A stretch of 64,000 nt of DNA from a virus (lineage: Duplodnaviria > Heunggongvirae > Uroviricota > Caudoviricetes). The notes beneath the pieces are model-generated. The model was not told where the DNA came from. It saw only the letters and a program-made list of their open reading frames with translations, and searched no databases. The position numbers and the translations under genes were made by a program. How positions within the stretch are numbered: position 1 is the stretch's first letter; the number at the start of each line of letters is the position of its first letter. Shown piece by piece: positions 1-64,000 of this stretch. The stretch lies in the IMG/VR virus record IMGVR_UViG_3300029705_000040, positions 38,209 to 102,208 of that record; one strand, 5' to 3'.

Positions 1-1
1 C

Positions 2-286
2 AGTAATACTGGCTATGTATTAGTTAGTGATATAAAGTCTGATTTAAAATATTCAATTAAGTTTGAGCATGAGCTTATTTGCTCTATAAATCTTAAGATT
101 GAAAATATAGCTAAGTATACTATTCATCATATAGATCATGTTAGATACAACAATACTATAGAAAATCTTATGGTATTTAATTCTAGAAGAGAACATCTAC
201 AATTTCATAGATCTGAATATAGTTGGCTGATATATAATCCAGAAACCCATATTTTTAGTGTTGAAATTAGAAAAATAGAATCATAA
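2..286 (+). CDS. HNH endonuclease, 3' partial (runs off window start)
   Basis: Frame 2 translation ...KYTIHHIDHVRYNNTIENLMVFNSRREHLQFH... carries an HNH signature (HH..N..H); ends TAA 284-286. Confidence 0.55.
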   Translation, partial: SNTGYVLVSDIKSDLKYSIKFEHELICSINLKIENIAKYTIHHIDHVRYNNTIENLMVFNSRREHLQFHRSEYSWLIYNPETHIFSVEIRKIES

Positions 287-462
287 TTCATTATAATATG
301 ATTAATTGATAAAACCAGCTATCAATTCCTGAGATGGCTTTAGGGTACTAGAGAGTTAGTAATTTCTCTGCAGAGGAAATGGTTTGGTGAGCAGTAACCT
401 TTAGAGCTCACAGATATATAATGAAGGGTTGCATGCACTAGTAATTATGTGTTGGGTTTTAT

Positions 463-559
463 GGCGGGATGGCAGAGTCTGGTTGATTGCGGCAGTCTTG
501 AAAACTGCAGAAGGCGTGATGAGCGTCTTCCGGGGGTTCGAATCCCTCTCCCGTCGCCA
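463..559 (+). tRNA. tRNA-Ser (anticodon TGA), type II
   Basis: Acceptor GGCGGGA/TCCCGTC, anticodon stem GCAGT/ACTGC, loop CTTGAAA, long variable arm, T-loop GGTTCGAATCC, CCA encoded. Confidence 0.8.
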
Positions 560-1312
560 ATCAAATGCTAAATTTAATTTTTAGTATTTAATACCATGCT
601 GAGGAAGCGAAAGAATCGACGCGGGCCGCCAACATATGCGGCTGACGACGTTAGCAGTAAGCCAAAAGGTAACTCGAGTAGAATATGACGCTGCTGCTTG
701 GAGTGAATTGCAGTACATAGTTTTGCCTATGCTGACAAGTATATCAAATCGTCAGGTAGAAGGTGATGTATCTCAGTGAGTATGTAGTCCTTCCCTCACA
801 ACCATAGGTTTCCTAGTTACAGGATATAATTGCGCAGACTAAGACAGAACCTAGGCAGCGACGGCAAGATAACCGTGAGTAAACTTCCAAACGTTTTGTT
901 ACTTTTCGATGAATGGTTAAATGTAAAGTAAAAAGTAACTTTTATAGAGAGTGTAGTGTAACAGTAACACATGATGTTAGGGACATCAAGTAGCGGGGCA
1001 GCACCGACATTTTCTACCATTTACTAGATTGACTATCTGACACAGTTGTGATTTTACTGCCGAATTCAGTCTATGAACTGATGTGGAAAAATCTGGGTTG
1101 ATTTTGCTTTCCATTGAAAAAAGCTTGAGGTTGAGTTAGACACCTCTAAACTAACTTGCTCATCACTAGTCATGAGATTGTGCCGTCGGGACGACTAGAT
1201 GCGACTTTATACAACTATTATAAGTCCAGAACAGTGAGGGTGCTAGTCACACAAAATAGTTGTCGGCTTATCATTTAATACATAGCTAGTATTTTGTGGA
1301 TAAGCAAAATAT

Positions 1313-1383
1313 TGACCTATGGTGAAAAGGTATCACGGCGGACTGTTAATCCGTGTTTCTCAGTTCGAATCTGAGTAGGTCAG
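1313..1383 (+). tRNA. tRNA-Asn (GTT)
   Basis: Acceptor TGACCTA/TAGGTCA, D stem GTGA/TCAC, anticodon loop CTGTTAA, T-arm CTCAG-TTCGAAT-CTGAG. Confidence 0.7.
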
Positions 1384-1532
1384 GTCTCACGAACATATAT
1401 ACTTCCACGCAGTGTGAGATGGTAATCATTTATTAAATTAAGTGAGCTAGACTATATGTAAAAATTAAATATGAGTAACTTAGCTTGGTAATGGTCGACC
1501 TACTAAGTTACCAAGCTAAGGGAAAATATTGA

Positions 1533-2306
1533 ATGAAAGAGTATCCAAAAACCTTTTGTGAATTTTGCAGTAAATTTATTTCAAACAATAATATCGAAAA
1601 ACATAAATTAAGTCATTTAAATAATCCAAATTATTAGCGACGTATAGCCGGATTTACATATCAGTTGGATCATAACGATTTATTTTGTAAATTTTGCGGA
1701 AAAGAATGTAAAAATAAAAACTCTCTTATTTAGCATGAGATAAGATGTAAAAATAACCCTGATAGGTAGACAAGTGTTCGTAATAAGTTTAATAATATTG
1801 GTAGGAATGCTTGGAACAAAGGTTTAACAAAAGAAACTGATGAGAGGGTTGTTAAAAATAGCTTAAGTGTTAAAAAATTTTATTAGGAACATCCGGAAAA
1901 GAAACCTGGTGGATACAAAAAGAGTTCAGCACGAAGCTATAAATATGGAACATATAGAGGTTTTTATTGCGACTCAAGCTGGGAATTAGCTTTCATAATT
2001 TATTGTTTAGATAACAACATTGAGGTTGTAAGGAATGAAATCGGTTTCTAGTATATTAATTCTGATGGACAACAAAAAGAATTTTATCCAGATTTTATTG
2101 TAAATAGTACTTACTATGAAATTAAAGGTGGTTATGATACTTAGACAGAATATAAGATAAATCAATTTCCATATAACTTAGTTTTACTTAATTATGAAAG
2201 CATACAACCATACTTGCAATATGCAAAAAACACATATGGAAAAGATTTTATAAGATTATATGATAGAAATTATCCATCCTGGATGGATAAAGAATCTATT
2301 GAGTAA
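1533..2306 (+). CDS. Freestanding PD-(D/E)XK nuclease with two N-terminal C2H2-like zinc fingers (homing-endonuclease-like); contains 6 in-frame TAG codons
   Basis: ATG 1533 after a GGGAAAA RBS-like stretch. Codon-by-codon check gives a 257-codon frame to TAA 2304 whose only internal stops are TAG at 1635, 1731, 1767, 1884, 2049 and 2142. Motifs C-x2-C...H-x4-H (x2) and YPDF...EIK. Paralog of 14717-15643. Confidence 0.6.
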
Positions 2307-2873
2307 TACCAAAGTGATAAGTTGCTTTGTTAGTTTTGTTAATCACTTCTTAATCGGAAATCGCAAACTAAATATTGAATACAGTATAATGTGAATATAG
2401 GCGGAGCAAAAGGTAGATACGAAATTCAACGGTCCAAAGTCTTCGTTAGGGTGAAACACGGTAACTGCTTCTATGGCTGAAGGTGCCTACTGTATCTAAA
2501 ATTATTCGAGGGTAATGGCCTGCTAAAGTTGAAATGATATATACGATAGCCGAGCTGCTTCGTAGCAGACAGTAATTTTAGCGTTATAGTCCTACAGATA
2601 CGTTAAATCTGGGAACATACATAGTGGACTAATTATATTATTTTCGTAGAATTATTAATGATTATTATGTATAATTATTTAGTAAGCTGATATGGAGGTA
2701 TGTCTGTAGTTGTTCTACGCATTAGCAGCTGAAAAGTATTTATGCAGTACAGTTAACAACGAATCTTTATAACACTTGAGGAGCGGAAGAAAATTAGGTG
2801 TGGCAACAGCGACCAACTAACAGTGTCGAAGAGTTATGTAAAGTGTTATTTAGTAGTAAGTGTTAACAGGTAT

Positions 2874-2950
2874 GGCCCCATAGACAAACTGGTAGAGTCA
2901 CCAGCCCTTCAAGCTGGAATTTGCGGGTTCGAGCCCCGCTGGGGTCACCA
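2874..2950 (+). tRNA. tRNA-Glu (TTC) with C at position 33
   Basis: Acceptor GGCCCCA/TGGGGTC, anticodon stem CCAGC/GCTGG, loop CCTTCAA, T-arm GCGGG-TTCGAGC-CCCGC, CCA encoded. Confidence 0.55.
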
Positions 2951-3053
2951 TATGAAACAAATCTTTCCTATTTTCAATAACACATACTAAAGGGTTAGAA
3001 AAATAGGTGGAGGCGCCACAACCTTCGTTAACTATCAAATCTGTGGCATAATA

Positions 3054-3145
3054 TGAGAGATTAAGCAAACGGCAAAGCTCAGACTAGAAATCTGGAAGTT
3101 ATGCGCATAACTAATTAATGTAGGTTCGAATCCTACATCTCTCAA
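3054..3145 (+). tRNA. Type II tRNA with anticodon AGA (A34; Ser UCN reader?) and A73 discriminator
   Basis: Acceptor TGAGAGA/TCTCTCA, anticodon stem TCAGA/TCTGG, loop CTAGAAA, long variable hairpin GTTATGCGCATAAC, T-arm TGTAGG-TTCGAAT-CCTACA. Confidence 0.5.
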
Positions 3146-3148
3146 GTT

Positions 3149-3224
3149 GGGGTAGTAGCTCAATTGTTAGAGTATCTGCCTTCCAAGCAGAATGTTGCGG
3201 GTTAGAGTCCCGTCTGCCCCTCCA
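3149..3224 (+). tRNA. tRNA-Gly (TCC)
   Basis: Acceptor GGGGTAG/CTGCCCC, D stem GCTC/GAGT, anticodon TCTGC-CTTCCAA-GCAGA, CCA encoded. Confidence 0.8.
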
Positions 3225-3256
3225 TTATTTTTTTTTTATTTATATAGTAAAAATAG

Positions 3257-3285
3257 TTGATTTAATAAGCATTTTATTATATAAT
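3257..3285 (+). promoter_or_regulatory. sigma70-like promoter TTGATT-N17-TATAAT (family copy 1)
   Basis: Exact 17-nt spacer between TTGATT 3257-3262 and TATAAT 3280-3285. Confidence 0.6.
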
Positions 3286-3553
3286 ATAATTAGTTAATAA
3301 GTACTATATTAATTACTCGCGATAATTATTTAGTACGTAACCACAGCTAGTGTACCTTACTTTTCTTATTTGGGCAATAGATAGTTACACAATTTAGTGG
3401 TGATATAAATATAGTAACAGCTAGTATTTCTTACTTTATTCCTGGGATCAGGGCCGAACTTTTAATTCGATATATAGGGATACCTTACGTTACAAACAAT
3501 TTAACATCTCAGCTATTAGGACTTACTTTTAATGCATTCAGGAGCCGGGTGTC

Positions 3554-3613
3554 GTTGGTTCGAGTCCAACCTCCCCTACCAATATATAGGGGAGTAGCGC
3601 AGTTGGTAGCGCA
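3554..3613 (+). pseudogene. tRNA fragments in permuted order (3' half followed 6 nt later by a 5' half)
   Basis: 3554-3581 = T-arm GTTGG-TTCGAGT-CCAAC + CTCCCCT-A-CCA. 3588-3613 = AGGGGAG-TA-GCGC-AGTTGGTA-GCGC-A (acceptor 5' strand complementary to the upstream 3' strand). No anticodon arm joins them. Confidence 0.4.
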
Positions 3614-3673
3614 CCGTATAATAGTTCTAAAATTAAAACGAATTTTTATATCTAAATGGAGGTTTTAAGATAT

Positions 3674-5755
3674 ATGATGAAAGATTTGTACAGAGATTAT
3701 TTATTTAGTAAAAACATTTTGGTTTGCGTTGATGCGAATAATACTAAACATGATGATGTTTCAGCATTTTCATCTTTATTTGCTATCGCGAAAAAGTATA
3801 ATATTAAGATTAACGCTGGTAAAAGACTAGCTGATCAAGAAATTCTCAGATATCTTGAGAAGCAAATTCCTGGTAAAGTTACCGAAGCTTTTTATCGTGG
3901 ATTCCCTGAGTCTGTAAAAAGATTGAGTCCTACAGAGTTGCTTTTTGATCAACTTCTTCATTACTTCGATACGTATGTTTGCGGTAATTTTGATGGTGAT
4001 GCAGCTCACTCTGTTTTCGAGGAAACTTTCGAAACTGTAGCTTTCAATGAAAAAACTGAGATTAAGAATTTTGATATTCTTACAGAAGAAGATGCTGAAA
4101 AAGTTTTGCTTGAAATGGCTAACAATTTGCTTGCTTCTTCTAGACCTCTCAGTCAAGCTGCTTATGATTTGATTAAAGAGCTTTCTATCGATAAAAAGTT
4201 AATTATTACTGATGGTATTGCTAGTAGAGATACTGCTATTAAGTTATTGCTTGATTTAGAAGATGCTATTTTTGCTAAATATATCCAATTAAGTGATATT
4301 CTTAAAGTTGTTGAGGAATTGTTGCATAACAAATATCCTGGGATGACTCTTAAAAAGCTTAATCTTAAAAATCAAGATAGAAAGTTTGTTACTAATATTC
4401 TTAACATTAAATTTGCTAGTGGTAAACTTTCTAAATTCCAAAAAGCACTTTGCTTCGAAAGAAGAGCTGATTGGAAAGGTTTGCTTCACCAAATTCATTA
4501 TAAAGCAAAGAATGCTGCTGCATCTGAATTTGTTAATGATATCCGCAATGCAGAGAAAAATCTTTCTGTAATGGCTGATTTTGAAAACCTTATGATTAAA
4601 GGTGAAGTTGTTGGGGCTGCTGCGGTTCTCGCGAATAATAAGGGTAGCGGTGCTATTCTTAGAAATCTCAACTATATTCTTTCCAGATGTGAAAGTGCCG
4701 CAGATGTAGCAGAAGTTGTTAAATTTATCAAATCAGATAACCCTATTCTTCTTTTCCAACTTATTATGCAGTATAAGAATTATGTGGAAGATAAATCCGC
4801 ACGTACATTTACTTTCACTAAATACTATAAGCTTAAGACTCACAGAGAAACTTATGTTGAGCAATCTGCTAGAAAGTCTTTTGTTGGTAAAGAAATAAGA
4901 GATGCTGTTGTTCCTGCACTTTGGGATAATGTAAGATCTATCTACAAAAATAAGTTAGGGAAAGTCTATATTGATGAGTCAATGAAAAATATAGCTGTAC
5001 CTATGCAAGAAACAACTGCAGAAATGGGTTTGGGTGTACTTCCTAAAGGTACCAGAATGCATATCCCTGAAGGCAAAGTTGTTCGCGCTTTCACTTATTG
5101 GGAAAAGGTTAATGATATTGATTTATCTGCTATCGGTGTAACTGCTGATGGAAAGAGCATTGAATTCTCATGGAGAAGTATGTATAACAGACAGTCTGAT
5201 GCAGTTTGCTTCTCTGGAGATCAAACCTGTGGTTATAATGGTGGTAGCGAATATTATGACTTTAATTTGGAAGCTATCAAACAAAAGTATCCTACTATGA
5301 AATATTTAGTAGTATGCAATAATGTTTATAGCAGAGTACCTTTTAGCAAATGCAACTGTAAAGCGGGCTATATGCTCAGAGATAAAGTACGTTCTGGTGA
5401 GGTTTGGGAACCTAAAACTGTAGAATCATCCTTTAAGATTACTGGTGATAGCACTTATAGTTATATGTTCGCTATTGATGTTGAAAAGAATGATTTTGTA
5501 TGGCTTAATATGTGTAAAGATAGTATGGCTAGAGTAGCTGGTGACTCAGACTTTACATTCCTTGCAAAATATATTGGTATGACCGAAATTCTCAACGTAT
5601 ATACTTTGTTTGAAATGATGGCTACCGAAATTGTTGATAATAAAGAAGAAGCTGATATTTTAGTAACTGATGATATTCTTGAACTTGGGGAAAACCAAGA
5701 ACAGGTAAAATCTACAGATACTGAAAAGCTTCTCAAATATTTGAATAATAAGTAA
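3674..5755 (+). CDS. Hypothetical protein, 693 aa
   Basis: Long ORF; GGAGG at 3658-3662 precedes ATG 3674; TAA stop; no motif recognised. Confidence 0.7.
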   Translation: MMKDLYRDYLFSKNILVCVDANNTKHDDVSAFSSLFAIAKKYNIKINAGKRLADQEILRYLEKQIPGKVTEAFYRGFPESVKRLSPTELLFDQLLHYFDTYVCGNFDGDAAHSVFEETFETVAFNEKTEIKNFDILTEEDAEKVLLEMANNLLASSRPLSQAAYDLIKELSIDKKLIITDGIASRDTAIKLLLDLEDAIFAKYIQLSDILKVVEELLHNKYPGMTLKKLNLKNQDRKFVTNILNIKFASGKLSKFQKALCFERRADWKGLLHQIHYKAKNAAASEFVNDIRNAEKNLSVMADFENLMIKGEVVGAAAVLANNKGSGAILRNLNYILSRCESAADVAEVVKFIKSDNPILLFQLIMQYKNYVEDKSARTFTFTKYYKLKTHRETYVEQSARKSFVGKEIRDAVVPALWDNVRSIYKNKLGKVYIDESMKNIAVPMQETTAEMGLGVLPKGTRMHIPEGKVVRAFTYWEKVNDIDLSAIGVTADGKSIEFSWRSMYNRQSDAVCFSGDQTCGYNGGSEYYDFNLEAIKQKYPTMKYLVVCNNVYSRVPFSKCNCKAGYMLRDKVRSGEVWEPKTVESSFKITGDSTYSYMFAIDVEKNDFVWLNMCKDSMARVAGDSDFTFLAKYIGMTEILNVYTLFEMMATEIVDNKEEADILVTDDILELGENQEQVKSTDTEKLLKYLNNK

Positions 5756-5859
5756 GATTATAGAAGCGAAAAGTTTTTTCATTTTCTCCTTTGTAAAAGC
5801 TGTTATTCAATGCGAGTAACAGCTTTTAATTTTACTTATAAGATAGTTAGCTAAATTAG

Positions 5860-5888
5860 TTGATTTATTCTGTATAGTATTATATAAT
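5860..5888 (+). promoter_or_regulatory. sigma70-like promoter TTGATT-N17-TATAAT (copy 2)
   Basis: TTGATT 5860-5865, TATAAT 5883-5888. Confidence 0.55.
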
Positions 5889-5918
5889 AGATATGTAGAT
5901 AAGATAATAAATCTATAT

Positions 5919-5995
5919 AGGGGATTGGTATAGTAGGTGATTATTCGGGTCTCCAAAACCTTGAGAAAAAAGTTCGAGTCTTTTATCCCCTGCCA
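5919..5995 (+). tRNA. tRNA-Trp (CCA)
   Basis: Acceptor AGGGGAT/ATCCCCT-G-CCA, anticodon loop CTCCAAA, T-loop TTCGAGT; resembles E. coli tRNA-Trp. Confidence 0.7.
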
Positions 5996-6132
5996 CAGCT
6001 TGATATGATAACAAATAGCGACACAAGCCCAAGTGTTTGTATAATTATACTTAAGAAATAAATAGATAATTATACAGTGCCTATCAAATAGTCAGATGTG
6101 TGGTTAGCCGACCTTAAGGTGTTTCATTTTAT

Positions 6133-6207
6133 GGCTTGGTAGTTCAGTGGTAGAACGATGGACTGAAAATCCATATGTCGATGGTTCAATCCCATCTCAA
6201 GCCACCA
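6133..6207 (+). tRNA. tRNA-Phe (GAA)
   Basis: Acceptor GGCTTGG/TCAAGCC, D GTTC/GAAC, anticodon ATGGA-CTGAAAA-TCCAT, T GATGG-TTCAATC-CCATC, CCA. Confidence 0.85.
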
Positions 6208-6354
6208 AGCCGAGTGTTGACGTTTTATAATCTTTTTCAAACGGGGCTAACGGTAGCAAAAAGAGGACTTTTTCAAATCCGTAGATAAGTAGGTTTTAAG
6301 TTGAAAAACCAAATACCATACAGTAGTAACTGGTCAAAAAGATTCTACTAATAT

Positions 6355-6463
6355 AATTGAGTGGCTGAATGGCAAGGCACACCTCCGAAAAGGTTTGGTG
6401 GTTTCCGGTTCGACTCCGGTTTAGGTTGTGGTAACTCATACAAGTTCGAGTCTTGTCTCAATT
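6355..6463 (+). other. Aberrant ~109-nt tRNA-like element (tRNA-Ser-like D-loop, two T-arm hairpins)
   Basis: Acceptor AATTGAG...CTCAATT are perfect complements. D-loop GAGTGGCTGAA is identical to E. coli tRNA-Ser. Internal hairpin CCGG-TTCGACT-CCGG plus terminal T-arm ACAAG-TTCGAGT-CTTGT. Anticodon arm ACCT-CCGAAA-AGGT has a 6-nt loop. Confidence 0.35.
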
Positions 6464-6473
6464 ATTTCTACAT

Positions 6474-6562
6474 GCGTCGGTAGCCCGTAAATAGTAGCGG
6501 ACCAGACTGTAAATCTGGTGGCCTGACGGCCTCTGGGGGTGCAAGTCCCTCACGGCGCACCA
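6474..6562 (+). tRNA. tRNA-Tyr (GTA), type II
   Basis: Acceptor GCGTCGG/ACGGCGC-A-CCA, anticodon CCAGA-CTGTAAA-TCTGG, variable arm TGGCCTGACGGCCTCT. Confidence 0.8.
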
Positions 6563-6566
6563 ACTT

Positions 6567-6643
6567 CTTTCTGTACCCGAATTGGCATAGGGGCATGACT
6601 AAGGATCATGTTTTTGGAGGTTCAAGTCCTCTCAGAAAGACCA
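6567..6643 (+). tRNA. tRNA with anticodon AAG (A34; Leu CUN reader?) with short variable arm, G37, A73
   Basis: Acceptor CTTTCTG/CAGAAAG, anticodon CATGA-CTAAGGA-TCATG, T GGAGG-TTCAAGT-CCTCT, CCA. Confidence 0.55.
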
Positions 6644-6784
6644 TTGTTAATAAATCTCAAGTATTCTACTGGGTAGTGTGGTGTAGTTAACAGTACGTTC
6701 GAGTCGTATGTAAAACTTGAGGAAAGTAGTTGAACTACATTGATGACTACTTAACAAAATTATATAATGAGGTAATAACCTGTT

Positions 6785-7531
6785 ATGAACGAACAACTTA
6801 ATTTAACACCGCAAGAATATTTTGATCAAGTAAAAGAAAAGAAACAACATGTTACCGATGAAATGCTTAATCAAGTATATGATAACTGTTTGACGCTTCT
6901 TAATAAATATAAGATTACAGGTCAAAAAACTGGTATTAAAAAATTACTTTTTCATTTAGAATGTATTGAAAAAGAGCGTGAAATCATTAAGCTAGGTGTA
7001 GATACTTTTGTATATAAAGATGATATCGAAGAATATATCGATAATGTAGCAGATGATGCAGTTAAGATTATCGAGCTCGAAAATTATGAAAGAGATATCC
7101 CTAATGAGATTGTTGAGCTTATTGATAAAGTAAAAGATAAATTCGATAGACTTTATGTTGTTTTCACTGATTATACTGGAAAAGAAGAGCGTAAAATAGC
7201 TAAAGAAAAGCATGCTAAAGATCCTATTCTTTTTGGAACATTCTTAAATGATAGTAAGCGAGTTGTTGTAGATAGATTCTATTATTTAGGCGACTGGATC
7301 GATGAGTACTGTGATCTAACTCTTGATAAGATGGTTAATGAGTATAAGCAAGAAACTGGAAAAGAGATTCGCAGAACAATTAAAACACCTGCTGATATAG
7401 AGGAATTAAAAGATCAATTGAAAGGTCTTACACCATCAACAGTAACTAATGGCTTATATTTGATCAGTAATGAGCAACCTAAAAAGTCTTTTTTCAGCAA
7501 AATAAAATCTATTTTTAGTAAAAACAAATGA
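6785..7531 (+). CDS. Hypothetical protein, 248 aa
   Basis: ORF with upstream GAGG; TGA stop overlaps next start (ATGA). Confidence 0.7.
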   Translation: MNEQLNLTPQEYFDQVKEKKQHVTDEMLNQVYDNCLTLLNKYKITGQKTGIKKLLFHLECIEKEREIIKLGVDTFVYKDDIEEYIDNVADDAVKIIELENYERDIPNEIVELIDKVKDKFDRLYVVFTDYTGKEERKIAKEKHAKDPILFGTFLNDSKRVVVDRFYYLGDWIDEYCDLTLDKMVNEYKQETGKEIRRTIKTPADIEELKDQLKGLTPSTVTNGLYLISNEQPKKSFFSKIKSIFSKNK

Positions 7532-7959
7532 AAAGAAACGTTGATTTAACAGTTAATGGAGATTTTTCAGATAGATCTACTGCATCAAATGGAAGTTTTA
7601 TATCTGTTTGGAATTTATTTCTAACTGGTGGTGATAGAATTCCTTGGAAATATTCTAAAGTTAAAGAAGTGCATTCTCAAGAAGATGCATTACACTCTGA
7701 CTTAGTAATAACTGGGAATAAATCAGATAGAGTTAGATATAGAGCTATGCAAATAGCAGAATCAACTAAACATTGCGATAGATGTGGCAAAAAATTAAAT
7801 ATAATGAATTCAGACTTAAACATGAGCTTATGCTCTAAATGCTATAAATCACTTGAAAAAGATTATGGTAAGGTAAAAATACCTTTTATAGACATAAATT
7901 TAGGTCATAAAATCGGAAATAATTACTGGACTCAATATATGAATCATAGAGCAAGATAA
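7528..7959 (+). CDS. Hypothetical protein with C-terminal zinc ribbon (CDRCG...CSKC)
   Basis: ORF; start is translationally coupled to the previous gene. Confidence 0.65.
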   Translation: MKRNVDLTVNGDFSDRSTASNGSFISVWNLFLTGGDRIPWKYSKVKEVHSQEDALHSDLVITGNKSDRVRYRAMQIAESTKHCDRCGKKLNIMNSDLNMSLCSKCYKSLEKDYGKVKIPFIDINLGHKIGNNYWTQYMNHRAR

Positions 7960-7984
7960 GGTAGTTATAATCTACCTTTAATAC

Positions 7985-8066
7985 GCCCTTATAGACGAAC
8001 TGGCCTAGTCAGCGGACTTAGAATCCGTGCGTAAGCGTCTCCGTTCAAATCGGAGTAGGGGCACCA
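7985..8066 (+). tRNA. tRNA-Leu (TAG), type II
   Basis: Acceptor GCCCTTA/TAGGGGC-A-CCA, 3-bp D stem GAC/GTC, anticodon GCGGA-CTTAGAA-TCCGT, long variable arm. Confidence 0.8.
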
Positions 8067-8151
8067 GTAAATCTTAGATGTATCGATACAGACTAAGCAG
8101 AGCGAGTGTCCCTTGCGTCCTCGGTAAAACTCTGAAAATCGCATGGACCAT

Positions 8152-8244
8152 GGTGAGATGGGTGAGTTGGCTGAAACCAGTCCCCTGCTAAGGGACCGAC
8201 CCTGGAAACGGGGTCCGCGAGTTCGAATCTCGCTCTCACCGCCA
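8152..8244 (+). tRNA. tRNA-Ser (GCT), type II
   Basis: Acceptor GGTGAGA/TCTCACC-G-CCA, anticodon GTCCC-CTGCTAA-GGGAC, variable arm ~20 nt. Confidence 0.8.
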
Positions 8245-8286
8245 CTTATAGGTTGATAACTTATCCTATAAAAGAGTTATTGAGGT

Positions 8287-8332
8287 TAGTTGTAAGCCAA
8301 AAGCAGCAATAGGTTCAAGTCCTGTACAACAA
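8287..8332 (+). other. Truncated tRNA-like minihelix (acceptor + T-arm only)
   Basis: TAGTTGT...ATAGG-TTCAAGT-CCTGT-ACAACAA; the 15-nt linker replaces the D and anticodon arms. Confidence 0.3.
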
Positions 8333-8397
8333 CAAAGGTATGTAGAGTGTACCTTAAGCACTCCGCTATGTGCGCTAACAGCGAAAGCGTACTAATT

Positions 8398-8474
8398 GTC
8401 TCTTTGGTGTAATGGATTAGCATAACTCCCTACGAAGGAGCAGATAAGAGTTCAAATCTTTTAGGGGACGCCAG
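8398..8474 (+). tRNA. tRNA-Arg (ACG)
   Basis: Acceptor GTCTCTT/AGGGGAC-G-CCA, anticodon loop CTACGAA (same as E. coli Arg-ICG), T AAGAG-TTCAAAT-CTTTT. Confidence 0.75.
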
Positions 8475-8480
8475 TATATT

Positions 8481-8768
8481 ATGAAAGAAATTACAAAAAC
8501 GATAAAACTAAATAGAGATTTAAAACAGTCTTTCTATAATAAAAGAACGGCTAAAGTTAGGTTATTTGTTTGTCCTAAATATAAGGGTAAGCAAGATGTA
8601 CGAATATTTATAGAAAGTATTGATGATTATGCTTTGTTTCTTAATAGAGAATGTTATTCAGATGAAGAAGTAGAGTTAGCTTATAATGCGTTAAAAGTAA
8701 TTTTTGATAGTATACCAAAAGTTCTAACTAGACAATGGTGTAAAGAAAATAATTTCGAACTATATTAA
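8481..8768 (+). CDS. Hypothetical protein, 95 aa
   Basis: ORF immediately 3' of the tRNA; TAA stop. Confidence 0.55.
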   Translation: MKEITKTIKLNRDLKQSFYNKRTAKVRLFVCPKYKGKQDVRIFIESIDDYALFLNRECYSDEEVELAYNALKVIFDSIPKVLTRQWCKENNFELY

Positions 8769-8775
8769 ATAATAT

Positions 8776-8849
8776 GTCCGAATAGCCAAGCGGTAAGGCA
8801 GGGGACTGCAACTCCCCGATCATCTGTTCGAATCAGATTTCGGACTCCA
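8776..8849 (+). tRNA. tRNA-Cys (GCA)
   Basis: Acceptor GTCCGAA/TTCGGAC-T-CCA, anticodon GGGGA-CTGCAAC-TCCCC. Confidence 0.85.
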
Positions 8850-8911
8850 AATAAAATATAAGGGAGGATTTCATAATGCAGCTATAAAAGATTAATTTTA
8901 GGAGAACCATT

Positions 8912-9274
8912 ATGAAACAACGTCACAAATATTTTAGAAACCAGCGTTACAGAAATAAAGCTGAGCAAAAAGCTCTTATGACAGGTTGGGGTTATGGAAG
9001 ATATTATTATTTCATAACTAAAGAACCAGATCCTGCTAATCTTAGAGAGTGGCCTTTTACGCCTGACATTAAAGCTAGAGGTAAGGATTACTATTGTTAT
9101 TATTGCAATAAACCTACTGTTCCATATACTATTATGCAGGGCCAACGTAGAAGGACTTTTCCCAAATATTATAGAAATTATTGTAATAGACGTCTTAGAA
9201 AAACTTTTAAAGATGAAATTTATAATAATTGCTTATATAAGAAGCTTACTGAATATTGGTGGACTATTGATTAA
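8912..9274 (+). CDS. Hypothetical basic protein, 120 aa
   Basis: ORF with AGGAG RBS. Confidence 0.6.
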   Translation: MKQRHKYFRNQRYRNKAEQKALMTGWGYGRYYYFITKEPDPANLREWPFTPDIKARGKDYYCYYCNKPTVPYTIMQGQRRRTFPKYYRNYCNRRLRKTFKDEIYNNCLYKKLTEYWWTID

Positions 9275-9280
9275 AAATAG

Positions 9281-9309
9281 TTGATTTTTACTTAGATTTA
9301 TATTATAAT
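9281..9309 (+). promoter_or_regulatory. sigma70-like promoter TTGATT-N17-TATAAT (copy 3)
   Basis: TTGATT 9281-9286, TATAAT 9304-9309. Confidence 0.55.
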
Positions 9310-9356
9310 ATATGTATAAAATATAGATATGATTGATATAATCATCTCTATAATAT

Positions 9357-9431
9357 GCAGGATTAGCGTAGCGGATACGCAACCGCCTTCTAAGCGGTTA
9401 CAGATAGGTTCGACTCCTATATCCTGTACCA
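9357..9431 (+). tRNA. tRNA-Arg (TCT)
   Basis: Acceptor GCAGGAT/ATCCTGT-A-CCA, D GCGT/ACGC, anticodon ACCGC-CTTCTAA-GCGGT. Confidence 0.85.
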
Positions 9432-9481
9432 CTTTTTATTCAAAACTTTCTAAATAGAAGGAAAATCTTATAGGAAAATAG

Positions 9482-9510
9482 TTGATTTATTATATAAGAA
9501 AATATATAAT
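9482..9510 (+). promoter_or_regulatory. sigma70-like promoter TTGATT-N17-TATAAT (copy 4)
   Basis: TTGATT 9482-9487, TATAAT 9505-9510. Confidence 0.55.
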
Positions 9511-9542
9511 AATAATATAAAATATCTGATGAGGTTAAAGTT

Positions 9543-9812
9543 ATGAATAAAGAACATAACTGGATGAAATTTACTCTCAAAACTATTTATAATGAAGAAA
9601 TTGTTGTTATGTATGATAGCAACAGATATCCTTCTGATAAAGAAGATGAATTAAGAAAAGCGATAGATTTGGCCGATGTCTATAGAAATTCTTATTATAA
9701 TGATAGTGGAGTTATTGTTATGGATAAGAAAACAGCTGATTTTTGGTTTGGTGTCGTAGAAGAAGTTAAATGTAAAGCATTAGAGAAATATAGAAATGAA
9801 AGTATTTCCTAA
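9543..9812 (+). CDS. Hypothetical protein, 89 aa
   Basis: ORF with GAGG RBS. Confidence 0.55.
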   Translation: MNKEHNWMKFTLKTIYNEEIVVMYDSNRYPSDKEDELRKAIDLADVYRNSYYNDSGVIVMDKKTADFWFGVVEEVKCKALEKYRNESIS

Positions 9813-10056
9813 CTATGATCTATTATATGATGGTTCTATATGGAACTTAAATGATATTATCTATATGAAAATTCTTTCTTGTAGTAAACCAGGATATAAG
9901 TTTGAATTAGAATTTAGAATAAAAGAATTAGATACTTTGCTTTACTTTAATCATGTAGATAATGAATGGGATTACAAAATAGTTCAATATGAATTCATTG
10001 ATTTCTTAGCTAAATTTGTTAATCATTTATGTAAAGATTTAATCAATTTGAAATAA
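9796..10056 (+). CDS. Hypothetical protein, 86 aa
   Basis: ORF overlapping the previous stop. Confidence 0.5.
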   Translation: MKVFPNYDLLYDGSIWNLNDIIYMKILSCSKPGYKFELEFRIKELDTLLYFNHVDNEWDYKIVQYEFIDFLAKFVNHLCKDLINLK

Positions 10057-10161
10057 GTAAGACTATTCACTTAAGTAGAGAGGAAAATCTCACTTAGAAA
10101 TATAGATTTTGATATTATCAGTAAAGGTAATACCAGATAGGTGAAAAGCCTATCAAAACAT

Positions 10162-10237
10162 GCGCCTGTAGCTCAGGTGGTAGAGCACGTGACTTTTAAT
10201 CACGGTGTCCCGAGTTCGAGCCTCGGCAGGCGCACCA
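10162..10237 (+). tRNA. tRNA-Lys (TTT)
   Basis: Acceptor GCGCCTG/CAGGCGC-A-CCA, D GCTC/GAGC, anticodon CGTGA-CTTTTAA-TCACG. Confidence 0.9.
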
Positions 10238-10255
10238 AAATCACAGAGGTGTGTT

Positions 10256-10441
10256 ATGAGTAAAATTATGGAAGAACTTAATAGAATTTCTTTATTAGAA
10301 TCTATGTGTAAAAATCCTGTTACTGTAGATGCTATTAATAACTCTTATAAAGAAGATGCTGATGATAGTTTCGGTATTTTCGATACACCTGAAGAAGCTT
10401 TTGCAGCTATGGAAGAGAGTTGGAAAAATGAAAAAAATTGA
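10256..10441 (+). CDS. Small acidic protein; candidate antitoxin of the downstream RelE/YafQ-like toxin
   Basis: 61-aa ORF starting after the tRNA (track ORF trimmed); overlaps the toxin start by 14 nt. Confidence 0.4.
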   Translation: MSKIMEELNRISLLESMCKNPVTVDAINNSYKEDADDSFGIFDTPEEAFAAMEESWKNEKN

Positions 10442-10727
10442 GCTTAAAAAGTAGTTTACCAAAGATTTTGAAAAGTTATCAAAAACTGGTAAAATCGATA
10501 AGAAAAGTTTTTCTAATATAATTAATGATATAGCTGCTGGAAAACCTCTTGATCAAAAATATAGAGATCACGCTTTAGCTAAGCACTCTCCAAAAGAACT
10601 ATAGGGCTGTAGAGACTTCCATTATAAAAGCAATATATGTGTTGTTTATAAAGTTTTAGATGATTTAATTCAGCTTATAAGGATTGGAAGTCATCAAGAT
10701 CTAGGATTAACTGAGGATTTAAGATGA
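10428..10727 (+). CDS. RelE/YafQ-family type II toxin, 99 codons including 2 in-frame TAG
   Basis: Verified frame ATG 10428 to TGA 10725. Only internal stops are TAG at 10452 and 10602. Motifs ...KDFEKLSK..., DHALAKH, CRDFH, VVYKV..LIRIGSHQDL match YafQ/RelE. The first TAG aligns with Q of E. coli YafQ SGQYSKDV. Confidence 0.6.
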
Positions 10728-11383
10728 CCGATTTAGAAATATTTATACAAAACAATCAAGAATTAATCGATCTAAATACTAAAGAAAGCTGGATAGAAAT
10801 TTATGATTTGTTTGAAAGCTCTTATTATGATGATTATCTAGCTGGAGAATTAAGCAAATTATTAATTGATATTAATGCAGATCCATGTCATATAATCGGT
10901 TTTGTTCCTAGAAGATTTTTAATGGGTCAAAGCGATTTAACTAAATATGAAATACCTAAAAATGCATCTTATATAGGAATGAGTGCTTTCGAAGATACAG
11001 CTTTAGAAGAAGTATATATACCAGAAAGTGTTAGAGAGCTAGATTTCTTATGTTTTTCAGGAACTAAATTAAAAAAAGTATTTATACCGGATACTGTGCA
11101 TAGAATAGCAAATGGGGTATTTCATTCTTGCTTAAATCTAGAAGAAGTATTGATTGGTAAAGTATCGGAATTGGGCGAAGATGTTTTTGCTAATTGTGAG
11201 AATTTAACAAAATTAATTATTTGCGATAGTGTATCTCAACTTGATTCTAGCATTGTTAAAGGTTGTAAATCACTAAAAGAAATCGATTTTTTAGGAACGA
11301 TCGAAACATTTGAAAAGATTCGAGTAGGTTATACAGAATCATCTATAAAAATAAAATGCATAGATGGTGAAATTTCTTGGTAA
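10724..11383 (+). CDS. BspA-type leucine-rich repeat (LRR_5-like) protein
   Basis: Repeats of the form IP.SV..I...F..C..L..V.I across 219 aa; ATGA overlap with the toxin stop. Confidence 0.65.
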   Translation: MTDLEIFIQNNQELIDLNTKESWIEIYDLFESSYYDDYLAGELSKLLIDINADPCHIIGFVPRRFLMGQSDLTKYEIPKNASYIGMSAFEDTALEEVYIPESVRELDFLCFSGTKLKKVFIPDTVHRIANGVFHSCLNLEEVLIGKVSELGEDVFANCENLTKLIICDSVSQLDSSIVKGCKSLKEIDFLGTIETFEKIRVGYTESSIKIKCIDGEISW

Positions 11384-11480
11384 AATAATTAAAAATTAAG
11401 AAATTAGTCCTGTATAAATAATTGTTAAAAGAAAAACATTTAATTTAAGAAATTTTTACGCTAAATTAAATGTTATAAAT

Positions 11481-11565
11481 GCTGGTGTTCCCGTAGTGGC
11501 CAACCGGAACGGATTTGTAATCCGTCGCGAAAGCTTCGTGAGTTCGAATCTCACCACCAGCTCCA
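11481..11565 (+). tRNA. tRNA with anticodon TGT (Thr ACA?) but an 85-nt type II-like architecture
   Basis: Acceptor GCTGGTG/CACCAGC-T-CCA, anticodon ACGGA-TTTGTAA-TCCGT, extra hairpin CGAA-AGC-TTCG in the variable region. Confidence 0.5.
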
Positions 11566-11645
11566 GACGTCGAAATCAAAAGTAGACAAACAGATACGTT
11601 ATCTCAGAAATAATCTGTATAAACTATAAGAGATAACATAAAAAT

Positions 11646-11719
11646 GCCTCGATGGCTCAGCGGTAGAGCAGTCGCCTAGTAAGCGACAGGTCGTCGGTTC
11701 AAATCCGACTCGAGGCTCC
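11646..11719 (+). tRNA. tRNA with anticodon AGT (A34; Thr ACN reader?)
   Basis: Acceptor GCCTCGA/TCGAGGC-T-CCA, D GCTC/GAGC, anticodon GTCGC-CTAGTAA-GCGAC. Confidence 0.6.
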
Positions 11720-11727
11720 ACAATATA

Positions 11728-11804
11728 TTGGGGATTCGCCAAGCGGTAAGGCACGGGATTTTGATTCCCGCATTTCGGGTGTTCGAATCACTCATCCCCA
11801 GCCA
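11728..11804 (+). tRNA. tRNA-Gln (TTG)
   Basis: Acceptor TGGGGAT/ATCCCCA-G-CCA (U1-A72 as in bacterial Gln), anticodon CGGGA-TTTTGAT-TCCCG. Confidence 0.8.
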
Positions 11805-12101
11805 CCAGTGTATATATTTTTCATGAAATAAGTCTTATATATACATATATGGATAGAGACTTTGTCGGAGATATTACAACGGGTATACCCATAAGGGTGA
11901 GAGCATAAGAGTTAAACCGGCTTATTGCGAACCAGTGAACTTACGGACACAGAACGGTAACTGTAGGGAACGTAGGTAGACAACGAGTTCACTCCCTAAA
12001 GAACTAATGACCGATGCTTAGTATAATTAGTAGTACTTTCCCTTTCCTGGGAGAAACATCAGTGCAATTCTGGTAGTATCGACTTAATTAAGGAAAAACA
12101 A

Positions 12102-12290
12102 ATGATTTCACTTATTCTATTATTTCTTGAACTGATATATTTATATGTATATTATATCGTAAAAAGTAAAAGTATAGAGAAGTCACTAATGTATATAGAT
12201 AATTATATTATAAATGGTAGAAAACTTCTCACTAATACTGGTTTAGAAATTATTAGAAGTAGAGTAAATTCTAAAAGAAGTAAATTTTAA
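12102..12290 (+). CDS. Small hydrophobic protein, 62 aa
   Basis: ORF with AGGAAAAA RBS. Confidence 0.4.
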   Translation: MISLILLFLELIYLYVYYIVKSKSIEKSLMYIDNYIINGRKLLTNTGLEIIRSRVNSKRSKF

Positions 12291-12300
12291 TGAGGTGTTT

Positions 12301-12669
12301 ATGTATTCGCATCTAAATGAGCAATTATTGCTAGAGATGGCTGAAATTGGTCGTATTGATGGATATAAGATACTAATTTATGGCAGTGAAGGACCTACAC
12401 AACATTTTCATGTAGAAAATAAAGAAAAGAAAATATCAAGTTGTGTAAAAATTTGTGAAGATGGTTATTTTAGTCATGGAACACATAAAGATACTTTAGA
12501 TAATAAATTAGTTAAAAAATTAAAAGAATTTCTTAATGCTCCTCATAAATTTTTTGGAAAACATGGTTATACTAATTGGCAAATAATTTGTATTTATTGG
12601 AATGATAATAACCCAGATTATTTAATTGATTTAGATACAGTTAAGATGCCTTTGTATAATAATTTATAA
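12301..12669 (+). CDS. Hypothetical protein, 122 aa
   Basis: ORF; GAGG at 12292-12295 precedes ATG 12301. Confidence 0.55.
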   Translation: MYSHLNEQLLLEMAEIGRIDGYKILIYGSEGPTQHFHVENKEKKISSCVKICEDGYFSHGTHKDTLDNKLVKKLKEFLNAPHKFFGKHGYTNWQIICIYWNDNNPDYLIDLDTVKMPLYNNL

Positions 12670-12747
12670 TTTTGAAATATTGCTCTGCTGGCTGTTTTTA
12701 GTATCAATTGATTCAGGACTAAAACTGCAACTGGAGCCTTATATTAT

Positions 12748-12822
12748 GGTGGGTTCGTATATCGGTTAGTACACAGCACTGTCACTGCTGAAGGACGGGT
12801 TCAACTCCCGTACCTACCGCCA
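12748..12822 (+). tRNA. tRNA-Asp (GTC)
   Basis: Acceptor GGTGGGT/ACCTACC-G-CCA, anticodon CAGCA-CTGTCAC-TGCTG. Confidence 0.8.
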
Positions 12823-13187
12823 TAAAACAACAGTAAGTCCAATACTTAGTAGGCTACGTAGTACTTTGATTGGCTAGTTGTTAAGTATTCGTAGTTCGTC
12901 GAAATAAAACAAACGAATTAACCGTAAGTAACGGCGAGCGAAAACGGTTAGCCAGTAGTAAGGACAATCTTGCGAAGGCACAACTGATACATATGACAGC
13001 TTCATATGTCGTAGCATAGAAAAAGTGCTCATGATGTTTTACGTAAAGTTACATCCACTGAATTCGCTCATCTAATGAGCAGCTAGTAACACTTACTTTT
13101 GATAACAGAGAACAAATAGATATTGAAACCCAGTGTTACAAATTACTTTATAAACAGCTATTGAAACTTACTTTTATCAAATTATTC

Positions 13188-13272
13188 TGCAGGGTAGCTC
13201 AGTAATCGTTAAAGAGCGCTAATCTTTGCTAAGATTAGAGGTCGTTGGTATGAAATCCATCCCCCGCCGCCA
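13188..13272 (+). other. Aberrant tRNA-Ala(TGC)-derived element with an 8-nt anticodon loop
   Basis: D-arm TAGCTCAG...GAGCG and variable AGGTC match E. coli tRNA-Ala. Anticodon stem CTAATC/GATTAG has loop TTTGCTAA (8 nt). T-loop TATGAAAT (8 nt). Acceptor TGCAGGG/CCCCGCC has 2 mismatches. G-CCA encoded. Confidence 0.4.
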
Positions 13273-13404
13273 TTTAACAGTTTCAAAATTCTGTATTAAG
13301 AATAGAGCTATTATTACTTACTTTTTGAAATGGTTATTATAGGTTCGATTCCTATACTGAGCCTTAGGCTTAGTTGTTAGTAATATAACTTATCTATTCT
13401 ATAT

Positions 13405-13481
13405 AGCTGGGTAGAGCAGTCAGGTAGCTCGCTAGGCTCATAACCTAGAGGTCCAGGGTTCGAATCCCTGCCAAGCAACCA
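13405..13481 (+). tRNA. tRNA-Met or Ile2 (CAT), with A1:A72 mismatch (initiator-like feature)
   Basis: D GAGC/GCTC, anticodon CTAGG-CTCATAA-CCTAG, T CAGGG-TTCGAAT-CCCTG, CCA. Confidence 0.65.
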
Positions 13482-13531
13482 CTCTGCGTTTTTGGCTAGT
13501 CTTCGCGAAGAAAAATAAACTAGCATAATAT

Positions 13532-13608
13532 TGGGGCGTAGCGCAGTTTGGTAGCGCGCCTGATTTGGGATCAGGAAGTCGTGGGTTCAAGTCCCGTCGC
13601 CCCAACCA
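13532..13608 (+). tRNA. tRNA-Pro (TGG)
   Basis: Acceptor TGGGGCG/CGCCCCA-A-CCA, D GCGC/GCGC, anticodon CCTGA-TTTGGGA-TCAGG (G37). Confidence 0.85.
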
Positions 13609-13856
13609 CACCAATTAACAATTATAAAACATATTTTGTACTTGTTAATTTGAGATGTACCTATAATAGGGTCGCTACTGTTGCAGCAGTAGGAAAACAA
13701 CATAAAGCGTAGTATTAAAAGAACGATTAATTAAAATAGATGCACACGGTAGCGCGCCAAAAGGCTCAGTTATAATGGTATTGAGAGACGTGGGTTTCAC
13801 TTGGAGAATCGGGAGGGTGAACGCTTTATTTTATATATTTTTAGTTGAATAATGAA

Positions 13857-13986
13857 GGTGCCACGAAGGATCTAATACCGTAACCAGTCGGTTCCTCATG
13901 TCCATATAACGCCTTTAAACTAAGGGGGTTGGAAACAGGGTTGGATTGTAAAAATAGCTGTGGTAAATGGAATGTGATGAACAGCC
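13857..13986 (+). repeat. Structured non-coding element, copy 1 (GGTGCCACGAAG...AGCTGTGGTAAATGGA..GATGAACAGCC)
   Basis: Shares its 5' 12-mer and a ~45-nt 3' block with 14296-14381. Confidence 0.5.
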
Positions 13987-14295
13987 TTTAATTATAAATA
14001 AAATAGCTGATGTACTAGTGTACAAACAGTTTCTCAGGTCGATTCGGAATCGGCTTGTGCATAAACAATTCTCTTAGGCTTACTATTGTTCGGAACTTTA
14101 GTAGCACACTTAAGAGCTTAGAGAAGTCATTGTTTGTAAGTGGAAAGATAATACGCACGTATTAAATCAAGACTCATTTTCAATAAAAGAAACTTACCAC
14201 ACCACTAACTTATTTTTAATTACCGCGGGAATCATTATTAAGTTGAGTGGAAATTTGAATTTAAGCATTTCAACAATTCAATAATCCCTATAGAC

Positions 14296-14381
14296 GGTGC
14301 CACGAAGCCGGCTGACAAGCCGAGGGGTCGCGTTGGATCTGTATAACAGCAGCTGTGGTAAATGGAGCGAAATGAACAGCC
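14296..14381 (+). repeat. Structured non-coding element, copy 2
   Basis: GGTGCCACGAAG...GTTGGATCTGTATAACAGCAGCTGTGGTAAATGGAGCGAAATGAACAGCC. Confidence 0.5.
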
Positions 14382-14716
14382 GTTAATATATTTTTTATAA
14401 GGGAGACTATTGAGATGTTTGGAATGGATCAATGGAATTTTCTTGCATATGCTTTATTAATTAATTATATGGAAGAAAATAAAAAGCTATTTGGAAGGAT
14501 TTGAGCAACTATCTTTCCAAAATATGGGCCGTTATATCATGTTAGCAGATTACCTGATTTGCACTCAGGAGGCGACCGGGGCAGCACCGGTACGGTCCAC
14601 CAGAACTAAATATAAGGTAGCAAAAGAAGTCATGAGCTTTTGAGATAACAATACTACTATTATTGAGCTTAAATTTAGTATATCGCAAATATTTTTCATA
14701 GTAGGAGAAATTATAA

Positions 14717-15643
14717 ATGCAAAGTTTTCAATGTATATGTGGAAAAATTTTTTCATCTAAACATGCTTTAAGCGGGCATCACAGTCATTGCGTAGAATAT
14801 TTAACTAATATTGGAAGATTACACATACGGCAATAGGTGGATGCTACAAATGGAGCTAAAAGTGGTGCTACACTAAAAGCAAAAAGCATAGAAAGAAAAG
14901 CGGCTAATATGCTAGCTTGGGTATAGCAGTAGAATACATGTGAAAAATGTGGTAAGATTATGCTTGAGAAATTTGGATCTGGTAGATTTTGCTCCAGAGC
15001 ATGTGCTAATAGTCATGTGAAACATGGAAAATATACAAACGAAAACGTAAAAAATAGAAAAACAAAGTCAAATAAAAAATCACACAATCAACTACTTAAA
15101 GAGTATATTTTAAGTCCACCGAAATGTTTGATTTGTGGTAAAACTCTTGCATATGAGAAACGTGCTAGAAAAACATGTTCAAAAAATTGTTGTAGTAAAT
15201 ACCTCTCGAAGTAGAAAAAAGATCTAGTTGAAAAAGTTGGCGGTAACTTAAATCAATATGGTACGCGAGGTCACGCTAGATATGGTACATATAAGGGGTT
15301 TCACTGCGATTCTTCTTATGAGCTCGCGTTCGTAATATATTGTCTAGATCATAATATTATATTTTAGAGAAACCATAAGGGATTTTCTTATAATTTTCAA
15401 AATAAAAATTATAAATATTATCCAGACTTTATTATAAATGATAAATACATAGAAATAAAAAATTACAAAAGCGATCGCGTTATTGCTAAGACTAATTAGT
15501 TTCCAATAGATAAGATTTTAGTAATTCTTTATTTATCTGATATAAAAATCTGTATAGATTATTGTATAAAGGTTTATGGTAAAAATTTTACTGAACTCTA
15601 TGATAAAGATAAACCATCATGGATGGATAAGAAAAATAGTTGA
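14717..15643 (+). CDS. PD-(D/E)XK/C2H2 freestanding nuclease, paralog 2; contains 6 in-frame TAG codons
   Basis: Verified frame ATG 14717 to TGA 15641. Only internal stops are TAG at 14834, 14924, 14930, 15212, 15365 and 15497. The C-terminus FHCDSSYELAFVIYCLDHNIIF*RN...YYPDFII...EIKNY...PSWMDK aligns with 1533-2306, and the TAG sits at the same column. Confidence 0.6.
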
Positions 15644-15681
15644 TGCAGATGCCGCGTGTTCGACTCACGTCAGCTCCACCA
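15640..15681 (+). other. tRNA 3'-half-like fragment overlapping the nuclease stop
   Basis: GCGTG-TTCGACT-CACGT + CAGCTCC-A-CCA; no matching 5' half found in the window. Confidence 0.3.
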
Positions 15682-15782
15682 TTAAATCGAATACAGGTAC
15701 TTGCGAGATGTTATACTGTTGTAAGCAGTGTTTAATAACAGTGTTAACAACAATATAACATTTTCCTGTATATTTAATAAAT

Positions 15783-15858
15783 GTGGGTGTAACTCAATTG
15801 GTAGAGTGCTAGCTTGCCAAGCTGGATGTTGCGGGTTCGAACCCCGTCACTCACTCCA
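15783..15858 (+). tRNA. tRNA-Gly (GCC)
   Basis: Acceptor GTGGGTG/CACTCAC-T-CCA, D ACTC/GAGT, anticodon CTAGC-TTGCCAA-GCTGG. Confidence 0.8.
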
Positions 15859-15983
15859 GGCCATATGTGCAAATGATTAGAAATAACCAGTGATGGCTCC
15901 AGAGATGTTTTATGGTTGAACTCATATAATAAAAACCATTATCGCCTTTATAAGTAATGCACATTGCGAAAATGAGGCTACTG

Positions 15984-16059
15984 CGAGAGTTATATCAATT
16001 GGGAGATAAGCTGCCTTACAAGCAGAAGGTTACAGGTTCAAGTCCTGTACTCTCGACCA
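15984..16059 (+). tRNA. tRNA-Val (TAC)
   Basis: Acceptor CGAGAGT/ACTCTCG-A-CCA, D TATC/GATA, anticodon loop CTTACAA. Confidence 0.8.
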
Positions 16060-16410
16060 TTAGGAAAACTACAACGGGATAGGAGACCCCCGCTACAGAG
16101 ATAACCAATGCATTCGTTGAAAAATACGTGTCATCTAGAGTTGAGTTGGTGAGTGGGAGGGCACAGAGCTAAACGATAATATGTTAAAGTAAACTGTTGA
16201 TACTTATTATTTTATGCTCCGAGACAGTGTGGTCGCAAGACGTGACATCTTAAGTGCAGAGGTATGTGGATGTTGTAGCAGATTAGGGTTTAGATGCATC
16301 CGAGAATTGGGTTTGCCCTAATCAAGTATGGGGTTGCTGGTGTAACGTTAGCACGACAGATTGTGGCTCTGTAAGACTAAGTTAGATTCTTAGGCTTCCC
16401 ACCATTAAAT

Positions 16411-16497
<87 letters not shown>

Positions 16498-16597
16498 AGA
16501 TTGTTTAGTTTCTGTGTTATACTTTTTATCAAACTTATACATAATATATATGTAGAAGATAATTCTTCTAAAATATTTTAAGTGAGGTATAAGAAAC

Positions 16598-16969
16598 ATG
16601 GACAACAAAAAAGAAACTCAAACTCAAGAAACATCATTTAGAGGAATTCCCATTCCTGAAATTGAAAAGAAGCATGATTATAAAGTAGCTGATTCTCAGA
16701 AAGTTATCGATAAGATAATGGCTATGTCTCCAGAAGAACAGAAAACAGTTACTCTTGAAAGCATCCATTACGAAGATAAAGAAATTAGCGAAGTAAAGCT
16801 CTCTACTGGTGATATTATTCCTGTAGAAGCTGCTATTGCACTTGCTGAAAGTAAATTATTAAATGGATTTAGAGCTGGTAGAAATGCTAGAGGCGACCGC
16901 ACTTTAAGAGCTACCCCTAATTATGCTGGTAAGGAAAAGAATTCTATCCACAAATTACCTGTATTCTGA
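16598..16969 (+). CDS. Hypothetical protein, 123 aa
   Basis: ORF with GAGG RBS; TGA stop. Confidence 0.65.
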   Translation: MDNKKETQTQETSFRGIPIPEIEKKHDYKVADSQKVIDKIMAMSPEEQKTVTLESIHYEDKEISEVKLSTGDIIPVEAAIALAESKLLNGFRAGRNARGDRTLRATPNYAGKEKNSIHKLPVF

Positions 16970-17012
16970 GATGAAAGGCTAGAGGAATATAATTTCTCTA
17001 GTTTACATATAA

Positions 17013-17089
17013 GCCTTCGTGGCTCAACTGGTTAGAGCGACCGGTTCATACCCGGTAGATTGGGAGTTCAAGTCTCTCCGAAGGCACCA
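17013..17089 (+). tRNA. tRNA-Met (CAT), elongator-like
   Basis: Acceptor GCCTTCG/CGAAGGC-A-CCA, anticodon ACCGG-TTCATAC-CCGGT. Confidence 0.8.
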
Positions 17090-17165
17090 GCAGGTATAGT
17101 GTAACGGATTAGCACATCAGACTACGGATCTGATAATATGGGTTCGAATCCTATTACCTGTACCA
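17090..17165 (+). tRNA. Second tRNA-Arg-like (ACG; loop CTACGGA)
   Basis: Acceptor GCAGGTA/TACCTGT-A-CCA, anticodon TCAGA-CTACGGA-TCTGA; directly abuts the previous tRNA. Confidence 0.6.
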
Positions 17166-17191
17166 GAAAAACTTTTCGGAGGAATACATAT

Positions 17192-17425
17192 ATGAGTAAA
17201 AGAGTTGATAATTTAGTAGATATGCTTGATGGGTATGTATCAGATGGTGGTCATCACTTAAATGTTAACTGTTTTGATCGTGAAACGTTACTAGATGCTC
17301 AGGCTCACCCTGAGAAATATCCCCAACTTACAATACGAGTATCGGGTTACGCAGTAAATTTTAATAAACTAACTCGCGAACAACAGGATGATGTAATCAG
17401 CAGAACAATACACACAAATATGTAA
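17192..17425 (+). CDS. grcA: Autonomous glycyl-radical cofactor (GrcA/YfiD-like spare part)
   Basis: [54 protein letters not shown] matches the C-terminal glycyl-radical domain of E. coli GrcA/PflB (RVSGY). GGAGG RBS. Track ORF trimmed out of the tRNA. Confidence 0.85.
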
Positions 17426-17451
17426 CAATTTTATAACGGAGGTACTAAGCA

Positions 17452-17661
17452 ATGTTAGTTGATCTTAGTAATGTATCTAAGGTTAAAGATTTTGTTAAAG
17501 TATCGCAGGACTGTAAAGAAGAAATTCTTATTAAATCTGGAAAATACATAGTTGATGGTAAATCAATTTTGGGGATTTTTTCTTTAGACTTGAGCAAACC
17601 TGTAGAACTTGAACTTGACGAATCTATTAAACCTCGCTTCGCTGAATTCGAAGCTAAATAA
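17452..17661 (+). CDS. Hypothetical protein, 69 aa
   Basis: ORF with GGAGG RBS. Confidence 0.55.
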   Translation: MLVDLSNVSKVKDFVKVSQDCKEEILIKSGKYIVDGKSILGIFSLDLSKPVELELDESIKPRFAEFEAK

Positions 17662-17734
17662 TATTTGCTCACAAAAATACCTCTTTCTTTTTAAGACTAT
17701 CTGGATTTATTTTCAGATGGTCTTTTATTTTTAG

Positions 17735-17763
17735 TTGATTTTTTATGTATTTTATTATATAAT
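17735..17763 (+). promoter_or_regulatory. sigma70-like promoter TTGATT-N17-TATAAT (copy 5)
   Basis: TTGATT 17735-17740, TATAAT 17758-17763. Confidence 0.55.
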
Positions 17764-17797
17764 ATATTTAACAAAAATATATTGGAGGTTAACTAAC

Positions 17798-18064
17798 ATG
17801 CCTGTAAAAGAAAATGAAAAGATTATTATTGAATTTAAATATGATGATAAGGATTACGTTTTAGAAACATGGCGAATCTATGATAGTGAGGGTGGTTATA
17901 TTTGTAACTGCGATTTTACGGGTACTAAATATTATGGCGATAGAGATCTTATGGAATTCGCTGCTAAAATGTGCTTAAGAAGCTATTTTATTGGAAAATT
18001 TGTTGGTGAGCAGGAAGGTAGATCTGATGTGCAAGAAGAATTTAAACGTGCTTTAGGATTATGA
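17798..18064 (+). CDS. Hypothetical protein, 88 aa
   Basis: GGAGG 17784 precedes ATG 17798. Confidence 0.6.
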   Translation: MPVKENEKIIIEFKYDDKDYVLETWRIYDSEGGYICNCDFTGTKYYGDRDLMEFAAKMCLRSYFIGKFVGEQEGRSDVQEEFKRALGL

Positions 18065-18220
18065 CAACTTTCTATATAAATAATAAAAAATATATTGTCG
18101 ATTATTATGATTGCGATGGATATTATCATGTAAATAAATTAGATGCTGGCTCATATAGAAACATAGCACTAGTAAACGACTTAATCGAAGCAGTAAAAAT
18201 AATTGAAAAGGATGCGAATA

Positions 18221-18694
18221 ATGAAAATTGATGTACAAAAAGTTAAGAGGGAAGTTGTAACAGTTGTAGAAGAAGATAAAACAGTTTTTATCGCTGAAAA
18301 CGGTGTAGTTTTTAATAATGAGATTGATTGCTTAGTATATGAGCATATTAGCTTAAAATTACCTATTAATAAAGATGATGAGAAACCTTTATTTAAAAAA
18401 GCTATGATAAAAGGAAAATTACATTGTTTATGCTCAACGGAAGAGGCTTTTAGAAAAGCTTTATTGACAATTTTCGAATACTATGAACCTTTATATTTTA
18501 TAACAAAAGGCTTTTTAAAACAATTTTGGGATTCTTTTCCTGCTCATAAAGATAAGTGGTTTTATGCTGAAATTGATGATTCCGGTGATAATGTTTCATA
18601 TTATCTGCATCACTCGCTTGATCTATTAGGGGAACTGAAAGAATATGTTCAAGAATATAGCGAGTTACAAAGGTTGTTTGTGGAGGAATTTTAA
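18221..18694 (+). CDS. Hypothetical protein
   Basis: AAAGGA precedes ATG 18221. Confidence 0.6.
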   Translation: MKIDVQKVKREVVTVVEEDKTVFIAENGVVFNNEIDCLVYEHISLKLPINKDDEKPLFKKAMIKGKLHCLCSTEEAFRKALLTIFEYYEPLYFITKGFLKQFWDSFPAHKDKWFYAEIDDSGDNVSYYLHHSLDLLGELKEYVQEYSELQRLFVEEF

Positions 18695-18939
18695 TGATTA
18701 AGCCTAAACATCAGCTAAAACTAATAAGAGTATTTGAGCCTAAAGTTAAATTTACATTAAGAATACTTTTTAATGATAATTCTTATTCTGATATAAAAAA
18801 TACTTATTTATTCGAAGTTAACGAAGATACTTTAAAGGTTAAATATTATTACAAAAGCATTGAAAAAGATGATATTGATGCTATAGAAGCTTATTATGAT
18901 TTGAAAGATATAAAAAAGGTAGAATGTGAGGTTAGTTAA
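18694..18939 (+). CDS. Hypothetical protein, 81 aa
   Basis: Coupled ORF. Confidence 0.5.
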   Translation: MIKPKHQLKLIRVFEPKVKFTLRILFNDNSYSDIKNTYLFEVNEDTLKVKYYYKSIEKDDIDAIEAYYDLKDIKKVECEVS

Positions 18940-18940
18940 T

Positions 18941-19213
18941 ATGCTATATGCAAAAGTAGTTAATTTAAATAACGGTCGCAAGTATGATAAAGAAAGAGCT
19001 AACGAGTATCTTAAAATTGGTGAGATTTACGAAGTATATAAAGTAGACATGGGTCGCTTCCATACAGATATATGGTTAAATGATCTAAGACTAAAAGGTA
19101 TACACTTTAATTCGGTGCATTTTAATTTTTATAAGGATAAAAGCTGTATAGAAGAGTGGGATATCTATTCTGATCCTGATCTAAATCCTTATATGGAGAT
19201 GGAGGAAGATTAA
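18941..19213 (+). CDS. Hypothetical protein
   Basis: GAGG precedes ATG 18941. Confidence 0.5.
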   Translation: MLYAKVVNLNNGRKYDKERANEYLKIGEIYEVYKVDMGRFHTDIWLNDLRLKGIHFNSVHFNFYKDKSCIEEWDIYSDPDLNPYMEMEED

Positions 19214-19569
19214 TGCTATTTCTTATGCTATTTTTACATATAGTAGATGATTATTATATGCAAGGAATCTTAGCAAACATGAAACAGAAAAGCTGGTGGA
19301 AAGAACATGCACCAGATGAGTTATATAAAAACGATTATATTTTAGCGCTCTTATGTCACGCATTTAGCTGGACTTTTATGATTATGCTACCTATTTGGGT
19401 TAGCCTTAATTTCACAGTTACACCTATGTTTGCTATAGCTTTTGTAATTAATCTAACCATACACGCTTTTGTAGATGATTTAAAAGCAAACAAAAAGAAA
19501 ATTAACTTGATAGTTGATCAAAGCATACATATCTCGCAAATTATAGTTACTTGTCTGCTTTTTAGTTGA
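19213..19569 (+). CDS. Membrane protein, 118 aa
   Basis: Multiple hydrophobic segments. Confidence 0.55.
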   Translation: MLFLMLFLHIVDDYYMQGILANMKQKSWWKEHAPDELYKNDYILALLCHAFSWTFMIMLPIWVSLNFTVTPMFAIAFVINLTIHAFVDDLKANKKKINLIVDQSIHISQIIVTCLLFS

Positions 19570-19615
19570 TCTTTTTTACGGTTTATAGTATAATAAACAT
19601 AGAGGTGATAATATT

Positions 19616-19867
19616 ATGATTATGCAGATTGAGTATGAAACTTCTTATACTGGTAGTAGTTATTATTTTTATGATGATGAAAAAGAATCTGAAGAGGAAG
19701 CTAGATATAATATCCAGGCTGATAAGTGGTCACCAAATAGCTTTTCAGTAGATGCTTTTGGCTATCAAGTGTTAGCAAAATTAATCGAGCAAGTAAAAGC
19801 TGATGCTTACGAAAAAGGTAAAACAGAAGGCTTTATTGCTGGTATGAATTTCAGTGGAGGTGATTAA
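19616..19867 (+). CDS. Hypothetical acidic protein
   Basis: ORF with GAGGTG RBS. Confidence 0.5.
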   Translation: MIMQIEYETSYTGSSYYFYDDEKESEEEARYNIQADKWSPNSFSVDAFGYQVLAKLIEQVKADAYEKGKTEGFIAGMNFSGGD

Positions 19868-19868
19868 A

Positions 19869-20123
19869 ATGCCCTGGTATGCTATTTTAGGTTTAATTTA
19901 TATATTTACACATCTTATTAGTTTAGCGGCTGGTGGGATTATAGCATGTGAAAATCCATATGATGACAATAATTTTCCATTTTTATCACCTAGAATAATT
20001 TATGAAGCGACTGAAATGAACTGGGTTGGCTGCGTTATCATGTATTTGATATATTTTGCAATCATTCCTGGTTTTGCGATTTTGAAATTTATATGGTGGT
20101 TATTCCACGCAGGAAGGGATTAA
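19869..20123 (+). CDS. Small membrane protein
   Basis: GGAGGTG precedes ATG 19869. Confidence 0.5.
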   Translation: MPWYAILGLIYIFTHLISLAAGGIIACENPYDDNNFPFLSPRIIYEATEMNWVGCVIMYLIYFAIIPGFAILKFIWWLFHAGRD

Positions 20124-20126
20124 TTT

Positions 20127-20462
20127 ATGACACAATATCTGGAAGTAGCAGGCTTTAAAATTGGATTCGCCTTTAACGAAAGTAATCCAGGCTATACTGT
20201 TTATGACTCATATAAGGCGAATGATAAGGTTACTATCCAGAAAGTCTTAAATGAGTTATGGCTAACAAAAGATTATTATGAGCTATGCAGATGCTTTAAA
20301 TACTCGAGAACAGAGAATGAGCAGCTAGAGGAATGGTTAGCCCACAACATACTTTATAATTTACATATATTAAGAAGCAGAACAAAAGATTCTGATATAC
20401 ATCAAAATGAACCTTTATTTAGAAAAGTTGGCTATAAATTGCTTTGTTTATTTCATAAGTGA
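20127..20462 (+). CDS. Hypothetical protein, 111 aa
   Basis: ORF. Confidence 0.5.
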   Translation: MTQYLEVAGFKIGFAFNESNPGYTVYDSYKANDKVTIQKVLNELWLTKDYYELCRCFKYSRTENEQLEEWLAHNILYNLHILRSRTKDSDIHQNEPLFRKVGYKLLCLFHK

Positions 20463-20468
20463 GGAAAA

Positions 20469-20849
20469 ATGAGATAGTTAGTTAGATTATCAGAAGATGG
20501 TACATATAAACCTATCTGTAAAAATTGTATAAAAAATTATCAATGTTCCGGTCAAGCAGAATGCTTATCCATAATGCTCGAACATATTTATAAACTTGAA
20601 AATGATGATAATATGTTTTTTGTAGGTCAAAAGATTCGAGTAAAAACATGGAATGACTTGCGAGATATTTGCTATTTCGATGGGGATGATTGGTTAGAAT
20701 TTTTCGATGGTAAAATATTTTATGAAGAAGGATCGAGCATTTGTGGCGAAGTGTTTGAAATTACAGACATCGAAGAAGATCAATTATACATAACAGATAA
20801 ACATGGTTATGTTCGAGCTTTATCAAAGGATTGGGTTTGGAAAGTATGA
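20469..20849 (+). CDS. Hypothetical Cys-rich protein; start probably at ATG 20469 with an in-frame TAG at codon 3 (alternative: ATG 20574)
   Basis: GTGAGGAAAAATG gives a strong RBS for ATG 20469, whereas ATG 20574 has none. Frame 20469-20849 is open apart from TAG 20475. Confidence 0.45.
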
Positions 20850-21727
20850 TTTTAGATGGAAAAAAGTTAGCAGAAGAAATTCTTGAAAATATAAAAACAG
20901 AAATTTTAGAAGAGAAAGAAAGGAATAATTTTGAGCAAATCCCTTGTAAATTAGTAGTTGTTACAGTTGGAGATGATGCTGCATCAAAAGTTTATGTGAG
21001 AAATAAACAGAAAGCGTGTGAGAAAGTTGGGATTCAATTCAAACAGGTACACTTTTCCGAGAATGAATGCTTTTCAAACATACTGAATGAATTAAAATAT
21101 CTTAACAGTTGCAAAGATGTTGCTGGCATCATTATTCAATTACCCATAGTATCAAATGTTTTAACCAAAGAAGAAAAAGATTGTTTAACAAAAAGTATCT
21201 ACGGAAGTAAGGATGTAGATGGTTTTACACCATATAGTGAGTTTGATCCTTGCACACCAAAAGGTATTATGCGACTTTTAGATTCTATCCCTGATTATGA
21301 TTTATCTGGAAAAAGCGTGTTAGTTATTGGTAGAAGTGATATTGTTGGAAAACCTGTAGCTAAGATGCTTCTTGATAGAAATTGCACAGTAACAATTGCT
21401 CATAGTAAAACTAAATACGCAGATTTGCTCGATCTATTTAATAGAAGCGAAATTGTTATCAGCGCTGTAGGTAAAAATGATGTTATAGGTTGGCAGTCAG
21501 AGGCTGACTATGGCAAATTTTCAGATGGTAAAGTCATTATCGATGTTGGTATAAACAGAAATGAACTAGGAACATTAAGAGGCGATTTTGGGGAGCTTTT
21601 CAAAGCTAATTTTTCAAATTATTACACGCCTGTACCTGGTGGTGTTGGTCCCATGACTGTTGCTATGCTTATTGAAAATACCTGGGAAAGTTATAAAAAG
21701 TTACATAACATTTATTTTCCTTTTTGA
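20846..21727 (+). CDS. folD: Bifunctional methylene-THF dehydrogenase/cyclohydrolase FolD
   Basis: MILDGKKLAEE..., VVTVGDDAASKVYVRNK, GRSDIVGKPVA, PVPGGVGPMTVAML. Confidence 0.85.
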   Translation: MILDGKKLAEEILENIKTEILEEKERNNFEQIPCKLVVVTVGDDAASKVYVRNKQKACEKVGIQFKQVHFSENECFSNILNELKYLNSCKDVAGIIIQLPIVSNVLTKEEKDCLTKSIYGSKDVDGFTPYSEFDPCTPKGIMRLLDSIPDYDLSGKSVLVIGRSDIVGKPVAKMLLDRNCTVTIAHSKTKYADLLDLFNRSEIVISAVGKNDVIGWQSEADYGKFSDGKVIIDVGINRNELGTLRGDFGELFKANFSNYYTPVPGGVGPMTVAMLIENTWESYKKLHNIYFPF

Positions 21728-21822
21728 TCTATAATAAGACTTATAAGATTTATAAACAAAATAATTTTATTTAAGAAATACGTTATATAAGAAATATATT
21801 TGGAGAATATAAAGAGAACATT

Positions 21823-22305
21823 ATGAGAATTGTTGGTAAAACATTTGCTACTGAATCCGTTCTAATTAGATGTGATTGCACAGAGCATATTATTGAGATA
21901 GGTTATCAAAATTGTCATCACAGCGAAGAAACTCTATACTATATAGATTATATTGGCTGGTATAATCATAAGAATAAGCACCCTGATTTTTACTTTAAAG
22001 ATAAGAAAGATTTTGTGGAATTTTTAGATTGGTTAATCTATTGCTGCAATTCTGAGTCTTATACTGATTCTAAATATTTCATTAGATGTGACGAAACCTC
22101 TAAAGGTACAAAACTTAGAGGTACAATAGATGTTTATGTTGATGATTTAGGTTATATGTGCTTTGAACGCTGGAAAAACTTACCTGAAAAAAGAAAAAAG
22201 AAAGAGTATTCTATGTGGCAAATTCTTATAGAAAGGGATTGGTTTGTTGAGTTAGAAGTGCAAATCAGACGCTTAAGAAATAAGGTTGTAGAGGAAGGCT
22301 TATGA
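21823..22305 (+). CDS. Hypothetical protein, 160 aa
   Basis: ORF with GGAG RBS. Confidence 0.55.
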   Translation: MRIVGKTFATESVLIRCDCTEHIIEIGYQNCHHSEETLYYIDYIGWYNHKNKHPDFYFKDKKDFVEFLDWLIYCCNSESYTDSKYFIRCDETSKGTKLRGTIDVYVDDLGYMCFERWKNLPEKRKKKEYSMWQILIERDWFVELEVQIRRLRNKVVEEGL

Positions 22306-22799
22306 TTTCAAGAGAAAAATTTATTCGAATAGTAAATTCTGCTAGAGATTTTTATAGAAGATTAGCTCTTATTGAGGAAGGTCTAGGTGTTGTTTCTGAT
22401 AAAATGTCTGATTTTCCAGGTTTAATCCTTGATGAGTTAGAAGAAGAATCAAACAGAAGATGGACGGATAAACTTTGGGATGATATTTATAACACTTCTC
22501 GAGATGCAGGCGATATCTATGATGATATTCTTGACCTCGAACCAACTCAACCTATAAAATCAGATGATATTGTTGAGGTTATTGCTTTATCTGATCTTAA
22601 GAAACTTTTCAAAGAAAAAGATGATGGAACGCTTTATTTTCAAACTGATAAAAATACATTTTATTGGATGGATGAGTTCGAACCACTTTGTGGAAAAATG
22701 TATCAGGTAGAAAATGTTTATTGGGATGATAGCTTTAGTTTAAGGGGAGTTAGAAGATTAGTACATCTACCTGCTGCTTTTGTTAAACTTATTAAATAA
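22302..22799 (+). CDS. Hypothetical protein, 165 aa
   Basis: Coupled ORF. Confidence 0.55.
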   Translation: MISREKFIRIVNSARDFYRRLALIEEGLGVVSDKMSDFPGLILDELEEESNRRWTDKLWDDIYNTSRDAGDIYDDILDLEPTQPIKSDDIVEVIALSDLKKLFKEKDDGTLYFQTDKNTFYWMDEFEPLCGKMYQVENVYWDDSFSLRGVRRLVHLPAAFVKLIK

Positions 22800-22827
22800 A
22801 TACATAAAGTCAACTATATAAAAATAG

Positions 22828-22856
22828 TTGACTTTCATTTTAATTTATATTATAAT
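22828..22856 (+). promoter_or_regulatory. sigma70-like promoter TTGACT-N17-TATAAT (copy 6)
   Basis: TTGACT 22828-22833, TATAAT 22851-22856. Confidence 0.55.
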
Positions 22857-22883
22857 AAATGTATAAATCTATAGAGGTATATT

Positions 22884-23222
22884 ATGATTGAAAGAGAATT
22901 ATTCGAAGATATAGATGATGGTGAGTTAAAATCTACAGAAGAAATCTCTATGATACTTTTGGGGGAAGAGCTTTTTAACGAAGATAGTTCTGATGATGGT
23001 ATTTTATCAGATAGTAATGATCTTTATGTGGCTTCTCAAATAGTCATACAGGCAGGTTTAGCTATCTCTACCTATGATTTCAATACATATAAAGATTCTA
23101 TTTTACAATTATTAAATGGAATTTCAGAAGCTCATAATTCTGGTCAAGAAGCAGCTGTAGATATGCTGTTAAAAATAACAAAGCAATTTGTAGCTGGAGG
23201 TATCCAATGTCAAAACTTATAA
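22884..23222 (+). CDS. Hypothetical acidic protein
   Basis: AGAGGT RBS. Confidence 0.5.
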   Translation: MIERELFEDIDDGELKSTEEISMILLGEELFNEDSSDDGILSDSNDLYVASQIVIQAGLAISTYDFNTYKDSILQLLNGISEAHNSGQEAAVDMLLKITKQFVAGGIQCQNL

Positions 23223-24214
23223 TTATGGTAGGTTTACCTGGTAGTGGTAAATCGTATGCAGCACATGTATTAAATAAAGAAAATGATTATGAGATTCTAT
23301 CCAGTGATACTTTTAGAAAAAGAATGTTTGGGGATGAAAATGATCAAGCACATAATGAGCAAGTATTTGCAGAAATGCATAAATGGTTAAGAGCTTATCT
23401 TACATATGGTAGAGATGTTATCTATGACGCTACAAATACGACAGTAAAAGCTAGAAAACATATTTTCAGTCAAATACAGGGAATCCCAGAATTAGAAGTA
23501 GAAGCTATTGTAATGAACACACCTATAGAAGAATGTATATTAAGGGATTCTTTTAGAGAAAGACATGCTGGTAGCAGCGCTATTTATAAGTTTTATTTAA
23601 GTTTTCAATTTCCACAAAAATTCGAAGGCTTTGATAGAATAAAAATTTGGGGTTATAACTGTATTCCTGAGTTTAATTTAGATTTTTACAGATCTGTTAA
23701 AAATTTAATGCTAGAAACTGATCAGAAAAATCCTCATCATATATATTCTTTAGGTCAACATTGTCAATTAGTAGCTGATAATTATGAAACACGCACTATA
23801 GAAAATATGGCTGCTACTTTCCATGATGTTGGTAAGCTTTTCACTCAGAAAATTGATGATCAAGGGATTGCTCATTATTATAGTCATGATAGTATTGGTA
23901 CATATTATCTCATAAGTCATTTACCTCTTATAGCTTACTCAGGAACTACCTGGGATGATATTTTCGAAATTCTTTTTTATGTAAACTGGCACATGAAAGC
24001 ACACAAAGAATTGCGTACAGAAAAAGCTGAAAGGAAATACAGGAAACTTTTTGGCGATGAAAGGTATGAAAAGCTTCTTAAATTTGCTGATAATGATATT
24101 ATTGCAAGTGGTACAGAATCTATCCATGATGAGCTTACTAAATGGATTAAAGAAGATAAACTCACTTTAGATGAGATCCGCAACAAAAGAAAGTTTAAAA
24201 AATTATTAAAATAA
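23207..24214 (+). CDS. P-loop (poly)nucleotide kinase fused to an HD-domain phosphohydrolase; candidate RNA-repair end-healing enzyme
   Basis: Walker A GLPGSGKS near the N-terminus; HD motifs HHIYSLGQH ... FHDVGK. Confidence 0.7.
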   Translation: MSKLIIMVGLPGSGKSYAAHVLNKENDYEILSSDTFRKRMFGDENDQAHNEQVFAEMHKWLRAYLTYGRDVIYDATNTTVKARKHIFSQIQGIPELEVEAIVMNTPIEECILRDSFRERHAGSSAIYKFYLSFQFPQKFEGFDRIKIWGYNCIPEFNLDFYRSVKNLMLETDQKNPHHIYSLGQHCQLVADNYETRTIENMAATFHDVGKLFTQKIDDQGIAHYYSHDSIGTYYLISHLPLIAYSGTTWDDIFEILFYVNWHMKAHKELRTEKAERKYRKLFGDERYEKLLKFADNDIIASGTESIHDELTKWIKEDKLTLDEIRNKRKFKKLLK

Positions 24215-24220
24215 ATTATA

Positions 24221-24267
24221 AAATCCAGGTTAAATCAGTTGATTTTTACCTGGATTTATTATATAAT
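24221..24267 (+). promoter_or_regulatory. Promoter copy 7 (TTGATT 24239-24244, TATAAT 24262-24267) embedded in hairpin AAATCCAGGT/ACCTGGATTT
   Basis: 10-bp inverted repeat whose loop contains the -35. Confidence 0.55.
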
Positions 24268-24301
24268 ATATTTGTAAATAAAAGATAGAGAGGTACATAT
24301 T

Positions 24302-24562
24302 ATGGCTAAAAAATCTGATAACAAAATGGTATGCTGCGGAACCGCACTCATGAAAGTTTTCAAAGATCTCGGTAATTATACGCAAGAATCTCAAAAGAAA
24401 GATTTACTTAATTTTGTACATAATGTATTTACTACTGAAAACGTTCCTCAAGATTATGCTAATGAAATTCTTGAGAATCTTGAAAATAAGAATGTTAAAT
24501 ATGGTGTTATATACCTTGGCGATATCGTTATGAAAGGTATGAAATTGGGAGTTATTAAATAA
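24302..24562 (+). CDS. Hypothetical protein, 86 aa
   Basis: AGAGG RBS. Confidence 0.5.
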   Translation: MAKKSDNKMVCCGTALMKVFKDLGNYTQESQKKDLLNFVHNVFTTENVPQDYANEILENLENKNVKYGVIYLGDIVMKGMKLGVIK

Positions 24563-25503
24563 TGGCTAACTTTAAGTCTATAGTTATTCCAGAAAAAATC
24601 ATTATAGTAGAAAATAGCAGCGGTCAAGGTTATGTTGTTTTACCAGATAAGCCTGATATGCTCGAATCTGCTAAAAGTTGGGCTGATGGTTGGGTTTATG
24701 GCGAGGGGGCTAATTGGACTGAAAGACATGAAAATGGATATAAGTGGGAACCTATTGTTCACGAATTCGAAAATGGAAAATTTTCTTTAACACTTTGTGA
24801 TAGTGCTGATAATTCTTATAACGGTGGTAAACTTTCTTTTTGGAATTGCATGATTAAAGCGCCTAATGGAAAAGAATTTAAGATTGGCATTAATCAAGAA
24901 CTTCTTTGTAATTTGCTTAAAGATTGCACTCTTATAAAAGGTGTTTGTCAAGAAAATATTTGGTTGGGTAAACAGCTATCTAATACAGGTGTCTATATTG
25001 ATACTATGCAAGATTTCTTGCAAGCTAAAGAAGAGCTTGAAATCAGAAAGCAGTCTAAAAGCAAAACTGTTAAATATCAAGTTGGTGATATTGTTGGTAC
25101 ACTAACTAGAAAATATGTCTATTTAGGTCAAGTTTATCGAAACTATGATGTATGCGATAATTATGACTATTCTTCTAGAGATTTTAACGCTCGAGTGTTA
25201 ATTATACGGACGCTTGCTGATCCAAAACAATATCACATGTATGTTGAAATTTTGGAAAATGGTGAGTTTTATGACTGGACAAATTGGGATAATGTGGCTG
25301 AAAATAAGCGTAAGTATACTTTGTACGGTCATATGGACATTATTCCAGAAGATGTGCTTAGTCAATTAACAGAGAAAAGAGCATATTTTTTCGGTCAGTT
25401 CTCATTTAAAGAAGAGCCGCAATTAAGTAAAGAAGCTATATTAAAAATGACGCAAGACAAATCAAATAATTATAAATATCGTCTAGCGGACATGGATTGT
25501 TAA
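24562..25503 (+). CDS. Hypothetical protein, 313 aa
   Basis: Coupled ORF. Confidence 0.6.
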   Translation: MANFKSIVIPEKIIIVENSSGQGYVVLPDKPDMLESAKSWADGWVYGEGANWTERHENGYKWEPIVHEFENGKFSLTLCDSADNSYNGGKLSFWNCMIKAPNGKEFKIGINQELLCNLLKDCTLIKGVCQENIWLGKQLSNTGVYIDTMQDFLQAKEELEIRKQSKSKTVKYQVGDIVGTLTRKYVYLGQVYRNYDVCDNYDYSSRDFNARVLIIRTLADPKQYHMYVEILENGEFYDWTNWDNVAENKRKYTLYGHMDIIPEDVLSQLTEKRAYFFGQFSFKEEPQLSKEAILKMTQDKSNNYKYRLADMDC

Positions 25504-25558
25504 ATATATTCCTGTATATACTTTATGAAAGAGTATATTTATTAACAGGATTATATAT

Positions 25559-26206
25559 ATGAAAAGTTTAACTGAATTATTTTATAATGTAGACAGGAAT
25601 GTTCCTTATATTATGGTTGGAGAAGGTGTAGACTACTGCTTTATTGAAGAAGGGTCTACACTTTATATTTATTTCGAACCTAGCGATGGTAAAATAGATT
25701 GGAAACATAATTTTATGTTTGCTAAAAGACCATATAAAGACATGAAAGAGCCTTATCGAGTACATAGAGGCTTCTTAAAATGCTGGAAATATGTCGAAGA
25801 TATTGTTATAGAAAAAATAAAAGACGCAAAATTTACTGAGATCATTATTGTTGGCTATTCTCATGGTGGTGCTTTAGCCATGTTGTGTCACGAATGCTGT
25901 TGGTATCATAGACCCGATATTAGAGAGAACATTTGGGGAATCGGTTTTGATACGCCTAGAGTATATGCAGGACTTAAGGTTAGAAAACAGCTCAAGAAAA
26001 GATGGAAAAATTTCTTAGTTATAAGAAACCACACAGATTTGGTAACACATTTACCGCCAGTTATATTTGGTTATAGCCATGTTGGTCAAATGCTAAAAAT
26101 TGGTAAAAAAGCTAAATATGGTTGCATTAAGTCTCATTATCCAGATAAAATATTAAAATCACTAGAAGAATGTCCATATAATGAAAATTGGAAATCATTC
26201 TTTTAA
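25559..26206 (+). CDS. Alpha/beta hydrolase (lipase class 3-like)
   Basis: GxSxG nucleophile elbow VGYSHGGALA. Confidence 0.55.
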   Translation: MKSLTELFYNVDRNVPYIMVGEGVDYCFIEEGSTLYIYFEPSDGKIDWKHNFMFAKRPYKDMKEPYRVHRGFLKCWKYVEDIVIEKIKDAKFTEIIIVGYSHGGALAMLCHECCWYHRPDIRENIWGIGFDTPRVYAGLKVRKQLKKRWKNFLVIRNHTDLVTHLPPVIFGYSHVGQMLKIGKKAKYGCIKSHYPDKILKSLEECPYNENWKSFF

Positions 26207-26224
26207 TAATTTGAGGAATTAATT

Positions 26225-26317
26225 ATGAAAAAATATTTTGCTATATCTGATATGCATAGCTTTTATGAGCCTATGATTAAAGCTTTATCTGATAAAGGTT
26301 TTGATAATTATTTTTAA
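26225..26317 (+). pseudogene. 30-codon fragment resembling the N-terminus of the Ser/Thr phosphatase at 27399
   Basis: MKKYFAISDMHSFYEPMIKALSDKGFDNYF versus KKWFAVSDVHSYYTELIKALDEKGFDISD. Confidence 0.4.
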
Positions 26318-26401
26318 GTAACTTATATAAGAATTATATAAAAGTTATATAATTATCCTCGCTAAATTATATAGATAATAAATATATAAGGAAATCAAAT
26401 T

Positions 26402-26536
26402 ATGGGAAATAAATTATTTAGTTTTCAGTTACCAGAAGAACTTTTAAAAAAGTTATCGGAAAAAGCAGAATAGTAGAGCTTATCTGTAGCGGCTCTCATT
26501 AGACTAATTGTATATGATTATTTGAAAAATAATTAA
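26402..26536 (+). CDS. Ribbon-helix-helix DNA-binding protein with two consecutive in-frame TAG codons
   Basis: MGNKLFSFQLPEELLKKLSEKAE-TAG-TAG-SLSVAALIRLIVYDYLKNN; TAG at 26471 and 26474 replaces the two residues before the conserved SxS of RHH proteins. Confidence 0.5.
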
Positions 26537-26572
26537 AATACATAATTACATTAAAGCGAGGATTATTTAATT

Positions 26573-27424
26573 ATGATTTTTATTTATAAACTAATGTTTC
26601 CGAATAATAAAGTTTATATAGGGTAGACAAATAATTTAGATATACGTTGGATAAATGGTGGTAAGGGGTATAAAAGGTGTCCATACGTTTGGAATGCTAT
26701 ACAAAAATACAGCTGGACTGCTATAGAAAAAAGTATTCTAGAAGTCTGCAATGACAGGGATGAAGCTAATACTAAAGAAGTTTACTGGATAGCAGCATAC
26801 AATTCAGCTGATTATAGATTCGGTTATAATATCTAGTCAGGTGGAAAGTATAGAGAACGTAGTCCAGAAGCGAATGCACGAATTAAAGAGAAGAATTCTA
26901 ACAAAATTGTAAGCGAGGAAACTCGTAAAAAGATATCAAAAGCTAATAAAGGTAAAATAAGATCAGCTGAGTATAGAGAAGCTCAATCAAACAGATTGAA
27001 AGCTTACTATCGAATGCATGAGTCAAAATCTAAAGGTAAACCTGGTCATAAGACAAAGGGTTGCTTAGGCTAGCATTGGTATAATAATGGAAAGATATCA
27101 ATTCTATGTTTTGAAGACCAAATTCCAGATGGATATGTAAAAGGAAGAATTAATGTTAAATCAGGCTATAAAATGTCTGAAGACATTAAGCAAAAATATT
27201 CTTAGAGCCATAAAGGTAAGCACATAGGAAAAAACAATAGCAATGCGAAAGCTGTTGTTAAATTAGATTTAAGTTATAATTTTATAGAAAAATATGATAC
27301 TATAAAAGAAGCTTCTGAAGCAAATAATAATATTAGCGGGATTGGGGCCTGTGCACATTACAGACAGAAATCAAGCGGAGGGTTTATTTGGAGATTTTAT
27401 GATGAATGGAAAGATACAAAATAA
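26573..27424 (+). CDS. GIY-YIG homing endonuclease with NUMOD3-like repeats; 4 in-frame TAG codons
   Basis: Verified frame. IYKLMFPNNKVYIG*TNNLDIRW, GYNI*SGG, SEETRKKISKANKGK, GCLG*HWYNNG, KYS*SHKGK; TAG at 26624, 26834, 27071, 27203; TAA 27422. Confidence 0.7.
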
Positions 27425-28304
27425 AGATTATAGTCATATAAAAAAATGGTTTGCTGTTAGTGATGTCCACTCATATTACACCGAATTGATTAAAGCCTTA
27501 GATGAAAAAGGTTTTGATATATCAGATAAATCAATGGGATTAATCTTATGTGGCGATGCCTTCGATCGCGGTGATGACACAGTTAAAGTATTCGAGTTCT
27601 TAAAAGACTTAAAAGCAAAAGATAGATTAGTATACATAATTGGAAATCACGAAGATCTTTTGTTTGATTGCATAACAGAAATGTCATATGGACACACACC
27701 TGGTTCGCATCATTTTCATAATGGTACAGTAAAAACTATATGCATGCTTTGTGGGGAGAATGAGTGGATTGTATATCGTCCAACTAATGATATTATGGAT
27801 ATGGTATATAATAAAACAGATGAGGTAAGGTCTTTTATCAGAGAGAATTGTGTAAATTATTTCACATTAGGAAATAAGATTTTTGTACATAGTTGGATAC
27901 CCTGTGTTTCTGATGACCCTAATATGTATCACAGCAGAAAAACTTATTCTAAAATCAATGATATTTGGGATAAAAATACTGATAATATGACTATTAAAGA
28001 GCTTACTGATTATAGGGATGCTTGGGAAGCTGCTCGCTGGGGTAATCCTTTTACTCAGTGGAAGCAAGGTTTTTATCCAGAAGGAAAATGCATAGTTTGT
28101 GGTCATTGGCACTGCTCATGGGGTCATAGCCATATAGATATGAAAACACCAGAATGGCCACAGAAAAATCAAGTTAAAAAATTTGAAGAAGCATTTAAGC
28201 CATACATAAAAGATAATATTATCGGTATTGATGCATGTGTTGCTTATTCTGGAAAAATAAATTGTGTTGTTTTTGATGAAAGTGGAAATGTAATAGAGGC
28301 TTAA
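27399..28304 (+). CDS. Ser/Thr protein phosphatase (calcineurin-like metallophosphoesterase)
   Basis: SDVHSYY, GDAFDRGDD, GNHE motifs. Confidence 0.75.
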   Translation: MMNGKIQNKDYSHIKKWFAVSDVHSYYTELIKALDEKGFDISDKSMGLILCGDAFDRGDDTVKVFEFLKDLKAKDRLVYIIGNHEDLLFDCITEMSYGHTPGSHHFHNGTVKTICMLCGENEWIVYRPTNDIMDMVYNKTDEVRSFIRENCVNYFTLGNKIFVHSWIPCVSDDPNMYHSRKTYSKINDIWDKNTDNMTIKELTDYRDAWEAARWGNPFTQWKQGFYPEGKCIVCGHWHCSWGHSHIDMKTPEWPQKNQVKKFEEAFKPYIKDNIIGIDACVAYSGKINCVVFDESGNVIEA

Positions 28305-28370
28305 TATGATAATTGCTATAGTATTATTATGTGTACTTTGTTTATTCGGAATAGTTGTTGGAGGTGAGTA

Positions 28371-28526
28371 ATGACTAAATATGTAGCATGCGAAGATTGC
28401 GTGTACCAAAACATATGTGAAAATTTTGACCCATTTATGCAATGCCCAGATGGTGAGTCTATTGAAATGATTAGAAAAATACCTATAACATTATTAGAGG
28501 CTGAGGATAATAAAAATGAGCTATAA
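28371..28526 (+). CDS. Small Cys-rich protein, 51 aa
   Basis: GGAGGTG RBS. Confidence 0.4.
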   Translation: MTKYVACEDCVYQNICENFDPFMQCPDGESIEMIRKIPITLLEAEDNKNEL

Positions 28527-28872
28527 TAGAATTACTGAACCAAATCAACCATTAAGCTTAGTAAGAAAAATTCCTCATGAAAATTATTATTACAGGCTTA
28601 TGCTTTTAGAAAATGAGATTGATAGTAACACTATACAGTATAGATAGAAAGCTGTTACACCTGCTTATTTAGAATACTCCAGTGATGGAAAATATTATTG
28701 CGTTTGTAAAGAATGCCGTTTCAAGCTTCCAATGAAATACAAAAGATTTTGTCCTAATTGTGGTGTACGGTTACGTGAGCCGGAAAAAGATATTGATGAG
28801 CAACTTTATGAGTCAAAAAGCATAGAAGAAACTACAGAAATAACTAGAAGAAGCGCTTTGTTTATACCTTAA
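28516..28872 (+). CDS. Zinc-ribbon protein with one in-frame TAG
   Basis: Frame open from ATG 28516 to TAA 28870 except TAG 28645; CVCKECRF...CPNCG. Confidence 0.5.
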
Positions 28873-28887
28873 TATGGAGAATTATTT

Positions 28888-29082
28888 ATGATAAAAGTAA
28901 AAATAATAGCTGCTCCACACAACACGCCTGAGCAACTGGAAGAAAATATAAATACAAAATTGAAAATCTTGCAAGAAGATCTTAAAGCTAAAATCATAGA
29001 CGTGCAATTTTCAAATTTTGAGGCTATGATAGTTTATGATGATAACACTAAAAAGAAGAAAGTTTTAAATGAGAAGGTTTAA
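28888..29082 (+). CDS. Hypothetical protein, 64 aa
   Basis: GGAG RBS. Confidence 0.5.
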   Translation: MIKVKIIAAPHNTPEQLEENINTKLKILQEDLKAKIIDVQFSNFEAMIVYDDNTKKKKVLNEKV

Positions 29083-29153
29083 TTCCTTCTCATTTTCCCT
29101 GTATAAAATAATGAAAACAGAAGTTTTCAAATAAAATTATAGCACGAGGTTTT

Positions 29154-29438
29154 ATGAAAATTATTGCTGGTGAAAATTGTACAGGTAAAACAAAACAACT
29201 AATTGAGTATTCTCTTGAGAATGACATTCCTATTTTAGCGTTCACACCATCTAAAGTGGATTCTTTAATTGAGAAATCTAAAGCTTATTTTGGAAGAATT
29301 GTGGATGTAATGTACTATAAAGATGCTTTCGATTATAGTGGAAAAGTACTTATTGATGATTTAGATGAAGTATTACCTGATATACTGCGCTTTATTTTAC
29401 CGAACGCTGATGTGGAGGGGTTTGTAGTAAATGTCTAA
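29154..29438 (+). CDS. Hypothetical protein, 94 aa
   Basis: GAGG RBS. Confidence 0.5.
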   Translation: MKIIAGENCTGKTKQLIEYSLENDIPILAFTPSKVDSLIEKSKAYFGRIVDVMYYKDAFDYSGKVLIDDLDEVLPDILRFILPNADVEGFVVNV

Positions 29439-29859
29439 CCCTATTTTTAAAATTAATGATTATGTATTTGTAAAAGGTGTAGAAAATCAAGGTTAGATAA
29501 CTGATGTCGTAGAAAATGCTGATAAAAGTTACGCTTATCGAGTACACTTCTTTTATGAAAATGGTCAATCATGTGGTTATTATTTGGAGGATAAGCTTAT
29601 GGGAGTAGAGCAACCACCTGTTTCAGAAAATAAAAAAGAAATGGTAAATCACCCTAACCATTACGCAAGTAATAAATTAGAATGTATAGAAGCTATGCGA
29701 GATATTTACGGTGACGAAGCGGTAAATACTTTCTGTATTCTAAATGCTTTTAAATATGTTTGGAGAGCTAATAAGAAAAATGGTCTAGAAGATCTTAAAA
29801 AAGCTAAATGGTATCTAGATTATTCTATAAATTTAAATGAAAATAAAGCAGAAGAATAA
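29431..29859 (+). CDS. DUF3310-like phage protein with N-terminal extension read through one TAG
   Basis: ATG 29431 is in frame with track ORF 29584-29859. Only internal stop is TAG 29494. The C-terminal HPNHYASNKLECIEAMRDIYGDE...NAFKYVWRANKKNG...KAKWYLD pattern is typical of DUF3310. Confidence 0.55.
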
Positions 29860-29875
29860 AAACTTCTGCTTTTTT
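29848..29875 (+). terminator. Rho-independent terminator
   Basis: GCAGAAG-aataaaaa-CTTCTGC followed by TTTTTT. Confidence 0.65.
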
Positions 29876-29889
29876 CTTTATATTTTTAG

Positions 29890-29918
29890 TTGATATTTTT
29901 AAAAATTTATTATATAAT
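29890..29918 (+). promoter_or_regulatory. sigma70-like promoter TTGATA-N17-TATAAT (copy 8)
   Basis: TTGATA 29890-29895, TATAAT 29913-29918. Confidence 0.5.
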
Positions 29919-29989
29919 ATATTTGCAATTATGAGATTATGCATTCTATAAATGGTATATATCTATATAAAATATTTTGGAGTACATAG

Positions 29990-30268
29990 ATGAAAGAATT
30001 TGATAATACAAATAGTATTGAAAGCATTTTAGCTAGCGCAAATGAAGGTGTTGGTGTAGAAAATATTCTAAAGGAAGCTCAAACTAACTTATACGCAGAT
30101 CTCAATTTCGGGACAAACAGATGGAAAAGTTGGTCTGGAAGCTGCCCTAAATGTGGTAGTTTAGATACAGAATATGACTCAGTTAACGTATTAACGTCTC
30201 TTCCACCTAAATATAACTGCAGATGTAAATCGTGTGAAAAATACCTGGTATGGATCAAAAAACTATGA
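29990..30268 (+). CDS. Zinc-ribbon protein, 92 aa
   Basis: CPKCG...CRCKSC. Confidence 0.5.
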   Translation: MKEFDNTNSIESILASANEGVGVENILKEAQTNLYADLNFGTNRWKSWSGSCPKCGSLDTEYDSVNVLTSLPPKYNCRCKSCEKYLVWIKKL

Positions 30269-30485
30269 TTTTCCTTCTTATGATGGAAATCTTCCATATC
30301 CATCTGGGAGAACTGGTTGGATTTGCCCTAAGTGTGGTAGAGGTATTTCACCAGATCTTAATGTTTGTCCATATTGTGATAGAAACAGCAATATTGTATA
30401 TTGCAATACTACTAATACATTAGATCAAGGATCTACTTATGCGAATATTAGCTTAAATAAGGTGAATCAAAATGAATTGTGCTAA
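30234..30485 (+). CDS. Zinc-ribbon protein, 83 aa (overlaps previous ORF by 35 nt)
   Basis: CPKCG...CPYC. Confidence 0.4.
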   Translation: MKNTWYGSKNYDFPSYDGNLPYPSGRTGWICPKCGRGISPDLNVCPYCDRNSNIVYCNTTNTLDQGSTYANISLNKVNQNELC

Positions 30486-30614
30486 TTGCTAGATTGCAGA
30501 AGATATGAAAAATAAGTTACTAGAGGAATCAGAATCAGTTTTTGATGCTGTTTATGATTATGAGAAGTTTATAGAAGAATGTAAGAAAAATTGTAAAAAG
30601 GAAAATAAATAATT

Positions 30615-31184
30615 ATGTATGTATATGGTTATGATGCTACGTTTGATGGATATTCTTCAGAAACACTTTCCGTCGATGTAGATTTGAAAATTAGAATGAG
30701 TTGCGCTGAGTTTAATGCTTTTACGAAAGTTAATCAATCAGGTGTTATTGATGAAAATGGACTTAAGAAAAGTTTGACTAATAACATGGATAATGCTTGC
30801 TCGAAACCTGTTAATCCTAGATTTGGTGGTGCATTCTTTATTGATGGAAAATATGTTTACATAAAAAATATTATTGTAAACAAGCCTGCAGTTGTTGTAT
30901 TCTGGAGCGATGGTACTAAAACTAAAGCTGTTTGTGATGAAAAAGATACTTTTGATCCTAATTTTGGTTTAACTTTAGCTACTTTAAAGAAATTTGCTGG
31001 ATCAGAAGCAACATCTAAATTATTCGAAGATTGGGGTTTAAATTCTAAAGAAGAAAAAGCTAATATAAGTCTTAAAGATCTTCGCAAAAAAGAAAAAGAA
31101 GCTAAGCAAGCAGAAAGCTTTATGGAAGGTCTCGCTAGATTTTCAGCTTTAGCAGCAGAAGTTTGCCCCGTACTTGAGGACTGA
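30615..31184 (+). CDS. Hypothetical protein, 189 aa
   Basis: ORF. Confidence 0.6.
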   Translation: MYVYGYDATFDGYSSETLSVDVDLKIRMSCAEFNAFTKVNQSGVIDENGLKKSLTNNMDNACSKPVNPRFGGAFFIDGKYVYIKNIIVNKPAVVVFWSDGTKTKAVCDEKDTFDPNFGLTLATLKKFAGSEATSKLFEDWGLNSKEEKANISLKDLRKKEKEAKQAESFMEGLARFSALAAEVCPVLED

Positions 31185-31186
31185 TC

Positions 31187-31360
31187 ATGATATTTCAATT
31201 AGGTGATGTTATCACAAATAAATTAAAACCTGGGCCTCATTTTATGATTACCGAAATCACAGATAAGGGTATTGCTGTAGGATTACAACTAGATGGCGAA
31301 GATGAGAATCAAAAAGTATATTTTTCTCTCGAAGACATGTGGGTATTTAAAAAAGTATAA
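31187..31360 (+). CDS. Hypothetical protein, 57 aa
   Basis: ORF. Confidence 0.4.
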   Translation: MIFQLGDVITNKLKPGPHFMITEITDKGIAVGLQLDGEDENQKVYFSLEDMWVFKKV

Positions 31361-31433
31361 AAATAATCAGGTTTATTCCTGTTAACATATATATAACATA
31401 TAAAAACAAAAAAGATTGGAGGTATTTTATTTT

Positions 31434-31556
31434 ATGTTGTATGGTATTTTAATTGCTGTAGTAACAATTGGGTTGCTAGTAGGTGGTATTGTTCTCGCTG
31501 TTCGAGGTTATGGTGATGGCAGTAATGGTAAACTTGCGAGTGGTGTGTGTGTGTGA
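31434..31556 (+). CDS. N-terminal transmembrane segment ORF ending in a (GT)6 repeat; probably the true 5' part of the SPFH gene
   Basis: GGAGG 31418 precedes ATG 31434; MLYGILIAVVTIGLLVGGIVLAV...; (GT)6 at 31543-31554; TGA 31554. Confidence 0.45.
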   Translation: MLYGILIAVVTIGLLVGGIVLAVRGYGDGSNGKLASGVCV

Positions 31557-32473
31557 GCATCGTCAGCTTTTTGCTGTTTTTAGCGTTACCGTTCAGTTTT
31601 CATACTATCGATTCTGGTGAAATCGCTGTTGTTAAGGAAATGGGTAAAATTATTGATACCCGAGAAGCTGGTACCCATTTCGATTTCTGGATGGTGCGTA
31701 CATATGATAAGTATGACACTAAAGTCAGACAAATTGACATAACGACAGCAGCATACACAGCTGGTGATAAAGCAACGAATGTCAATGAAGATAATAAAGT
31801 ATCAGCTACCAGTGAGACTAAAGCTCAACTTCAACCTATTGACTTACAACTGACAGTACATTATCAAATTAATAAAGAAGAAGTAAAAACTATTTCTTTA
31901 GATTACGGTAATTTATCAGCTTTAGAAGGTAGAATTTCAAGCGTTGTTACCGCAACAGTTAAAGAAGTAGTTAAGAAGTATGAAGCAGCTCAGCTTATTT
32001 CTGAGAGAGATATCTTAGCAACAGAAGTTCGAGAAGCTATTAACTCAGCTTTAGGTGAAAATTATCATGTAACGGTTAAAAACGTAGCTCTTACTAACAT
32101 TGATTTCTCTGATGCATTCGAACAATCTGTAGAACAATCGATGATTGCTCAGCAAGAATTAGTTAAGGCTGAAGCTGAAGCTAAAAAGCTCTTAATTGAT
32201 GCTGAAAATAAAGTTAAAATTGCTGAACAGGAAGCTGCTGCTAAAAAAGCTGCTGCTCAAGGTGAAGCAGAAGCTGTGAAGATTGCAGCAGAAGCAGAAG
32301 CTAATGCTTTGGCAACTATCCAATCAGCTTGGGATGCTATCGATCCAGCGGTCAAGGAAATCATGCTTAGAGAAATGGCTATTGAAAAATGGGATGGTAA
32401 ACTTCCTGACACTATGGTAGGTTCTGAATTCATTGAGTATCTTTTAGGTGCTCTTCAGAGTAGCGGTAATTAA
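31547..32473 (+). CDS. SPFH/band-7 (HflK/C-stomatin-like) membrane protein
   Basis: IDSGEIAVVKEMGKI..., Ala/Glu-rich coiled coil. No ATG start; the ORF begins with GTG inside the GT repeat, frame +2 relative to 31434. Confidence 0.7.
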   Translation: MCVSIVSFLLFLALPFSFHTIDSGEIAVVKEMGKIIDTREAGTHFDFWMVRTYDKYDTKVRQIDITTAAYTAGDKATNVNEDNKVSATSETKAQLQPIDLQLTVHYQINKEEVKTISLDYGNLSALEGRISSVVTATVKEVVKKYEAAQLISERDILATEVREAINSALGENYHVTVKNVALTNIDFSDAFEQSVEQSMIAQQELVKAEAEAKKLLIDAENKVKIAEQEAAAKKAAAQGEAEAVKIAAEAEANALATIQSAWDAIDPAVKEIMLREMAIEKWDGKLPDTMVGSEFIEYLLGALQSSGN

Positions 32474-32517
32474 AAAAAAAATATTTAAGAAAAATAAGTC
32501 TTCTAGGTTAAATCTAG

Positions 32518-32546
32518 TTGACTTATTTTTTATTTTATATTATAAT
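32518..32546 (+). promoter_or_regulatory. sigma70-like promoter TTGACT-N17-TATAAT (copy 9)
   Basis: TTGACT 32518-32523, TATAAT 32541-32546. Confidence 0.55.
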
Positions 32547-32646
32547 ATTAATGTAAAAATAATTTTTAACATAAGTCTTTTACTTTTAATTTAATGTAAG
32601 GGAAATATAATAAAATATAAAGGAAAAATACATAGAATTAACGATT

Positions 32647-33105
32647 ATGATTGTTTCAGATGTTATTGATAAAGTAATTCCAGAATTGCATGTAAAGTAT
32701 GATAAAGAAATACTTTTAACGTGCTTTAATATAGTTGAAACCGATATGGCTCTAAATTATTTTTTGCTCTTTGCGCAAGAAACTTTTGATGATGTATCAG
32801 AAGTGAAGTTCTCAGAGTTAAAACATAATATAACGTCCATAATTAAAGTAAACTGTAAGTATGTAGAAACCGAATATGGTATAAGAGCTAAAGGATCTGA
32901 TAAAATAAGCTATATAGAATATAGTTACTTACCTAAACCTAAAGGTTTTTACGATACATGTGAGTATAAAGAAGATTTATTAAATTGTTACATAAGTTGT
33001 ATTATATCTGAGTTTTTTGTTATGCAAGGCTTTTACGATGAAGCAGATTTATGGCAACGTAGATATAAAAAATATATTAAGGAATTTTGTGATGATCATG
33101 CTTGA
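32647..33105 (+). CDS. Hypothetical protein, 152 aa
   Basis: ORF. Confidence 0.55.
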   Translation: MIVSDVIDKVIPELHVKYDKEILLTCFNIVETDMALNYFLLFAQETFDDVSEVKFSELKHNITSIIKVNCKYVETEYGIRAKGSDKISYIEYSYLPKPKGFYDTCEYKEDLLNCYISCIISEFFVMQGFYDEADLWQRRYKKYIKEFCDDHA

Positions 33106-33349
33106 TTCTATGCTTTTTACTGATGTTTTTGAAAATTTAACTACTTTAATTAACACAAACGTAAAAGAAGTAAACCTTGATAAAGCTCAATATGCTTTAT
33201 CTAAAGAATATGATGAAATGGGTATTATGCACATTATTGTTTATCATGATGGTGAAAGGTTATATGGGGTAATTAATGGTTTTGAAACCTTGAAAGACCT
33301 TGCTTTATGTTTGGTGCAAATGAACACTTTATATTGTTGCTTGAGGTAA
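33092..33349 (+). CDS. Hypothetical protein
   Basis: AAGGA precedes ATG 33092. Confidence 0.45.
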   Translation: MIMLDSMLFTDVFENLTTLINTNVKEVNLDKAQYALSKEYDEMGIMHIIVYHDGERLYGVINGFETLKDLALCLVQMNTLYCCLR

Positions 33350-33355
33350 TTGAAA

Positions 33356-33697
33356 ATGAACGAAGATAAAATTAATTTAAAATTTGGTGTTGGAAAAGTT
33401 TTAATCGGTGTGCTTTGCAACAGTTTGCTTCTTGAAATATCAAAAAATTCAGTAGATGTTGGATCTAGAATGCCCTTAGATGCTGAAGTTATTGAGAAAT
33501 ACACATTACCTTTTTATAGTTTATCTGAAGTAAGTATGTTACAAAGCATGATAAGTGATGTATATAATGGTGTTGAGGTTGTTCGCTATAAAAACTTTAT
33601 TTTTGATTTTACTAATTATAATTTAGAATCAGTCAATATTTTTTATGAACAACTTACTCATGTAAAAGAAAATTTAATGCATTTAATTGCAGTATAA
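33356..33697 (+). CDS. Hypothetical protein
   Basis: GAGG precedes ATG 33356. Confidence 0.5.
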   Translation: MNEDKINLKFGVGKVLIGVLCNSLLLEISKNSVDVGSRMPLDAEVIEKYTLPFYSLSEVSMLQSMISDVYNGVEVVRYKNFIFDFTNYNLESVNIFYEQLTHVKENLMHLIAV

Positions 33698-33708
33698 TAG
33701 GTGAAATT

Positions 33709-34227
33709 ATGCAGGATTATAAAGATTACAATGAAAATTACTTTAGTGACTTAATTAAAAAAGCTAAAGCAGCTTTAGATAAAACAGTATCAAGCTTAGA
33801 TCATGAGTTACATCAAAATATTTGGGATATATATGCTGGTCTTTGCGGTTATCGACAAGCATATGTAGAATATTTCAAGAGTACGCAAGAGCTGAAAGAA
33901 AAGATTGAAAAATTAGAAGAAGAGCTTGCATTCTACAGGAAGCAAGAAATCTTCGATTCTGAGAAACATGATAAAGCGTTTAATGAGGGTGTAGAAAAAG
34001 GAAAAAATGTAGTTCTAGAAGCTCTAGCTGAGTATATTAAAACATACACACCTATTAAACCTGGAATGACTGTTCTAATAAAAGATTGTCCAGAATATAC
34101 TGGTTGCTTTGGAGAAGTTGTTATATATAACACTCAAGATGACAGTATTTTCGTAAAATTAAACCATACAGGTAAGCAGTTGCATTTATGGAAAAATCAG
34201 TACAGTATTTTAGATATGAAAATATGA
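33709..34227 (+). CDS. Hypothetical protein, 172 aa
   Basis: ORF. Confidence 0.55.
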   Translation: MQDYKDYNENYFSDLIKKAKAALDKTVSSLDHELHQNIWDIYAGLCGYRQAYVEYFKSTQELKEKIEKLEEELAFYRKQEIFDSEKHDKAFNEGVEKGKNVVLEALAEYIKTYTPIKPGMTVLIKDCPEYTGCFGEVVIYNTQDDSIFVKLNHTGKQLHLWKNQYSILDMKI

Positions 34228-34241
34228 GAGAGGAATAATCT

Positions 34242-34802
34242 ATGGATTGTATATATGAAACTTATGATGCAGAAGGTAAACACTGCTCTAAAAGCGGATT
34301 CGGACGCGGTGTAGGAAACAGATGTCACATGGATTACGCTAATTATTGCACCTGGTATACCCCAGAAAAACCTACTGTAATTGATAGCTTTCAAGGTAAT
34401 TATGCTTTCTTAAGCAACTTTTATGAAAATAGAGATCAATATGTAAAATGCGATCTAGGACTTAAATATAAATCAGTAGAAGCAGCATTTCAAGCGAGCA
34501 AAACACTTGATAAGAAAATGAGAAAAGTATTTACCGAATTAAGTCCTAGTGCAGCAAAATATCTTGGCCGACACATACAATTAAGAGAAGACTGGGAACA
34601 AATTAAAGATACGGTTATGTATCAACTTGTTATGTACAAGTTTACCCATTGTGAAGAAATAAGAGAATTATTATTAGAAACCGATGACATAGAGCTTGTG
34701 GAAGGTAATTGGTGGAATGATAAATACTGGGGAGTTTGTAATGGTGAGGGTCAAAATAAACTCGGTAAAATTCTAATGAAAGTGCGGGAGGAACTCAAGT
34801 AA
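34242..34802 (+). CDS. NADAR-domain (YbiA-like) protein
   Basis: FLSNFYEN...VEAAFQASK...VMYQLVMYKF...ELLLETDDIELVEGNWWNDKYWGVCNGEGQNKLGKILMKVR fits the YbiA/DUF1768 pattern. Confidence 0.7.
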   Translation: MDCIYETYDAEGKHCSKSGFGRGVGNRCHMDYANYCTWYTPEKPTVIDSFQGNYAFLSNFYENRDQYVKCDLGLKYKSVEAAFQASKTLDKKMRKVFTELSPSAAKYLGRHIQLREDWEQIKDTVMYQLVMYKFTHCEEIRELLLETDDIELVEGNWWNDKYWGVCNGEGQNKLGKILMKVREELK

Positions 34803-34978
34803 TGGAAGATCCTAGAATTGAAGAAATTAAAGATATTTTATACAAAAAATATATAACTAGTAGACAATACTGTGCTGATGTAGAAGTTAGCGCATGCAAC
34901 GCTTACGCTATGCTTTGCATGGCTCAAAACGGTGTATCTGATCCAATTATTAAAGTAATAGAAGAAGGTAATAAATAA
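34802..34978 (+). CDS. Hypothetical protein, 58 aa
   Basis: ORF. Confidence 0.4.
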   Translation: MEDPRIEEIKDILYKKYITSRQYCADVEVSACNAYAMLCMAQNGVSDPIIKVIEEGNK

Positions 34979-35565
34979 TGAAATATACATTTACTGTAAG
35001 TCCATTAAGCGAAGACTCCATGATAAAGGAAGCGCGTACTTTTGATTTTCAAAATGAACTTCAAGCACAAGCTGTTAAAGAAGCTTTTGATATTTGCAGA
35101 TATAAACTAGAAGCAGAAGTGTCTGATATACAGCAAGTTCTAGATGAAAAAGATAAAGTAAAATTTTTAGAAAGAATCAGTGTTAGCTTTGATGCAGAAA
35201 CAGATGGCGATTATGGCTTTAGAAATGATGATTTTTCTAAATATATGGAACGCATGTCAGGTAAAGATAAAGAATATTCTTATACTAAGCCACATTGCTT
35301 TAGTTTTTGTATTCGATATGTTTGCGATGGAAAAGCTAATGATTATGACGCCAAAATGCAGGCTAGAGACTTTATCGAAAATATCGTTAGACACATTGAC
35401 TTTGGTCACTTATACTTGATGAAACATTTCTATGATATGTATGACAAAGCTAGCAAATGGATTTTTAATAACACTTCTGAAAACGAATTTCACTGGAATT
35501 TAAGTGGTAATTACGAAGGTACAGAATTAAGAGTATATAGGGAATATATAGAATGTGCGAATTAA
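34978..35565 (+). CDS. Hypothetical protein, 195 aa
   Basis: ORF. Confidence 0.55.
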   Translation: MKYTFTVSPLSEDSMIKEARTFDFQNELQAQAVKEAFDICRYKLEAEVSDIQQVLDEKDKVKFLERISVSFDAETDGDYGFRNDDFSKYMERMSGKDKEYSYTKPHCFSFCIRYVCDGKANDYDAKMQARDFIENIVRHIDFGHLYLMKHFYDMYDKASKWIFNNTSENEFHWNLSGNYEGTELRVYREYIECAN

Positions 35566-35729
35566 ATCAAGATTGTTTTCTTTACTATAAAAAATGTGAC
35601 TTCTGTAATAGAGAATTTATTTATGATAATACAGTCATAAATAATGATAAAATAAACTGCCCATTCTGTAAAAAAGAATTGAAAGCAGAAAAATTATCTT
35701 TAAGTGAACTTTTTATTGAAATAGAATAA
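35553..35729 (+). CDS. Small zinc-ribbon protein
   Basis: CDFCN...CPFC. Confidence 0.4.
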   Translation: MCELNQDCFLYYKKCDFCNREFIYDNTVINNDKINCPFCKKELKAEKLSLSELFIEIE

Positions 35730-35754
35730 TTTTAATTATCAGGTTAAGATTTAG

Positions 35755-35783
35755 TTGATTTTAACCTGTTTTTATTATATAAT
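35755..35783 (+). promoter_or_regulatory. Promoter copy 10 (TTGATT-N17-TATAAT) within inverted repeat AGGTTAA/TTAACCT
   Basis: TTGATT 35755-35760, TATAAT 35778-35783. Confidence 0.55.
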
Positions 35784-35816
35784 AAATATATAGAAGTATA
35801 AAAGGTATTTTAATAT

Positions 35817-35975
35817 ATGCTAGATGACGAAGAATTATTAGGAAAAGAAGGAACATGCTCTTGCGGAGCACCTGGTCATTGGTGCTATAATCCTTATTGC
35901 GAAGAAATTTATGGACAATTGGTTCTTGATTGTTTGTGCGATATATGCTACAATCAGCTTTGTGATGATATTTAA
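35817..35975 (+). CDS. Small Cys-rich protein, 52 aa
   Basis: ORF. Confidence 0.4.
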   Translation: MLDDEELLGKEGTCSCGAPGHWCYNPYCEEIYGQLVLDCLCDICYNQLCDDI

Positions 35976-35992
35976 TATAGAGGTATTTAATT

Positions 35993-37072
35993 ATGCGAGT
36001 TTATAGACTTATGAAAAAGAATGCAAATAGTCCTAGCACAGAAGTATTTAAAACTTATGATTGCAGTGAGTTTGATCTTTATATAACAAAACAAATTTAT
36101 GCAGGAAATATTTCTTATGATCCTGCATGTTACTATCCGAGCAAAGAAAAGCAAGTAGATATGTTTTGCAAAGATTTATGGAAGGGCTACGAACATTTCG
36201 ATGGAATTGACCATGAGCATTGGATCGATATCCGAGACCTTGATCCAACTAAAAATAGAGATGATTACATAATGAGCGTCTTGCATGAGCATCATAAAGA
36301 AGCTAAAGAATTAGGCTATGAGGTTATGGTAACAATTTTGCAAGGCTCTCAAAATTATGGATTGGACATCTATAATGATTCTTATAAGTCTGATATTGAT
36401 TCTAAGGCTATTGTTATCCCTACTTTCGAAGATTTTGTTGTTGGTAGAAGTCCAGTAAGTCATACTCATGAGCGAGAAAATAAAGAGCATATTGATTTGA
36501 AAGATATTAGAATTATGTTTGATACTTTCAAAAAGCAGAATGTAAACTTTGTTGAAATTCTTTTTTCTGATTATTTTGTTGTTGAGCCTAAATATAAAGA
36601 CCTTTGGGAAGATTTGAGATCTTTAGCTGAAGAATTGGTGCATGCACATCCTTCTCAGACGGTAAAAACAATGAGTGGTATGAGCAAAGAAAAATATAAA
36701 GCTCTTAAACATCCATATCCCACAATTAAGTGGAAAATTGACAAATGGGGCTATGATGGAAAGCAATTACATCATATTATCCGTATAAATGATTTTATAA
36801 AAAGATATATTTATGGTTTAAGCTTTAAAGAAGCTATGCAGCCAACCGATCATATACGAGATATGCTTATCAAAGCAAAATTAAACGAGTATACGTTAGA
36901 AGAAGCCGAAGATTTGGCTAAGAAATTTGATGAGGAAACAAATCAAATTAAAGATGATTATATTAAATATCATGGCGAAAACATCACTAACGAAGCTGCT
37001 TATGATGCATTAAACAGTATTAAGGTTAAAATTTTGAAAAAATATTTTACGGAGCAACTATTAAATGATTGA
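35993..37072 (+). CDS. Hypothetical protein, 359 aa
   Basis: AGAGGT RBS. Confidence 0.65.
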   Translation: MRVYRLMKKNANSPSTEVFKTYDCSEFDLYITKQIYAGNISYDPACYYPSKEKQVDMFCKDLWKGYEHFDGIDHEHWIDIRDLDPTKNRDDYIMSVLHEHHKEAKELGYEVMVTILQGSQNYGLDIYNDSYKSDIDSKAIVIPTFEDFVVGRSPVSHTHERENKEHIDLKDIRIMFDTFKKQNVNFVEILFSDYFVVEPKYKDLWEDLRSLAEELVHAHPSQTVKTMSGMSKEKYKALKHPYPTIKWKIDKWGYDGKQLHHIIRINDFIKRYIYGLSFKEAMQPTDHIRDMLIKAKLNEYTLEEAEDLAKKFDEETNQIKDDYIKYHGENITNEAAYDALNSIKVKILKKYFTEQLLND

Positions 37073-37550
37073 TGAAAAATTTATTAAAGGCACTCAAAAG
37101 TTAATAAAAATACTCAAAAAATTAGAATATGCAGAAGATTTGGATGAGTCTACAATCGAAGCTTTGAATTTAGATATTGATTTCTGGGAAATTATTTCAT
37201 GGTCTAGATATTGCCTTGAAGAAACTCTAAAAGAAATTCTTTGGAAAAATACATCTAAAAGCACTATAAACGAAATAAAAGATAAAGTTTCTGAATTAAA
37301 AGCTTCTCAACCTGAAAATAGCGAATTATTTAATGATGTTGTTAGAGCTATAGAAGTTATGCAATGGACTGCTAAAAACTCACTTAAAGTTCACAAAAAA
37401 GAAAAACAAGAATTATGGAAAAAAGCTGTTACTACTGTATATAAAGATGCAAGAGCTTCTCACGATCTAGTGATGGGTGAAACTAAATATATATCTCTAA
37501 AAACATTAGGGGATATTCGAGATAAGCATTTAGGGGAAACTGTAAAATGA
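37065..37550 (+). CDS. Hypothetical protein, 161 aa
   Basis: Coupled ORF. Confidence 0.55.
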   Translation: MIDEKFIKGTQKLIKILKKLEYAEDLDESTIEALNLDIDFWEIISWSRYCLEETLKEILWKNTSKSTINEIKDKVSELKASQPENSELFNDVVRAIEVMQWTAKNSLKVHKKEKQELWKKAVTTVYKDARASHDLVMGETKYISLKTLGDIRDKHLGETVK

Positions 37551-37963
37551 AAAAGCGCAAGGTAGGGCCTAGTCAGTATTTTGTTTGTCACGATTCAAAA
37601 ATGTTCGAAGTATATAAAGATGAAAAACCAGGTTATTGGTGTTATTGGGCTCTTTATAGGGGTGTAGATAGAAAAGAATTCCTAATAAAGAAGAAAACCC
37701 TAAAAGAATGTTTAGAGTTTATTGAGTATGGCTACACACCTAAAAACATGGTTAAAATAGAGCAGATACCTAGACAACAGATAGATAAGAAATATCGCAG
37801 CAAAAGGACTGGAAACATTTGGTCTATAGATGATATTATCTATTCTACTGCTGATGGTAAGTGGAAAATAGAAGCTTCCTGGTATAATGATTCGATAGAC
37901 TCTGGTAATAATACTTTTACTAGCGATGAGTTTGAAATTGTTTTTGAGGAAATAGAGGAATAA
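37547..37963 (+). CDS. Hypothetical protein, 138 aa
   Basis: Coupled ORF. Confidence 0.55.
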   Translation: MKKRKVGPSQYFVCHDSKMFEVYKDEKPGYWCYWALYRGVDRKEFLIKKKTLKECLEFIEYGYTPKNMVKIEQIPRQQIDKKYRSKRTGNIWSIDDIIYSTADGKWKIEASWYNDSIDSGNNTFTSDEFEIVFEEIEE

Positions 37964-38688
37964 TGTCTTATAAGTTATATCTAGGCGACTGCTTAGAAAT
38001 TATGAAAGAAATTCCAGATAAATCTGTTGATCTTATTTGCTGTGACTTACCTTATGGTCAAACTAAAATGGAATGGGATAAAGTTATTCCTTTCGATAAG
38101 CTATGGGAACAATATAATAGAGTTTTGAAAGATAATTCTGTTGTATGTTTATTTTGTTCAGGCCTTTTTACATTAGATGTTATAAATAGCAACAGAAAAG
38201 ATTATAAATATAAACTTATTTGGAAGAAAAATGTTCCAACAGGAATGAGCTCAGCTAAATATAGACCTATGAAATATTATGAAGAAATTTGCATATTTCA
38301 AAAAGGTAAAGGTACATATAATCCACAGATGAAACCTAGAGTAGGTGTTGGAAAAGAATGTTATAATTACGATCATTATTGTGGTAAAAATAATCACATA
38401 CAGGTAGATAAAATTAAACGAAGATATGATCCAGATTTTGTACAGCCGAGTGATATTCTAGAATTTAATGTTGTTCCAAATAGAAAAGGTAAATTGCATC
38501 CTACAGAAAAGCCAGTGGCTCTTTTAGAATGGTTAATAAAGACATATAGCAATCCAGAAGGTGTTGTTTTAGATAATGCTATGGGGTCAGGATCTTGCGG
38601 AGTTGCTTGCAAAAACTTAAATAGAAAATTTATTGGTATAGAGTTTTGCGAAGATAGCTTTAAAATAGCGGAGGAAAGATTAAGATGA
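37963..38688 (+). CDS. DNA methyltransferase (N6-adenine/N4-cytosine, DPPY class)
   Basis: DLPYGQ motif and C-terminal AdoMet-binding region LDNAMGSGSCGVAC. Confidence 0.8.
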   Translation: MSYKLYLGDCLEIMKEIPDKSVDLICCDLPYGQTKMEWDKVIPFDKLWEQYNRVLKDNSVVCLFCSGLFTLDVINSNRKDYKYKLIWKKNVPTGMSSAKYRPMKYYEEICIFQKGKGTYNPQMKPRVGVGKECYNYDHYCGKNNHIQVDKIKRRYDPDFVQPSDILEFNVVPNRKGKLHPTEKPVALLEWLIKTYSNPEGVVLDNAMGSGSCGVACKNLNRKFIGIEFCEDSFKIAEERLR

Positions 38689-39197
38689 TTTATTATACTA
38701 GTGACTTACATATAGGTCATGAAAATATTATAAGATTATGCAACAGACCTTATGCAACTGTTGATGAAATGAACAATGATATTATTTCTAAATGGAATAA
38801 AAGAGTAAAACCTGATGATCATGTTTATATTTTAGGTGACATGTTTTTTAAGTTTCAAGATATACAATATGTTAAAGATGTTCTTAAAAAGCTTAATGGT
38901 CATAAACACTTAATTAAAGGTAATCATGATAAATTCTTAAAACAGATTAGTTGGAAAGATTATTTCGATTCGCTAGACCTTTACGCAGAAATAGCTGATA
39001 ATAATCGAATGGTTTGTTTATTCCATTATCCAATCGAAGAATGGAATGGTTACTATCGTAACTCATATATGGTTTATGGACATGTACATGAAAATATGAC
39101 TAACATAAAAAAGCATGAAAGAAAATTTAATGCTGGCGTAGATGTTAATGATTTTGAGCCTAAAACTTTAGATGAGTTAATCGAAAGGAATATTTAA
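38685..39197 (+). CDS. Metallophosphoesterase (calcineurin-like)
   Basis: SDLHIGHEN, GDMF, GNHD motifs. Confidence 0.75.
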   Translation: MIYYTSDLHIGHENIIRLCNRPYATVDEMNNDIISKWNKRVKPDDHVYILGDMFFKFQDIQYVKDVLKKLNGHKHLIKGNHDKFLKQISWKDYFDSLDLYAEIADNNRMVCLFHYPIEEWNGYYRNSYMVYGHVHENMTNIKKHERKFNAGVDVNDFEPKTLDELIERNI

Positions 39198-39200
39198 TTT

Positions 39201-39770
39201 ATGGAAAAATATCGAACAGTAGATGATTTAACTGATGATGAATTTCTTGATAAATATGATAAGTTAGTTTTTTTAGAATATTTAAAAGATGATTGCGCTG
39301 TTTTAATGGAGATGGCTAATGTAGTTGGAAATAAAGTAACTTTAGAAAAGCAACTACCATTTTCATTTCATTTTTGTGATAAAGAAGCTGTGCATCAACA
39401 ACATGGGATTAGATTAAAAGTCTTATGGAATCCATCTAAGGCTCCCTCTCAAGCAGATGGTTACATGAAAATGCATGGCGATTACGAATATGTGATTGGC
39501 TCTAAGAAATATAAACCTACAGAAAAAGAAATTTCAATTTTAAGAGATTTTTGTAAGAAGTATAAGGTTTTATTTGCTGCGGTTTGGGAAGATAAATTAA
39601 TTGCAGATGACGTTGCAGATTATCTTAAAGGTAGAATTTTATGGAAAGATCTAATGTATTGCTTTTATAATATATCAGCTAGTATGAAGGATTTGTTGAT
39701 ACACTGTCAAAACTTGAAAGATTTAGAATATGCAGTTAGACGGAATAAAATTTTTAATATGCATGATTGA
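39201..39770 (+). CDS. Hypothetical protein, 189 aa
   Basis: ORF. Confidence 0.55.
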   Translation: MEKYRTVDDLTDDEFLDKYDKLVFLEYLKDDCAVLMEMANVVGNKVTLEKQLPFSFHFCDKEAVHQQHGIRLKVLWNPSKAPSQADGYMKMHGDYEYVIGSKKYKPTEKEISILRDFCKKYKVLFAAVWEDKLIADDVADYLKGRILWKDLMYCFYNISASMKDLLIHCQNLKDLEYAVRRNKIFNMHD

Positions 39771-39778
39771 GGTAGCAT

Positions 39779-40243
39779 ATGAGATTCGATTTTAGTGATG
39801 ATATACAATGGTTGTATAGAGAATATGGTGAAAAAGCAGAGTTCTCTGGAACAATAGAATTATTAAAAAGAAAGCAAGATGAGTATAATAATGTTCTTAT
39901 GCAATTAACTAAAGTAATAGAAGATAGAGATAAAAAGATCGAAGAGTTAATTAATGAAAAAGTTAATTATAGGGACTTATACGAACAAACTAAAAAAGAA
40001 TTAGATCAGTTAAAAGATACAAATATTTGTTATAATGTAATAAATAGATTGATACAGCAAGTAAAAGATACTCAAGCGGCTTTAAGTAAAGTAGAAGGCG
40101 ATAACAATAAACTAAAAGCTAGGCTATGGGATATGTCCGAAACTCGATCTAGCAATATAGAAGATTTGCAAAAAGAAATTAAAGACTTGAAAAATAGATT
40201 AGGTTTTACGCTTGATTTATTAAATAAATTGCTTAAAATATAA
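39779..40243 (+). CDS. Coiled-coil protein
   Basis: ORF. Confidence 0.5.
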   Translation: MRFDFSDDIQWLYREYGEKAEFSGTIELLKRKQDEYNNVLMQLTKVIEDRDKKIEELINEKVNYRDLYEQTKKELDQLKDTNICYNVINRLIQQVKDTQAALSKVEGDNNKLKARLWDMSETRSSNIEDLQKEIKDLKNRLGFTLDLLNKLLKI

Positions 40244-40262
40244 TTATTAAGGTAATCTATAG

Positions 40263-40760
40263 ATGAAATATAAACATAAATTTGAAAAATATTATTTTAA
40301 CCCGGAGTTAAATGATCTAGAAGTTGATTTTAATTATATTATTGAAACTAAAATATCACTAAAGCGAGATAAAGATTACAGAGATTATTTCTTAGCAACT
40401 CTAGCTCAAACAATGTTATATGTAATTATTGTATTATTAGTTGGCTGGGGTATTTCATCACAATCAGTTGTTGGAGCTATTATAATTGATATCATTTTAG
40501 GATCTATAACGATTGTTGTTGGTGTATGTTTTGCTTTATTTAACTATTACTGTGATGATAAATCAATTTTAATAGATTTATATAAAGATGTTGAGGAATA
40601 TCAAAAATTGCAAGCGCATAATCTAGCAGAACTTGATGCTATGGAAAATTGGCGAGCAAGACACCCATTCGAGGAAACGGTTAGAAAAGCTATGAAATCT
40701 AAAAACTCTAATGATGTAGCTGATGTAATTAAAATGATTTTAGAGAGGGATACTATCTAA
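40263..40760 (+). CDS. Membrane protein
   Basis: Hydrophobic core. Confidence 0.5.
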   Translation: MKYKHKFEKYYFNPELNDLEVDFNYIIETKISLKRDKDYRDYFLATLAQTMLYVIIVLLVGWGISSQSVVGAIIIDIILGSITIVVGVCFALFNYYCDDKSILIDLYKDVEEYQKLQAHNLAELDAMENWRARHPFEETVRKAMKSKNSNDVADVIKMILERDTI

Positions 40761-41350
40761 TGTATTACTTGAGAAAACAATCTACTGAAAAATTAGCTGT
40801 TACAGATGGAAAATATACAGTTAAAGATGCAGAATACGAATTAGATAGAGCTTTATATAAGCATAAAAGATATAATAGATTCTATAGAAGTACTTATCCT
40901 GATTACAGTGATGACTTAAAACTGTGGACAGCAAAAGGCTTAAAAACAGCTTTGCAACAGAGGGTTCGTTTATGGTATTATTGCAACGAATGGTTTGATA
41001 TTTATGATGATAATGGAAAGGTATCAGAAGAAGTTTATCTAGAATATAAACCTAAAGCTCTCTATAAAGCTAAAACTACTCGAACACTTTATTACAGCGA
41101 AGAAGAAGGTGAAATAGTAGATGATAAACCTACTTATGGTTATTATGACCTTTATCGATCTGGAACAGTCTTAAAAATTTATAAATGGTTAGATTGGTAT
41201 GAAGAATGGGATTTCTATAAAGATATAAACGAGAGATTAGAAAAAGAAAGCCAATTAGTAGCTGTAACAAATTCTGGTAAACACCTCTTTACGTTTACAG
41301 ATGAGCAAGATTTTTTAGAGGAAAACTGCTGGTTTAAAATCTTATATTAA
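40760..41350 (+). CDS. Hypothetical protein, 196 aa
   Basis: ORF. Confidence 0.55.
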   Translation: MYYLRKQSTEKLAVTDGKYTVKDAEYELDRALYKHKRYNRFYRSTYPDYSDDLKLWTAKGLKTALQQRVRLWYYCNEWFDIYDDNGKVSEEVYLEYKPKALYKAKTTRTLYYSEEEGEIVDDKPTYGYYDLYRSGTVLKIYKWLDWYEEWDFYKDINERLEKESQLVAVTNSGKHLFTFTDEQDFLEENCWFKILY

Positions 41351-41361
41351 GTGAGGATTAT

Positions 41362-41631
41362 ATGATAAATACTTATCCTGAAACCTGGGCTATAAATGGT
41401 TATTTAATAAATGAGTGGCAGCGCAATGGTCATGATCTAGCTGTATATGAAATAAAAGAAATAAGTTTTTTAGATAAAGTTAAAAAAGTAGATAAAGAAT
41501 TTTTTGCAGTTATAGATGGATTTAAGATTCGAGGAAATGATTCTATATTTGTAAAGACTTTAGATGCAGCTATTGAGTTAGCAAATAATTTTGCTGATAA
41601 GAAAAATGGAGGGTATAAGCTTGAACAATAA
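41362..41631 (+). CDS. Hypothetical protein, 89 aa
   Basis: ORF. Confidence 0.5.
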   Translation: MINTYPETWAINGYLINEWQRNGHDLAVYEIKEISFLDKVKKVDKEFFAVIDGFKIRGNDSIFVKTLDAAIELANNFADKKNGGYKLEQ

Positions 41632-42025
41632 TGATATTAAACTGGATTTATCAGACTTTCAAACTGATTTAGAAACTTTCATGAAAGATTATGCTGTGCA
41701 ATACACTCAACCTGTAGCTGTACCTCAAGCTGCTGATGTTGTTGTTAACGTTATTGATGATTATGAAACAAACATTGCTTCTAAAGAAAAGCAGAATGAA
41801 GACTTATTAAAGCAGCAATTTCCTAATTTAAGTATTTTAGGAACAAATTTAGGCTCAATAATGCCTGCAGAAGAAATATCATCAGTTAAAATTTGCCACT
41901 TATGCTCGGAAGAATTTGCTGTTGGATTGCATGATTGGCGAACTATCTGCCCTAAATGTCAAAAGGCTTGGAAGATTTTACGTGATCAAGTTTTACACGA
42001 TCCTCTAGAACCTATTTTAGATTAA
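41606..42025 (+). CDS. Hypothetical protein with C-terminal zinc ribbon (start uncertain)
   Basis: CHLCS...CPKC. Confidence 0.4.
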   Translation: MEGISLNNNDIKLDLSDFQTDLETFMKDYAVQYTQPVAVPQAADVVVNVIDDYETNIASKEKQNEDLLKQQFPNLSILGTNLGSIMPAEEISSVKICHLCSEEFAVGLHDWRTICPKCQKAWKILRDQVLHDPLEPILD

Positions 42026-42031
42026 AATTTC

Positions 42032-42066
42032 AAGAATCAGCTGGAAACAGTTGATTCTTTTTTTAT
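42032..42066 (+). terminator. Hairpin terminator whose 3' arm is the -35 element of promoter copy 11
   Basis: AAGAATCAGCTG-gaaa-CAGTTGATTCTT followed by TTTTTT. Confidence 0.55.
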
Positions 42067-42079
42067 TTTATATTATAAT
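42051..42079 (+). promoter_or_regulatory. sigma70-like promoter TTGATT-N17-TATAAT (copy 11)
   Basis: TTGATT 42051-42056, TATAAT 42074-42079. Confidence 0.55.
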
Positions 42080-42111
42080 AATATTGTAAATAAATAGAAG
42101 AGGTATATTTT

Positions 42112-42543
42112 ATGGATAAATTAATTCATGTAAACGTAGAAGAAATGCAGAAAGATTGCCCTTATCTGGCCAGCAAGTTTCACTACAATGAAATGCCAAA
42201 GCCTTTCAGAGAAATCACTCAAGAGCAGTTTTATAATTATCTGGATACGTGGTGCTGTATGTATCAAGGCTCTGGTCAGATTTGCAGACCAAACGATCTT
42301 GAGGCTTTAACTGGTGATAGAAATCATGCTATGATCCCTGCTAGATATTATTTCTACGCAGAAAAAGGTCTTGCTAGACTTAAGTTTACTACCTGGTCTA
42401 AAGAAACTGGTCACGTAACTGTTACTAGATATTATGAGTTAGGGTGTAAGCATGAGTGGGAAACTATTGAAGCTGATAAATTCGAAACTGTATGCAAGTG
42501 TAAAAAATGCGGTTTGGTTCACAGCTTTCAAACGGGGTATTAA
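42112..42543 (+). CDS. Hypothetical protein, 143 aa
   Basis: AGAGGT RBS. Confidence 0.55.
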   Translation: MDKLIHVNVEEMQKDCPYLASKFHYNEMPKPFREITQEQFYNYLDTWCCMYQGSGQICRPNDLEALTGDRNHAMIPARYYFYAEKGLARLKFTTWSKETGHVTVTRYYELGCKHEWETIEADKFETVCKCKKCGLVHSFQTGY

Positions 42544-42545
42544 TT

Positions 42546-42728
42546 ATGGCTTGGAATATGACTAAAAAATGTTGTAACTGCAACACCCCTATAGCTAAGC
42601 TCGTTAAAGATAGAATCGATGAAAGACTTAAAAGTTTTGGAATAGATGATGGCTGGGTTTATAAGCCGCAATACAATGAAAATGCTTCTAAAACTGATTG
42701 TAATTATTGTAAGAGGTGCAGACCATGA
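42546..42728 (+). CDS. Small zinc-ribbon protein
   Basis: CCNCN...CNYCKRC. Confidence 0.4.
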   Translation: MAWNMTKKCCNCNTPIAKLVKDRIDERLKSFGIDDGWVYKPQYNENASKTDCNYCKRCRP

Positions 42729-43363
42729 AATATACTGTTCAAGAAATTTTTAATCTTATTGGTGAAGATAATATGAGTTTCGATGTGCTTGAAAAGCATT
42801 CTAAAAAGAGCAAGCAAATCGAATTAGAAGGTTTCCCTGTTTATGCAAAATCTCTCAGATACGCTACATTTTTTCAGAAAGGTTGCAAATGCGTAAAATG
42901 TGGGAAGGAAGGTACTTATTTTCAGCTTGATGCGTCTAAAGAAGGAAATAAAAATAGAAGACATCTCAATCTTTATTGCGAAGATGGTACGCTTATGACG
43001 AAAGATCACATTAAGCCGAAGAGTAAAGGTGGTCTAGATTGCGTTTCTAATATGCAGCCTATGTGTGAAATCTGCAATAAAGAAAAAGGAAATGCATATG
43101 ATGGAGAATGGACTGCTGAGCAGAAAGCACCTAGAGAGTATATTGTTTGTACAAATCAGCAAAATGGTAAAGAAGAGCTTTTCGATAGTATAGATGCTGC
43201 TATTTATAGTTTGTTACAAAGACAACATAATGGTATAGATATTAAAAAATTAGGTAGCAAAGTTGCCATTAAAATGATCATAAGATCAACACTTAAAGCA
43301 GCAGAAACTTTAGCAAATAATCAAACATATATGGGTTATAGATGGAGCACAGAAATTAGATGA
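42725..43363 (+). CDS. HNH endonuclease
   Basis: KDHIKPKSKGGLDCVSNMQPMCEICNKEKGN; GAGG precedes ATG 42725. Confidence 0.75.
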   Translation: MKYTVQEIFNLIGEDNMSFDVLEKHSKKSKQIELEGFPVYAKSLRYATFFQKGCKCVKCGKEGTYFQLDASKEGNKNRRHLNLYCEDGTLMTKDHIKPKSKGGLDCVSNMQPMCEICNKEKGNAYDGEWTAEQKAPREYIVCTNQQNGKEELFDSIDAAIYSLLQRQHNGIDIKKLGSKVAIKMIIRSTLKAAETLANNQTYMGYRWSTEIR

Positions 43364-43512
43364 GGCGTGTACAAATTAAAGTAATACAATATGGGTATGT
43401 ATCAGTCGATGATGATGCTGATGACTCAGAAATTGTTAGAGATCTTGAAACAATGGATTTAGATCAGCTAAGAAATTATTTAAATAATGATTTTGATGTA
43501 GAGGTTGTTTAA
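43360..43512 (+). CDS. Small acidic protein, 50 aa
   Basis: ATGA-coupled ORF. Confidence 0.35.
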   Translation: MRRVQIKVIQYGYVSVDDDADDSEIVRDLETMDLDQLRNYLNNDFDVEVV

Positions 43513-45656
43513 TGGAAAAATCTTTGGTAGAAAAAGTTATACTCGGTTACGAAGAGGCTACAGGAAATAAAATTGATAGTAAGAAAGTTAATCTTGCTAG
43601 CGAAGCTTCCTGGTCTGCTAAAAAAGCTTTAGATTCGCTTGAGTATGAGCCTACTGGGAATCTTGCAATTTTACTTATCCGAAAAGCTTGGGAAGAGTTT
43701 CTCAACGAAAGCCATCTCAAGATTCGCGAATTATTAAATCCTGATTTTGAAAAAGATCTTGAAACTATCAGAAATTTTAATAAAGAAATGCGAGAAGGTG
43801 AGGCTGGAAAAATTTTAGACTCTACTATCTCTACTATAAAGAAAATTTCTCAAAAATTTGGCATCAGCGATTTTGATTCTATAGATGTTACACGCTTCAT
43901 TGATATTTTCGAAGAATGCTTTTCAAATATTTATCGGAAATACGAGGTTGATAAAATTCTCTGCTCAGATAATAAAGAGGGTGAGCCTTTTATCGCTGTG
44001 CATGAGTATCATTTCAAGTCCCTAAAGGATTTTGTAGATTGCTTAAAGCGCTCTAATAATTGTATAGCTTACGCAAAAATAGATGCTTTATATGATTACG
44101 AAGAGACTGATGAGTATGATATTTTCTTCGCTTTTGGCTGTAGGTGTGGTAACTATGTTTATATAAATAGTCCTAGAGATAATCATGCTACGCCTGTTTC
44201 TAGAGATATTAAAAAGACTAGAAATCCTGGTAAGAAATTAAGAAATATGGCTGATAGCACTTACATGCCTTATTATGATCTTATTGGTAAGAAAGAAGTT
44301 AGTACTGATACTGCTTTAGTAGCTATCGATCCTAATTTAACACCTATCAATAAAATTTGTGAACTTTATGACCTTTATGCTAAGTTAGCTATTTGTACAT
44401 CTATAGCTGCTGTTTATCAAAAATATTTTATTGATAAGACTGTAGATATCAGGTATAATAGTATAGAGAGAGCTTGGGTGCCTGTTACAGATAGTTATTT
44501 TGGCGAAGAAATTAAACTTCTTCCAAATAAAAATACTACAGCCTTAGCCTTACCGGGTGAATTGCAACTTCCAGTAGTTAGCAGACATGATCTTGAAATG
44601 ATGAGCCCCGATATTTATGCTAAAAATATAGGTTTCTGGGATTGGTATGTTAAAGAATATATTAAAGATGATGAGCTTAACGAACCTGTTGCTATAAAAG
44701 AATTTATAGGAAATAAGCGAGAAGCTGAAAGGCGTGTTTGGTGGACTTATCGAAATATGGCTAAAACATTAGTCAATGAGAGACGCACTAAAGATATTGC
44801 AAAAGATTTTTATTGTATTGATACTTTCAAAAAGACTGGTAAACTAGAGGATCTTAGTGCAGAGCTCAGAGAATATGATAGTTGGGGTAAACCTATTAAC
44901 GCTTCCTGGGAAGAAATAAGTGGCTATAAGACATATTTTTTGCGTAGCTTACCTACTATCCATTTTCTTAAAAATTTCTCAGCAGCTGAAAAACTCAGCA
45001 ATAATTTAGAAGTAATTATACGTGATATTCTCACTGGTGGGACAAATTATGCTAAAAATACTGGTTGGGGACACAGCTCTACGTATTATCTCAATGATAA
45101 AATTATGGAAAGGGATGAGACTGGCTTAGAATATATTATAGCAGAAAATCTTGAGAATCCAAATTTTAGAGCTGATACTTTAGATAGAGATATTTGTAGC
45201 GCAAGTGATGCTAGAAGTGATTATAATCATCTAATAAAATATAAAAATCACAGAGAATATCAGAGAGAACTTTATAATAAAGACTTTAATGCAAGAATAT
45301 GTTATCAGTTAGATGATGATACTATTGATGTGATTATTGGCGATGCAAAAAATAAAGATTATGAATTTAAACTTAAAGCTACTACTGTTTATGATTTATG
45401 TTATCTTTTAGGTGTAAAACGTAATGAGCTTCCTAAAGCACTTCGCAGATGGTTATCTAAAAGAAGATGTTTCCATCCAGATACTGGTAATCATATACTT
45501 AATGTAACTGATCCTATGGATAGAATGTTTGATTGGGTTGACGAATGCCTTAGCTTTGAGATCTGTGTATATACATCTAAATCAGAGTTAAATAAATTAG
45601 CTAAAAAACTTAATGTTGATCTTAATATTAGAGATAGAGAATGGAGGAATGATTAA
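43512..45656 (+). CDS. Hypothetical protein, 714 aa
   Basis: Long ORF; no motif recognised. Confidence 0.7.
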   Translation: MEKSLVEKVILGYEEATGNKIDSKKVNLASEASWSAKKALDSLEYEPTGNLAILLIRKAWEEFLNESHLKIRELLNPDFEKDLETIRNFNKEMREGEAGKILDSTISTIKKISQKFGISDFDSIDVTRFIDIFEECFSNIYRKYEVDKILCSDNKEGEPFIAVHEYHFKSLKDFVDCLKRSNNCIAYAKIDALYDYEETDEYDIFFAFGCRCGNYVYINSPRDNHATPVSRDIKKTRNPGKKLRNMADSTYMPYYDLIGKKEVSTDTALVAIDPNLTPINKICELYDLYAKLAICTSIAAVYQKYFIDKTVDIRYNSIERAWVPVTDSYFGEEIKLLPNKNTTALALPGELQLPVVSRHDLEMMSPDIYAKNIGFWDWYVKEYIKDDELNEPVAIKEFIGNKREAERRVWWTYRNMAKTLVNERRTKDIAKDFYCIDTFKKTGKLEDLSAELREYDSWGKPINASWEEISGYKTYFLRSLPTIHFLKNFSAAEKLSNNLEVIIRDILTGGTNYAKNTGWGHSSTYYLNDKIMERDETGLEYIIAENLENPNFRADTLDRDICSASDARSDYNHLIKYKNHREYQRELYNKDFNARICYQLDDDTIDVIIGDAKNKDYEFKLKATTVYDLCYLLGVKRNELPKALRRWLSKRRCFHPDTGNHILNVTDPMDRMFDWVDECLSFEICVYTSKSELNKLAKKLNVDLNIRDREWRND

Positions 45657-45658
45657 TT

Positions 45659-46210
45659 ATGTTGATTTGTATCTTAGCTATAACTATACCACTTCTTTTA
45701 GGTTTATTATGGCTTATTTTCAAGATTGGTGATGTTTGTTACGATAAAGCTTATGATAATTATCATAAATTGAGATGGGAATTAAATTATAAAGAAGATA
45801 ATCCAGAATTAAAAATTGCTAGGAAAAAGCTAGATAAGCTTAATTGGACTACTAGAAATAATTGTACAGAACCTTTTGGTATCAGTTTCTTTATCAGCTT
45901 AATGCTTCCATTTTTCGCTTTTTTAATTCTTTTATGTATGAGAAGTCCATATACAGACAATAAGGAATATTTAAAAATTAAGCATGAGAAAGATGTTTTA
46001 GAATATAGACTGGAATCAGATGTAGAAATTGGAAACGAACTTCTGTATAATGATATAGTAGACTTTAATAATAAGTTAACTGATTATAAATTAGGTAGAG
46101 AAAATATTTGGGTAAGCTGGTATTTTAATCCAAAAATTTCTGATATTTCATATATAGACTACAAAAGTGGAAAGGAATCGCCAGAAGTTATTCCCGAAAT
46201 TAATTCATAA
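45659..46210 (+). CDS. Membrane protein, 183 aa
   Basis: Two hydrophobic helices. Confidence 0.5.
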   Translation: MLICILAITIPLLLGLLWLIFKIGDVCYDKAYDNYHKLRWELNYKEDNPELKIARKKLDKLNWTTRNNCTEPFGISFFISLMLPFFAFLILLCMRSPYTDNKEYLKIKHEKDVLEYRLESDVEIGNELLYNDIVDFNNKLTDYKLGRENIWVSWYFNPKISDISYIDYKSGKESPEVIPEINS

Positions 46211-46230
46211 AATTTGGAGGTACATAATAT

Positions 46231-47460
46231 ATGTTAAATGCAAGAGGTGTGCGTGAGCTCGCATATGTTGTGCAAGTAGATTCTGTAGAATCTATGGTTG
46301 GCTATGATAGTCTTGAAATAGCTACAGTAAACGGTTGGAAATGTGTAGTCGGAAAGGGATCTATGAAAGCTGGTGACCTAGCTATATATTTCGAAATTGA
46401 TTCTAAGCTTCCTGATGTTGAACCCTTTAATCTTAATTCTGCTTTAGTAAAATATAAGTTCAAGATTAAGACTCAACGTTTTGGTAGAGGTGGTATTCCT
46501 TATATCTCTCAAGGTTTGCTTATGTCTCTAACCGAATTTGGTGATAAGTTAAAGAATATTAAACTAGGCGATTTCCTAACTGAAAAACTTAATATTACAT
46601 ATTACGAAGTAGAAGATAATACTAGAAAAGCTAATAAAGATAAGTATACTTCCATGAGGGACCGTCATAAGAAGTTTTTCAAGACGAAGTTTGGTAGATG
46701 GCTCATGCGCCATGAGTTTACTAGAAAGATTTGTTTCCTATTCTTAGGTAAGAAGAAGGATAAGAAGACGGATTGGCCTAACTGGGTAGTTAAAACTGAT
46801 GAGGAAAGATGTCAGAACTGCTTTAATCAGATGAAGGCACTCAATAAGAAGTGGTTAACTACTGAAAAGATCGATGGTTCTTCTGCTACATATACGATGA
46901 AAAATACTAGAAATAAGAAAAATCGTGAGATGCTTGTCTGCTCTAGAAATGTTGTTTTCAACGCACCAGAAAAAGAAGCTAGAAATTTCTATAAAGATAC
47001 TGATGGTAACATTTGGCTAGAAATGGCTGCGAAGTATGATATGAAAACTGTTTTAGAAACTATTTTAGATAACGATCCTAATCTAGAATTTGTAACAATA
47101 CAGGGCGAAGTTTATGGCGGAAAGATTCAGAAGAGAAATTATGGTCCTGAGCATAGACTTGCTATTTTCAATGTCATACTTAAGCAAAATGGAAAAGCTC
47201 CAGTTCGTATGAATCCTGTTGAAATGGAAAATTACATTTTTGATCTCAATAGTAAGTATGAATTTAATCTAACAACAGTTCCTGTGTTAGAATCTGGGTT
47301 TGAACTTCCTGAAACTGTTGAGGAACTTTTGGAAATAGCTACTGGAAATTCTGTTATAGATGGTGGTCCTAGAGAGGGTATTGTTTTACGTACAGAAGAT
47401 GGTGTAAACAGTTTCAAAGCTGTTTCGAACCAATTCTTGTTAGATTTCCATAACAACTAA
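46231..47460 (+). CDS. ATP-dependent RNA ligase-like nucleotidyltransferase with an N-terminal OB/tRNA-binding-like domain
   Basis: Nucleotidyltransferase motif I, KIDGSS; N-terminal AYVVQVDSVESMVGYDSLEIATVNGWKCVVGKG resembles tRNA-binding OB folds. Confidence 0.65.
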   Translation: MLNARGVRELAYVVQVDSVESMVGYDSLEIATVNGWKCVVGKGSMKAGDLAIYFEIDSKLPDVEPFNLNSALVKYKFKIKTQRFGRGGIPYISQGLLMSLTEFGDKLKNIKLGDFLTEKLNITYYEVEDNTRKANKDKYTSMRDRHKKFFKTKFGRWLMRHEFTRKICFLFLGKKKDKKTDWPNWVVKTDEERCQNCFNQMKALNKKWLTTEKIDGSSATYTMKNTRNKKNREMLVCSRNVVFNAPEKEARNFYKDTDGNIWLEMAAKYDMKTVLETILDNDPNLEFVTIQGEVYGGKIQKRNYGPEHRLAIFNVILKQNGKAPVRMNPVEMENYIFDLNSKYEFNLTTVPVLESGFELPETVEELLEIATGNSVIDGGPREGIVLRTEDGVNSFKAVSNQFLLDFHNN

Positions 47461-47473
47461 AAAAAATTATTAG

Positions 47474-47505
47474 AGAATCAGCTAGAAATAGTTGATTCTT
47501 TTCTT
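47474..47505 (+). terminator. Hairpin (AGAATCA/TGATTCT) + T-run overlapping the -35 of promoter copy 12
   Basis: Inverted repeat 47474-47480 / 47493-47499. Confidence 0.4.
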
Positions 47506-47520
47506 TATTTATCATATAAT
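47492..47520 (+). promoter_or_regulatory. sigma70-like promoter TTGATT-N17-TATAAT (copy 12)
   Basis: TTGATT 47492-47497, TATAAT 47515-47520. Confidence 0.55.
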
Positions 47521-47539
47521 AATATAGAGGAATAAGATT

Positions 47540-47959
47540 ATGTTTAAATTGCTTACGGATTCAGAAAAAATAGATGTTCAAAATACTATTTTAAATGTTC
47601 AAGAGCTTATTACTAAAACAAAAGAGACTAAACTTTATGATAATTTAATAGATGCAGTAGAATGCATGCAATTATTATTAAGTTTGGTGATTAAAAGCGA
47701 AAAAATGCTGACAGAAGCTATTGATCCAGATACTAAAACAAACTATTCTGTAAAACTTTCAGAAGAAGATATTTGGGACCTTCTAGAAAGTGATGAGTTG
47801 TGTAATAATGAAATTGGTCTAAATTACATAGATGAGCTTCCAACTAGCATCGATACTATAAGTAGATTGAGAGAAATTAAAATGAAAAATGTATATCTAC
47901 AAAAAGACTTAGAAGATCTTATGTATGATATGATTGCGAGGTTATTATATGTCGAATAA
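47540..47959 (+). CDS. Hypothetical protein, 139 aa
   Basis: AGAGGA RBS. Confidence 0.55.
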   Translation: MFKLLTDSEKIDVQNTILNVQELITKTKETKLYDNLIDAVECMQLLLSLVIKSEKMLTEAIDPDTKTNYSVKLSEEDIWDLLESDELCNNEIGLNYIDELPTSIDTISRLREIKMKNVYLQKDLEDLMYDMIARLLYVE

Positions 47960-48407
47960 ATATATGGAATTAGCTAGGAAAAAAGCTTTAGAAACTAGCC
48001 AGAATAATATTGGTGGCCCCTTCGGTTGCTGCATAGTTAAAGATGGTAATGTTATTTGCGTGGCTTCTAACTCAGTTATAAGAGATAATGACCCAACTGC
48101 TCATGGTGAAATAAATGCTATCAGAGAAGCTGGTAAAATTTTAGGTACATATGATTTAAGTGGTTGCGAATTGTTCACTTCGTCTTACCCATGTCCTATG
48201 TGCTTATCCGCTATTATTTGGGCAAACATTAAAAAAGTATATTATGGTTGCACTGTTAAAGATGCTGAACAAATCGGTTTTAGAGATGATTTTATCTACA
48301 ACTATCTGCAAAATGGTGGTGACATAATTGATCTAGAAGAGGTAGATCGAGCTGAATGCTTAAAAGTCTTTGAAAAGTATCTTTTTGAAAACAAAACTAT
48401 TTATTGA
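47949..48407 (+). CDS. CDA-fold zinc deaminase, closest to guanine deaminase GuaD
   Basis: NIGGPFGCCIVKDG...NDPTAHGEINAIREAG...CELFTSSYPCPMCLSAIIWANIKKVYYG...GFRDDFIY is nearly collinear with B. subtilis GuaD. Confidence 0.8.
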   Translation: MSNKYMELARKKALETSQNNIGGPFGCCIVKDGNVICVASNSVIRDNDPTAHGEINAIREAGKILGTYDLSGCELFTSSYPCPMCLSAIIWANIKKVYYGCTVKDAEQIGFRDDFIYNYLQNGGDIIDLEEVDRAECLKVFEKYLFENKTIY

Positions 48408-48415
48408 GGTGATTT

Positions 48416-49174
48416 ATGGATTACGATTATTATTACGAAGATAGCAAAAGCGAAGCTGATGAAATAATTGAGGATGCTGTAGATAAACTTAGTAAGCTTA
48501 TCTATGATAAAGCTAAAGAAGAAATTACATATATACAGGACGCTTATGAAATTTCAAAAAAGAATTATAAAGAAGCTATGGATAAAATTGGCGAGCTAAC
48601 TAAAACGAATATTGCTAAAGATAAAGAGATCGAAAAACTTAAAGCGCAAATTAATTCTGGTGATAAAAAATCTTTAACTGAGCTTCCTATAGCTATCGGC
48701 GATAAAGTTTGGATTGTTGTTTATGATCATGATGATGAAATTACTTGCCCCGTTTGTGGCGGTACTAGATCTATTGAACGGCTCATTGAAGGTGTAAAAT
48801 ATAAAGCTGACTGCCCTAAATGTTCTTATTCTGTACCTAAAGATTCTAGAATGTCAGATAAATGTTGTTATAACTTTTATAAAGTTAAAGAATGTAAAGT
48901 AACAGAATTAGTTATAAACCTTACAAAAAATTCGAGAATAATCAGTTACTGGGCTGTTGATGCGGGTTGGAATGGTTCGACACATAAATATGATGAGGAT
49001 AAAGTCTTTAAGTTTAAAGAAGACGCGGAAGATTGTGCTGAAAAATTACATAGAATAAGCAGAGCTAAAGCTTATGAGGCTGTTGGAAGAGAACTTCCAG
49101 ATATTTTAAAACCTTATTTAGAAATAAAAGAGCATGGTAGCTCAGAAACTTGCTTACCTTATGCGGGAGATTAA
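48416..49174 (+). CDS. Hypothetical zinc-binding protein, 252 aa
   Basis: CPVCGG...CPKC. Confidence 0.55.
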   Translation: MDYDYYYEDSKSEADEIIEDAVDKLSKLIYDKAKEEITYIQDAYEISKKNYKEAMDKIGELTKTNIAKDKEIEKLKAQINSGDKKSLTELPIAIGDKVWIVVYDHDDEITCPVCGGTRSIERLIEGVKYKADCPKCSYSVPKDSRMSDKCCYNFYKVKECKVTELVINLTKNSRIISYWAVDAGWNGSTHKYDEDKVFKFKEDAEDCAEKLHRISRAKAYEAVGRELPDILKPYLEIKEHGSSETCLPYAGD

Positions 49175-49177
49175 ATA

Positions 49178-49375
49178 ATGATCGAATATAGAGAATTAGA
49201 ACGTGATGGTCATTGCAGTTTATGTGGTGATGCTATTAAGAAGAATGAAACAAAAACTACTATTGTGCATTTTTATCACAGAAGTAAAAATCCAAAAGTA
49301 AATATTTGTAGAGAGTGTGCATATAAAATTTTTTATGCACCTAGTTTAGTAGATGAGGAAGGTATTGTAGAATGA
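49178..49375 (+). CDS. Small zinc-ribbon protein
   Basis: CSLCG...CREC. Confidence 0.45.
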   Translation: MIEYRELERDGHCSLCGDAIKKNETKTTIVHFYHRSKNPKVNICRECAYKIFYAPSLVDEEGIVE

Positions 49376-49893
49376 AAAGTATAAGACGAGGCACATTTGA
49401 AACAAACAGTAGTTCGAGTCATTCCATTTCAATTGTTGACTCAGAGTTAGTAGAATCAGAATTAAATTTAGTTGACCCTTGGGAAATTGATTACTGTGAT
49501 GACCTTGATTACAACAAACAATATGTAATGATTGATTTTCATGAGTATTGTGGCTGGGATGATCACGAAAGTCAAGAAGATAGACTAGCCCTTTGTATAC
49601 AACAATTAGTAGCTGAATTAGATCTTGATTTCTGGTGTGTTAGCAATGAAAAGTGGTATGAAAATATCAAAAAGTTGTATGAGAGTGAGAAGTTTCAAGA
49701 AATTAGTGACGAAATTGCTGATTATGTTGGTAGTCATTGCGGTGGTGTAAGAATTCGAGAACTTTCTGAAGGATATATTGACCATGATAGTGATTACGGT
49801 AGTTATGATAATTTTATGAGCTGTAATGGTCTTGATTTAGTTTGCTTTGTGTTTGCTAAAGAAGCTTATGCTCATTTTGAGTTCAATGGTTAA
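49372..49893 (+). CDS. Paralog family member A (conserved N-terminus MKSIRRGTFETNSSSSHS)
   Basis: Shares its first 18 residues with 50376, 50623, 51187 and 51574; acidic, divergent C-terminus. Confidence 0.6.
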   Translation: MKSIRRGTFETNSSSSHSISIVDSELVESELNLVDPWEIDYCDDLDYNKQYVMIDFHEYCGWDDHESQEDRLALCIQQLVAELDLDFWCVSNEKWYENIKKLYESEKFQEISDEIADYVGSHCGGVRIRELSEGYIDHDSDYGSYDNFMSCNGLDLVCFVFAKEAYAHFEFNG

Positions 49894-49907
49894 TCAGAGG
49901 TAATGAA

Positions 49908-50111
49908 ATGGATTTATTTGTTGAAATAATTGAAAATGCAACTGAGCCATGGGAAGAAATTAAATGCGAAGAATGCGGAACGGTCATTCGATTTCATCCT
50001 CTCAAAGCGATGAAAAAATGTGAGTACATAGAAAATGGTTACTATCATATAAATGAATGCATTGATTGTCCGAAATGTTACCACACTGTTTTGAGATATC
50101 CGAAGAACTGA
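49908..50111 (+). CDS. Small zinc-ribbon protein
   Basis: CEECG...CPKC. Confidence 0.4.
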   Translation: MDLFVEIIENATEPWEEIKCEECGTVIRFHPLKAMKKCEYIENGYYHINECIDCPKCYHTVLRYPKN

Positions 50112-50128
50112 TGGAGTAAAAATAGATT

Positions 50129-50395
50129 ATGACGAAAATTAACAAAAAGAAACTAGCTTTTGAAATACTTTATATTATATTTAATAGCCTCACATTCTTT
50201 TTTATTGGCGGCGGTATCGGTAGTTTGATCATAACAGCTTGTACAGGTGATCCAATGACTACATATGCATATATATGCTGTTATGGAGCGTTTCCTGCTA
50301 CATGTTTTAGAGCCATTTTTCAACGGTTAGATAAGAATCAAGAACGGTACATAGAAGATAGGGAGGAAAATTTAAATGAAAACAGTAAGGAATAA
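50129..50395 (+). CDS. Small membrane protein
   Basis: Hydrophobic. Confidence 0.4.
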   Translation: MTKINKKKLAFEILYIIFNSLTFFFIGGGIGSLIITACTGDPMTTYAYICCYGAFPATCFRAIFQRLDKNQERYIEDREENLNENSKE

Positions 50396-50621
50396 TACAT
50401 TTGAAACTAACTCATCATCCACACATTCTTTCGCTATCAGAAGGGGAAGTGATAACTGGGAGGAACTACATAAAATATTTGATACTATCTTATATGGCGA
50501 CTCATTACATAATATTGATGGTGTTGATGATATTTATGACGAAGAAGGCTTGCTTAAATTACTTAAATTATTAAACGAAGCACAAACAATTCTTATAGAA
50601 GGAACGGAGGATTGGGATTAA
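50376..50621 (+). CDS. Paralog family member B (MKTVRNNTFETNSSSTHS)
   Basis: Conserved N-terminal motif. Confidence 0.55.
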   Translation: MKTVRNNTFETNSSSTHSFAIRRGSDNWEELHKIFDTILYGDSLHNIDGVDDIYDEEGLLKLLKLLNEAQTILIEGTEDWD

Positions 50622-50622
50622 A

Positions 50623-51141
50623 ATGATTACCATTAGAAAAAATACTTTTGAAACAAATAGCAGCAGCACTCATAGCATTGTGATTCCTAAGAATGTTGAT
50701 AATAAAAAAGATTTTACTAAATCTATACACTTTGGATTAGGTGAATTTGGTTGGAGTAGAGATGTTGCTGATCCAGCTGATTACTTATATACGGCTATTT
50801 GTGATGCTTATTTAGATAGTTATTATACTGCTGAACATCAAGAAAAAGGAAAAGTATACTTACAAAAAATAAAAGATATTCTCGAGAAAAATGGTATCAC
50901 ATATGAATTCGAAGAGGTAAAAAATGGGCCTTATAATTATTTTTATGTAGATCACTGCAGTGAGTTAGATACTTTTATAGAAAGGGTCTGTAATGATGAG
51001 GACCTTCTCTTGAGATATCTTAAGTATGGTACAGTTTATACTGGTAACGATAATGATGATTATGATGAAAGCTATCACTACTTCGATGCTTACCATGAAC
51101 TAGATCCAGAAAATTATGATTACTTCTATAAATCTAATTAA
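50623..51141 (+). CDS. Paralog family member C (MITIRKNTFETNSSSTHS)
   Basis: Conserved N-terminal motif; acidic Tyr-rich C-terminus. Confidence 0.6.
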   Translation: MITIRKNTFETNSSSTHSIVIPKNVDNKKDFTKSIHFGLGEFGWSRDVADPADYLYTAICDAYLDSYYTAEHQEKGKVYLQKIKDILEKNGITYEFEEVKNGPYNYFYVDHCSELDTFIERVCNDEDLLLRYLKYGTVYTGNDNDDYDESYHYFDAYHELDPENYDYFYKSN

Positions 51142-51186
51142 ATATTTCAAAAACCTCTGTATATAATTATATATGGAGGTTATTTT

Positions 51187-51558
51187 ATGTTTACTATTAG
51201 AAATAGTACATTTGAAACAAACTCAAGTTCAACGCACAGTATAGTAATTGGTACAGAAAAGCAGTTCGAAGATTGGCGAGCAGGTACGCTTTTATATAAA
51301 CATTACGCATGGTCATCTGATAAACTCGAAAAGGGTTTTTATACATTAGAAGAATTGAAGCAATATCTAATAGATGATGGCGAGTATACAAAAGTAGATA
51401 TCGAAGCTATGGATCAAGATGAGCTTTTAGATATTCTGAGAGAAGATGATATTGTTGACTATGATAACTGGTATGAGAATCTTGAGCATGATACTCATAC
51501 ATACACAACAGCTAGCGGTGAAAAGATTGTCATCGAATGTGCTTATGGTTACGATTGA
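51187..51558 (+). CDS. Paralog family member D (MFTIRNSTFETNSSSTHS)
   Basis: Conserved N-terminal motif. Confidence 0.55.
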   Translation: MFTIRNSTFETNSSSTHSIVIGTEKQFEDWRAGTLLYKHYAWSSDKLEKGFYTLEELKQYLIDDGEYTKVDIEAMDQDELLDILREDDIVDYDNWYENLEHDTHTYTTASGEKIVIECAYGYD

Positions 51559-51573
51559 TATGGAGGAATAACT

Positions 51574-51936
51574 ATGATAAGTATCAGAAGAAATACTTTT
51601 GAAACTAACTCTTCTTCTACTCATTCTTTATCTGTTGTTAACAAAGAAGATTGGGAAAAATTTAAAGCTGGCGAGCTTTATTTCGCATCAGATAATTATG
51701 ATTTAATCAGTAAGGAAGATGTCATTGAACTAGATGCTTTCGAAGATAGCTATCCAGAATTTAAAGATCAGCCAGAAGATGTTAAAAAATATTTAATTGA
51801 AAAATTTATAAAAGATAATTGCGACGGAGAATACGCACCTATATACTCTTACAGATATCTTGATCCACCTTTCAAAATTGTTTATGATAAAAATGGAAAT
51901 GAGATGGTAGCTTTTTCATTCTATTTTTATGGCTAA
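51574..51936 (+). CDS. Paralog family member E (MISIRRNTFETNSSSTHS)
   Basis: Conserved N-terminal motif. Confidence 0.55.
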   Translation: MISIRRNTFETNSSSTHSLSVVNKEDWEKFKAGELYFASDNYDLISKEDVIELDAFEDSYPEFKDQPEDVKKYLIEKFIKDNCDGEYAPIYSYRYLDPPFKIVYDKNGNEMVAFSFYFYG

Positions 51937-52046
51937 ATTAAAAGAACATAGACGCTTTAATATAGTATAATCAGCTCTAAATGCGCGCAAGAGTTTATTA
52001 TTCTGTATAATAAAGCAAATACAAAAATTTAAGGAGAATAAAAATC

Positions 52047-53344
52047 ATGGCAGGTAATAATTCTATACAACTTCTGCGTGGTAGTTCAACTGCTAGAAAA
52101 GCTAGCACTGAAAAATTGCTCTCCGGTCAACCTTTCTACGAAACAGATACAAATTTGTTTTATGTAGGGGGGGGGGCAACTTAAGCTCTGCTACACCTAT
52201 TAAGGTTAGCACTCTCACAATCTAGAGAAATGGTACAACTGTTGGTACCTTTAATGGTTAGACAGCTCAAACTATTAATATCTAGGATACTGATACTAAC
52301 ACAGACTTAAAAACAGCATCAGGAAATACTTCAAGCAAAATCTACTTAATTGGTGCTACTAGCCAATCTAGTTCTGGTCAAACAACATACTCTCATGATA
52401 CAGCATATGTTGGAACAGATGGTTGTTTATACAGTAATAGTAGTAAGGTTGCTGTAAGAACAGAAGTACCATATATTTTAAAAGATAACTCTTATTTAGT
52501 TATTTATAAAAACGATTCTTCTACATTAGAGTCAAATTGTATATATACAAATTATCCATCATACACAATAACTTTTAATGCGAATGGTGGCAGCTGTTCA
52601 ACAACATCGAGTAAGACATTTAGAGGAAAATTATCTAGCTTACCTACACCCACTATGAGTGGTGGTACATTCTTAGGTTGGGGCACGTCATCTTCTGCAA
52701 CTAGCTATGTAAGCTCTAGCAAAGTTTATAGCTCTAACACAACACTTTATGCTATTTGGAAAATTGATAGTACATCAAGTGGATCAGGTAACGATTATGA
52801 AGGTACTTATCAGTTAATAGATGATGAAAGTCCACAAAACGTGTTAGCTACTGATGATTATGTTATCATAGCCGGCACCACATCATCTGACAGTATGTTA
52901 TATTTTATGGGTAATGATTTTTCTGGTAATTATCCATATAACTATTCTTTAGATCCTTCTGACCAACTAACTTTAGATGGCTCTAGCAGTATAGCTATAT
53001 TTAAAGTTACTTATAACGATGGTTAGATAGCTTTACAACTTGCAAATGGTGAGTATTCAGGACAATATTTAGCAAATACTTCGAATAAATATTTAAAACT
53101 TCAATCAGATGAATGTTTTTGGGATATCTCAGAACATGGGTCTCCAGCGTACGGCGGTTTGCAAGTTGGTTCTAATAGAACCAAGCTCATATGTCAGGAC
53201 ACAGGCAACCTTATAGTAGTTCCTACTAGTATGCAAGCTAATAGCAACAACAGCTATAGTACAACATTCTCGTGTTATACTAATCCAAGTAGTAGTTATC
53301 TTGATACGACTCAAATATTCAGGCTGATCACAGATTCTAACTAA
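52047..53344 (+). CDS. Tail-fibre-like receptor-binding protein with Listeria-Bacteroides repeat domain. Reading frame interrupted twice near the 5' end and carrying 4 in-frame TAG codons
   Basis: N-terminus MAGNNSIQLLRGSSTARKASTEKLLSGQPFYETDTNLFYVGGG (typical tail-fibre N-terminal motif) in frame 0 up to the G9 tract 52167-52175. Body from 52184 to TAA 53342 lies in frame +2 (…KVSTLTI*RNGTTVGTFNG*TAQTINI*DTDTNT…ITFNANGGSCSTTSSKTFRGKLSSLPTPTMSGGTFLGWGTSSSATSYVSSSKVYSSNTTLYAIW…) with no ATG before 52655. TAG at 52223, 52259, 52283 and 53024. Removing one G from the G9 tract and one T from 52198-52201 would restore a single frame. Confidence 0.55.
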
Positions 53345-53360
53345 CCATAAGAAAATAAAA

Positions 53361-53397
53361 AAGATCTCAAGATTTATTTCTTGAGATCTTTTCTTTT
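53361..53397 (+). terminator. Rho-independent terminator
   Basis: AAGATCTCAAGA-tttattt-CTTGAGATCTT followed by TTCTTTT. Confidence 0.7.
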
Positions 53398-53399
53398 AG

Positions 53400-53428
53400 T
53401 TGATTTTATCCTCAAAATATTATATAAT
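53400..53428 (+). promoter_or_regulatory. sigma70-like promoter TTGATT-N17-TATAAT (copy 13)
   Basis: TTGATT 53400-53405, TATAAT 53423-53428. Confidence 0.55.
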
Positions 53429-53460
53429 ATAAATATAAAAGAAGAGGTAAAAAAAAAATT

Positions 53461-53718
53461 ATGTTGAAAATTGAACAAATCGAAAAAGACTTACTTTGGG
53501 TAATTAAACTTACAGATGGTACTAGAAAAGTTGGAACCTATGATACGGTTAAAGCTTTTTTAGATAGAAATGCTAATATGTTCGATGATATCGATCTGTG
53601 TTGTAAGCAACCTGAACATCTTCAAGAATTTGTTGATAACTGGCTTAAGCATGATTCTGATAATAAATGTTTTACTATTTTAGAAGAATACTATAAAATC
53701 TATCTTAAAAATAGTTGA
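53461..53718 (+). CDS. Hypothetical protein, 85 aa
   Basis: AGAGGT RBS. Confidence 0.5.
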   Translation: MLKIEQIEKDLLWVIKLTDGTRKVGTYDTVKAFLDRNANMFDDIDLCCKQPEHLQEFVDNWLKHDSDNKCFTILEEYYKIYLKNS

Positions 53719-53743
53719 CTTTTAACCCAAAATATACTATAAT
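53715..53743 (+). promoter_or_regulatory. sigma70-like promoter TTGACT-N17-TATAAT (copy 14)
   Basis: TTGACT 53715-53720, TATAAT 53738-53743. Confidence 0.55.
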
Positions 53744-53773
53744 TATAATATAAATAAGAGAGGTAATTTTATT

Positions 53774-54538
53774 ATGACTATGCAAGAACTTGAACTTAAA
53801 TATGAGCAAGCAAAAATAACTGAAAAAGAATTAGCTGAAAAAGCTTGCGAAGCTAGAATTGCTTTAAGTGATAAATTCCAGAAAACGTTAGAGCAATTCT
53901 TTGTAGAAGATGATTGCATTATCAGTTATTCTGACGTAAGAATAAGTTATCATGATGCAACTAAAGCAGAATTTGGTTGTGATATTGGCTTTAAAGACCC
54001 TGAAAATACTGATAGATTGGATTTTGGATCTAGCTTTTATTTTGAGTTCGAAGATAGTAAGATCAAAATAAATACTGGAAGTATTGGTGCTTATAAACTT
54101 TCTGATATATATCAACTTAAAAGAAACAATACTATATACCATCTTACTTGCGTTAATGGCGAAAAACTTGAAAAAGCTTTGTGTGATATTGATTGTAGCG
54201 AATATGTTGAAGCTACACATAAATTTTGGGAAGCTTCTACACAAACTAGAGATGCATATAAAGCTATTGAAAACGCTAGAGTAAAAAATATTTCTGAAAG
54301 TCTTAATGTGGGTAAGATTTATAAGCATTCTAACGATAGAAGTATGTCTTTCTACAAACCTTGCCTTTTTACCTTTCAAACAGACCTTATTAAGATTACA
54401 AAAATCACAAACAAATCTGTTGAGGTTGAAATTACTAATACTGACACTCAAAGATATCCTGGAATCAAGTATGAAAAAGTCAGAAAAAGTAGCTTAATTG
54501 ATGATATTTTAGCAGGAAAGTTGTTAGAGGTAGAATAA
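53774..54538 (+). CDS. Hypothetical protein, 254 aa
   Basis: AGAGGT RBS. Confidence 0.6.
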   Translation: MTMQELELKYEQAKITEKELAEKACEARIALSDKFQKTLEQFFVEDDCIISYSDVRISYHDATKAEFGCDIGFKDPENTDRLDFGSSFYFEFEDSKIKINTGSIGAYKLSDIYQLKRNNTIYHLTCVNGEKLEKALCDIDCSEYVEATHKFWEASTQTRDAYKAIENARVKNISESLNVGKIYKHSNDRSMSFYKPCLFTFQTDLIKITKITNKSVEVEITNTDTQRYPGIKYEKVRKSSLIDDILAGKLLEVE

Positions 54539-54720
54539 TGGAAAATACTAAATCATCTCTTATTGCAGCATTCTTTGAAAAGCAACCTATTGGTGATTGC
54601 ACTGATAATAAATTTGAGTTTGGAAATTTACATAGAAAAACTATCGAATGTTCATTTTGTATAAATAATAAATGTCATTATCGAGGTGACTGCGATCGGA
54701 GGAAATCATATGAAAAATAA
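54538..54720 (+). CDS. Small Cys-rich protein
   Basis: Coupled ORF. Confidence 0.4.
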   Translation: MENTKSSLIAAFFEKQPIGDCTDNKFEFGNLHRKTIECSFCINNKCHYRGDCDRRKSYEK

Positions 54721-55084
54721 AGAAGACTTTAATCAAGAAACCGCTGAGCGTGATCTTCTTGAAAAAGATATTTCAGAAAGTATCGAATATGATGACTGGC
54801 GAGCTAGAGAGTATGGTGAACTCGATGTTGATACGCACTGGACTGCTAAGCATCTCTATGATAAAGGTTGGCGAAATAAATGTTTAGAAACACCTAACAC
54901 GCCGAATACTTTTATTATTAAGGATACTGCTTATATTACATGCAAATGCTGCAATCACGCCATCAGAACTTATGATTTGAGCATATACATGCCTGATGCA
55001 GAAGTTATTAAACAATCTATCGAGGTAAATAAAGATAACATTTATCCTTATTATTGCGAAAATTGTGGTGTAAAATTAAAGTAA
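54710..55084 (+). CDS. Hypothetical zinc-ribbon protein
   Basis: GGAGG precedes ATG 54710; CKCCN...CENCG. Confidence 0.5.
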   Translation: MKNKEDFNQETAERDLLEKDISESIEYDDWRAREYGELDVDTHWTAKHLYDKGWRNKCLETPNTPNTFIIKDTAYITCKCCNHAIRTYDLSIYMPDAEVIKQSIEVNKDNIYPYYCENCGVKLK

Positions 55085-55099
55085 ATCTAGAGAAAAATT

Positions 55100-55417
55100 A
55101 TGGAAGCAAACTTAAAAAATAATTACTTCCCAAACTATGAGTGTGGTGAGTGTGTTCCACATCTTGCTTATTTGTATGATCACATAAGCAGAGATGACTT
55201 GATTAAAGATAACTGTATAAAATGTTTTTTATATAAAAAAGATATAAAAGTTTTAGATGAAAATCTGTATACATATAAGAATATATTTATAGAAAAAGTA
55301 GATTTAACTTCGCAAATAGTATCAGGTTATGGTTTCAAGGTAAAAAATAGAGAAACTATACACTTTAATATAACGAGCGCTTGCGATGAAATAGATGAGG
55401 AAATACAAAATGTTTAA
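55100..55417 (+). CDS. Hypothetical protein, 105 aa
   Basis: ORF. Confidence 0.5.
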   Translation: MEANLKNNYFPNYECGECVPHLAYLYDHISRDDLIKDNCIKCFLYKKDIKVLDENLYTYKNIFIEKVDLTSQIVSGYGFKVKNRETIHFNITSACDEIDEEIQNV

Positions 55418-55667
55418 TTTTTGGAGTCAATTAGAAGAAGCTTTAACCGACGCACTCAGAAATGGTATGGTTAATGAGGATAGTAATGCACTAATTACTT
55501 TCGCGAGCATTTCTATTCCTATCTGGGCAGCAAAATCGATTTTAGATGATCACAAAGATGAGGAAGAACATTTATCAGCACTTTTACAGCATATAGATAT
55601 GCTAGAAGATTACAACAGACTTCTCAGAAAAGAAAATGAGGAATTGAAAGCTGATGCGTTGGAATAA
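55410..55667 (+). CDS. Hypothetical protein, 85 aa
   Basis: GAGG precedes ATG 55410. Confidence 0.5.
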   Translation: MFNFWSQLEEALTDALRNGMVNEDSNALITFASISIPIWAAKSILDDHKDEEEHLSALLQHIDMLEDYNRLLRKENEELKADALE

Positions 55668-55818
55668 TGATCACCATGAAAAGATTTTAATGGCTAAACG
55701 CGAAAAGAAGCGTATAGAAAAGCTGTATAAAGAAAAATATCCGCAATATGATACATCAGTGCAGGATCTTGCGCAAGTAGATAAAAACTCTACAGTAACA
55801 AAATTTAAACAAATATGA
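55654..55818 (+). CDS. Small basic protein, 54 aa
   Basis: ORF. Confidence 0.4.
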   Translation: MRWNNDHHEKILMAKREKKRIEKLYKEKYPQYDTSVQDLAQVDKNSTVTKFKQI

Positions 55819-56051
55819 CAAATAGAGAATACTTAAACACAATAGATGTATGCGATGCTACTATAATTATCATACTTAAAAATACTGAGATTGAGAGTAA
55901 AATAAAACAAAGTATTATAGGAAGCAACGTAAGAAACAAATTGTGTGAAAAATATGGGGTAGATCCACATGATGGGGATCAATACTCAAAATTACAAAAA
56001 GCTATGTTAAAAGTGTGGTTAGCAGAGGAATGTATAAATGTTATTAAGTAA
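55815..56051 (+). CDS. Hypothetical protein, 78 aa
   Basis: ORF. Confidence 0.5.
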   Translation: MTNREYLNTIDVCDATIIIILKNTEIESKIKQSIIGSNVRNKLCEKYGVDPHDGDQYSKLQKAMLKVWLAEECINVIK

Positions 56052-56178
56052 AGAAAGTTTTGTTAAAACAATTAATTTCATGAAAGAAAGAAATGCTAAA
56101 ATGGAATAGTTAAATAAGCTTTTCACCGAAGAATTTGAAGATTCTATTTTCTTTCCTTATTTTAAGTACGAAGCTGAA

Positions 56179-56382
56179 ATGGGTAGAGTGTTGAAAGAAA
56201 TTTTCAATGATACAGAAGAATGGATAGATTATTTTTGCTATGAGCGCAATTTTGGTGCTGACTTGAAACTGGGTGATGTTAAATATGCAGATGGTACGCC
56301 TATACCAATGAGCACGCCTGAAGAGCTTTATGATTTTCTTATTATAAATATGAAAGAAAAATCAGAAGAAATTGCTGATTAA
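56179..56382 (+). CDS. Hypothetical protein, 67 aa
   Basis: ORF. Confidence 0.45.
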   Translation: MGRVLKEIFNDTEEWIDYFCYERNFGADLKLGDVKYADGTPIPMSTPEELYDFLIINMKEKSEEIAD

Positions 56383-56491
56383 CATATTTATCTAAATATT
56401 TATGTTTTACCTATAGAGGGTAATAAAATTATTACAAACAAACACTTAAACATTATATTTCATGTGTTTTGTCTTTCATACTTCTCTTCCG

Positions 56492-56523
56492 CCTCGAAAT
56501 CTTTTTGGTTTCGAGGTATTTTT
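56492..56523 (+). terminator. Rho-independent terminator
   Basis: CCTCGAAA-tctttttgg-TTTCGAGG followed by TATTTTT. Confidence 0.6.
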
Positions 56524-56525
56524 AG

Positions 56526-56554
56526 TTGATTTATTCCATAAAATATATTATAAT
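56526..56554 (+). promoter_or_regulatory. sigma70-like promoter TTGATT-N17-TATAAT (copy 15)
   Basis: TTGATT 56526-56531, TATAAT 56549-56554. Confidence 0.55.
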
Positions 56555-56585
56555 ATATATGTAAATAAAAGATAGAGGTGCTGTT

Positions 56586-57389
56586 ATGGCGAAAGTAGAA
56601 TTTATTGAAAAGCGAATCGAAGGTTGCAAGAAAAATCTTGAAAAAGCTGAAAAGAAACTTGCACGAATTCTTAAAGCAGAAGAAAGTAATTATGAGGAAA
56701 ACAATCCTTATTACTACTCAGACTATGATAAGCGGGTTACTTTGAGAGATATCGAAGATCTTAAAAAGAATCTTGAAAAATATGAGCAAGATTTAGCTAT
56801 TGCAACCGAAAAAGAAAATAGCAGAAATGTTCAGATTATTATTGACTTCTTGCAGAATTGGAAAGAAAAAGTATTTGCTGAGTATAAAAGAGATTTAACA
56901 GCAGCATATAATATGAGAGCAGAAGTAAGAAAACTTTATCCAGCTTATTATGTAAGCAAAGATAGCGCTGAGTATCATGAGTGGGAAGAGTTAAGTAAAG
57001 AATATAATGAAAGAATTAAGGGTAAATATTCTTACGAATTGCTCATGAATCCCTGGACTAAAAAAGAAGAAAAGCATAAAGTTAAAGTAGAAGATGGGAT
57101 TTGGGAATATCTTATAAACTATCTCAGTTATAATACCTTAGAAGATGCGCTTGAAAGATTGGATAAAGATTTAACTGATGAGAAGAACAGAAAATATGAT
57201 TTCATTATCGAGCGCACAAATAAGTTTGTAGGTGAAATAGAAGATGTTTCTGATTTGAGAGTTTCTTCTAATGGCGAACTTAATGGTTTCATTATTGGGA
57301 CTAGAGGAAAAGCAAAAGTTACTACTATCATTGCAAATGGTCCTATCAGAATTGCTCATTTCAGAGTTTTGGTTAAAGAGGTAAAATAA
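56586..57389 (+). CDS. Hypothetical protein, 267 aa
   Basis: AGAGGTG RBS. Confidence 0.6.
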   Translation: MAKVEFIEKRIEGCKKNLEKAEKKLARILKAEESNYEENNPYYYSDYDKRVTLRDIEDLKKNLEKYEQDLAIATEKENSRNVQIIIDFLQNWKEKVFAEYKRDLTAAYNMRAEVRKLYPAYYVSKDSAEYHEWEELSKEYNERIKGKYSYELLMNPWTKKEEKHKVKVEDGIWEYLINYLSYNTLEDALERLDKDLTDEKNRKYDFIIERTNKFVGEIEDVSDLRVSSNGELNGFIIGTRGKAKVTTIIANGPIRIAHFRVLVKEVK

Positions 57390-57390
57390 C

Positions 57391-57780
57391 ATGTTGAAAA
57401 CTAGAAATTATGTCAGAGGTAAACAAATTCTCACAGTATCAGATCTCAAAAATGCAACTAATGGATTGTTTGTTAAAGATAAAACGATGACGGAATTTGG
57501 CTGTATCGATAATCCAGTAAATAGAGAATTTTCATATTTAGGCGATGATAAGGCTATTGAAAAATGGTTAAATAGCGCTTTAAAGACTCATGACTTATAT
57601 GAGAGAATAATTGAAAATAGAGAAGTCGTATTTTCTGATAAGATTGATAATATGCTCGATGATATGTTAGCATCATTTGCGTATGAATACTCTGATACGG
57701 AATATCATAATGAAGAAATTATGGAAAAATTTCTTCGTGAACTTAAAGAAAAATTTAAAATTGAGGTGAGAGATGAGTAA
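57391..57780 (+). CDS. Hypothetical protein, 129 aa
   Basis: Coupled ORF. Confidence 0.55.
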   Translation: MLKTRNYVRGKQILTVSDLKNATNGLFVKDKTMTEFGCIDNPVNREFSYLGDDKAIEKWLNSALKTHDLYERIIENREVVFSDKIDNMLDDMLASFAYEYSDTEYHNEEIMEKFLRELKEKFKIEVRDE

Positions 57781-57976
57781 TGAAAATTTTTTCCTTATGC
57801 TGGTAGAAAAAGAAATGATTGAGTTATGCAATAACAAGCCTAAAATTGAAAATTCACTTAGAATTTATACTTTCTCATATCACAATGCATATGATGTGGC
57901 TATATATGGTACAGTTAAATTTAACCAAATCGGTGGTTTTATAGAATTTATTGAGGAGGGACGATCTGATGATTAA
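57773..57976 (+). CDS. Hypothetical protein, 67 aa
   Basis: ORF. Confidence 0.45.
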   Translation: MSNENFFLMLVEKEMIELCNNKPKIENSLRIYTFSYHNAYDVAIYGTVKFNQIGGFIEFIEEGRSDD

Positions 57977-58058
57977 ATACATACTATTAGGACTTATATG
58001 CTCTAGCTTCGGCTTTTTTATGGGTAGATGGTCTAAAAATTAAAAGAGGTGATAAAAT

Positions 58059-58406
58059 ATGACTGAGTTATCTATGAGAGAAATTAGCGAAATATTTAAA
58101 GAATACGCTGAAGAAGTTAATATTCCTGTTCGAGATATTATGTTTAGTACTGATGGTAAAAATACTATCACCATCTATACTGATATTCCAGGGCTCTTAA
58201 TTGGTAAAGCCGGCTCTACTATTGAAAAGTATAAGAAAAAATTAAATGCGTTAGTTACTGAGCACAATAATATTATTAAGCAAATAAACAGCAAGCCAGA
58301 TAGAGAGTATACTATTCCTGAGATGCCAGAAGTTAAGTTTAATATAATCGAAGTAACTAGAGCTAATTTTTGGTTAAATTATAATTCAATGGGGGAATGT
58401 TTCTGA
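58059..58406 (+). CDS. Hypothetical protein, 115 aa
   Basis: AGAGGTG RBS. Confidence 0.55.
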   Translation: MTELSMREISEIFKEYAEEVNIPVRDIMFSTDGKNTITIYTDIPGLLIGKAGSTIEKYKKKLNALVTEHNNIIKQINSKPDREYTIPEMPEVKFNIIEVTRANFWLNYNSMGECF

Positions 58407-58801
58407 TGAAAGATATCTTTAGATTTTGCATTAGTGTTGCTATAACTATTTTAAATGTTATCTGGATAGTTCATGGAGCTGTAGTTATACATAATTCTTT
58501 TGTAGAAGGTAAACAGGTAGCTTTATGGGAAGTTATTGTTATGAGCTTAGCTTTTGGTTGGTTAGGTTATTTAGCTATAAGCGAGTTTATTTGGGCTATT
58601 AAAAATATTTCTTTTCAGAGAGATAGATATGAAAACAGAGTAGCAAAATATTTAGTTAAAGCTAGACATTATACTAGATTTAAAGCTTACCGACTCATCG
58701 ATGCTAATAAAGGAATAATCAGTATGTGTATTGAAGATAACTTATCTCATAAAATTTGTGGTAGAATTTTAGATGGAGTATTTAACGTTGAAAAAGAATA
58801 A
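58397..58801 (+). CDS. Membrane protein
   Basis: Hydrophobic. Confidence 0.5.
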   Translation: MFLMKDIFRFCISVAITILNVIWIVHGAVVIHNSFVEGKQVALWEVIVMSLAFGWLGYLAISEFIWAIKNISFQRDRYENRVAKYLVKARHYTRFKAYRLIDANKGIISMCIEDNLSHKICGRILDGVFNVEKE

Positions 58802-59162
58802 ATTAATAATAGGTATCATTCTCATGATTGTTGGTTTCGCGGTTATTGCGTTAAACATCGCTTTAATGGTAAAAAATTCTGGTGTAAATATTAAATTAGA
58901 TGATGCTTTTTTCTATGTTATTATAACAATAGCTGGTTGGTGTTTTATCAAAACAGGCTTCTTTATGATTTTAGAAGCGTTTGTTACCAGTGAGCGAGTG
59001 TATAAGATTGCTTTAAAGGAAACGTTCAATAAATATAATACTAATATGTATGATTACATGACCGATGAGATGATCAAATATTGCGCAGAGCATTGCTGCA
59101 ACACAGAACATGTTTTTTATTTAGTAACTAATTCTAAATACGAACCTGAGTTTAATTTGTGA
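58773..59162 (+). CDS. Membrane protein
   Basis: Hydrophobic. Confidence 0.45.
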   Translation: MEYLTLKKNKLIIGIILMIVGFAVIALNIALMVKNSGVNIKLDDAFFYVIITIAGWCFIKTGFFMILEAFVTSERVYKIALKETFNKYNTNMYDYMTDEMIKYCAEHCCNTEHVFYLVTNSKYEPEFNL

Positions 59163-59171
59163 GGCGCTAGC

Positions 59172-59414
59172 ATGTTAACAGAAAAAGATTTAGAAGAGAT
59201 AGCTAGAGTAAAGAAAAATGTAGAAGCATGTATGGATAATGAAAATTGTAAAAATTGCTCATACAAACAATCTACAAGCAGCAGTGAGAGTTGCAAATCT
59301 AAACTACTAGCTGATTGCTTTAACGTTATGAGAAAGTATCAAATAAGCTATGATAAATTATTATCACAGAATAAAAGATTACATAAAAGGGTGATGGAGG
59401 ATTTAGGTATATGA
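59172..59414 (+). CDS. Hypothetical protein, 80 aa
   Basis: ORF. Confidence 0.5.
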   Translation: MLTEKDLEEIARVKKNVEACMDNENCKNCSYKQSTSSSESCKSKLLADCFNVMRKYQISYDKLLSQNKRLHKRVMEDLGI

Positions 59415-59596
59415 TTTGCGTAGAAGGCTATAAAGCATTTAGAGGTATTATGAAAATTACCCCAACTAACCCAAAATTTCCTGCAGAAGAAATAGAAGCT
59501 GACTGGCTTTATAAACCGGAATATGATTGTTGGTATGGGAAGGGTTGGTCTTATCCAGCAGCTATTTGTATAGTAATTTTAGATAAAACAGCTTAA
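59411..59596 (+). CDS. Hypothetical protein, 61 aa
   Basis: ORF. Confidence 0.45.
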   Translation: MICVEGYKAFRGIMKITPTNPKFPAEEIEADWLYKPEYDCWYGKGWSYPAAICIVILDKTA

Positions 59597-59602
59597 AAAC
59601 AG

Positions 59603-59631
59603 TTGATCTTTCTATAAATTTATTATATAAT
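59603..59631 (+). promoter_or_regulatory. sigma70-like promoter TTGATC-N17-TATAAT (copy 16)
   Basis: TTGATC 59603-59608, TATAAT 59626-59631. Confidence 0.5.
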
Positions 59632-59663
59632 ATTATTGTAATAAATAGTAAGAAGGTTAAATT

Positions 59664-60083
59664 ATGGCTGATTATTTTAAGGATGATTTTGGAAATTACG
59701 AAGTTACTTTCACTTATAAGGAGCCAGATAATGGGAAAACTTATGAGTTTAGAAAATATGTAAATAGTAAGAAAATTAAAGCTTTAGGTGGTATGTATGC
59801 TATCTACTGCGAAGAAGATAATAAAATTATTTTTAGAAAATCAGAATATTTGCGGGATAGAAGTTACAAAAAGTTTTCAGAAGATCAATGCGAGGATTTC
59901 ATTTATGTAAATAAAGCTACGGATGATGAAAATCCTTCTGCTTATGAGTTGTTAGAACAATTAAATAAAAGAATAAAGTCAGAATATTATTCACTTCCTT
60001 CTAAAATTGATAAAACAAAATTAACAGAAGAAGAATTTCAAACTTTGAGAGGACTGATAAAGAAAAGCTTACCATCGAGGTGA
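59664..60083 (+). CDS. Hypothetical protein, 139 aa
   Basis: AAGAAGGT RBS. Confidence 0.55.
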   Translation: MADYFKDDFGNYEVTFTYKEPDNGKTYEFRKYVNSKKIKALGGMYAIYCEEDNKIIFRKSEYLRDRSYKKFSEDQCEDFIYVNKATDDENPSAYELLEQLNKRIKSEYYSLPSKIDKTKLTEEEFQTLRGLIKKSLPSR

Positions 60084-60087
60084 AACT

Positions 60088-60267
60088 ATGAGATACGATA
60101 AATATAGAATTCTTAAGCAAGGTAAAGACTTATGGGTGATTATTGAGCCTAGCAGACAGCTTACGTTGTATGATGAAAATAATAAGTTATTGCATTTTAC
60201 TACAAAAGAATCTGCTTTAAAATATTGTGCAGATAATAATCTAGAAGTAGGTGAGGAATATGTTTGA
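60088..60267 (+). CDS. Hypothetical protein, 59 aa
   Basis: ORF. Confidence 0.4.
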   Translation: MRYDKYRILKQGKDLWVIIEPSRQLTLYDENNKLLHFTTKESALKYCADNNLEVGEEYV

Positions 60268-61558
60268 GGAATTAATTAAAGAATATACTTGCTTAAAAAC
60301 AGAAGCAGAATTTTCTGTTAGATTTGCTAACATGTTACAAAGTTTGACCTGCGCATTAAATGAAAATAATAAGAATGATGTAAGTTATTATACTAGAAGA
60401 AGCAAAGAGCTTTTGGAAGGTACTAGAGTTCCTATCCAGGTTCCTATGTTTGAAATCAGTAATACGCATCCTGATTTTGCATGGCTTACAAATGCTCTCG
60501 AATCTGTTATTAGTTCTGAAATGTGGCACCCTATGGTTAGTGCTAACGTAGGTTATGAGTATAGAAAGATTGTAAATCATTGGTATGATTTAACCTGTGA
60601 TGATTCTGCACCCAGAAGAAAAGCATTAGGTGATTTCTCTATGAGAGGTCAAGAATGTAGACACAGTGCTTATAAATCAAGCGCTGGTTGGTTGTTATCT
60701 CACGTAAACACTGCTACTGTTCCTGCAATCCCTTATCTCGAACAATATTATAATGCAGATTGTACTAAAGAAGAAGTTGGTTTTGGATCACCTAGTACTG
60801 AGCATTCTGTTATGTGCTCAAACTTCGCAGTAGATGGTGATGAAATCACAATGGTTAAACGCCTTCTTACTGAAAAATATCCTAACACTTCTTTCTCAAT
60901 GGTTTCAGATAGTTATGATTATTGGAATTTAGTTTGCAATATTCTTCCTAAATGCAGAAAAGAAATAGAAGAACATAATGGATGCTTACTAGTTAGAGGT
61001 GATAGCGGTGATCCAGTAGATGTTGTAACTAAAACAGTATTTCAATTAGGTGAGCTTTTTGGTTATAGCGTAAATAGTAAAGGCTATAAAGTTCTCAATC
61101 CTAAAGTGAAAGCTATTTATGGCGATTCTATTACAGTGACTAGAGCTGCTCAAATCTATGAAATTTTATATAAAAATGGTTGGGCTGCTAGCAATGTAGT
61201 ATTAGGTGTTGGTAGTTTCTCAATGCAATGTCTTGAGGGTGAAAATGGTAAATTAAATCCTTTTACTAGAGACACTTTTGGTATTGCTATTAAAGCAACG
61301 CATGTGCTTATGAAAGATGGAACTGAACATTTTGTATTTAAGAATCCTAAAGAAGGTGGATTTAAAAAGTCACATAAAGGTTGCTGTTTAGTTATTAATG
61401 ATGGTGGCGAACTTATTTGCAATGATGAACATAAATTTGTAGAAACATACTCAGTGTTAAACGAAATGAAAGTAGTGTTTAAAGATGGTAAGATGGTTAA
61501 AGATCAGAGCTTGAAAGAAATTAGAGACAGATTGTGGGACAATAAATTCTATGAGTAA
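60260..61558 (+). CDS. nadV: Nicotinamide phosphoribosyltransferase (NAMPT/NadV-like)
   Basis: SPSTEHSVM, SMVSDSYDYWN, LLVRGDSGDPVDVV, KAIYGDSIT, VLGVGSF are collinear with NAMPT blocks; GAGG precedes ATG 60260. Confidence 0.8.
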   Translation: MFEELIKEYTCLKTEAEFSVRFANMLQSLTCALNENNKNDVSYYTRRSKELLEGTRVPIQVPMFEISNTHPDFAWLTNALESVISSEMWHPMVSANVGYEYRKIVNHWYDLTCDDSAPRRKALGDFSMRGQECRHSAYKSSAGWLLSHVNTATVPAIPYLEQYYNADCTKEEVGFGSPSTEHSVMCSNFAVDGDEITMVKRLLTEKYPNTSFSMVSDSYDYWNLVCNILPKCRKEIEEHNGCLLVRGDSGDPVDVVTKTVFQLGELFGYSVNSKGYKVLNPKVKAIYGDSITVTRAAQIYEILYKNGWAASNVVLGVGSFSMQCLEGENGKLNPFTRDTFGIAIKATHVLMKDGTEHFVFKNPKEGGFKKSHKGCCLVINDGGELICNDEHKFVETYSVLNEMKVVFKDGKMVKDQSLKEIRDRLWDNKFYE

Positions 61559-61946
61559 TTACAGAATAACATATAAAAACTGTTTCGATGTACCAAATAA
61601 AAACAAACATATTTACTCTAAAGCTATTCTTGAAAAAGCTTTCGCACAATTAACAGAAAAACTTCCTGTTATGTATGTAGCTGATGAAAAGCAATTTCTA
61701 GAGAATAGTTTTGAAATAATTGGCGCAGTAACAGATACAACTTTCACTGATAATGATCTTATTATGGAAGTTAGCATTTGTAATGCAGATTTATATCCTG
61801 AAAGTTATCCATTATGCTTATGTGGTTGGGATGAGGTTGAGTATGAGCCATCAGAAGGTGCCTTTTGCGCAACTGAAAATTATAGATTAAATTGTTTATA
61901 TCCATGGCCAGATTGCGCTTTTGATTATGAGTTGGAGAAAATCTAA
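61551..61946 (+). CDS. Hypothetical protein, 131 aa
   Basis: ORF coupled to nadV. Confidence 0.5.
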   Translation: MSNYRITYKNCFDVPNKNKHIYSKAILEKAFAQLTEKLPVMYVADEKQFLENSFEIIGAVTDTTFTDNDLIMEVSICNADLYPESYPLCLCGWDEVEYEPSEGAFCATENYRLNCLYPWPDCAFDYELEKI

Positions 61947-62162
61947 ATGTATAAGGTAGAATTATCTATAGAAGAAATTTGCTTAATTAAATCAGCTTTA
62001 ACTGACTTAAATCAAAAATTGGAAGATAAGAAAATAACAGCAGTGCATTTTTATACTGGCAAAAAAGATTTAAAGAAAAGCTTACAACATATAGATGAGA
62101 CTAGGTTAGATATTTTTACTGTTTTAGGTAAATTAAATAATGTAACTATAAAAACAGAATAA
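61947..62162 (+). CDS. Hypothetical protein, 71 aa
   Basis: ORF. Confidence 0.45.
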   Translation: MYKVELSIEEICLIKSALTDLNQKLEDKKITAVHFYTGKKDLKKSLQHIDETRLDIFTVLGKLNNVTIKTE

Positions 62163-62230
62163 AATTTGCTAAAAGTTTAAATATTATTGATATTAAAATA
62201 TAAATAAAAATAATTGGAAGAGGAATAAAA

Positions 62231-62455
62231 ATGGATACATTATCAATAAATTATATGGAACTAGATCCAAATAAAGTTTATCATATCGCTGTTGAAGTTA
62301 GAGATATGAGTGTAAAGGATACAGAAGACCATTTAACTAGAGTTAGAGATTTATTTAGTAACTATGGAATTAAAGCAATTTATTCTGCGATGACCTACGG
62401 TGTACATTCAGTAACTATTACTGATTTACCTATGTCTATAAAGAATAACAATTAA
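62231..62455 (+). CDS. Hypothetical protein, 74 aa
   Basis: ORF. Confidence 0.45.
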   Translation: MDTLSINYMELDPNKVYHIAVEVRDMSVKDTEDHLTRVRDLFSNYGIKAIYSAMTYGVHSVTITDLPMSIKNNN

Positions 62456-62462
62456 ACAAATT

Positions 62463-62753
62463 ATGGCATTTCTTTTAATATATTTACTAGTTGCATTATT
62501 TACTATGGTTATTTCATTAGGTAAAGTGGTTTGGCAAGAAGATGAGGATTTTATATTGAATTGTACTCCATCGATGCTCTACGATAACTACCGCAGTTTA
62601 AATATGTTTGCTTGTGTTACATTATGGGTAATTATTTTACTGATAAATCCATTATGGCAAATTTTATTCAATGGTGGTACTTTTCTAATTTATAATATTG
62701 GTAAATTTTTTAAATTTATTTTTACAATTGGGAGAAAAAATGATTACTTATAA
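62463..62753 (+). CDS. Membrane protein
   Basis: Hydrophobic. Confidence 0.45.
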   Translation: MAFLLIYLLVALFTMVISLGKVVWQEDEDFILNCTPSMLYDNYRSLNMFACVTLWVIILLINPLWQILFNGGTFLIYNIGKFFKFIFTIGRKNDYL

Positions 62754-63219
62754 AACTGGAAATTTATTAGAAGCAGATGTTGACTATATTGTACATCAGG
62801 TAAATTGTCAAGGCGCGATGGGTTCAGGTATAGCTAAGCAAATTAGAAATAAATGGCCTCATGTTTACGATGAGTATAAGTGGTTTTTAAATTGCAGTAA
62901 AAATAGCTGGAAAATACCTGCTTTAGGAAGAATCCAAATTATTCTAGAAGATCCAGATAAAGAAGTTGGTAAATGTAGAAATATAGTAAATTTCTTCTCT
63001 CAGTATCACTATTTACCTAGAAATGTAGTTAACACAGATTATGATGCTTTCAGAAGTTGCTGCGAAGAGCTGAGAACAGTTGCACTCAAACATCAAACAA
63101 TCGGTTTTCCTTATAAAATTGGGTGTGGTTTAGCAGGTGGTGATTGGACAATTGTAGAGAATATTATCGCCACTGTTTTCGAAGATTATAATGTGGAGAT
63201 TTATAAATATGAAGCTTGA
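62740..63219 (+). CDS. Macro-domain protein (ADP-ribose binding / O-acetyl-ADP-ribose deacetylase-like)
   Basis: DYIVHQVNCQGAMGSGIAKQI... and GCGLAGGDW macro signatures; GGAG precedes ATG 62740. Confidence 0.8.
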   Translation: MITYKTGNLLEADVDYIVHQVNCQGAMGSGIAKQIRNKWPHVYDEYKWFLNCSKNSWKIPALGRIQIILEDPDKEVGKCRNIVNFFSQYHYLPRNVVNTDYDAFRSCCEELRTVALKHQTIGFPYKIGCGLAGGDWTIVENIIATVFEDYNVEIYKYEA

Positions 63220-63391
63220 TCTTTGTAAGAAAATATTTCTAACTATACTTTTCATTTTCTTTGGTGTACTAGGTATTTGGTATACCATTAAAACAGCGAA
63301 CCCTGCAGCTTTAATCTTAGACGCTATAATGAGCTTTATAATTGGTGTAGCGTGTGGTGTAGGAATACATAGCATATGGTTTCTTAAATAA
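63209..63391 (+). CDS. Small membrane protein
   Basis: Hydrophobic. Confidence 0.4.
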   Translation: MKLDLCKKIFLTILFIFFGVLGIWYTIKTANPAALILDAIMSFIIGVACGVGIHSIWFLK

Positions 63392-63408
63392 ATAATAGAG
63401 GTATATAA

Positions 63409-64000
63409 ATGGACGCTAAAAGAGTAGCAAATAATATAAATAACTGGTTAGAAGATTATAGAGTTATAACTGATTGTAAGGGTGTTGTATTAGGCTTAAG
63501 CGGAGGTAAAGATAGTACCGTAGTTGCTATGCTTGCTAAAAAGCAATGGGGTGATGATGTTTTCGCTATTATTATGCCTAATGGTAATCAAGCTGATATC
63601 GATGATGCTATCGAAATTGCAGAAACATTAAATATTGATTATAGAATTGTAAATATTGAAACTGTTTTCAATAATTTATTATTTAATATCGAGACTGTGG
63701 TTCGCAAATCAGACATTACTGGCGAAAAAGATTGGTTTGAAAATTGCCCTAAAATTTCAGATAAAGCTAAAACAAACATTCCACCTAGACTTCGCATGAC
63801 TATTCTTTATGCTGTAGCTCAAACATTGGGTTATAGAGTTATTGGAACAGGAAATGCTAGCGAAAGATGCATTGGTTGGTTTACAAAATATGGTGATGGG
63901 GGTTGTGATTTAAATCCTATTGCGCATCTCACTTGTTCAGAAGTAATTGAGTTAGGTACATATCTCGCTCAAGAGTTTAATTTATCTGATGTATTTATTA
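63409..64000 (+). CDS. nadE: NH3-dependent NAD+ synthetase NadE (5' part; continues past the window end)
   Basis: PP-loop GLSGGKDSTVVAML and ...GTGNASERCIGWFTKYGDGGCDLNPI... Confidence 0.8.
   Translation, partial: MDAKRVANNINNWLEDYRVITDCKGVVLGLSGGKDSTVVAMLAKKQWGDDVFAIIMPNGNQADIDDAIEIAETLNIDYRIVNIETVFNNLLFNIETVVRKSDITGEKDWFENCPKISDKAKTNIPPRLRMTILYAVAQTLGYRVIGTGNASERCIGWFTKYGDGGCDLNPIAHLTCSEVIELGTYLAQEFNLSDVFI

Follow-up and report, generated by a model that had tools for sequence, protein, structure and literature searches.

The locus and the two copies

The window analyzed in this study, a 64,000-nucleotide stretch of a viral genome, is AT-rich and phage-like, with a G+C content of 32%. ARAGORN located 28 tRNA genes, all on the + strand, within its first 17 kb. 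Genes for a polynucleotide kinase, a phosphoesterase, a nucleotidyltransferase, and an RNA ligase lie farther along the window. The ligase protein also occurs on 21 public contigs, some of which are 0.2–1 Mb in size. A 1.1-kb stretch between a tRNA-Pro gene (ending at 13608) and a nuclease-like ORF (starting at 14717) lacks any ORF of more than 64 codons and holds two copies of a small element, referred to here as copies A and B.

A first-pass annotation had described these copies as a duplicated structured non-coding element, and the blocks by which it defined them were confirmed. The 5' block GGTGCCACGAAG occurs exactly at 13857–13868 and at 14296–14307. When up to two mismatches were allowed, it gave three matches in the window versus 0.74 expected, the third of which is unrelated. 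The 3' block is shared as well, with 82% identity over 44 nt between 13949–13992 and 14344–14387, and within it GTGGTAAATGGA is found exactly at 13960 and 14355. As had been reported, the middles differ; they are unrelated in sequence, and that of copy A measures ~91 nt whereas that of copy B has only 47 nt. Both copies lie where they had been placed, but each reaches a few bases beyond its annotated ends, where the flanks pair into a closing stem. Including this stem (P1), copy A spans 13853–13990 and copy B spans 14293–14384, both on the + strand. CM R1, a covariance model built from relatives, matched copy A at 13849–13994 with 83.4 bits (E ~1e-22) and copy B at 14288–14389 with 75.0 bits (E ~1e-20).

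The region had also been called GC-enriched, which is true to a modest degree (0.35–0.41 versus the window mean of 0.32). An additional hairpin at 14568–14601 exists, but the stability attributed to it is unremarkable (z = −0.5, with 58 of 200 shuffled sequences folding equally well), and it had no relatives among the loci collected for comparison. The folding energies of copies A and B are also unremarkable compared with shuffled sequences (z = −0.2 and −0.35). Therefore, the case that these elements are more than chance rests entirely on comparative evidence.

Distribution of the family

Further copies of the element were sought within the 64-kb window, and none was found either by pattern search or by CM R1 at E values up to 10. 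Other phages contain many. An exact 16-mer scan of IMG/VR gave 35 loci, about half of which have the entire 3' block; several of the loci also have the 5' block 70–140 nt upstream of the 3' block. A looser pattern recovered 32 distinct full elements from IMG/VR. In the GTDB species genomes, the same looser pattern gave only four real elements among the 120 matches listed (L147, L160, L196, and L221), and at least two of them are in metagenome-assembled genomes. CM R1 then identified 63 elements, 46 of them distinct, in the viral and genome loci (for the genome part, among the matches listed). It also identified at least 126 elements, at least 124 of them distinct, in the first 100 of at least 120 metagenome loci collected with a more specific pattern. 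In total, about 166 distinct members at least were gathered from IMG/VR, the GTDB species genomes, and metagenomes. The RNA is ~90–140 nt long in the window and up to ~230 nt elsewhere.

Copies A and B are paralogous genes of one small structured RNA family and, as do the tRNA genes around them, lie on the + strand. The annotated reading as a structured RNA family was upheld both by these further copies in other phages and by the compensatory changes that maintain three helices, as described below. Copy A is 88% identical to the element at locus L019 over 133 nt. Copy B, with its 47-nt middle, is among the shortest members and is without a close relative.

No element was found among the 50,697 deposited phage genomes of INPHARED, which we take to include T4 and its relatives. 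In this search, the 1.1-kb region and a 37-nt core consensus served as blastn queries at E values up to 10, and the matches that they returned were chance matches inside protein genes. A literature search by exact sequence and by topic (tRNA arrays, phage structured RNAs, and theta ribozymes) gave no description of the element; the unnamed list in a survey of 10,006 candidate phage RNAs may include it. As far as Rfam 15, INPHARED, and the literature searched show, the family is uncatalogued. So far it occurs only in uncultured phages, and for this reason nobody had cause to study the RNA. The consensus and the covariance model now make the family annotatable in viromes.

Secondary structure and covariation

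In the 5' to 3' direction, the elements fold into a terminal helix P1 (variable outer pairs followed by GGU/GCC), helix P1a, a GAAG/AGCW segment, a variable domain, UAAA, and a hairpin P4. The consensus reads P1-GGU, GCCAC, GAAG, the variable domain, NNNN-A-G-N-A-G-C-W, GUGG-U, AAA, P4, GCC, and the P1 partner. The overall shape is a rod with a side branch. P1 runs straight into P1a, which comprises 5 bp (GCCAC/GUGGU), and the side branch is P4, a short hairpin rich in purine-purine pairs that emerges where P1a meets P1. The P4 consensus is U-G-G-A-R-Y-(4-nt loop, mostly GNRA or UNGA)-U-R-A-A-C-A. The 3' strand has a bulge (NNNNAGN) at the junction of P2, a hairpin of the variable domain, and the non-canonical segment; P4 may dock on this bulge. 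Perfect pairing in P1 extends over 3–14 bp, usually 5–8 bp and most commonly 6–7 bp. Even between very different phages, approximately 40 nt hardly vary, and many of these are unpaired purines.

In copy A, the 5' strand of P1, UGAAGGU (13853–13859, +), pairs with GCCUUUA (13984–13990), in agreement with the covariation in the family. It is followed by the 5' strand of P1a, GCCAC (13860–13864, +), which pairs with GUGGU (13960–13964), and by the junction GAAG (13865–13868, +), which faces AGCU (13956–13959). The variable domain and the 3' junction bulge (GUAAAAAU before AGCU) occupy 13869–13955 (+) and are kept only within the subfamily of copy A. A predicted stem at the base of this domain joins GAUC (13869–13872) to GAUU (13943–13946). 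P4 (UGGA-AU-GUGA-UG-AACA; 13968–13983, +) carries the exceptional A/G combination at the R8/R15 positions discussed below.

In copy B, the 5' strand of P1, GACGGU (14293–14298, +), pairs with GCCGUU (14379–14384), and that of P1a, GCCAC (14299–14303, +), pairs with GUGGU (14355–14359). Both the MFE and the centroid folds of copy B recover P1 and P1a, and both contain the P2 hairpin of its variable domain (CCGGCU-GACA-AGCCGAGG; 14308–14325, +). P4 of this copy (UGGA-GC-GAAA-UG-AACA; 14363–14378, +) has a GNRA-type GAAA loop and a G/G purine pair. The first-pass annotation had named a lack of compensatory base changes between the two copies as grounds for refutation; one such change is seen at the P1 pair adjoining GGU/GCC, which is A-U in copy A and C-G in copy B.

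The fold was examined with a MAFFT alignment of 36 sequences from the viral and genome collections (for the genome part, among the matches listed). In this alignment, 86% of the cells are paired, compared with 29–50% when the partners are slid, and its covariation score was reached by none of 500 shuffles. The P1 pair adjoining GGU/GCC is A-U in 25 sequences, C-G in 4, G-C in 3, U-A in 3, and G-U in 1, and is never unpaired. A further pair joins the first conserved G to the last conserved C and is replaced by A-U in 3 of the 36 sequences. P1a is invariant in these 36 sequences; divergent members found with the covariance model have GCUAC with GUAG. Given the alignment alone, RNAalifold returned exactly P1 and GCCAC/GUGGU de novo. 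The MAFFT and RNAalifold results are free of model-fitting bias.

A second set, independent of the 36 sequences, comprised 124 distinct metagenome sequences among the matches listed. In this set, 93.8% of the cells are paired and changes on both sides are found in P1, P1a, and P4, although all metagenome counts lean toward the model because those sequences were aligned to it. Among the metagenome matches listed, the P1 pair next to GGU/GCC is AU in 79, UA in 14, CG in 12, GC in 9, and GU in 5, and is never unpaired; the G1-C pair becomes A-U in 8 of 120. In the same matches, the C6-G pair of P1a (115 sequences) is C-G in 95, U-A in 17, U-G in 2, and A-U in 1, with none unpaired, and the outermost pair of P4 is U-A in 117 and C-G in 6.

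The non-canonical positions also change in a concerted manner. The purines R8 and R15 of P4 are not Watson-Crick partners, and among the matches listed they are G/G in 106 sequences, A/A in 31, A/G in 6, and G/A in none (Fisher p ~1e-25, uncorrected for phylogeny). The four bases of GAAG (G9, A10, A11, and G12) are 94–100% conserved among the matches listed. In five sequences, again among the matches listed, G12 and the A four bases before GUGG change jointly to A and U; J(-6) also appears to be coupled with U14. Because G12 and this A change together, the GAAG/AGCW segment is read as a continuation of P1a, in which four non-Watson-Crick pairs are probably stacked on that helix. The boundary between P1 and P1a contains the invariant pairs U3-G and G4-U, which would be A-C mismatches on the opposite strand. 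The strand is therefore fixed, which argues for a constraint at the RNA level.

Variable domain

The variable domain ranges from 45 to ~230 nt and comprises one or more hairpins. In most members, a hairpin begins immediately 3' of GAAG. A comparison of 146 variable domains gave more than 60 unrelated types among the matches listed. Within one type, the stems covary and some single-stranded or loop segments are kept. The type of copy A has four members among the matches listed (copy A, L019, L023:1071, and L349). From one copy to another, the variable domains are widely different.

Genomic context

The elements lie in tRNA arrays of large uncultured phages. In the viral loci, every tRNA lies on the strand of the element (N to 0 per locus). 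In the metagenome loci, 411 tRNAs are co-oriented with the element and 3 are opposite; tRNAs are present in 73 of 91 loci, and the nearest one is at a median distance of 220 nt from the element (all among the matches listed). A locus can contain as many as five copies, which never occupy both strands, and IMG/VR contig 3300031555_005060 (loci L015, L049, and L098) holds at least seven. Neighboring covariance model matches, each including 3 nt of flank on either side, are 0–8 nt apart in at least 11 cases. On the 3' side, an element is followed by a tRNA (7–13 nt away in three cases), by another copy, or by unrelated ORFs. At loci L019 and L027, a putative promoter, TTGACT-17-TATAAT, is located ~20 nt upstream of P1. 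The flanks of P1 show no CCA, neither flank is conserved, and no conserved dinucleotide is present at the P1 boundaries.

No protein family recurs in more than 4 of 31 loci in an all-against-all BLASTP of their ORFs; this comparison spanned loci of up to 15 kb, and a partner protein may be encoded elsewhere in these genomes. The first-pass annotation had tied the element to the nuclease gene downstream of copy B (nuclease gene 2). This link did not survive the survey, because a homologue of the nuclease was found near an element in 0 of 30 related loci; the real association is with the tRNA array. The ~40-nt core is fixed across phages that share no neighboring genes and must therefore do something important.

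A further idea is that the element is a cis-acting leader or attenuator of a downstream gene, which in the window would be the 29-codon ORF at 14415–14504 together with nuclease gene 2. In its favor, copy B ends 30 nt before a strong Shine-Dalgarno sequence (AGGGAG) and the ATG at 14415. However, ~300 nt of non-coding sequence separate copy A from copy B, which comes next, the nuclease adjoins no other member, and family members are variously followed by a tRNA, another copy, or an unrelated ORF. Such incoherent downstream features also led us to reject a riboswitch. The context survey largely refutes cis regulation, which we regard as highly improbable.

The element might instead act as DNA, in which case it would be an intron remnant, the target of a homing endonuclease, or a site of recombination or attachment. 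In favor of this, a gene resembling those for homing endonucleases begins 330 nt downstream of copy B and has a paralogue elsewhere in the tRNA array. The sequence of the outer stem, however, changes while remaining complementary, the invariant G-U pairs are specific to the + strand, and the elements match the strand of the tRNAs (N to 0 in the viral loci and 411 versus 3 in the metagenome loci); these observations speak against the recombination sites proposed earlier. The suggestion of an intron-like element associated with the endonuclease fails as well, since no Rfam intron model matches at E values up to 10, no interrupted gene is seen, and the nuclease is absent near the other members. 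In addition, the element has its own closing stem and occurs in tandem copies 0–8 nt apart, features on which we rejected group I and group II introns. A DNA-level role is the least credible of the explanations that we weighed. The elements are a real and abundant family of structured RNAs that is strand-specific and resides in phage tRNA arrays, combining a nearly invariant core with a modular variable arm.

Comparison with known RNAs

Rfam 15 contains 4227 models. At the gathering threshold, these identified only tRNAs in the whole window. The Rfam search with both copies that had been suggested as a check was run as a permissive scan of 13100–15000 at E values up to 10, and neither copy was overlapped by a match. 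The 13 elements at nine related loci likewise had no overlapping match at E values up to 10.

Some features of the element recall tRNA and tRNA-like modules, and its helices come in a comparable order. As in these, the terminal stem is formed from both ends, and P4 is located immediately 5' of the 3' strand of this stem, in the place of the T-arm. As in tmRNA, the second helix leads to a large variable domain. The elements share the strand of the tRNA genes and are sometimes packed as tightly. Unlike tRNA, tmRNA, and YrlA or Y RNA-like molecules, however, they have no T-loop or D-loop consensus, no CCA, and no discriminator, and their terminal stem is not fixed at 7 bp (P1, 3–14 bp). ARAGORN did not call them even in a relaxed intron-tolerant mode, and the Rfam tRNA, tmRNA, and YrlA models did not match them.

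The known ribozymes were considered in turn. Pairing of the 5' G with the 3'-terminal C (with the A-U replacements given above) does not fit the HDV topology, and no Rfam HDV model matched; an HDV-like or theta ribozyme was rejected on these grounds. Hammerhead, twister, twister-sister, pistol, hatchet, and hairpin models gave no Rfam match at E values up to 10. The hammerhead was also compared by eye; its CUGANGA/GAAA core is not conserved, and members have GAUAAAC in the place of G8. The K-turn, sarcin-ricin/loop E, T-loop, SRP domain IV, box C/D, hairpin-ribozyme loop B, and HDV topology were compared with the element by eye on the basis of their consensus sequences. Each conflicts with covarying pairs (P1a or the U-A to C-G change in P4) or with member variants, and none was adopted.

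A sequence resemblance to 16S rRNA positions 352–396 and to the 530 loop was noticed, and the order of the helices is presumably similar to that of h4/h5/h15. In a local alignment of the core consensus and both copies with the E. coli rrnH operon, the best scores were reached by 33–247 of 300 shuffled queries. The resemblance is thus no better than chance by alignment, and a mimic of 16S rRNA (h4/h5/h15 and the 530 loop) was rejected.

Among stable RNAs of phage tRNA arrays, the tRNA cluster of phage T4 encodes species 1 and 2 (rnaC and rnaD), two non-tRNA stable RNAs of unknown function that derive from the same precursor as the tRNAs. The present RNA is similarly a non-tRNA RNA encoded inside a phage tRNA cluster, but in place of two RNAs it forms a large paralogous family with a common invariant core. 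GOLLD and ROOL, large ornate RNAs that occur in bacteria and prophages, are roughly 500–800 nt long and have a multi-domain fold. The present RNA, at 90–230 nt, has a different three-helix core and is matched by neither of their Rfam models at E values up to 10; the setting near phage tRNA genes is all that is common. GOLLD and ROOL are described as structured RNAs of unknown function near phage and prophage tRNA genes that are possibly co-transcribed with them (PMC5737381; PMC12286853), and as forming homo-oligomeric complexes (PMC12286853).

Theta ribozymes are HDV-like ribozymes found in the tRNA regions of uncultured gut phages, with a proposed role in tRNA maturation; some of their host phages recode TAG (PMC10879173). 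Like them, the present RNA is small, abundant, and embedded in phage tRNA regions. Theta ribozymes fold into the nested double pseudoknot of HDV, and their cleavage site abuts a tRNA, whereas the present RNA lies at a median of 220 nt from the nearest tRNA and only a few elements are within 7–13 nt of one. The family adds a small, abundant, and easily synthesized member (copy B is ~100 nt) to the orphan RNAs of phage tRNA arrays, which include GOLLD, ROOL, and theta ribozymes.

Possible functions

Our preferred reading, which is held tentatively, is that the element encodes a stable RNA that is co-transcribed with the tRNAs and acts in trans, with the invariant core as a platform and the variable arm as a specificity module. 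The RNA would be made within the long transcript of the tRNA array or, in some phages, from a promoter of its own. Nucleases that separate neighboring tRNAs would release it as a discrete stable molecule, the ends of which would be marked by P1, and the released RNA would then act in trans. The invariant core may be a pre-organized platform for binding or catalysis. It could be recognized by an equally conserved partner, most plausibly a component of the host tRNA or translation machinery, or it could be self-sufficient. The diverse variable arm would give each paralogue a specificity of its own.

Several observations agree with this trans-acting role. A paralogue-specific function of the arm would explain why one phage carries several different copies. 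The nearly invariant core, together with the lack of a recurrent local protein, suggests either that the target is a conserved one in the host or that the function is self-contained. The incoherent downstream features described above indicate that the element is not cis-regulatory. Other observations count against it. P1 varies from 3 to 14 bp, and there is neither a 3' CCA nor a conserved flank; therefore, nothing marks the RNA as a substrate of tRNA-processing enzymes. Invariant unpaired purines in such number are seen more typically in ribozymes and ligand-binding aptamers than in small RNAs that bind proteins. The retention of variable-domain types across phages could reflect mere shared ancestry, and single-sequence folding energies are no better than those of shuffled sequences.

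The main competing reading is that the RNA belongs to a new class of ribozyme that cleaves or processes itself, a candidate activity that we consider unlikely. The invariant junction nucleotides would be the active site, and cleavage would cut the transcript of the tRNA array, or the tandem copies, into units, a task proposed for theta ribozymes beside phage tRNAs. Known small self-cleaving classes have a smaller core than the present family, which counts against this activity, as do the P1 boundaries without a conserved dinucleotide and the position of most copies, which do not adjoin a tRNA end (median distance, 220 nt). No Rfam ribozyme family matched at E values up to 10 among the 13 elements in the window and the nine related loci. 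On the other hand, the ~40 near-invariant nucleotides are concentrated in the junctions, the non-canonical pairs covary, and the helices vary in sequence and length. There is no conserved partner protein nearby, copies are arranged head to tail 0–8 nt apart, and phage tRNA arrays are known to house small ribozymes (PMC10879173). The conservation pattern and the tandem packing fit cleavage as well as they fit the trans-acting platform. If the RNA is catalytic, it would represent a new ribozyme class.

A broader proposal, possible but rather doubtful, is that the elements belong to an unrecognized functional RNA class of large phages, either such a new self-cleaving or self-processing ribozyme or a display scaffold. 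As a scaffold, the invariant three-helix core would be common to dozens of paralogue types, each of which would present a different structured cargo domain. It could be made alongside the tRNAs to manipulate a conserved system of the host, for example translation, the processing of tRNA, or a defense that targets tRNA. With exchangeable cargo domains, such a scaffold would reveal a novel means by which phages use RNA against their hosts, and it could be adopted as a natural RNA expression scaffold.

Finally, the RNA might be a trans-acting ligand-binding aptamer, for example a sponge or sensor for a nucleotide-derived small molecule, with the core as the binding pocket. We regard this as quite improbable. 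There is no expression platform and no consistent downstream gene, the neighboring genes suggest no ligand, and a simple aptamer would not be expected to have several paralogues in one genome that differ in their large variable domains. However, the combination of a variable closing P1 with a multi-helix junction whose unpaired purines are invariant resembles the organization of riboswitch aptamers. The tRNA region of locus L001 contains a sub-threshold match similar to the c-di-GMP-I-GGC aptamer; therefore, orphan aptamer-like RNAs may occur in this setting.

Motifs and short genes around the RNA elements

A second conserved RNA-like motif was observed at 13716-13828 (+), approximately 25 nt on the 5' side of copy A, one of the two family members in the window. 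It is also present in the related loci L013, L231, L235, and L251, and possibly in L237. Its 5' block (UAAAAGAACGAUYAAUNAAAAUAG) is followed by a variable middle and then by a hairpin, in which an invariant 16-nt loop, UUGGAGAAUCGGGAGG, is closed by a covarying helix (CAC/GUG, CUGC/GCAG, CUAC/GUAG, and UUAC/GUAA). No match to this motif was found in Rfam. In L013, too, it precedes an element of the family, at a distance of approximately 190 nt on the upstream side.

On the other side, a 29-codon ORF, MFGMDQWNFLAYALLINYMEENKKLFGRI (14415-14504, +), starts 30 nt 3' of the end of copy B, the second member, and is preceded by a strong ribosome-binding site, AGGGAG. No relatives of this ORF were seen among the fetched loci.

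A promoter-like repeat, TAGTTGATTT followed by a gap of about 17 nt and TATAAT, occurs at no fewer than nine sites in the window, always on the + strand (for example, 3246-3297, 9266-9332, 17720-17786, 24224-24290, and 56511-56577). It looks like a promoter consensus of the phage itself. The repeat is absent directly upstream of copy A and copy B.

Nuclease-like genes with in-frame TAG codons

A further ORF downstream of copy B (14717-15643, +) and one at 1533-2306 (+) form a paralogous nuclease-like pair; both have Cys/His motifs at the N-terminus and a segment ...CDSS.E...YPDF...EIK at the C-terminus. Six TAG codons lie in frame in each ORF, and neither TAA nor TGA occurs in frame over their 257 (1533-2306) and 308 (14717-15643) codons. 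The large ORFs neighbouring them are free of TAG, and positions aligned to the TAG codons are occupied by Q, S, or V in the other paralogue, which points to no single inserted amino acid. The reading frames suggest read-through of TAG in both genes. No tRNA with a CUA anticodon was called within the 64-kb window.

Additional tRNA-like sequences and protein genes

Three further tRNA-like sequences were found, all on the + strand. The one at 6354-6465 reached the Rfam tRNA threshold over 6355-6464 (35.1 bits) and was called by ARAGORN solely as an intron-containing tRNA-Pro(AGG). Hairpins resembling a D-arm and an anticodon-arm, with a 3' end of CCGCCA, are present at 13186-13282, and a T-arm, GGUUCGAUUCC, at 13296-13372; neither received a tRNA call.

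Within the tRNA array, a gene at 3656-5755 (+) encodes a 699-aa protein (phrog_33734, annotated as of unknown function; no Pfam match) with homologues in L009 and L036, loci from two other phages that carry the element; there, too, the homologues lie in a tRNA region. A four-gene RNA repair or maturation set (all +) comprises a polynucleotide kinase-like protein (23207-24214; AAA_33 / phrog_505), with homologues in two further element-bearing loci (L093 and L196), a phosphoesterase (27342-28304), a nucleotidyltransferase (35993-37072; phrog_388), and an RNA ligase (46231-47460; PF09414 / phrog_968). At 49372-51636 (+), five adjacent ORF starts (families D7 and D9) have a common N-terminal segment, M..(I/V)R(R/N).TFETNSSS.HS, and these ORFs have the appearance of paralogues arrayed in tandem.

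In L001, a related phage contig, a c-di-GMP-I-GGC aptamer variant was matched below threshold at 1214-1291 (-) (45.9 bits versus a gathering score of 59, E = 6.5e-8), within the tRNA region of that contig.

Follow-up and report, generated by a model that had tools for sequence, protein, structure and literature searches.

Two reading frames of one SPFH gene

The window, that is, the whole 64,000-nucleotide stretch analysed here, comes from an uncultivated tailed phage and contains on its plus strand, at positions 31434-32473, a gene for an SPFH/prohibitin-like membrane protein with a +2 frameshift inside. Its 5' fragment (31434-31556, plus strand), the sequence of which was read directly, is a 40-aa ORF (product P0125, MLYGILIAVVTIGLLVGGIVLAVRGYGDGSNGKLASGVCV*) that encodes a first transmembrane helix (TM1), a loop and the first four residues (GVCV) of a second helix (TM2) before ending at a TGA (31554-31556). 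This stop sits at the end of a coding microsatellite, (GT)6 (GTGTGTGTGTGT, 31543-31554, plus strand; the next base is G 31555), which is one unit longer than in the in-frame (GT)5 allele. The 3' fragment (31553-32473, plus strand; products P0121 and P0122) carries the rest of TM2, the SPFH domain, a coiled coil and a WDGKLP motif, and measures 306 aa from the GTG at 31553 or 308 aa from the GTG at 31547, up to a TAA at 32471-32473. The GTG at 31553 overlaps the upstream stop as GTGA. A Shine-Dalgarno sequence, GGAGG (31418-31422, plus strand), lies 11 nt before the ATG at 31434, is invariant in 7/7 aligned lineages and, with an anti-Shine-Dalgarno duplex of -10.7 kcal/mol against a local median of about -6.3, is among the strongest ribosome-binding sites nearby. 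Two further features are used below: a run of ten adenines (32472-32481, plus strand), which covers the last two bases of the TAA stop and serves as an internal control repeat, and the site of a G to T change at 32225 (plus strand; GAA to TAA, E264*) found in the one (GT)5 genome that belongs to this clone.

The (GT)6 tract exceeds what chance would produce, since it occurs once in the 64 kb but never in 100 dinucleotide-preserving shuffles, has a first-order Markov expectation of 0.0014 per strand and is the only dinucleotide tract of more than four units in the window. The initial annotation had described a strong ribosome-binding site, a transmembrane ORF closed by a TGA at the repeat and an SPFH/band-7 ORF continuing in another frame from a GTG inside it, all of which can be read directly from the DNA, and had predicted that loss of one GT unit would fuse the two frames. 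Deleting one unit in silico does so exactly, giving a gene of 345 codons (1,038 nt) in which the peptide across the junction reads ASGVCVSIVSFLLF... and spans ...ASGVCVSIVSF..., and fused alleles (P0001, P0124 and P0123) exist in nature.

The 40-aa ORF and the SPFH ORF are the halves of one gene, not two genes. With the conceptual fusion (minus one GT unit) as query, more than 1,500 homologs were found, and all 22 that were aligned (46-99% identity) are single ORFs of 321-371 aa. They share one layout – TM1, a short Gly/Asp/Lys loop, TM2, the SPFH domain, a long Ala/Glu/Lys-rich helix and WDGKLP near the C-terminus – with a TM1-TM2 loop that is 10-14 residues longer in two of them. Five positions of the first helix and loop (G4, L6, L21, G25 and G37) are nearly invariant among the 22, and W319, G321, L323 and P324 of the C-terminal motif are invariant. 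The near-invariance of the helix and loop positions identifies the 40-aa ORF as the true N-terminus of the SPFH protein rather than an unrelated small gene. A homology search with the 40-aa peptide returned nothing beyond the peptide itself.

That the locus might instead be a genuine two-gene operon, with a small NfeD-like membrane partner followed by an SPFH gene, deserves mention because gene callers annotate two genes here, and bacterial SPFH genes are often paired with genes for small membrane proteins. Yet the 40-aa ORF lines up with the N-terminus of the single-ORF alleles and has the same sequence, it has no Pfam match, and the junction amounts to a 2-nt difference of one repeat unit. 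A test for an NfeD-SPFH operon found no separate upstream NfeD-family protein. The existence of fused alleles in nature refutes the operon, which we regard as having practically no chance of being correct, and the independent ATG-started SPFH gene preceded by an unrelated small ORF that could have been expected in related genomes is not what they contain.

The identity of the protein is clear from several lines of evidence. The 3' ORF scores 89.3 bits with Pfam Band_7 (PF01145; cut-off 23.6, E = 4e-25), covering profile positions 2-174 of 176. The protein matches phrog_200 with E = 1.4e-42, and its matches among the sequences of solved structures are prohibitins (best E = 5e-12). It is no HflC equivalog by NCBIfam TIGR01932 (24.4 bits against a cut-off of 134.4), and PADLOC gave no match for the SPFH protein. 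Hydropathy peaks at residues 1-23 and 34-55, and an AlphaFold2 model (mean pLDDT 69.6) has helices at 2-28 and 31-50, an SPFH beta/alpha domain and a long helix at 226-301; its best Foldseek matches are prohibitin and the HflK/C, stomatin and erlin cage subunits (E = 1e-14 to 1e-10). With domain, anchor, long helix and a modelled fold like that of cage members all present, the predicted protein belongs to the SPFH/Band 7 family. Megablast of positions 31000-32800 against 50,697 phage records gave no match, tblastn gave only distant matches (29% identity or less) to SPFH genes of Fusobacterium, Yersinia, Acinetobacter and Rhizobium phages, and a search for related loci in IMG/VR gave relatives of at most 38% identity, which are uninformative on the repeat.

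Expression from the (GT)6 allele

It had been suggested that the SPFH frame has no ATG or ribosome-binding site of its own. The first in-frame ATG lies at 31640, downstream of both hydrophobic segments, and a weak SD-like GGTG lies 7 nt upstream of the GTG at 31553, with a duplex energy (-6.1 kcal/mol) close to the median of 42 neighbouring genes. Two other routes to an SPFH product were considered and rejected. Initiation at the ATG at 31640 as the source of the main product would depend on an AAGGA only 1 nt from the ATG and would leave out both membrane helices. As for read-through of the TGA, this codon ends 22 of the 69 long plus-strand ORFs (TAA ends 46 and TAG one), and frame 0 meets a TAG nine codons on, far from the SPFH frame. 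Several ORFs of this phage stay open only when TAG is translated, and at one in-frame TAG a relative has the Gln codon CAG, which indicates that TAG is recoded to Gln, as described for gut phages (10.1101/2021.08.26.457843; PMC9523058). Since the stops at the SPFH locus are TGA and TAA, such recoding is without effect there.

The initial annotation had also raised the idea of a slippery site, which can be spelled out as programmed recoding, whereby a tRNA-Val would hop by +2 from the GUG at 31551 to the GUG at 31553 with the UGA in the A site, so that full-length protein would be made from (GT)6 mRNA. The sequence formally allows it, a GUG-reading tRNA being able to re-pair perfectly two bases downstream beside the stop, and the phage has its own tRNA-Val(UAC) (15984-16059). 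In E. coli, hops of this kind occur at a low level, and +2 hops are inefficient, normally about 1% or less. The usual hallmarks of recoding are nevertheless missing from the site: there is no X_XXY_YYZ slippery heptamer at the repeat, a -1 slip of the P-site tRNA-Val would find no pairing in the new frame, and RNA folding is no stronger than in shuffled controls (z = 0.26 downstream and 0.05 across the site). In addition, the frameshift arrangement is found in none of the 22 aligned homologs, and close relatives have (GT)5 in frame. Programmed recoding is thus very improbable, and this part of the earlier proposal finds no support.

Reinitiation at the GTG at 31553 after termination appears more plausible than a +2 hop on sequence grounds, and would give a protein without TM1. 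Neighbouring genes start with ATG in 40 of 42 cases, and a product beginning at 31553 would start inside TM2 without a charged flank, so that the (GT)6 allele is expected to be null or strongly weakened, with at most a low level of TM1-less protein.

A more generous interpretation is that the split gene is tolerated or even functional, translational coupling at the GTGA yielding a 306-aa TM2-SPFH protein next to the 40-aa TM1 peptide, which together or separately would preserve a useful function. Overlapping stop-start junctions are common in this phage genome, and the one here resembles native coupled junctions in its GTGA overlap and in the strength of its GGTG. The 3' ORF is, moreover, identical and undamaged in all (GT)6 contigs (P0121 on 16 and P0122 on 5). 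With no further defect in the downstream ORF and a junction like the native ones, both parts of the split gene may still be translated and serve a purpose. A possible parallel comes from a different SPFH lineage (L096), which has independently lost 1 nt (TGGGG to TGGG) from the TM1-TM2 loop and has an ATG-started remainder, although this is a single short contig and the search favours N-terminal breaks, which leave a long, high-ranking ORF. Several points weigh against this interpretation: the break falls at residue 40/41, within the second hydrophobic segment, and strips it of its positively charged N-flank; GTG starts are rare (2 of 42); TM1 stays fused in all intact homologs; and the clone is too uniform for the intactness of the fragment to reveal purifying selection. 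A functional split gene therefore seems improbable, if less so than recoding.

Repeat alleles in relatives and metagenomes

The history of the tract can be followed in a DNA alignment of seven lineages at the homologous codons. L012 (about 74% identical) has GGTGTCATTGGA, encoding GVIG, and no repeat; L011 (about 79% identical) has GGTGTTTGTGTG, encoding GVCV, in which the repeat is interrupted; and L097, with an almost identical N-terminus, has GGTATATGCGTG, encoding GICV, again without a repeat. A perfect (GT)5 encoding GVCV is present in L009, L001 and L010, and the window clone has the perfect tract that is one unit longer and in which GVCV is followed by the stop. Since the perfect tract is absent from the farther relatives, the microsatellite is young and lineage-specific.

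The (GT)6 allele itself is widespread. At least 24 contigs (32 index blocks), up to 262 kb in length, carry the exact 40-aa product, and the seven occurrences that are shown come from seven samples and three sources: JGI (3300018494, 3300024270 and 3300028242), ENA (ERZ27248306, ERZ27248370 and ERZ27248446) and Logan (SRR7032251). A literature search with the sample accessions gave no match. All retrieved loci with this product (the window and L002-L008) have (GT)6, and these are 99.3-100% identical to the window over 2.3-6.1 kb, several of them 100% identical over 4-6 kb. An indel error had been put forward as one explanation of the frameshift, and dinucleotide repeats can indeed stutter in library PCR, which a single genome could not have excluded. 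The recurrence of (GT)6 over samples, sources and three pipelines excludes an assembly or sequencing error in the window, an explanation that now deserves hardly any credence.

Read-through (GT)5 contigs were found in SRR24752792 (L001, 99.2% identical to the window) and SRR25030043 (L009, 97% identical), and a further such contig, of 258,782 nt and from JGI sample 3300018495 (L010/L093), belongs to the same clone as the window. The expectation that repeat number would vary in related genomes has thus been borne out. Only tracts of five and six units were seen, the predicted products of (GT)1, 2, 3, 4, 7, 8 and 9 being absent among about 15 billion proteins, as is the exact intact (GT)5 product of the window gene. 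Repeat-flank patterns with a variable gap had no match in viral_contigs or metagenome_contigs, nor had an exact 25-mer in metagenome_contigs; as these two collections are without the phage, the allele counts rest on exact-protein look-ups. The A10 tract next to the stop, which should slip at least as readily as the GT tract, is identical in the consensus sequences of all clone members, so that these give no sign of a general instability of simple repeats. The difference between five and six units is consistent with one historical event.

Over window positions 21434-42227, the sister genome from sample 3300018495 differs from the window at three places in 20,794 nt – a SNP at 27108, the GT unit and the G to T change at 32225 – two of which fall in the SPFH gene. 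The last of these, E264*, deletes the C-terminal quarter of the protein, including the invariant W319, G321, L323 and P324. With the GT difference taken as given, a stop within the 1,038-nt gene would arise from one of the two remaining changes with a probability of about 0.0035. The near-clonal population yielded no intact allele, its sole (GT)5 genome being the one with E264*. A second, independent disruption in a near-identical genome points to relaxed selection on the gene or selection for its loss, rather than to a balanced ON/OFF state, as far as sequences can indicate the direction of selection. It also hints that loss of the SPFH protein may be neutral or advantageous in the current host.

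The initial annotation had considered a phase-variable repeat, and the most serious alternative remains an adaptive contingency locus, in which a hypermutable (GT)n tract would act as an ON/OFF switch that sheds the SPFH protein, for example to escape host defence or avoid a cost. Part of that proposal holds, a change of one unit flipping the frame and the tract being polymorphic in length, with five and six units both found in an otherwise identical 20.8-kb background, in JGI samples with consecutive identifiers (3300018494 and 3300018495), a pattern that a reversible switch would also give. Other points in its favour are that (GT)6 just reaches the threshold of at least six units that PhasomeIt sets for dinucleotide repeats in candidate phase-variable loci (PMC6321876), that contingency loci in accessory genes of phages have been reported to aid defence evasion (10.1101/2025.10.21.683753), that a surface-protein gene of this phage contains a G10 tract, with G11 or G10 in a related lineage depending on the contig, and that two independent disruptions of one gene suggest selection for OFF. 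Other observations weigh against it. Were the tract maintained by selection, relatives should still have it in perfect form, and they do not: it is interrupted or missing in L097, L011 and L012, relatives keeping the residues but not the mutable sequence, which counts against an evolved switch. Two lengths only are known from about 15 billion proteins, the clone has at least 24 OFF contigs to one with (GT)5, itself broken by a nonsense mutation, so that no ON allele has been seen in it, the genealogy needs only one mutational event to account for the variation, and the nearby A10 tract is invariant. A contingency locus is consequently unlikely, although more credible than a functional split gene.

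The explanation that we favour, with a probability of roughly 60%, is that the window carries a young mutational accident and not an evolved switch, namely a gain of one GT unit by slippage that has left an accessory gene null or weakened. The gene, conserved in phages, encodes a two-helix-anchored SPFH membrane scaffold of the prohibitin/HflK-C type, and synonymous or conservative changes in the Gly-Val-Cys-Val codons at the start of TM2 could have generated a perfect (GT)5. Slipped-strand mispairing during replication would then have added one unit, (GT)5 becoming (GT)6, with a +2 frameshift. After the shift, the first 40 codons end at the TGA, and the other 306-308 codons are left without an ATG and with the SD-like GGTG only, any residual product probably being the TM1-less protein made by termination-reinitiation at 31553. 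This allele has been inherited and prevails in a widely sampled, almost clonal phage population with genomes of about 260 kb, the SPFH gene probably being dispensable there and under relaxed or negative selection. The tract renders the lesion reversible in principle.

A poly-G tract, significance and comparison with known systems

The phage has 28 tRNA genes and genes for an RNA ligase, NAMPT and a polynucleotide-kinase-like protein, and related contigs measure 258-262 kb. It also carries a second repeat of interest, a G10 tract (52167-52176) that splits a 45-aa N-terminal ORF from the body (about 390 codons) of a surface-protein gene; this body has a Listeria-Bacteroides repeat domain and is crossed by four in-frame TAG codons. 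The two frames would be joined by G11 or by G8, and of two contigs from a related lineage L094 has G11 and L095 has G10. This variation means that changes in repeat length within genes do occur in this phage group. The poly-G tract, unlike the GT tract, is conserved across lineages, which makes it the better candidate for a real switch or a -1 slippage site. That the two tracts are a pair of contingency loci of a TAG-recoded phage of about 260 kb, one switching off a membrane scaffold protein and the other altering a host-recognition protein by reversible slippage, is a doubtful proposition. If it were true, sub-populations would stand ready for escape from host defence or for a change of receptor, and contingency loci of phages would come to include dinucleotide repeats as well as jumbo phages of the gut or the environment. 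Should the GT tract prove to switch actively, it would rank as an early case of a phage contingency locus built on a dinucleotide.

More immediate implications are that (i) annotation should treat the two ORFs as a single SPFH gene with a frameshift, instead of listing a micropeptide gene beside a GTG-started one, (ii) the locus documents what is probably a natural repeat-slippage allele spreading in a widely sampled phage population, with a second independent knock-out in a sister genome, and (iii) the intact, split and C-terminally truncated alleles in nearly identical backgrounds are a starting point for understanding the function of SPFH proteins in phages. The mechanism is ordinary, and the locus is modestly interesting for the series of natural alleles that it provides in a jumbo phage with a recoded TAG.

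How does this locus compare with known systems? The encoded protein shares with prohibitin, HflK, HflC, stomatin, erlin, flotillin and phrog_200 members an N-terminal membrane anchor, an SPFH domain and a long Ala/Glu/Lys-rich helix, but differs from HflK/C and prohibitin in having two N-terminal hydrophobic helices rather than one, and no known partner protease. SPFH ORFs were noted earlier in T4-like phages (PMC1524935), and they are also present in the Fusobacterium phages recovered by tblastn. With programmed frameshifting (-1 in dnaX, +1 in prfB and tRNA hopping), the locus has in common two overlapping frames, one protein and a stop at the shift site, whereas it differs in having no canonical slippery site, stimulator or conservation, and close relatives that are in frame.

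The nearest phage counterparts are the contingency loci described in a recent preprint (Gomez, Barrick & Waters 2025; 10.1101/2025.10.21.683753), which are homopolymers of at least six bases, in T2 agt and T4 rIIA, that revert about 1000-fold above the SNP rate and for which TgvAB and McrA/BC are the selective agents. As in these loci, a slippage-prone repeat lies in a non-essential phage gene and null alleles would be reversible; in contrast to them, the repeat unit is a dinucleotide and the phage has not been cultivated. Bacterial genes that are phase-variable through simple sequence repeats provide the last comparison, with a precedent for a coding dinucleotide tract in the (AG)12 of the MmyCI methyltransferase of Mycoplasma mycoides (PMC3498834). 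As in such genes, a change of one unit in a coding tract, which here is a dinucleotide tract near the 5' end of an ORF for a membrane protein, shifts the frame – from 345 aa with (GT)5 to 40 aa with (GT)6 – and both states are found in near-identical genomes. The GT tract differs in being very short (5-6 units) and unconserved, with an OFF allele that is nearly fixed in the clone. The status of contingency locus is thus possible though unlikely, and the locus is best filed as a frameshift allele of an SPFH gene generated by a simple sequence repeat.

Variant alleles and surroundings of the SPFH gene

Sequence change in the SPFH gene is not confined to its GT tract. Within the clone, i.e. the near-identical phage population to which the window belongs, the single (GT)5 genome also carries a nonsense mutation (E264*, GAA to TAA; L093 10001-10792, corresponding to window 32225), which is one of just three differences between L093 and the window over 20.8 kb. 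An independent 1-nt deletion (TGGGG to TGGG) is found in L096 (1434-1520), whose SPFH gene is from another lineage (P0019-like, ~59% identical). This deletion, which lies in the loop joining the membrane helices, splits TM1 from the remaining protein, as in the window, with a restart at an ATG that the deletion site itself creates, but could be an error since its sole support is a single 3.4-kb contig. In L097 (1501-2535), the gene encoding P0052 is a mosaic, the first ~100 codons of which are near-identical to the window's gene while the remainder is that of another subfamily, whose C-terminal region differs; this implies recombination within the SPFH gene. Finally, an A10 tract (32472-32481) overlapping the final two bases of the SPFH TAA stop is constant among clone members and differs in the 97% and 99% identical relatives.

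In several lineages the SPFH gene has NAD-related genes around it: the window has NAMPT and NADAR (60251-61558 and ~34240-34800), L012 has NadR-like CTP_transf/AAA_28 and a PnuC-like transporter (4142-5952), and L096 has NAPRTase and NAD synthase (1-1403). This suggests that the region is accessory and variable, with a role in NAD salvage.

A poly-G tract in a surface-protein gene

A second simple repeat is found at window 52047-53344, where a G10 tract (52167-52176), in a genome with a GC content of 32%, lies between a 45-aa N-terminal ORF and a ~390-codon body in a different frame. TAG occurs four times in frame in this body, which also contains a Listeria-Bacteroides repeat (Flg_new) domain. 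The two frames would be joined by G11 or G8. All 18 contigs with the window's exact product for this gene have G10. In a related lineage, one contig has G11 (joined) and another G10 (L094 1370-1549; L095 892-1029). Unlike the GT tract of the SPFH gene, the poly-G tract is kept across lineages, and it is a candidate site for phase variation, or -1 slippage, in a surface or host-recognition protein.

TAG as an apparent sense codon

Judging from its ORFs, this phage appears to use TAG as a sense codon. The long + strand ORFs of the whole window end in TAA (46), TGA (22) or TAG (one), and several ORFs stay open only with TAG read-through (e.g. 1533-2306, 10260-10727, 14717-15643, 26555-27424, 47408-47959 and 52112-53344). 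No suppressor tRNA was called by ARAGORN in the window's array of 28 tRNA genes (463-17165). A 110-nt Rfam tRNA match (6355-6464; 35 bits), not called by ARAGORN, has a 32-nt insertion in place of the expected anticodon arm; it could be an intron-containing or otherwise unusual tRNA, possibly the missing TAG decoder. As for the amino acid, the in-frame TAG at 52259, in the poly-G gene, aligns to CAG (Gln) in both L094 and L095; the ORF pattern and this alignment fit TAG-to-Gln recoding (code 15) in a subset of genes.

Follow-up and report, generated by a model that had tools for sequence, protein, structure and literature searches.

A probable remnant of a conserved NAD+ reconstitution operon in a jumbo phage

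The window analysed here, 64,000 nucleotides from a jumbo phage with a genome of ~260 kb, probably holds what is left, at the 3′ end, of a conserved operon of four to five genes for NAD+ reconstitution whose other half has been lost; the complete operon is proposed to run a deamidated, NARP1-like route. The original prediction had placed NAMPT-type, macro, NadE and NADAR genes in this DNA, as NAD+/ADP-ribose metabolism of the type that phages deploy against NAD-depleting defence. Open reading frame and domain checks across the 64-kb window (Pfam, PHROG, NCBIfam) bear out all four coding regions, and the assignment to that type of metabolism is supported. The features are as follows, with sequence beyond 64000 read from contig L001 (99.99% identity across 13.7 kb).

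34242–34802, plus strand: NADAR/YbiA-family protein, 186 aa (Pfam NADAR, PHROG 1017, TIGR02464)
60260–61558, plus strand: Namat/Nampt-family transferase of the 'Ala clade', N-terminally truncated, 432 aa (Pfam NAPRTase, PHROG 448)
60370–60417, no strand: recombination or deletion junction within the transferase gene (blastn against L015, three-way DNA alignment)
61551–62753, plus strand: four small ORFs (131, 71, 74 and 96 aa) separating the transferase and macro genes
62740–63219, plus strand: macro-domain protein, 159 aa, candidate ADPR-1″-phosphate phosphatase (Adpp-like; PHROG 335)
63409–64000, plus strand: NadE, NH3-dependent NAD synthetase, codons 1–197 of 266 in the window (Pfam NAD_synthase, TIGR00552)

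A truncated, Namat-related transferase

The transferase matches Pfam NAPRTase (E 9e-18) and PHROG 448, 'nicotinamide phosphoribosyl transferase' (E 3e-122). Its nearest solved relative is the SpbetaL1 Namat (9w5x/9w5w) at 292 bits, compared with 226 bits for H. ducreyi NadV and 133 bits for human NAMPT, and Namat likewise ranks first in Foldseek. The closest annotated phage relatives, in GH15 and LY2 (40–42% identity), are encoded immediately 3′ of a Prs-like gene. The best 120 homologues are all ~490–505 aa long and each carries a NAMPT_N domain; the window protein aligns with them only from ~residue 40 and lacks this N-terminal domain, which is present in all close relatives. Over residues ~53–432 the window protein shares 94% identity with P0001, a full-length protein of 491 aa, while residues 1 to ~40–52 are unrelated to the family. 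The N-terminal 55 aa gave no significant match among ~225 family members, and the AF2 model falls below a pLDDT of 50 over the first 44 residues. The protein scores 350 bits against an NCBIfam family cut-off of 405, which a full-length relative passes at 456.

The DNA locates the break. In L015 a full-length transferase, 94% identical in protein sequence, is accompanied by an Adps-like gene and a 70-aa ORF. Homology to L015 begins by blastn at 60377, inside the gene, and a three-way alignment gives near-identity from ~60417 onward; upstream of the junction, the window matches neither the Adps-like gene of the relatives nor the 5′ part of their transferase gene. The four small ORFs downstream are kept in L015 (92% nucleotide identity to positions 2518–3659), the 131-aa ORF having no match in Pfam or PHROG.

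The core motifs DFSMRG, TEHS (with the catalytic His), VRGDSGD, YGDS and GS...TRD are retained, and the protein has neither the DFYK strand nor the SCL loop. Where 'GTDT' is expected the protein reads 'VNTAT', which places Ala at the Asp that specifies nicotinamide in Nampt and Namat. The substrate specificity of NAMPT is set by Asp219 (PMC7096376), and the D215A substitution in Namat lowers NAD+ synthesis ~8-fold (PMC12774641). In Namat, strand β1 is a central strand of domain A and D13′/Y15′ line the nicotinamide pocket (PMC12774641); the Asp/Tyr carried by this strand complete the pocket of the partner subunit. Because strand β1 and the SCL loop are missing, the window transferase is probably inactive or badly impaired. 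The sequence thus points to a 5′-truncated member of a Namat-related clade, and the 'NAMPT-type' enzyme of the original prediction is not supported as a working canonical NAMPT.

A working NAMPT (nicotinamide + PRPP to NMN), encoded here and forming an unconventional salvage and counter-defence cluster with NadE, the macro protein and NADAR, is very improbable in our judgement. The Pfam and PHROG family calls are those of NAMPT, most catalytic-core motifs survive, and the open reading frame is intact, with a Shine–Dalgarno sequence and no nonsynonymous excess. However, the protein has lost the N-terminal domain needed to complete the dimeric active site, Ala replaces the nicotinamide-binding Asp, the NMNAT required to use NMN was not found in the 72 kb read, and the substrates of NadE are deamidated, NMN not being among them.

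The truncated gene shows no decay. A good Shine–Dalgarno sequence precedes the replacement N terminus, the reading frame is intact, and outside the junction the changes since the split from L015 amount to 4 nonsynonymous against ~15 synonymous. At least 22 contigs from several datasets (JGI, ENA and Logan samples) encode exactly the same truncated protein. Taken together, these observations run against the view of a crippled copy. They also fit a reduced but functional module, which we consider unlikely, in which the truncated transferase, macro protein and NadE would cooperate with PncA and Adps-like enzymes that the host could supply, since Clostridia carry the same operon chromosomally. The signal outside the junction is consistent with purifying selection, although so few nonsynonymous changes equally fit a recent truncation. 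Moreover, such a module would lean on host enzymes, and loss of strand β1 with D13′/Y15′ should harm both fold and active site (PMC12774641).

The complete operon in phages and Clostridia

The large Ala clade to which the transferase belongs lies in a conserved operon found on ~100 viral contigs and in ~80 Clostridia genomes or MAGs. Its order is a PncA-like nicotinamidase, an Adps-like PRPP-synthetase homologue, the transferase, often a Macro gene, and NadE; the order transferase–macro–NadE is kept across dozens of lineages. PncA, the Prs-like protein and NadE occur together in 92 of the 94 viral loci with full flanks. Dereplication leaves 37 viral lineages, down to 42% identity, with Ala at the diagnostic position in 35, Ser in two and Asp in none. 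Of the 34 lineages whose flanks are complete, 32 carry all three of these genes, 21 have Macro, and 32 are without NadD despite NadE; in the related loci L014 and L019 a CTP_transf_like adenylyltransferase follows NadE immediately. The same operon, with Ala, is present in 80 GTDB loci from Clostridia. The C. intestinale copy is followed by NrtR and surrounded by housekeeping genes, and the NrtR linkage recurs in L014. The operon is widely conserved and apparently undescribed so far. Since it includes NadE in phages and Clostridia alike (in two loci as a glutamine-dependent, two-domain NAD synthetase), NadE is a constant member and not an idiosyncratic addition.

The individual proteins resemble those of NARP1, in which Adps and Namat are joined in some cases by the macro phosphatase Adpp (Osterman et al. 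2024, bioRxiv 10.1101/2024.02.11.579819; bioRxiv 10.64898/2026.01.28.702374), the variant NARP1-AP being Adps-Adpp-Namat (bioRxiv 10.64898/2026.01.28.702374). As in NARP1, the transferase has Namat as its nearest solved relative, the gene partnering it in full-length relatives is of the phage Adps family, the setting is a phage, and the purpose is presumably the rebuilding of NAD+ from NADase products; as in NARP1-AP, a macro protein homologous to that in the Adpp position is often inserted. The Prs-like protein scores 136–155 bits against the Adps-position proteins of Bacillus phages and 40 bits against B. subtilis PRS, falls below every NCBIfam PRPP-synthetase cut-off, has the PP loop DDICSYGGTF, and is short, as Adps is (PMC13586617). 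The PncA-like protein has nicotinamidases as its best solved matches, with catalytic and metal-binding residues aligned. Unlike NARP1, the operon has Ala or Ser for the nicotinamide-binding Asp, and has nicotinamidase and NadE as obligate members, a composition implying that nicotinate and NaAD are intermediates. Its adenine 'selectivity clamp' helix also does not match the Namat signature GSxΦxΦxΦTRD as published, with the position-7 aromatic replaced and an insertion of 9–26 residues, and recognition of ADPR-PP is therefore not assured. The window itself differs further in having no Adps and a transferase without its N-terminal domain.

A putative deamidated route to NAD+

From gene content, residues and homology, we infer that a deamidated NARP1-like route is the most likely mechanism of the complete operon. 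Nicotinamide released by defence NADases would be deamidated to nicotinate by the PncA-like enzyme, and ADPR would be pyrophosphorylated to ADPR-PP by the Adps-like enzyme, where a macro protein is present after dephosphorylation of ADPR-1″-phosphate. The transferase would then join nicotinate and ADPR-PP into NaAD (nicotinate adenine dinucleotide), which NadE would amidate to NAD+. Both nicotinate specificity and the use of ADPR-PP are suggested by one residue, by homology and by gene co-occurrence.

A possible but less probable reading is an ordinary Preiss–Handler route, in which the Ala variant would be a NAMPT-derived nicotinate phosphoribosyltransferase converting nicotinate and PRPP to NaMN, the Prs-like protein would supply PRPP, host NadD would make NaAD and NadE would finish, ADPR being no substrate. 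PncA and NadE are the classical mark of deamidated salvage in bacteria (PncA, PncB, NadD and NadE, in some cases NrtR-regulated), the NCBI name of the family is 'nicotinate phosphoribosyltransferase' (NF006629), Namat itself retains in vitro activity with PRPP (PMC12774641), and L014 and L019 add their adenylyltransferase. The chromosomal, NrtR-linked Clostridium operon fits this route as well as it fits one through ADPR-PP. A study of 'NAD-jumbo phages' from animal guts, the same kind of source as ours, reports NAMPT genes and pncB-nadD-nadE clusters in silico from KEGG-style annotation (Microbiome 2024, PMC11662467); where it was searched for nicotinamidase and macro, it gave no indication of an Ala variant, of an Adps-like partner or of a link to macro proteins. 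Against Preiss–Handler stand the Adps-like character of the Prs-like protein, a phosphoribosyltransferase of the Nampt/Namat family and not PncB, nearer to Namat than to NadV, and the near-constant absence of NadD. Neither the Adpp-like macro protein nor the occasional NADAR has a function in a PRPP-based route.

What this phage retains

The macro and NadE genes of the window appear intact. NadE matches Pfam NAD_synthase over the 197 codons in the window (E 4e-42) and has the SGGKDS P-loop; the full 266-aa gene, read from L001 and ending at window-equivalent 64209, passes TIGR00552 nadE (190 bits, cut-off 64) and reaches 312 bits with the profile built for operon NadE proteins. Its best solved match, Francisella NadE (3FIU), is an observation that sits awkwardly with a route through ADPR-PP. 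The Francisella enzyme prefers NaMN.

The macro protein is marginal in Pfam Macro (22 bits, equal to the cut-off), matches PHROG 335 'phosphatase' (E 2e-47), and scores 194 bits against a profile of operon-linked macro proteins, to which Adpp is related and which occur in ~60% of phage lineages. The NADAR protein matches Pfam NADAR (E 2e-28), PHROG 1017 and TIGR02464 (79 bits, cut-off 74). A separate reading has the genes functionally unrelated, Macro and NADAR stripping ADP-ribose from DNA, RNA or protein in an anti-DarT-type role and NadE being a general auxiliary metabolic gene. The best solved and NCBIfam matches of the macro protein are indeed DarG macrodomains, phage NADARs are reported to neutralise DarT1 (PMC11825919), and NADAR lies 25 kb and ~50 genes from the other three. 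We regard this as distinctly unlikely: Gln occupies the position of the DarG catalytic Lys, the macro protein is 50–51% identical to those of L012 and L013, wedged between transferase and NadE in a conserved order, and it shares 33% identity with gp179 of Vibrio phage ABurr, the protein in the Adpp position of a NARP1-AP operon, located between Adps and Namat. The grouping of NADAR with the cluster is not seen as proximity here, but it does hold in two distinct relatives, L034 (Macro-NADAR-NadE) and L110/L111 (3′ of NadE), and NADAR adjoining phage NAD-salvage genes has been noted in a published survey (PMC9503650).

Profile HMMs applied between 0.7 kb upstream of the window and window-equivalent 71.5 kb detected neither PncA nor Adps nor NMNAT, and one metagenome scan, a weak negative, found no PncA or Adps on the contigs of this phage; the absence of PncA and Adps covers the ~72 kb read, and the other ~190 kb of the genome could hold them. 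Over the 7.5 kb beyond 64000 the L001 sequence contains neither an NMNAT nor a Nudix gene, and hence no ordinary NadV-NatV operon follows there; the original prediction that the NadE pairing differs from that textbook pair is supported. A Nampt-family enzyme and phage NAD+ restoration are shared with NARP2 and KVP40 NadV-NatV (Nampt with NMNAT-Nudix), in which the NMN route has no place for NadE; neither NMNAT nor Nudix was found in the window or its flanks, from 0.7 kb before it to 7.5 kb past its end. Since the window has only the 3′ half of the operon, 'salvage cluster' overstates the capacity that this phage has in its genes alone. Its copy is probably crippled: a rearrangement at ~60370–60417 would have cost it the genes upstream and the initial ~100 transferase codons, putting an unrelated N terminus of 40–52 residues in place of the lost start, and the surviving macro protein and NadE may help alone or with host enzymes. 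In its complete form, gut phages and Clostridia seem to use the operon to rebuild NAD+ via nicotinic acid, and the proposed route would amount to a deamidated NARP1 without the NadD step.

Gene content of the window

The window is a portion of an uncultured jumbo phage. It is AT-rich (~31% GC) with every sizeable ORF on the + strand. At least 22 contigs, drawn from JGI, ENA and Logan samples, encode exactly its 432-residue transferase, and two of these contigs measure 258,782 and 262,203 bp. Megablast of the 59.6–64 kb stretch against GenBank phages returned no match, nor did IMG/VR contain an exact 41-mer taken from the end of the window; the phage is missing from both collections. A near-identical contig, L001 (99.99% identity to window 50260–64000), runs 7.5 kb beyond the window end, and the region 3′ of NadE there encodes a small membrane protein, a 128-aa protein, a radical-SAM-like protein, two unknown proteins, a PurZ-like adenylosuccinate-synthetase homologue and an HNH protein. 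The synthetase homologue (390 aa, L001 18856–20028, ~5–6 kb past the window end) matches PHROG 1211, the PurZ-type ‘2-aminooxy adenylosuccinate synthetase’ (E 2e-50), and judging by this homologue the phage may make 2-aminoadenine (Z) DNA. Large tRNA arrays are typical of jumbo phages, and the window carries 28 tRNA genes between 463 and 17165, all on the + strand and covering most amino acids.

Features of the window. Auxiliary genes marked ‘Pfam hit’ were taken from precomputed Pfam hits.
17192–17425: Gly_radical (GrcA-like) protein, 77 aa; Pfam hit
20831–21727: FolD; Pfam hit
23207–24214: AAA_33/polynucleotide-kinase-like protein; Pfam hit
34242–34802: NADAR protein; Pfam NADAR E 2e-28, 100 bits against a cut-off of 35
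35993–37072: 359-aa protein, 1.2 kb 3′ of NADAR; PHROG 388 ‘nucleotidyltransferase’ E 2e-11
46231–47460: RNA ligase; Pfam hit
47934–48407: dCMP deaminase; Pfam hit
60260–61558, +: transferase, 432 aa; Pfam NAPRTase E 9e-18; PHROG ‘nicotinamide phosphoribosyl transferase’ E 3e-122
61551–62753: four small ORFs (131, 71, 74 and 96 aa) between the transferase and macro genes; 92% nucleotide identity in L015, the locus of the closest relative
62740–63219: Macro-domain protein; Pfam Macro at cut-off; PHROG 335 ‘phosphatase’ E 2e-47
63409 onward: NadE, 266 aa in full on L001; TIGR00552 190 bits against a cut-off of 64

The transferase, macro, NadE and NADAR genes named in the original prediction are all present where it placed them, as judged by Pfam, PHROG and TIGR00552. 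NadE is of the standard enzyme type, a single domain with an SGGKDS P-loop and no CN_hydrolase; among solved structures F. tularensis NadE matches it best (129 bits, with B. subtilis at 104), a ranking that is not diagnostic of a preference for NaAD or NaMN. The NADAR gene, named in the prediction as a distal addition to the cluster, is unlinked to it in the window and does lie inside the operon in the related loci L034 and L110/L111; an association of NADAR with phage NAD salvage was noted earlier (PMC9503650). The 359-aa protein 3′ of NADAR was considered as a hidden NMNAT and rejected, having no support in Pfam, NCBIfam or the PDB. The first of the four small ORFs has an 8-nt overlap with the transferase gene at its stop codon, the 131-aa ORF has no match in Pfam or PHROG, and a promoter and terminator scan of 58.8–64 kb gave a site count no higher than in shuffled sequence.

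The macro protein is 50–51% identical to the operon macros of relatives and 33% identical to gp179 of Vibrio phage ABurr, whose gene is flanked by those for Adps (gp178) and Namat (gp180) in the arrangement of the NARP1-AP pathway; the motifs HQxNCxxxMGxGIA and GCGLAGGDW are common to both proteins. The NARP1-AP operon of Vibrio phage Gary likewise has the phosphatase Adpp between Adps and Namat (bioRxiv 10.64898/2026.01.28.702374). The window protein is homologous to the macro in that position and adjoins the transferase, as an Adpp would, and it is a candidate ADPR-1''-phosphate phosphatase. Its resemblance to yeast Poa1p is slight and confined to the N-terminus (24 bits); the nearest solved relatives are the DarG macrodomains, but in the window protein Gln occupies the position of the DarG catalytic Lys.

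A truncated, Namat-like transferase

The ‘NAMPT-type’ label of the original prediction needs correction: the protein lacks NAMPT_N, has Ala in place of Asp219, has no NMN adenylyltransferase partner in the stretch searched and is nearer to Namat by sequence and fold. In phmmer searches the best solved match is 9w5x/9w5w (292 bits), labelled by Foldseek ‘Namat in complex with nicotinamide/NAD’, ahead of H. ducreyi NadV (226) and human NAMPT (133). An AF2 model ranks these structures in the same order, and the top seven Foldseek hits are Namat chains. The nearest annotated phage proteins, ORF203 of Staphylococcus phage GH15 and its Bacillus phage LY2 counterpart (40–42% identity), are both encoded directly 3′ of a ‘ribose-phosphate pyrophosphokinase’ gene, as in NARP1. 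The type II PRTase catalytic domain is present, with the DFSMRG, TEHS, VRGDSGD, YGDS and GS...TRD motifs and the catalytic His (human His247) retained.

In the alignment the window transferase departs from both Nampt and Namat at two sites. The Asp that hydrogen-bonds nicotinamide (SpbetaL1 D215, human D219; GTDT) is Ala in the window (VNTAT), and none of 37 dereplicated relatives has Asp there (Ala in 35, Ser in 2). Khan et al. in 2006 reportedly found that the human NAMPT D219S mutant accepts nicotinic acid. The clamp helix reads GSFSMQC-LEGENGKLNPF-TRD, so that Phe is kept at position 3, Cys stands at position 7 and 10 residues are inserted; it thus departs, by loss of the second aromatic, from the GSxΦxΦxΦTRD signature with aromatics at positions 3 and 7 described for the Namat SCH clamp by Lan et al. 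(PMC12774641). Across the family the clamp motif spans 20–37 aa, as against 11 aa in GH15 and LY2. Asp219 is reported to set the substrate specificity of NAMPT (PMC7096376). The window ‘NAMPT’ is a Namat-like enzyme from a distinct clade.

This copy is, furthermore, incomplete at its N terminus. All 120 of the 120 best database homologues (94% down to 65% identity) are ~490–505 aa long with NAMPT_N, and they align only from window residue ~40; seen from the 491-aa relatives, alignment begins only at ~residue 100, and NAMPT_N, whose Asp16/Tyr18 (DxYK strand) contribute to the active site of the partner subunit, is missing. In L015 an Adps-like gene and a 70-aa ORF precede the closest relative, the full-length 491-aa transferase P0001; nucleotide homology to the window (93.7%) starts at window 60377, near-identity begins at ~60417, and upstream the two are unrelated. 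The first 55 residues are modelled by AF2 with pLDDT <50, and a phmmer search with residues 1–55 against ~225 family proteins found nothing significant, which led us to reject the idea that the novel N terminus is a piece of a divergent family member. A split gene or separately encoded N-terminal domain was rejected likewise (tblastn queries were the N-terminal 115 residues of five full-length relatives and the GH15 and LY2 Namat proteins; best E 0.5), tblastn found no DFYK piece in the 72 kb read, and neither the upstream 59-aa ORF nor the downstream 131-aa ORF resembles the missing domain. P0100, a 444-aa relative, was examined in case it was another truncated allele, but the sequence it lacks is C-terminal, not N-terminal.

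The lost portion includes strand β1 with DFYK and the β1–β2 SCL loop, the other jaw of the clamp, which bears Arg40; the PRMSR segment of the SCL is present in full-length relatives. In Namat, β1 is a central strand of the domain-A sheet, its Asp13'/Tyr15' line the nicotinamide pocket of the partner subunit and the SCL contributes Arg40', which stacks on adenine (PMC12774641). Because β1 and the SCL loop are gone, we infer that the window transferase is inactive or badly impaired. On the other side, its ORF is intact, with GGTGAGGA 5 nt upstream of the ATG, and outside the junction it has accumulated 4 nonsynonymous against ~15 synonymous changes since the split from L015. These features would fit either a recent truncation or a kept function. 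A lineage-specific dN/dS test on the truncated gene gave Fisher p = 0.45, with most of the apparent changes on the window lineage crowded at the junction.

The complete operon in gut phages and Clostridia

Full-length relatives have remarkably uniform neighbourhoods, comprising an isochorismatase-family protein, a Pribosyltran protein (265–271 aa), the transferase, Macro and NadE. For 100 IMG/VR loci, every ORF was scored with profiles of the operon genes. PncA-like, Prs-like and NadE genes lie within 8 kb in 92 of the 94 viral loci with full flanks (≥3.5 kb on both sides), in two recurrent gene orders. Clustering of the transferases at 90% identity gave 37 lineages, of which the most distant pair still shares 42% identity; the trio is present in 32 of the 34 full-flank lineages, and a macro gene accompanies it in 21. 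A GenBank example is human gut phage Phass-1 (OQ749652), with genes for nicotinamidase, ribose-phosphate pyrophosphokinase, NAMPT, a hypothetical protein and NadE. The operon is very common in gut and rumen phages of Clostridia. In one phage lineage (L014) PncA is preceded by an NrtR-like regulator gene (4499–5206), and NadE is directly followed by one for a 137-aa CTP_transf_like adenylyltransferase (10672–11085).

The PncA-like protein finds its best solved matches in the nicotinamidase/pyrazinamidases of P. horikoshii and M. tuberculosis, and the Asp/Lys/Cys triad and Asp/His/His metal site align. The Prs-like protein aligns over its full length with the protein in the Adps position of LY2 (136 bits, 31% identity), and with other Bacillus phage homologues the score rises to as much as 155 bits; B. 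subtilis PRPP synthetase gives 40 bits, and the protein falls under every NCBIfam ribose-phosphate diphosphokinase cut-off. It is short like Adps, has a PP loop (DDICSYGGTF) similar to the GH15 and LY2 loops, and has homologues in 1,098 phage records including ICP1, whose Adps has a published structure (PMC13586617). That the partner is Adps-like, not PRS-like, speaks against the main rival reading of the operon, an ordinary Preiss–Handler route in which nicotinate and PRPP would give NaMN and host NadD would convert this to NaAD. Two loci carry a glutamine-dependent NAD synthetase of two domains (CN_hydrolase + NAD_synthase; L154 9164–11131 and L197 9350–11305) in place of NadE, which argues that NAD-synthetase activity is what this slot requires.

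A scan of GTDB species representatives yielded 80 loci, nearly all from Clostridia (Lachnospiraceae, Ruminococcus, Oscillospiraceae and cultured Clostridium species at ~48% identity), with the same gene set and Ala at the Asp site in 76 of the 76 with a readable motif. Macro is rare among these genome and MAG loci (5 of the 55 with full flanks) compared with the 21 of 34 viral lineages, which suggests that it is a phage-side add-on. In C. intestinale DSM 6191 (L207 6351–10841) the Prs-like, PncA, Ala-variant transferase and NadE genes are followed by an NrtR-type Nudix/winged-helix regulator, and the neighbours are IscS, ThiI, pseudouridine-synthase and HisS-like genes, a chromosomal, non-prophage setting. 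Since this NrtR-adjoined copy sits amid housekeeping genes, the pathway looks host-derived. The chromosomal NrtR context favours a Preiss–Handler route, as does the adenylyltransferase found in two loci; against it weigh the affinity of the transferase to Namat, the added macro and NADAR genes and the fact that NadD is almost always missing.

Measured against this operon, the window is a degenerate example, the only one of the loci compared to lack PncA, the Prs-like gene and DFYK. An adjacent Adps gene, found beside the transferase in 33 of 34 dereplicated full-flank relatives and in L015, is missing. Profile searches (--max) of the window with 0.7 kb upstream and 7.5 kb downstream revealed no PncA, Prs/Adps-like or adenylyltransferase gene (best E 0.66), and no CTP_transf_like or Nudix protein is encoded from 0.7 kb upstream to window-equivalent 71.5 kb of the ~260-kb genome. 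With no PncB-type enzyme (the kind with NAPRTase_N), PncA or NadD in the window, the Preiss–Handler set is represented there by NadE only. The flanking unknown proteins (254, 267, 129, 128, 202 and 295 aa) were considered as cryptic Adps or PncA and none qualified. A metagenome-contig scan with a chimeric query (the L015 Adps fragment joined to the P0001 N-terminus) returned 10 loci, none above 61% identity and none on the contigs of this jumbo phage, which the collection may lack. From the 72 kb read of ~260 kb, the window cluster would be the 3′ remnant of the operon: the truncated transferase, four small ORFs, macro, a small ORF and NadE. The original prediction of a cluster other than NadV–NatV is thus borne out as to its genes of NAD+/ADP-ribose metabolism and in that no NMNAT or Nudix gene follows in the 7.5 kb downstream of 64000; what it took for a cluster is a half-lost operon with a truncated transferase.

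A candidate deamidated route to NAD+

The complete gene set would amount to a NARP1 core (Adps-like and Namat-like) joined by a nicotinamidase, an Asp-less transferase and an NaAD-amidating enzyme. The most economical reading, each chemical step of which is inferred, is a nicotinate route via ADPR-PP and NaAD. The PncA-like enzyme would convert nicotinamide to nicotinate; ADPR would be converted to ADPR-PP, by way of the macro protein if the starting point is ADPR-1''-phosphate; the transferase would join nicotinate and ADPR-PP into NaAD; and NadE would turn NaAD into NAD+. We tentatively propose, at a little under an even chance, that the Ala/Ser variants are nicotinate ADP-ribose transferases and that PncA, Adps, transferase, optional Adpp and NadE constitute a fourth, deamidated NAD+ reconstitution pathway, common to Clostridia (where it is NrtR-regulated) and their gut phages, widespread in metagenomes, almost absent from cultured-phage databases and decaying in the window.

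Our literature searches found no paper linking NARP1 or Namat with NadE, nicotinamidase or PncA. Clusters of NAD-synthesis genes in gut jumbo phages were described in 2024 from annotation alone (PMC11662467). NadE occurs in 51 of 50,697 GenBank phage records, against 2,022 with a Nampt-family gene, and this rarity may explain why surveys of isolate genomes missed the operon. A caution also follows for annotation, as ‘NAMPT + NadE’ masks a truncated gene and a half-lost operon in the window.

NAD+ depletion is among the commonest bacterial anti-phage strategies, and every new phage route for rebuilding NAD+ (NARP1, NARP2, NARP3, NARP1-AP) has altered the reading of this arms race. The single Asp-to-Ala/Ser switch provides a directly testable candidate determinant of specificity. 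If the transferase does couple nicotinate to ADPR-PP, this would be a new enzymatic activity that would account for PncA and NadE travelling with the NARP1 core, and the pathway would represent a host housekeeping operon captured by phages.
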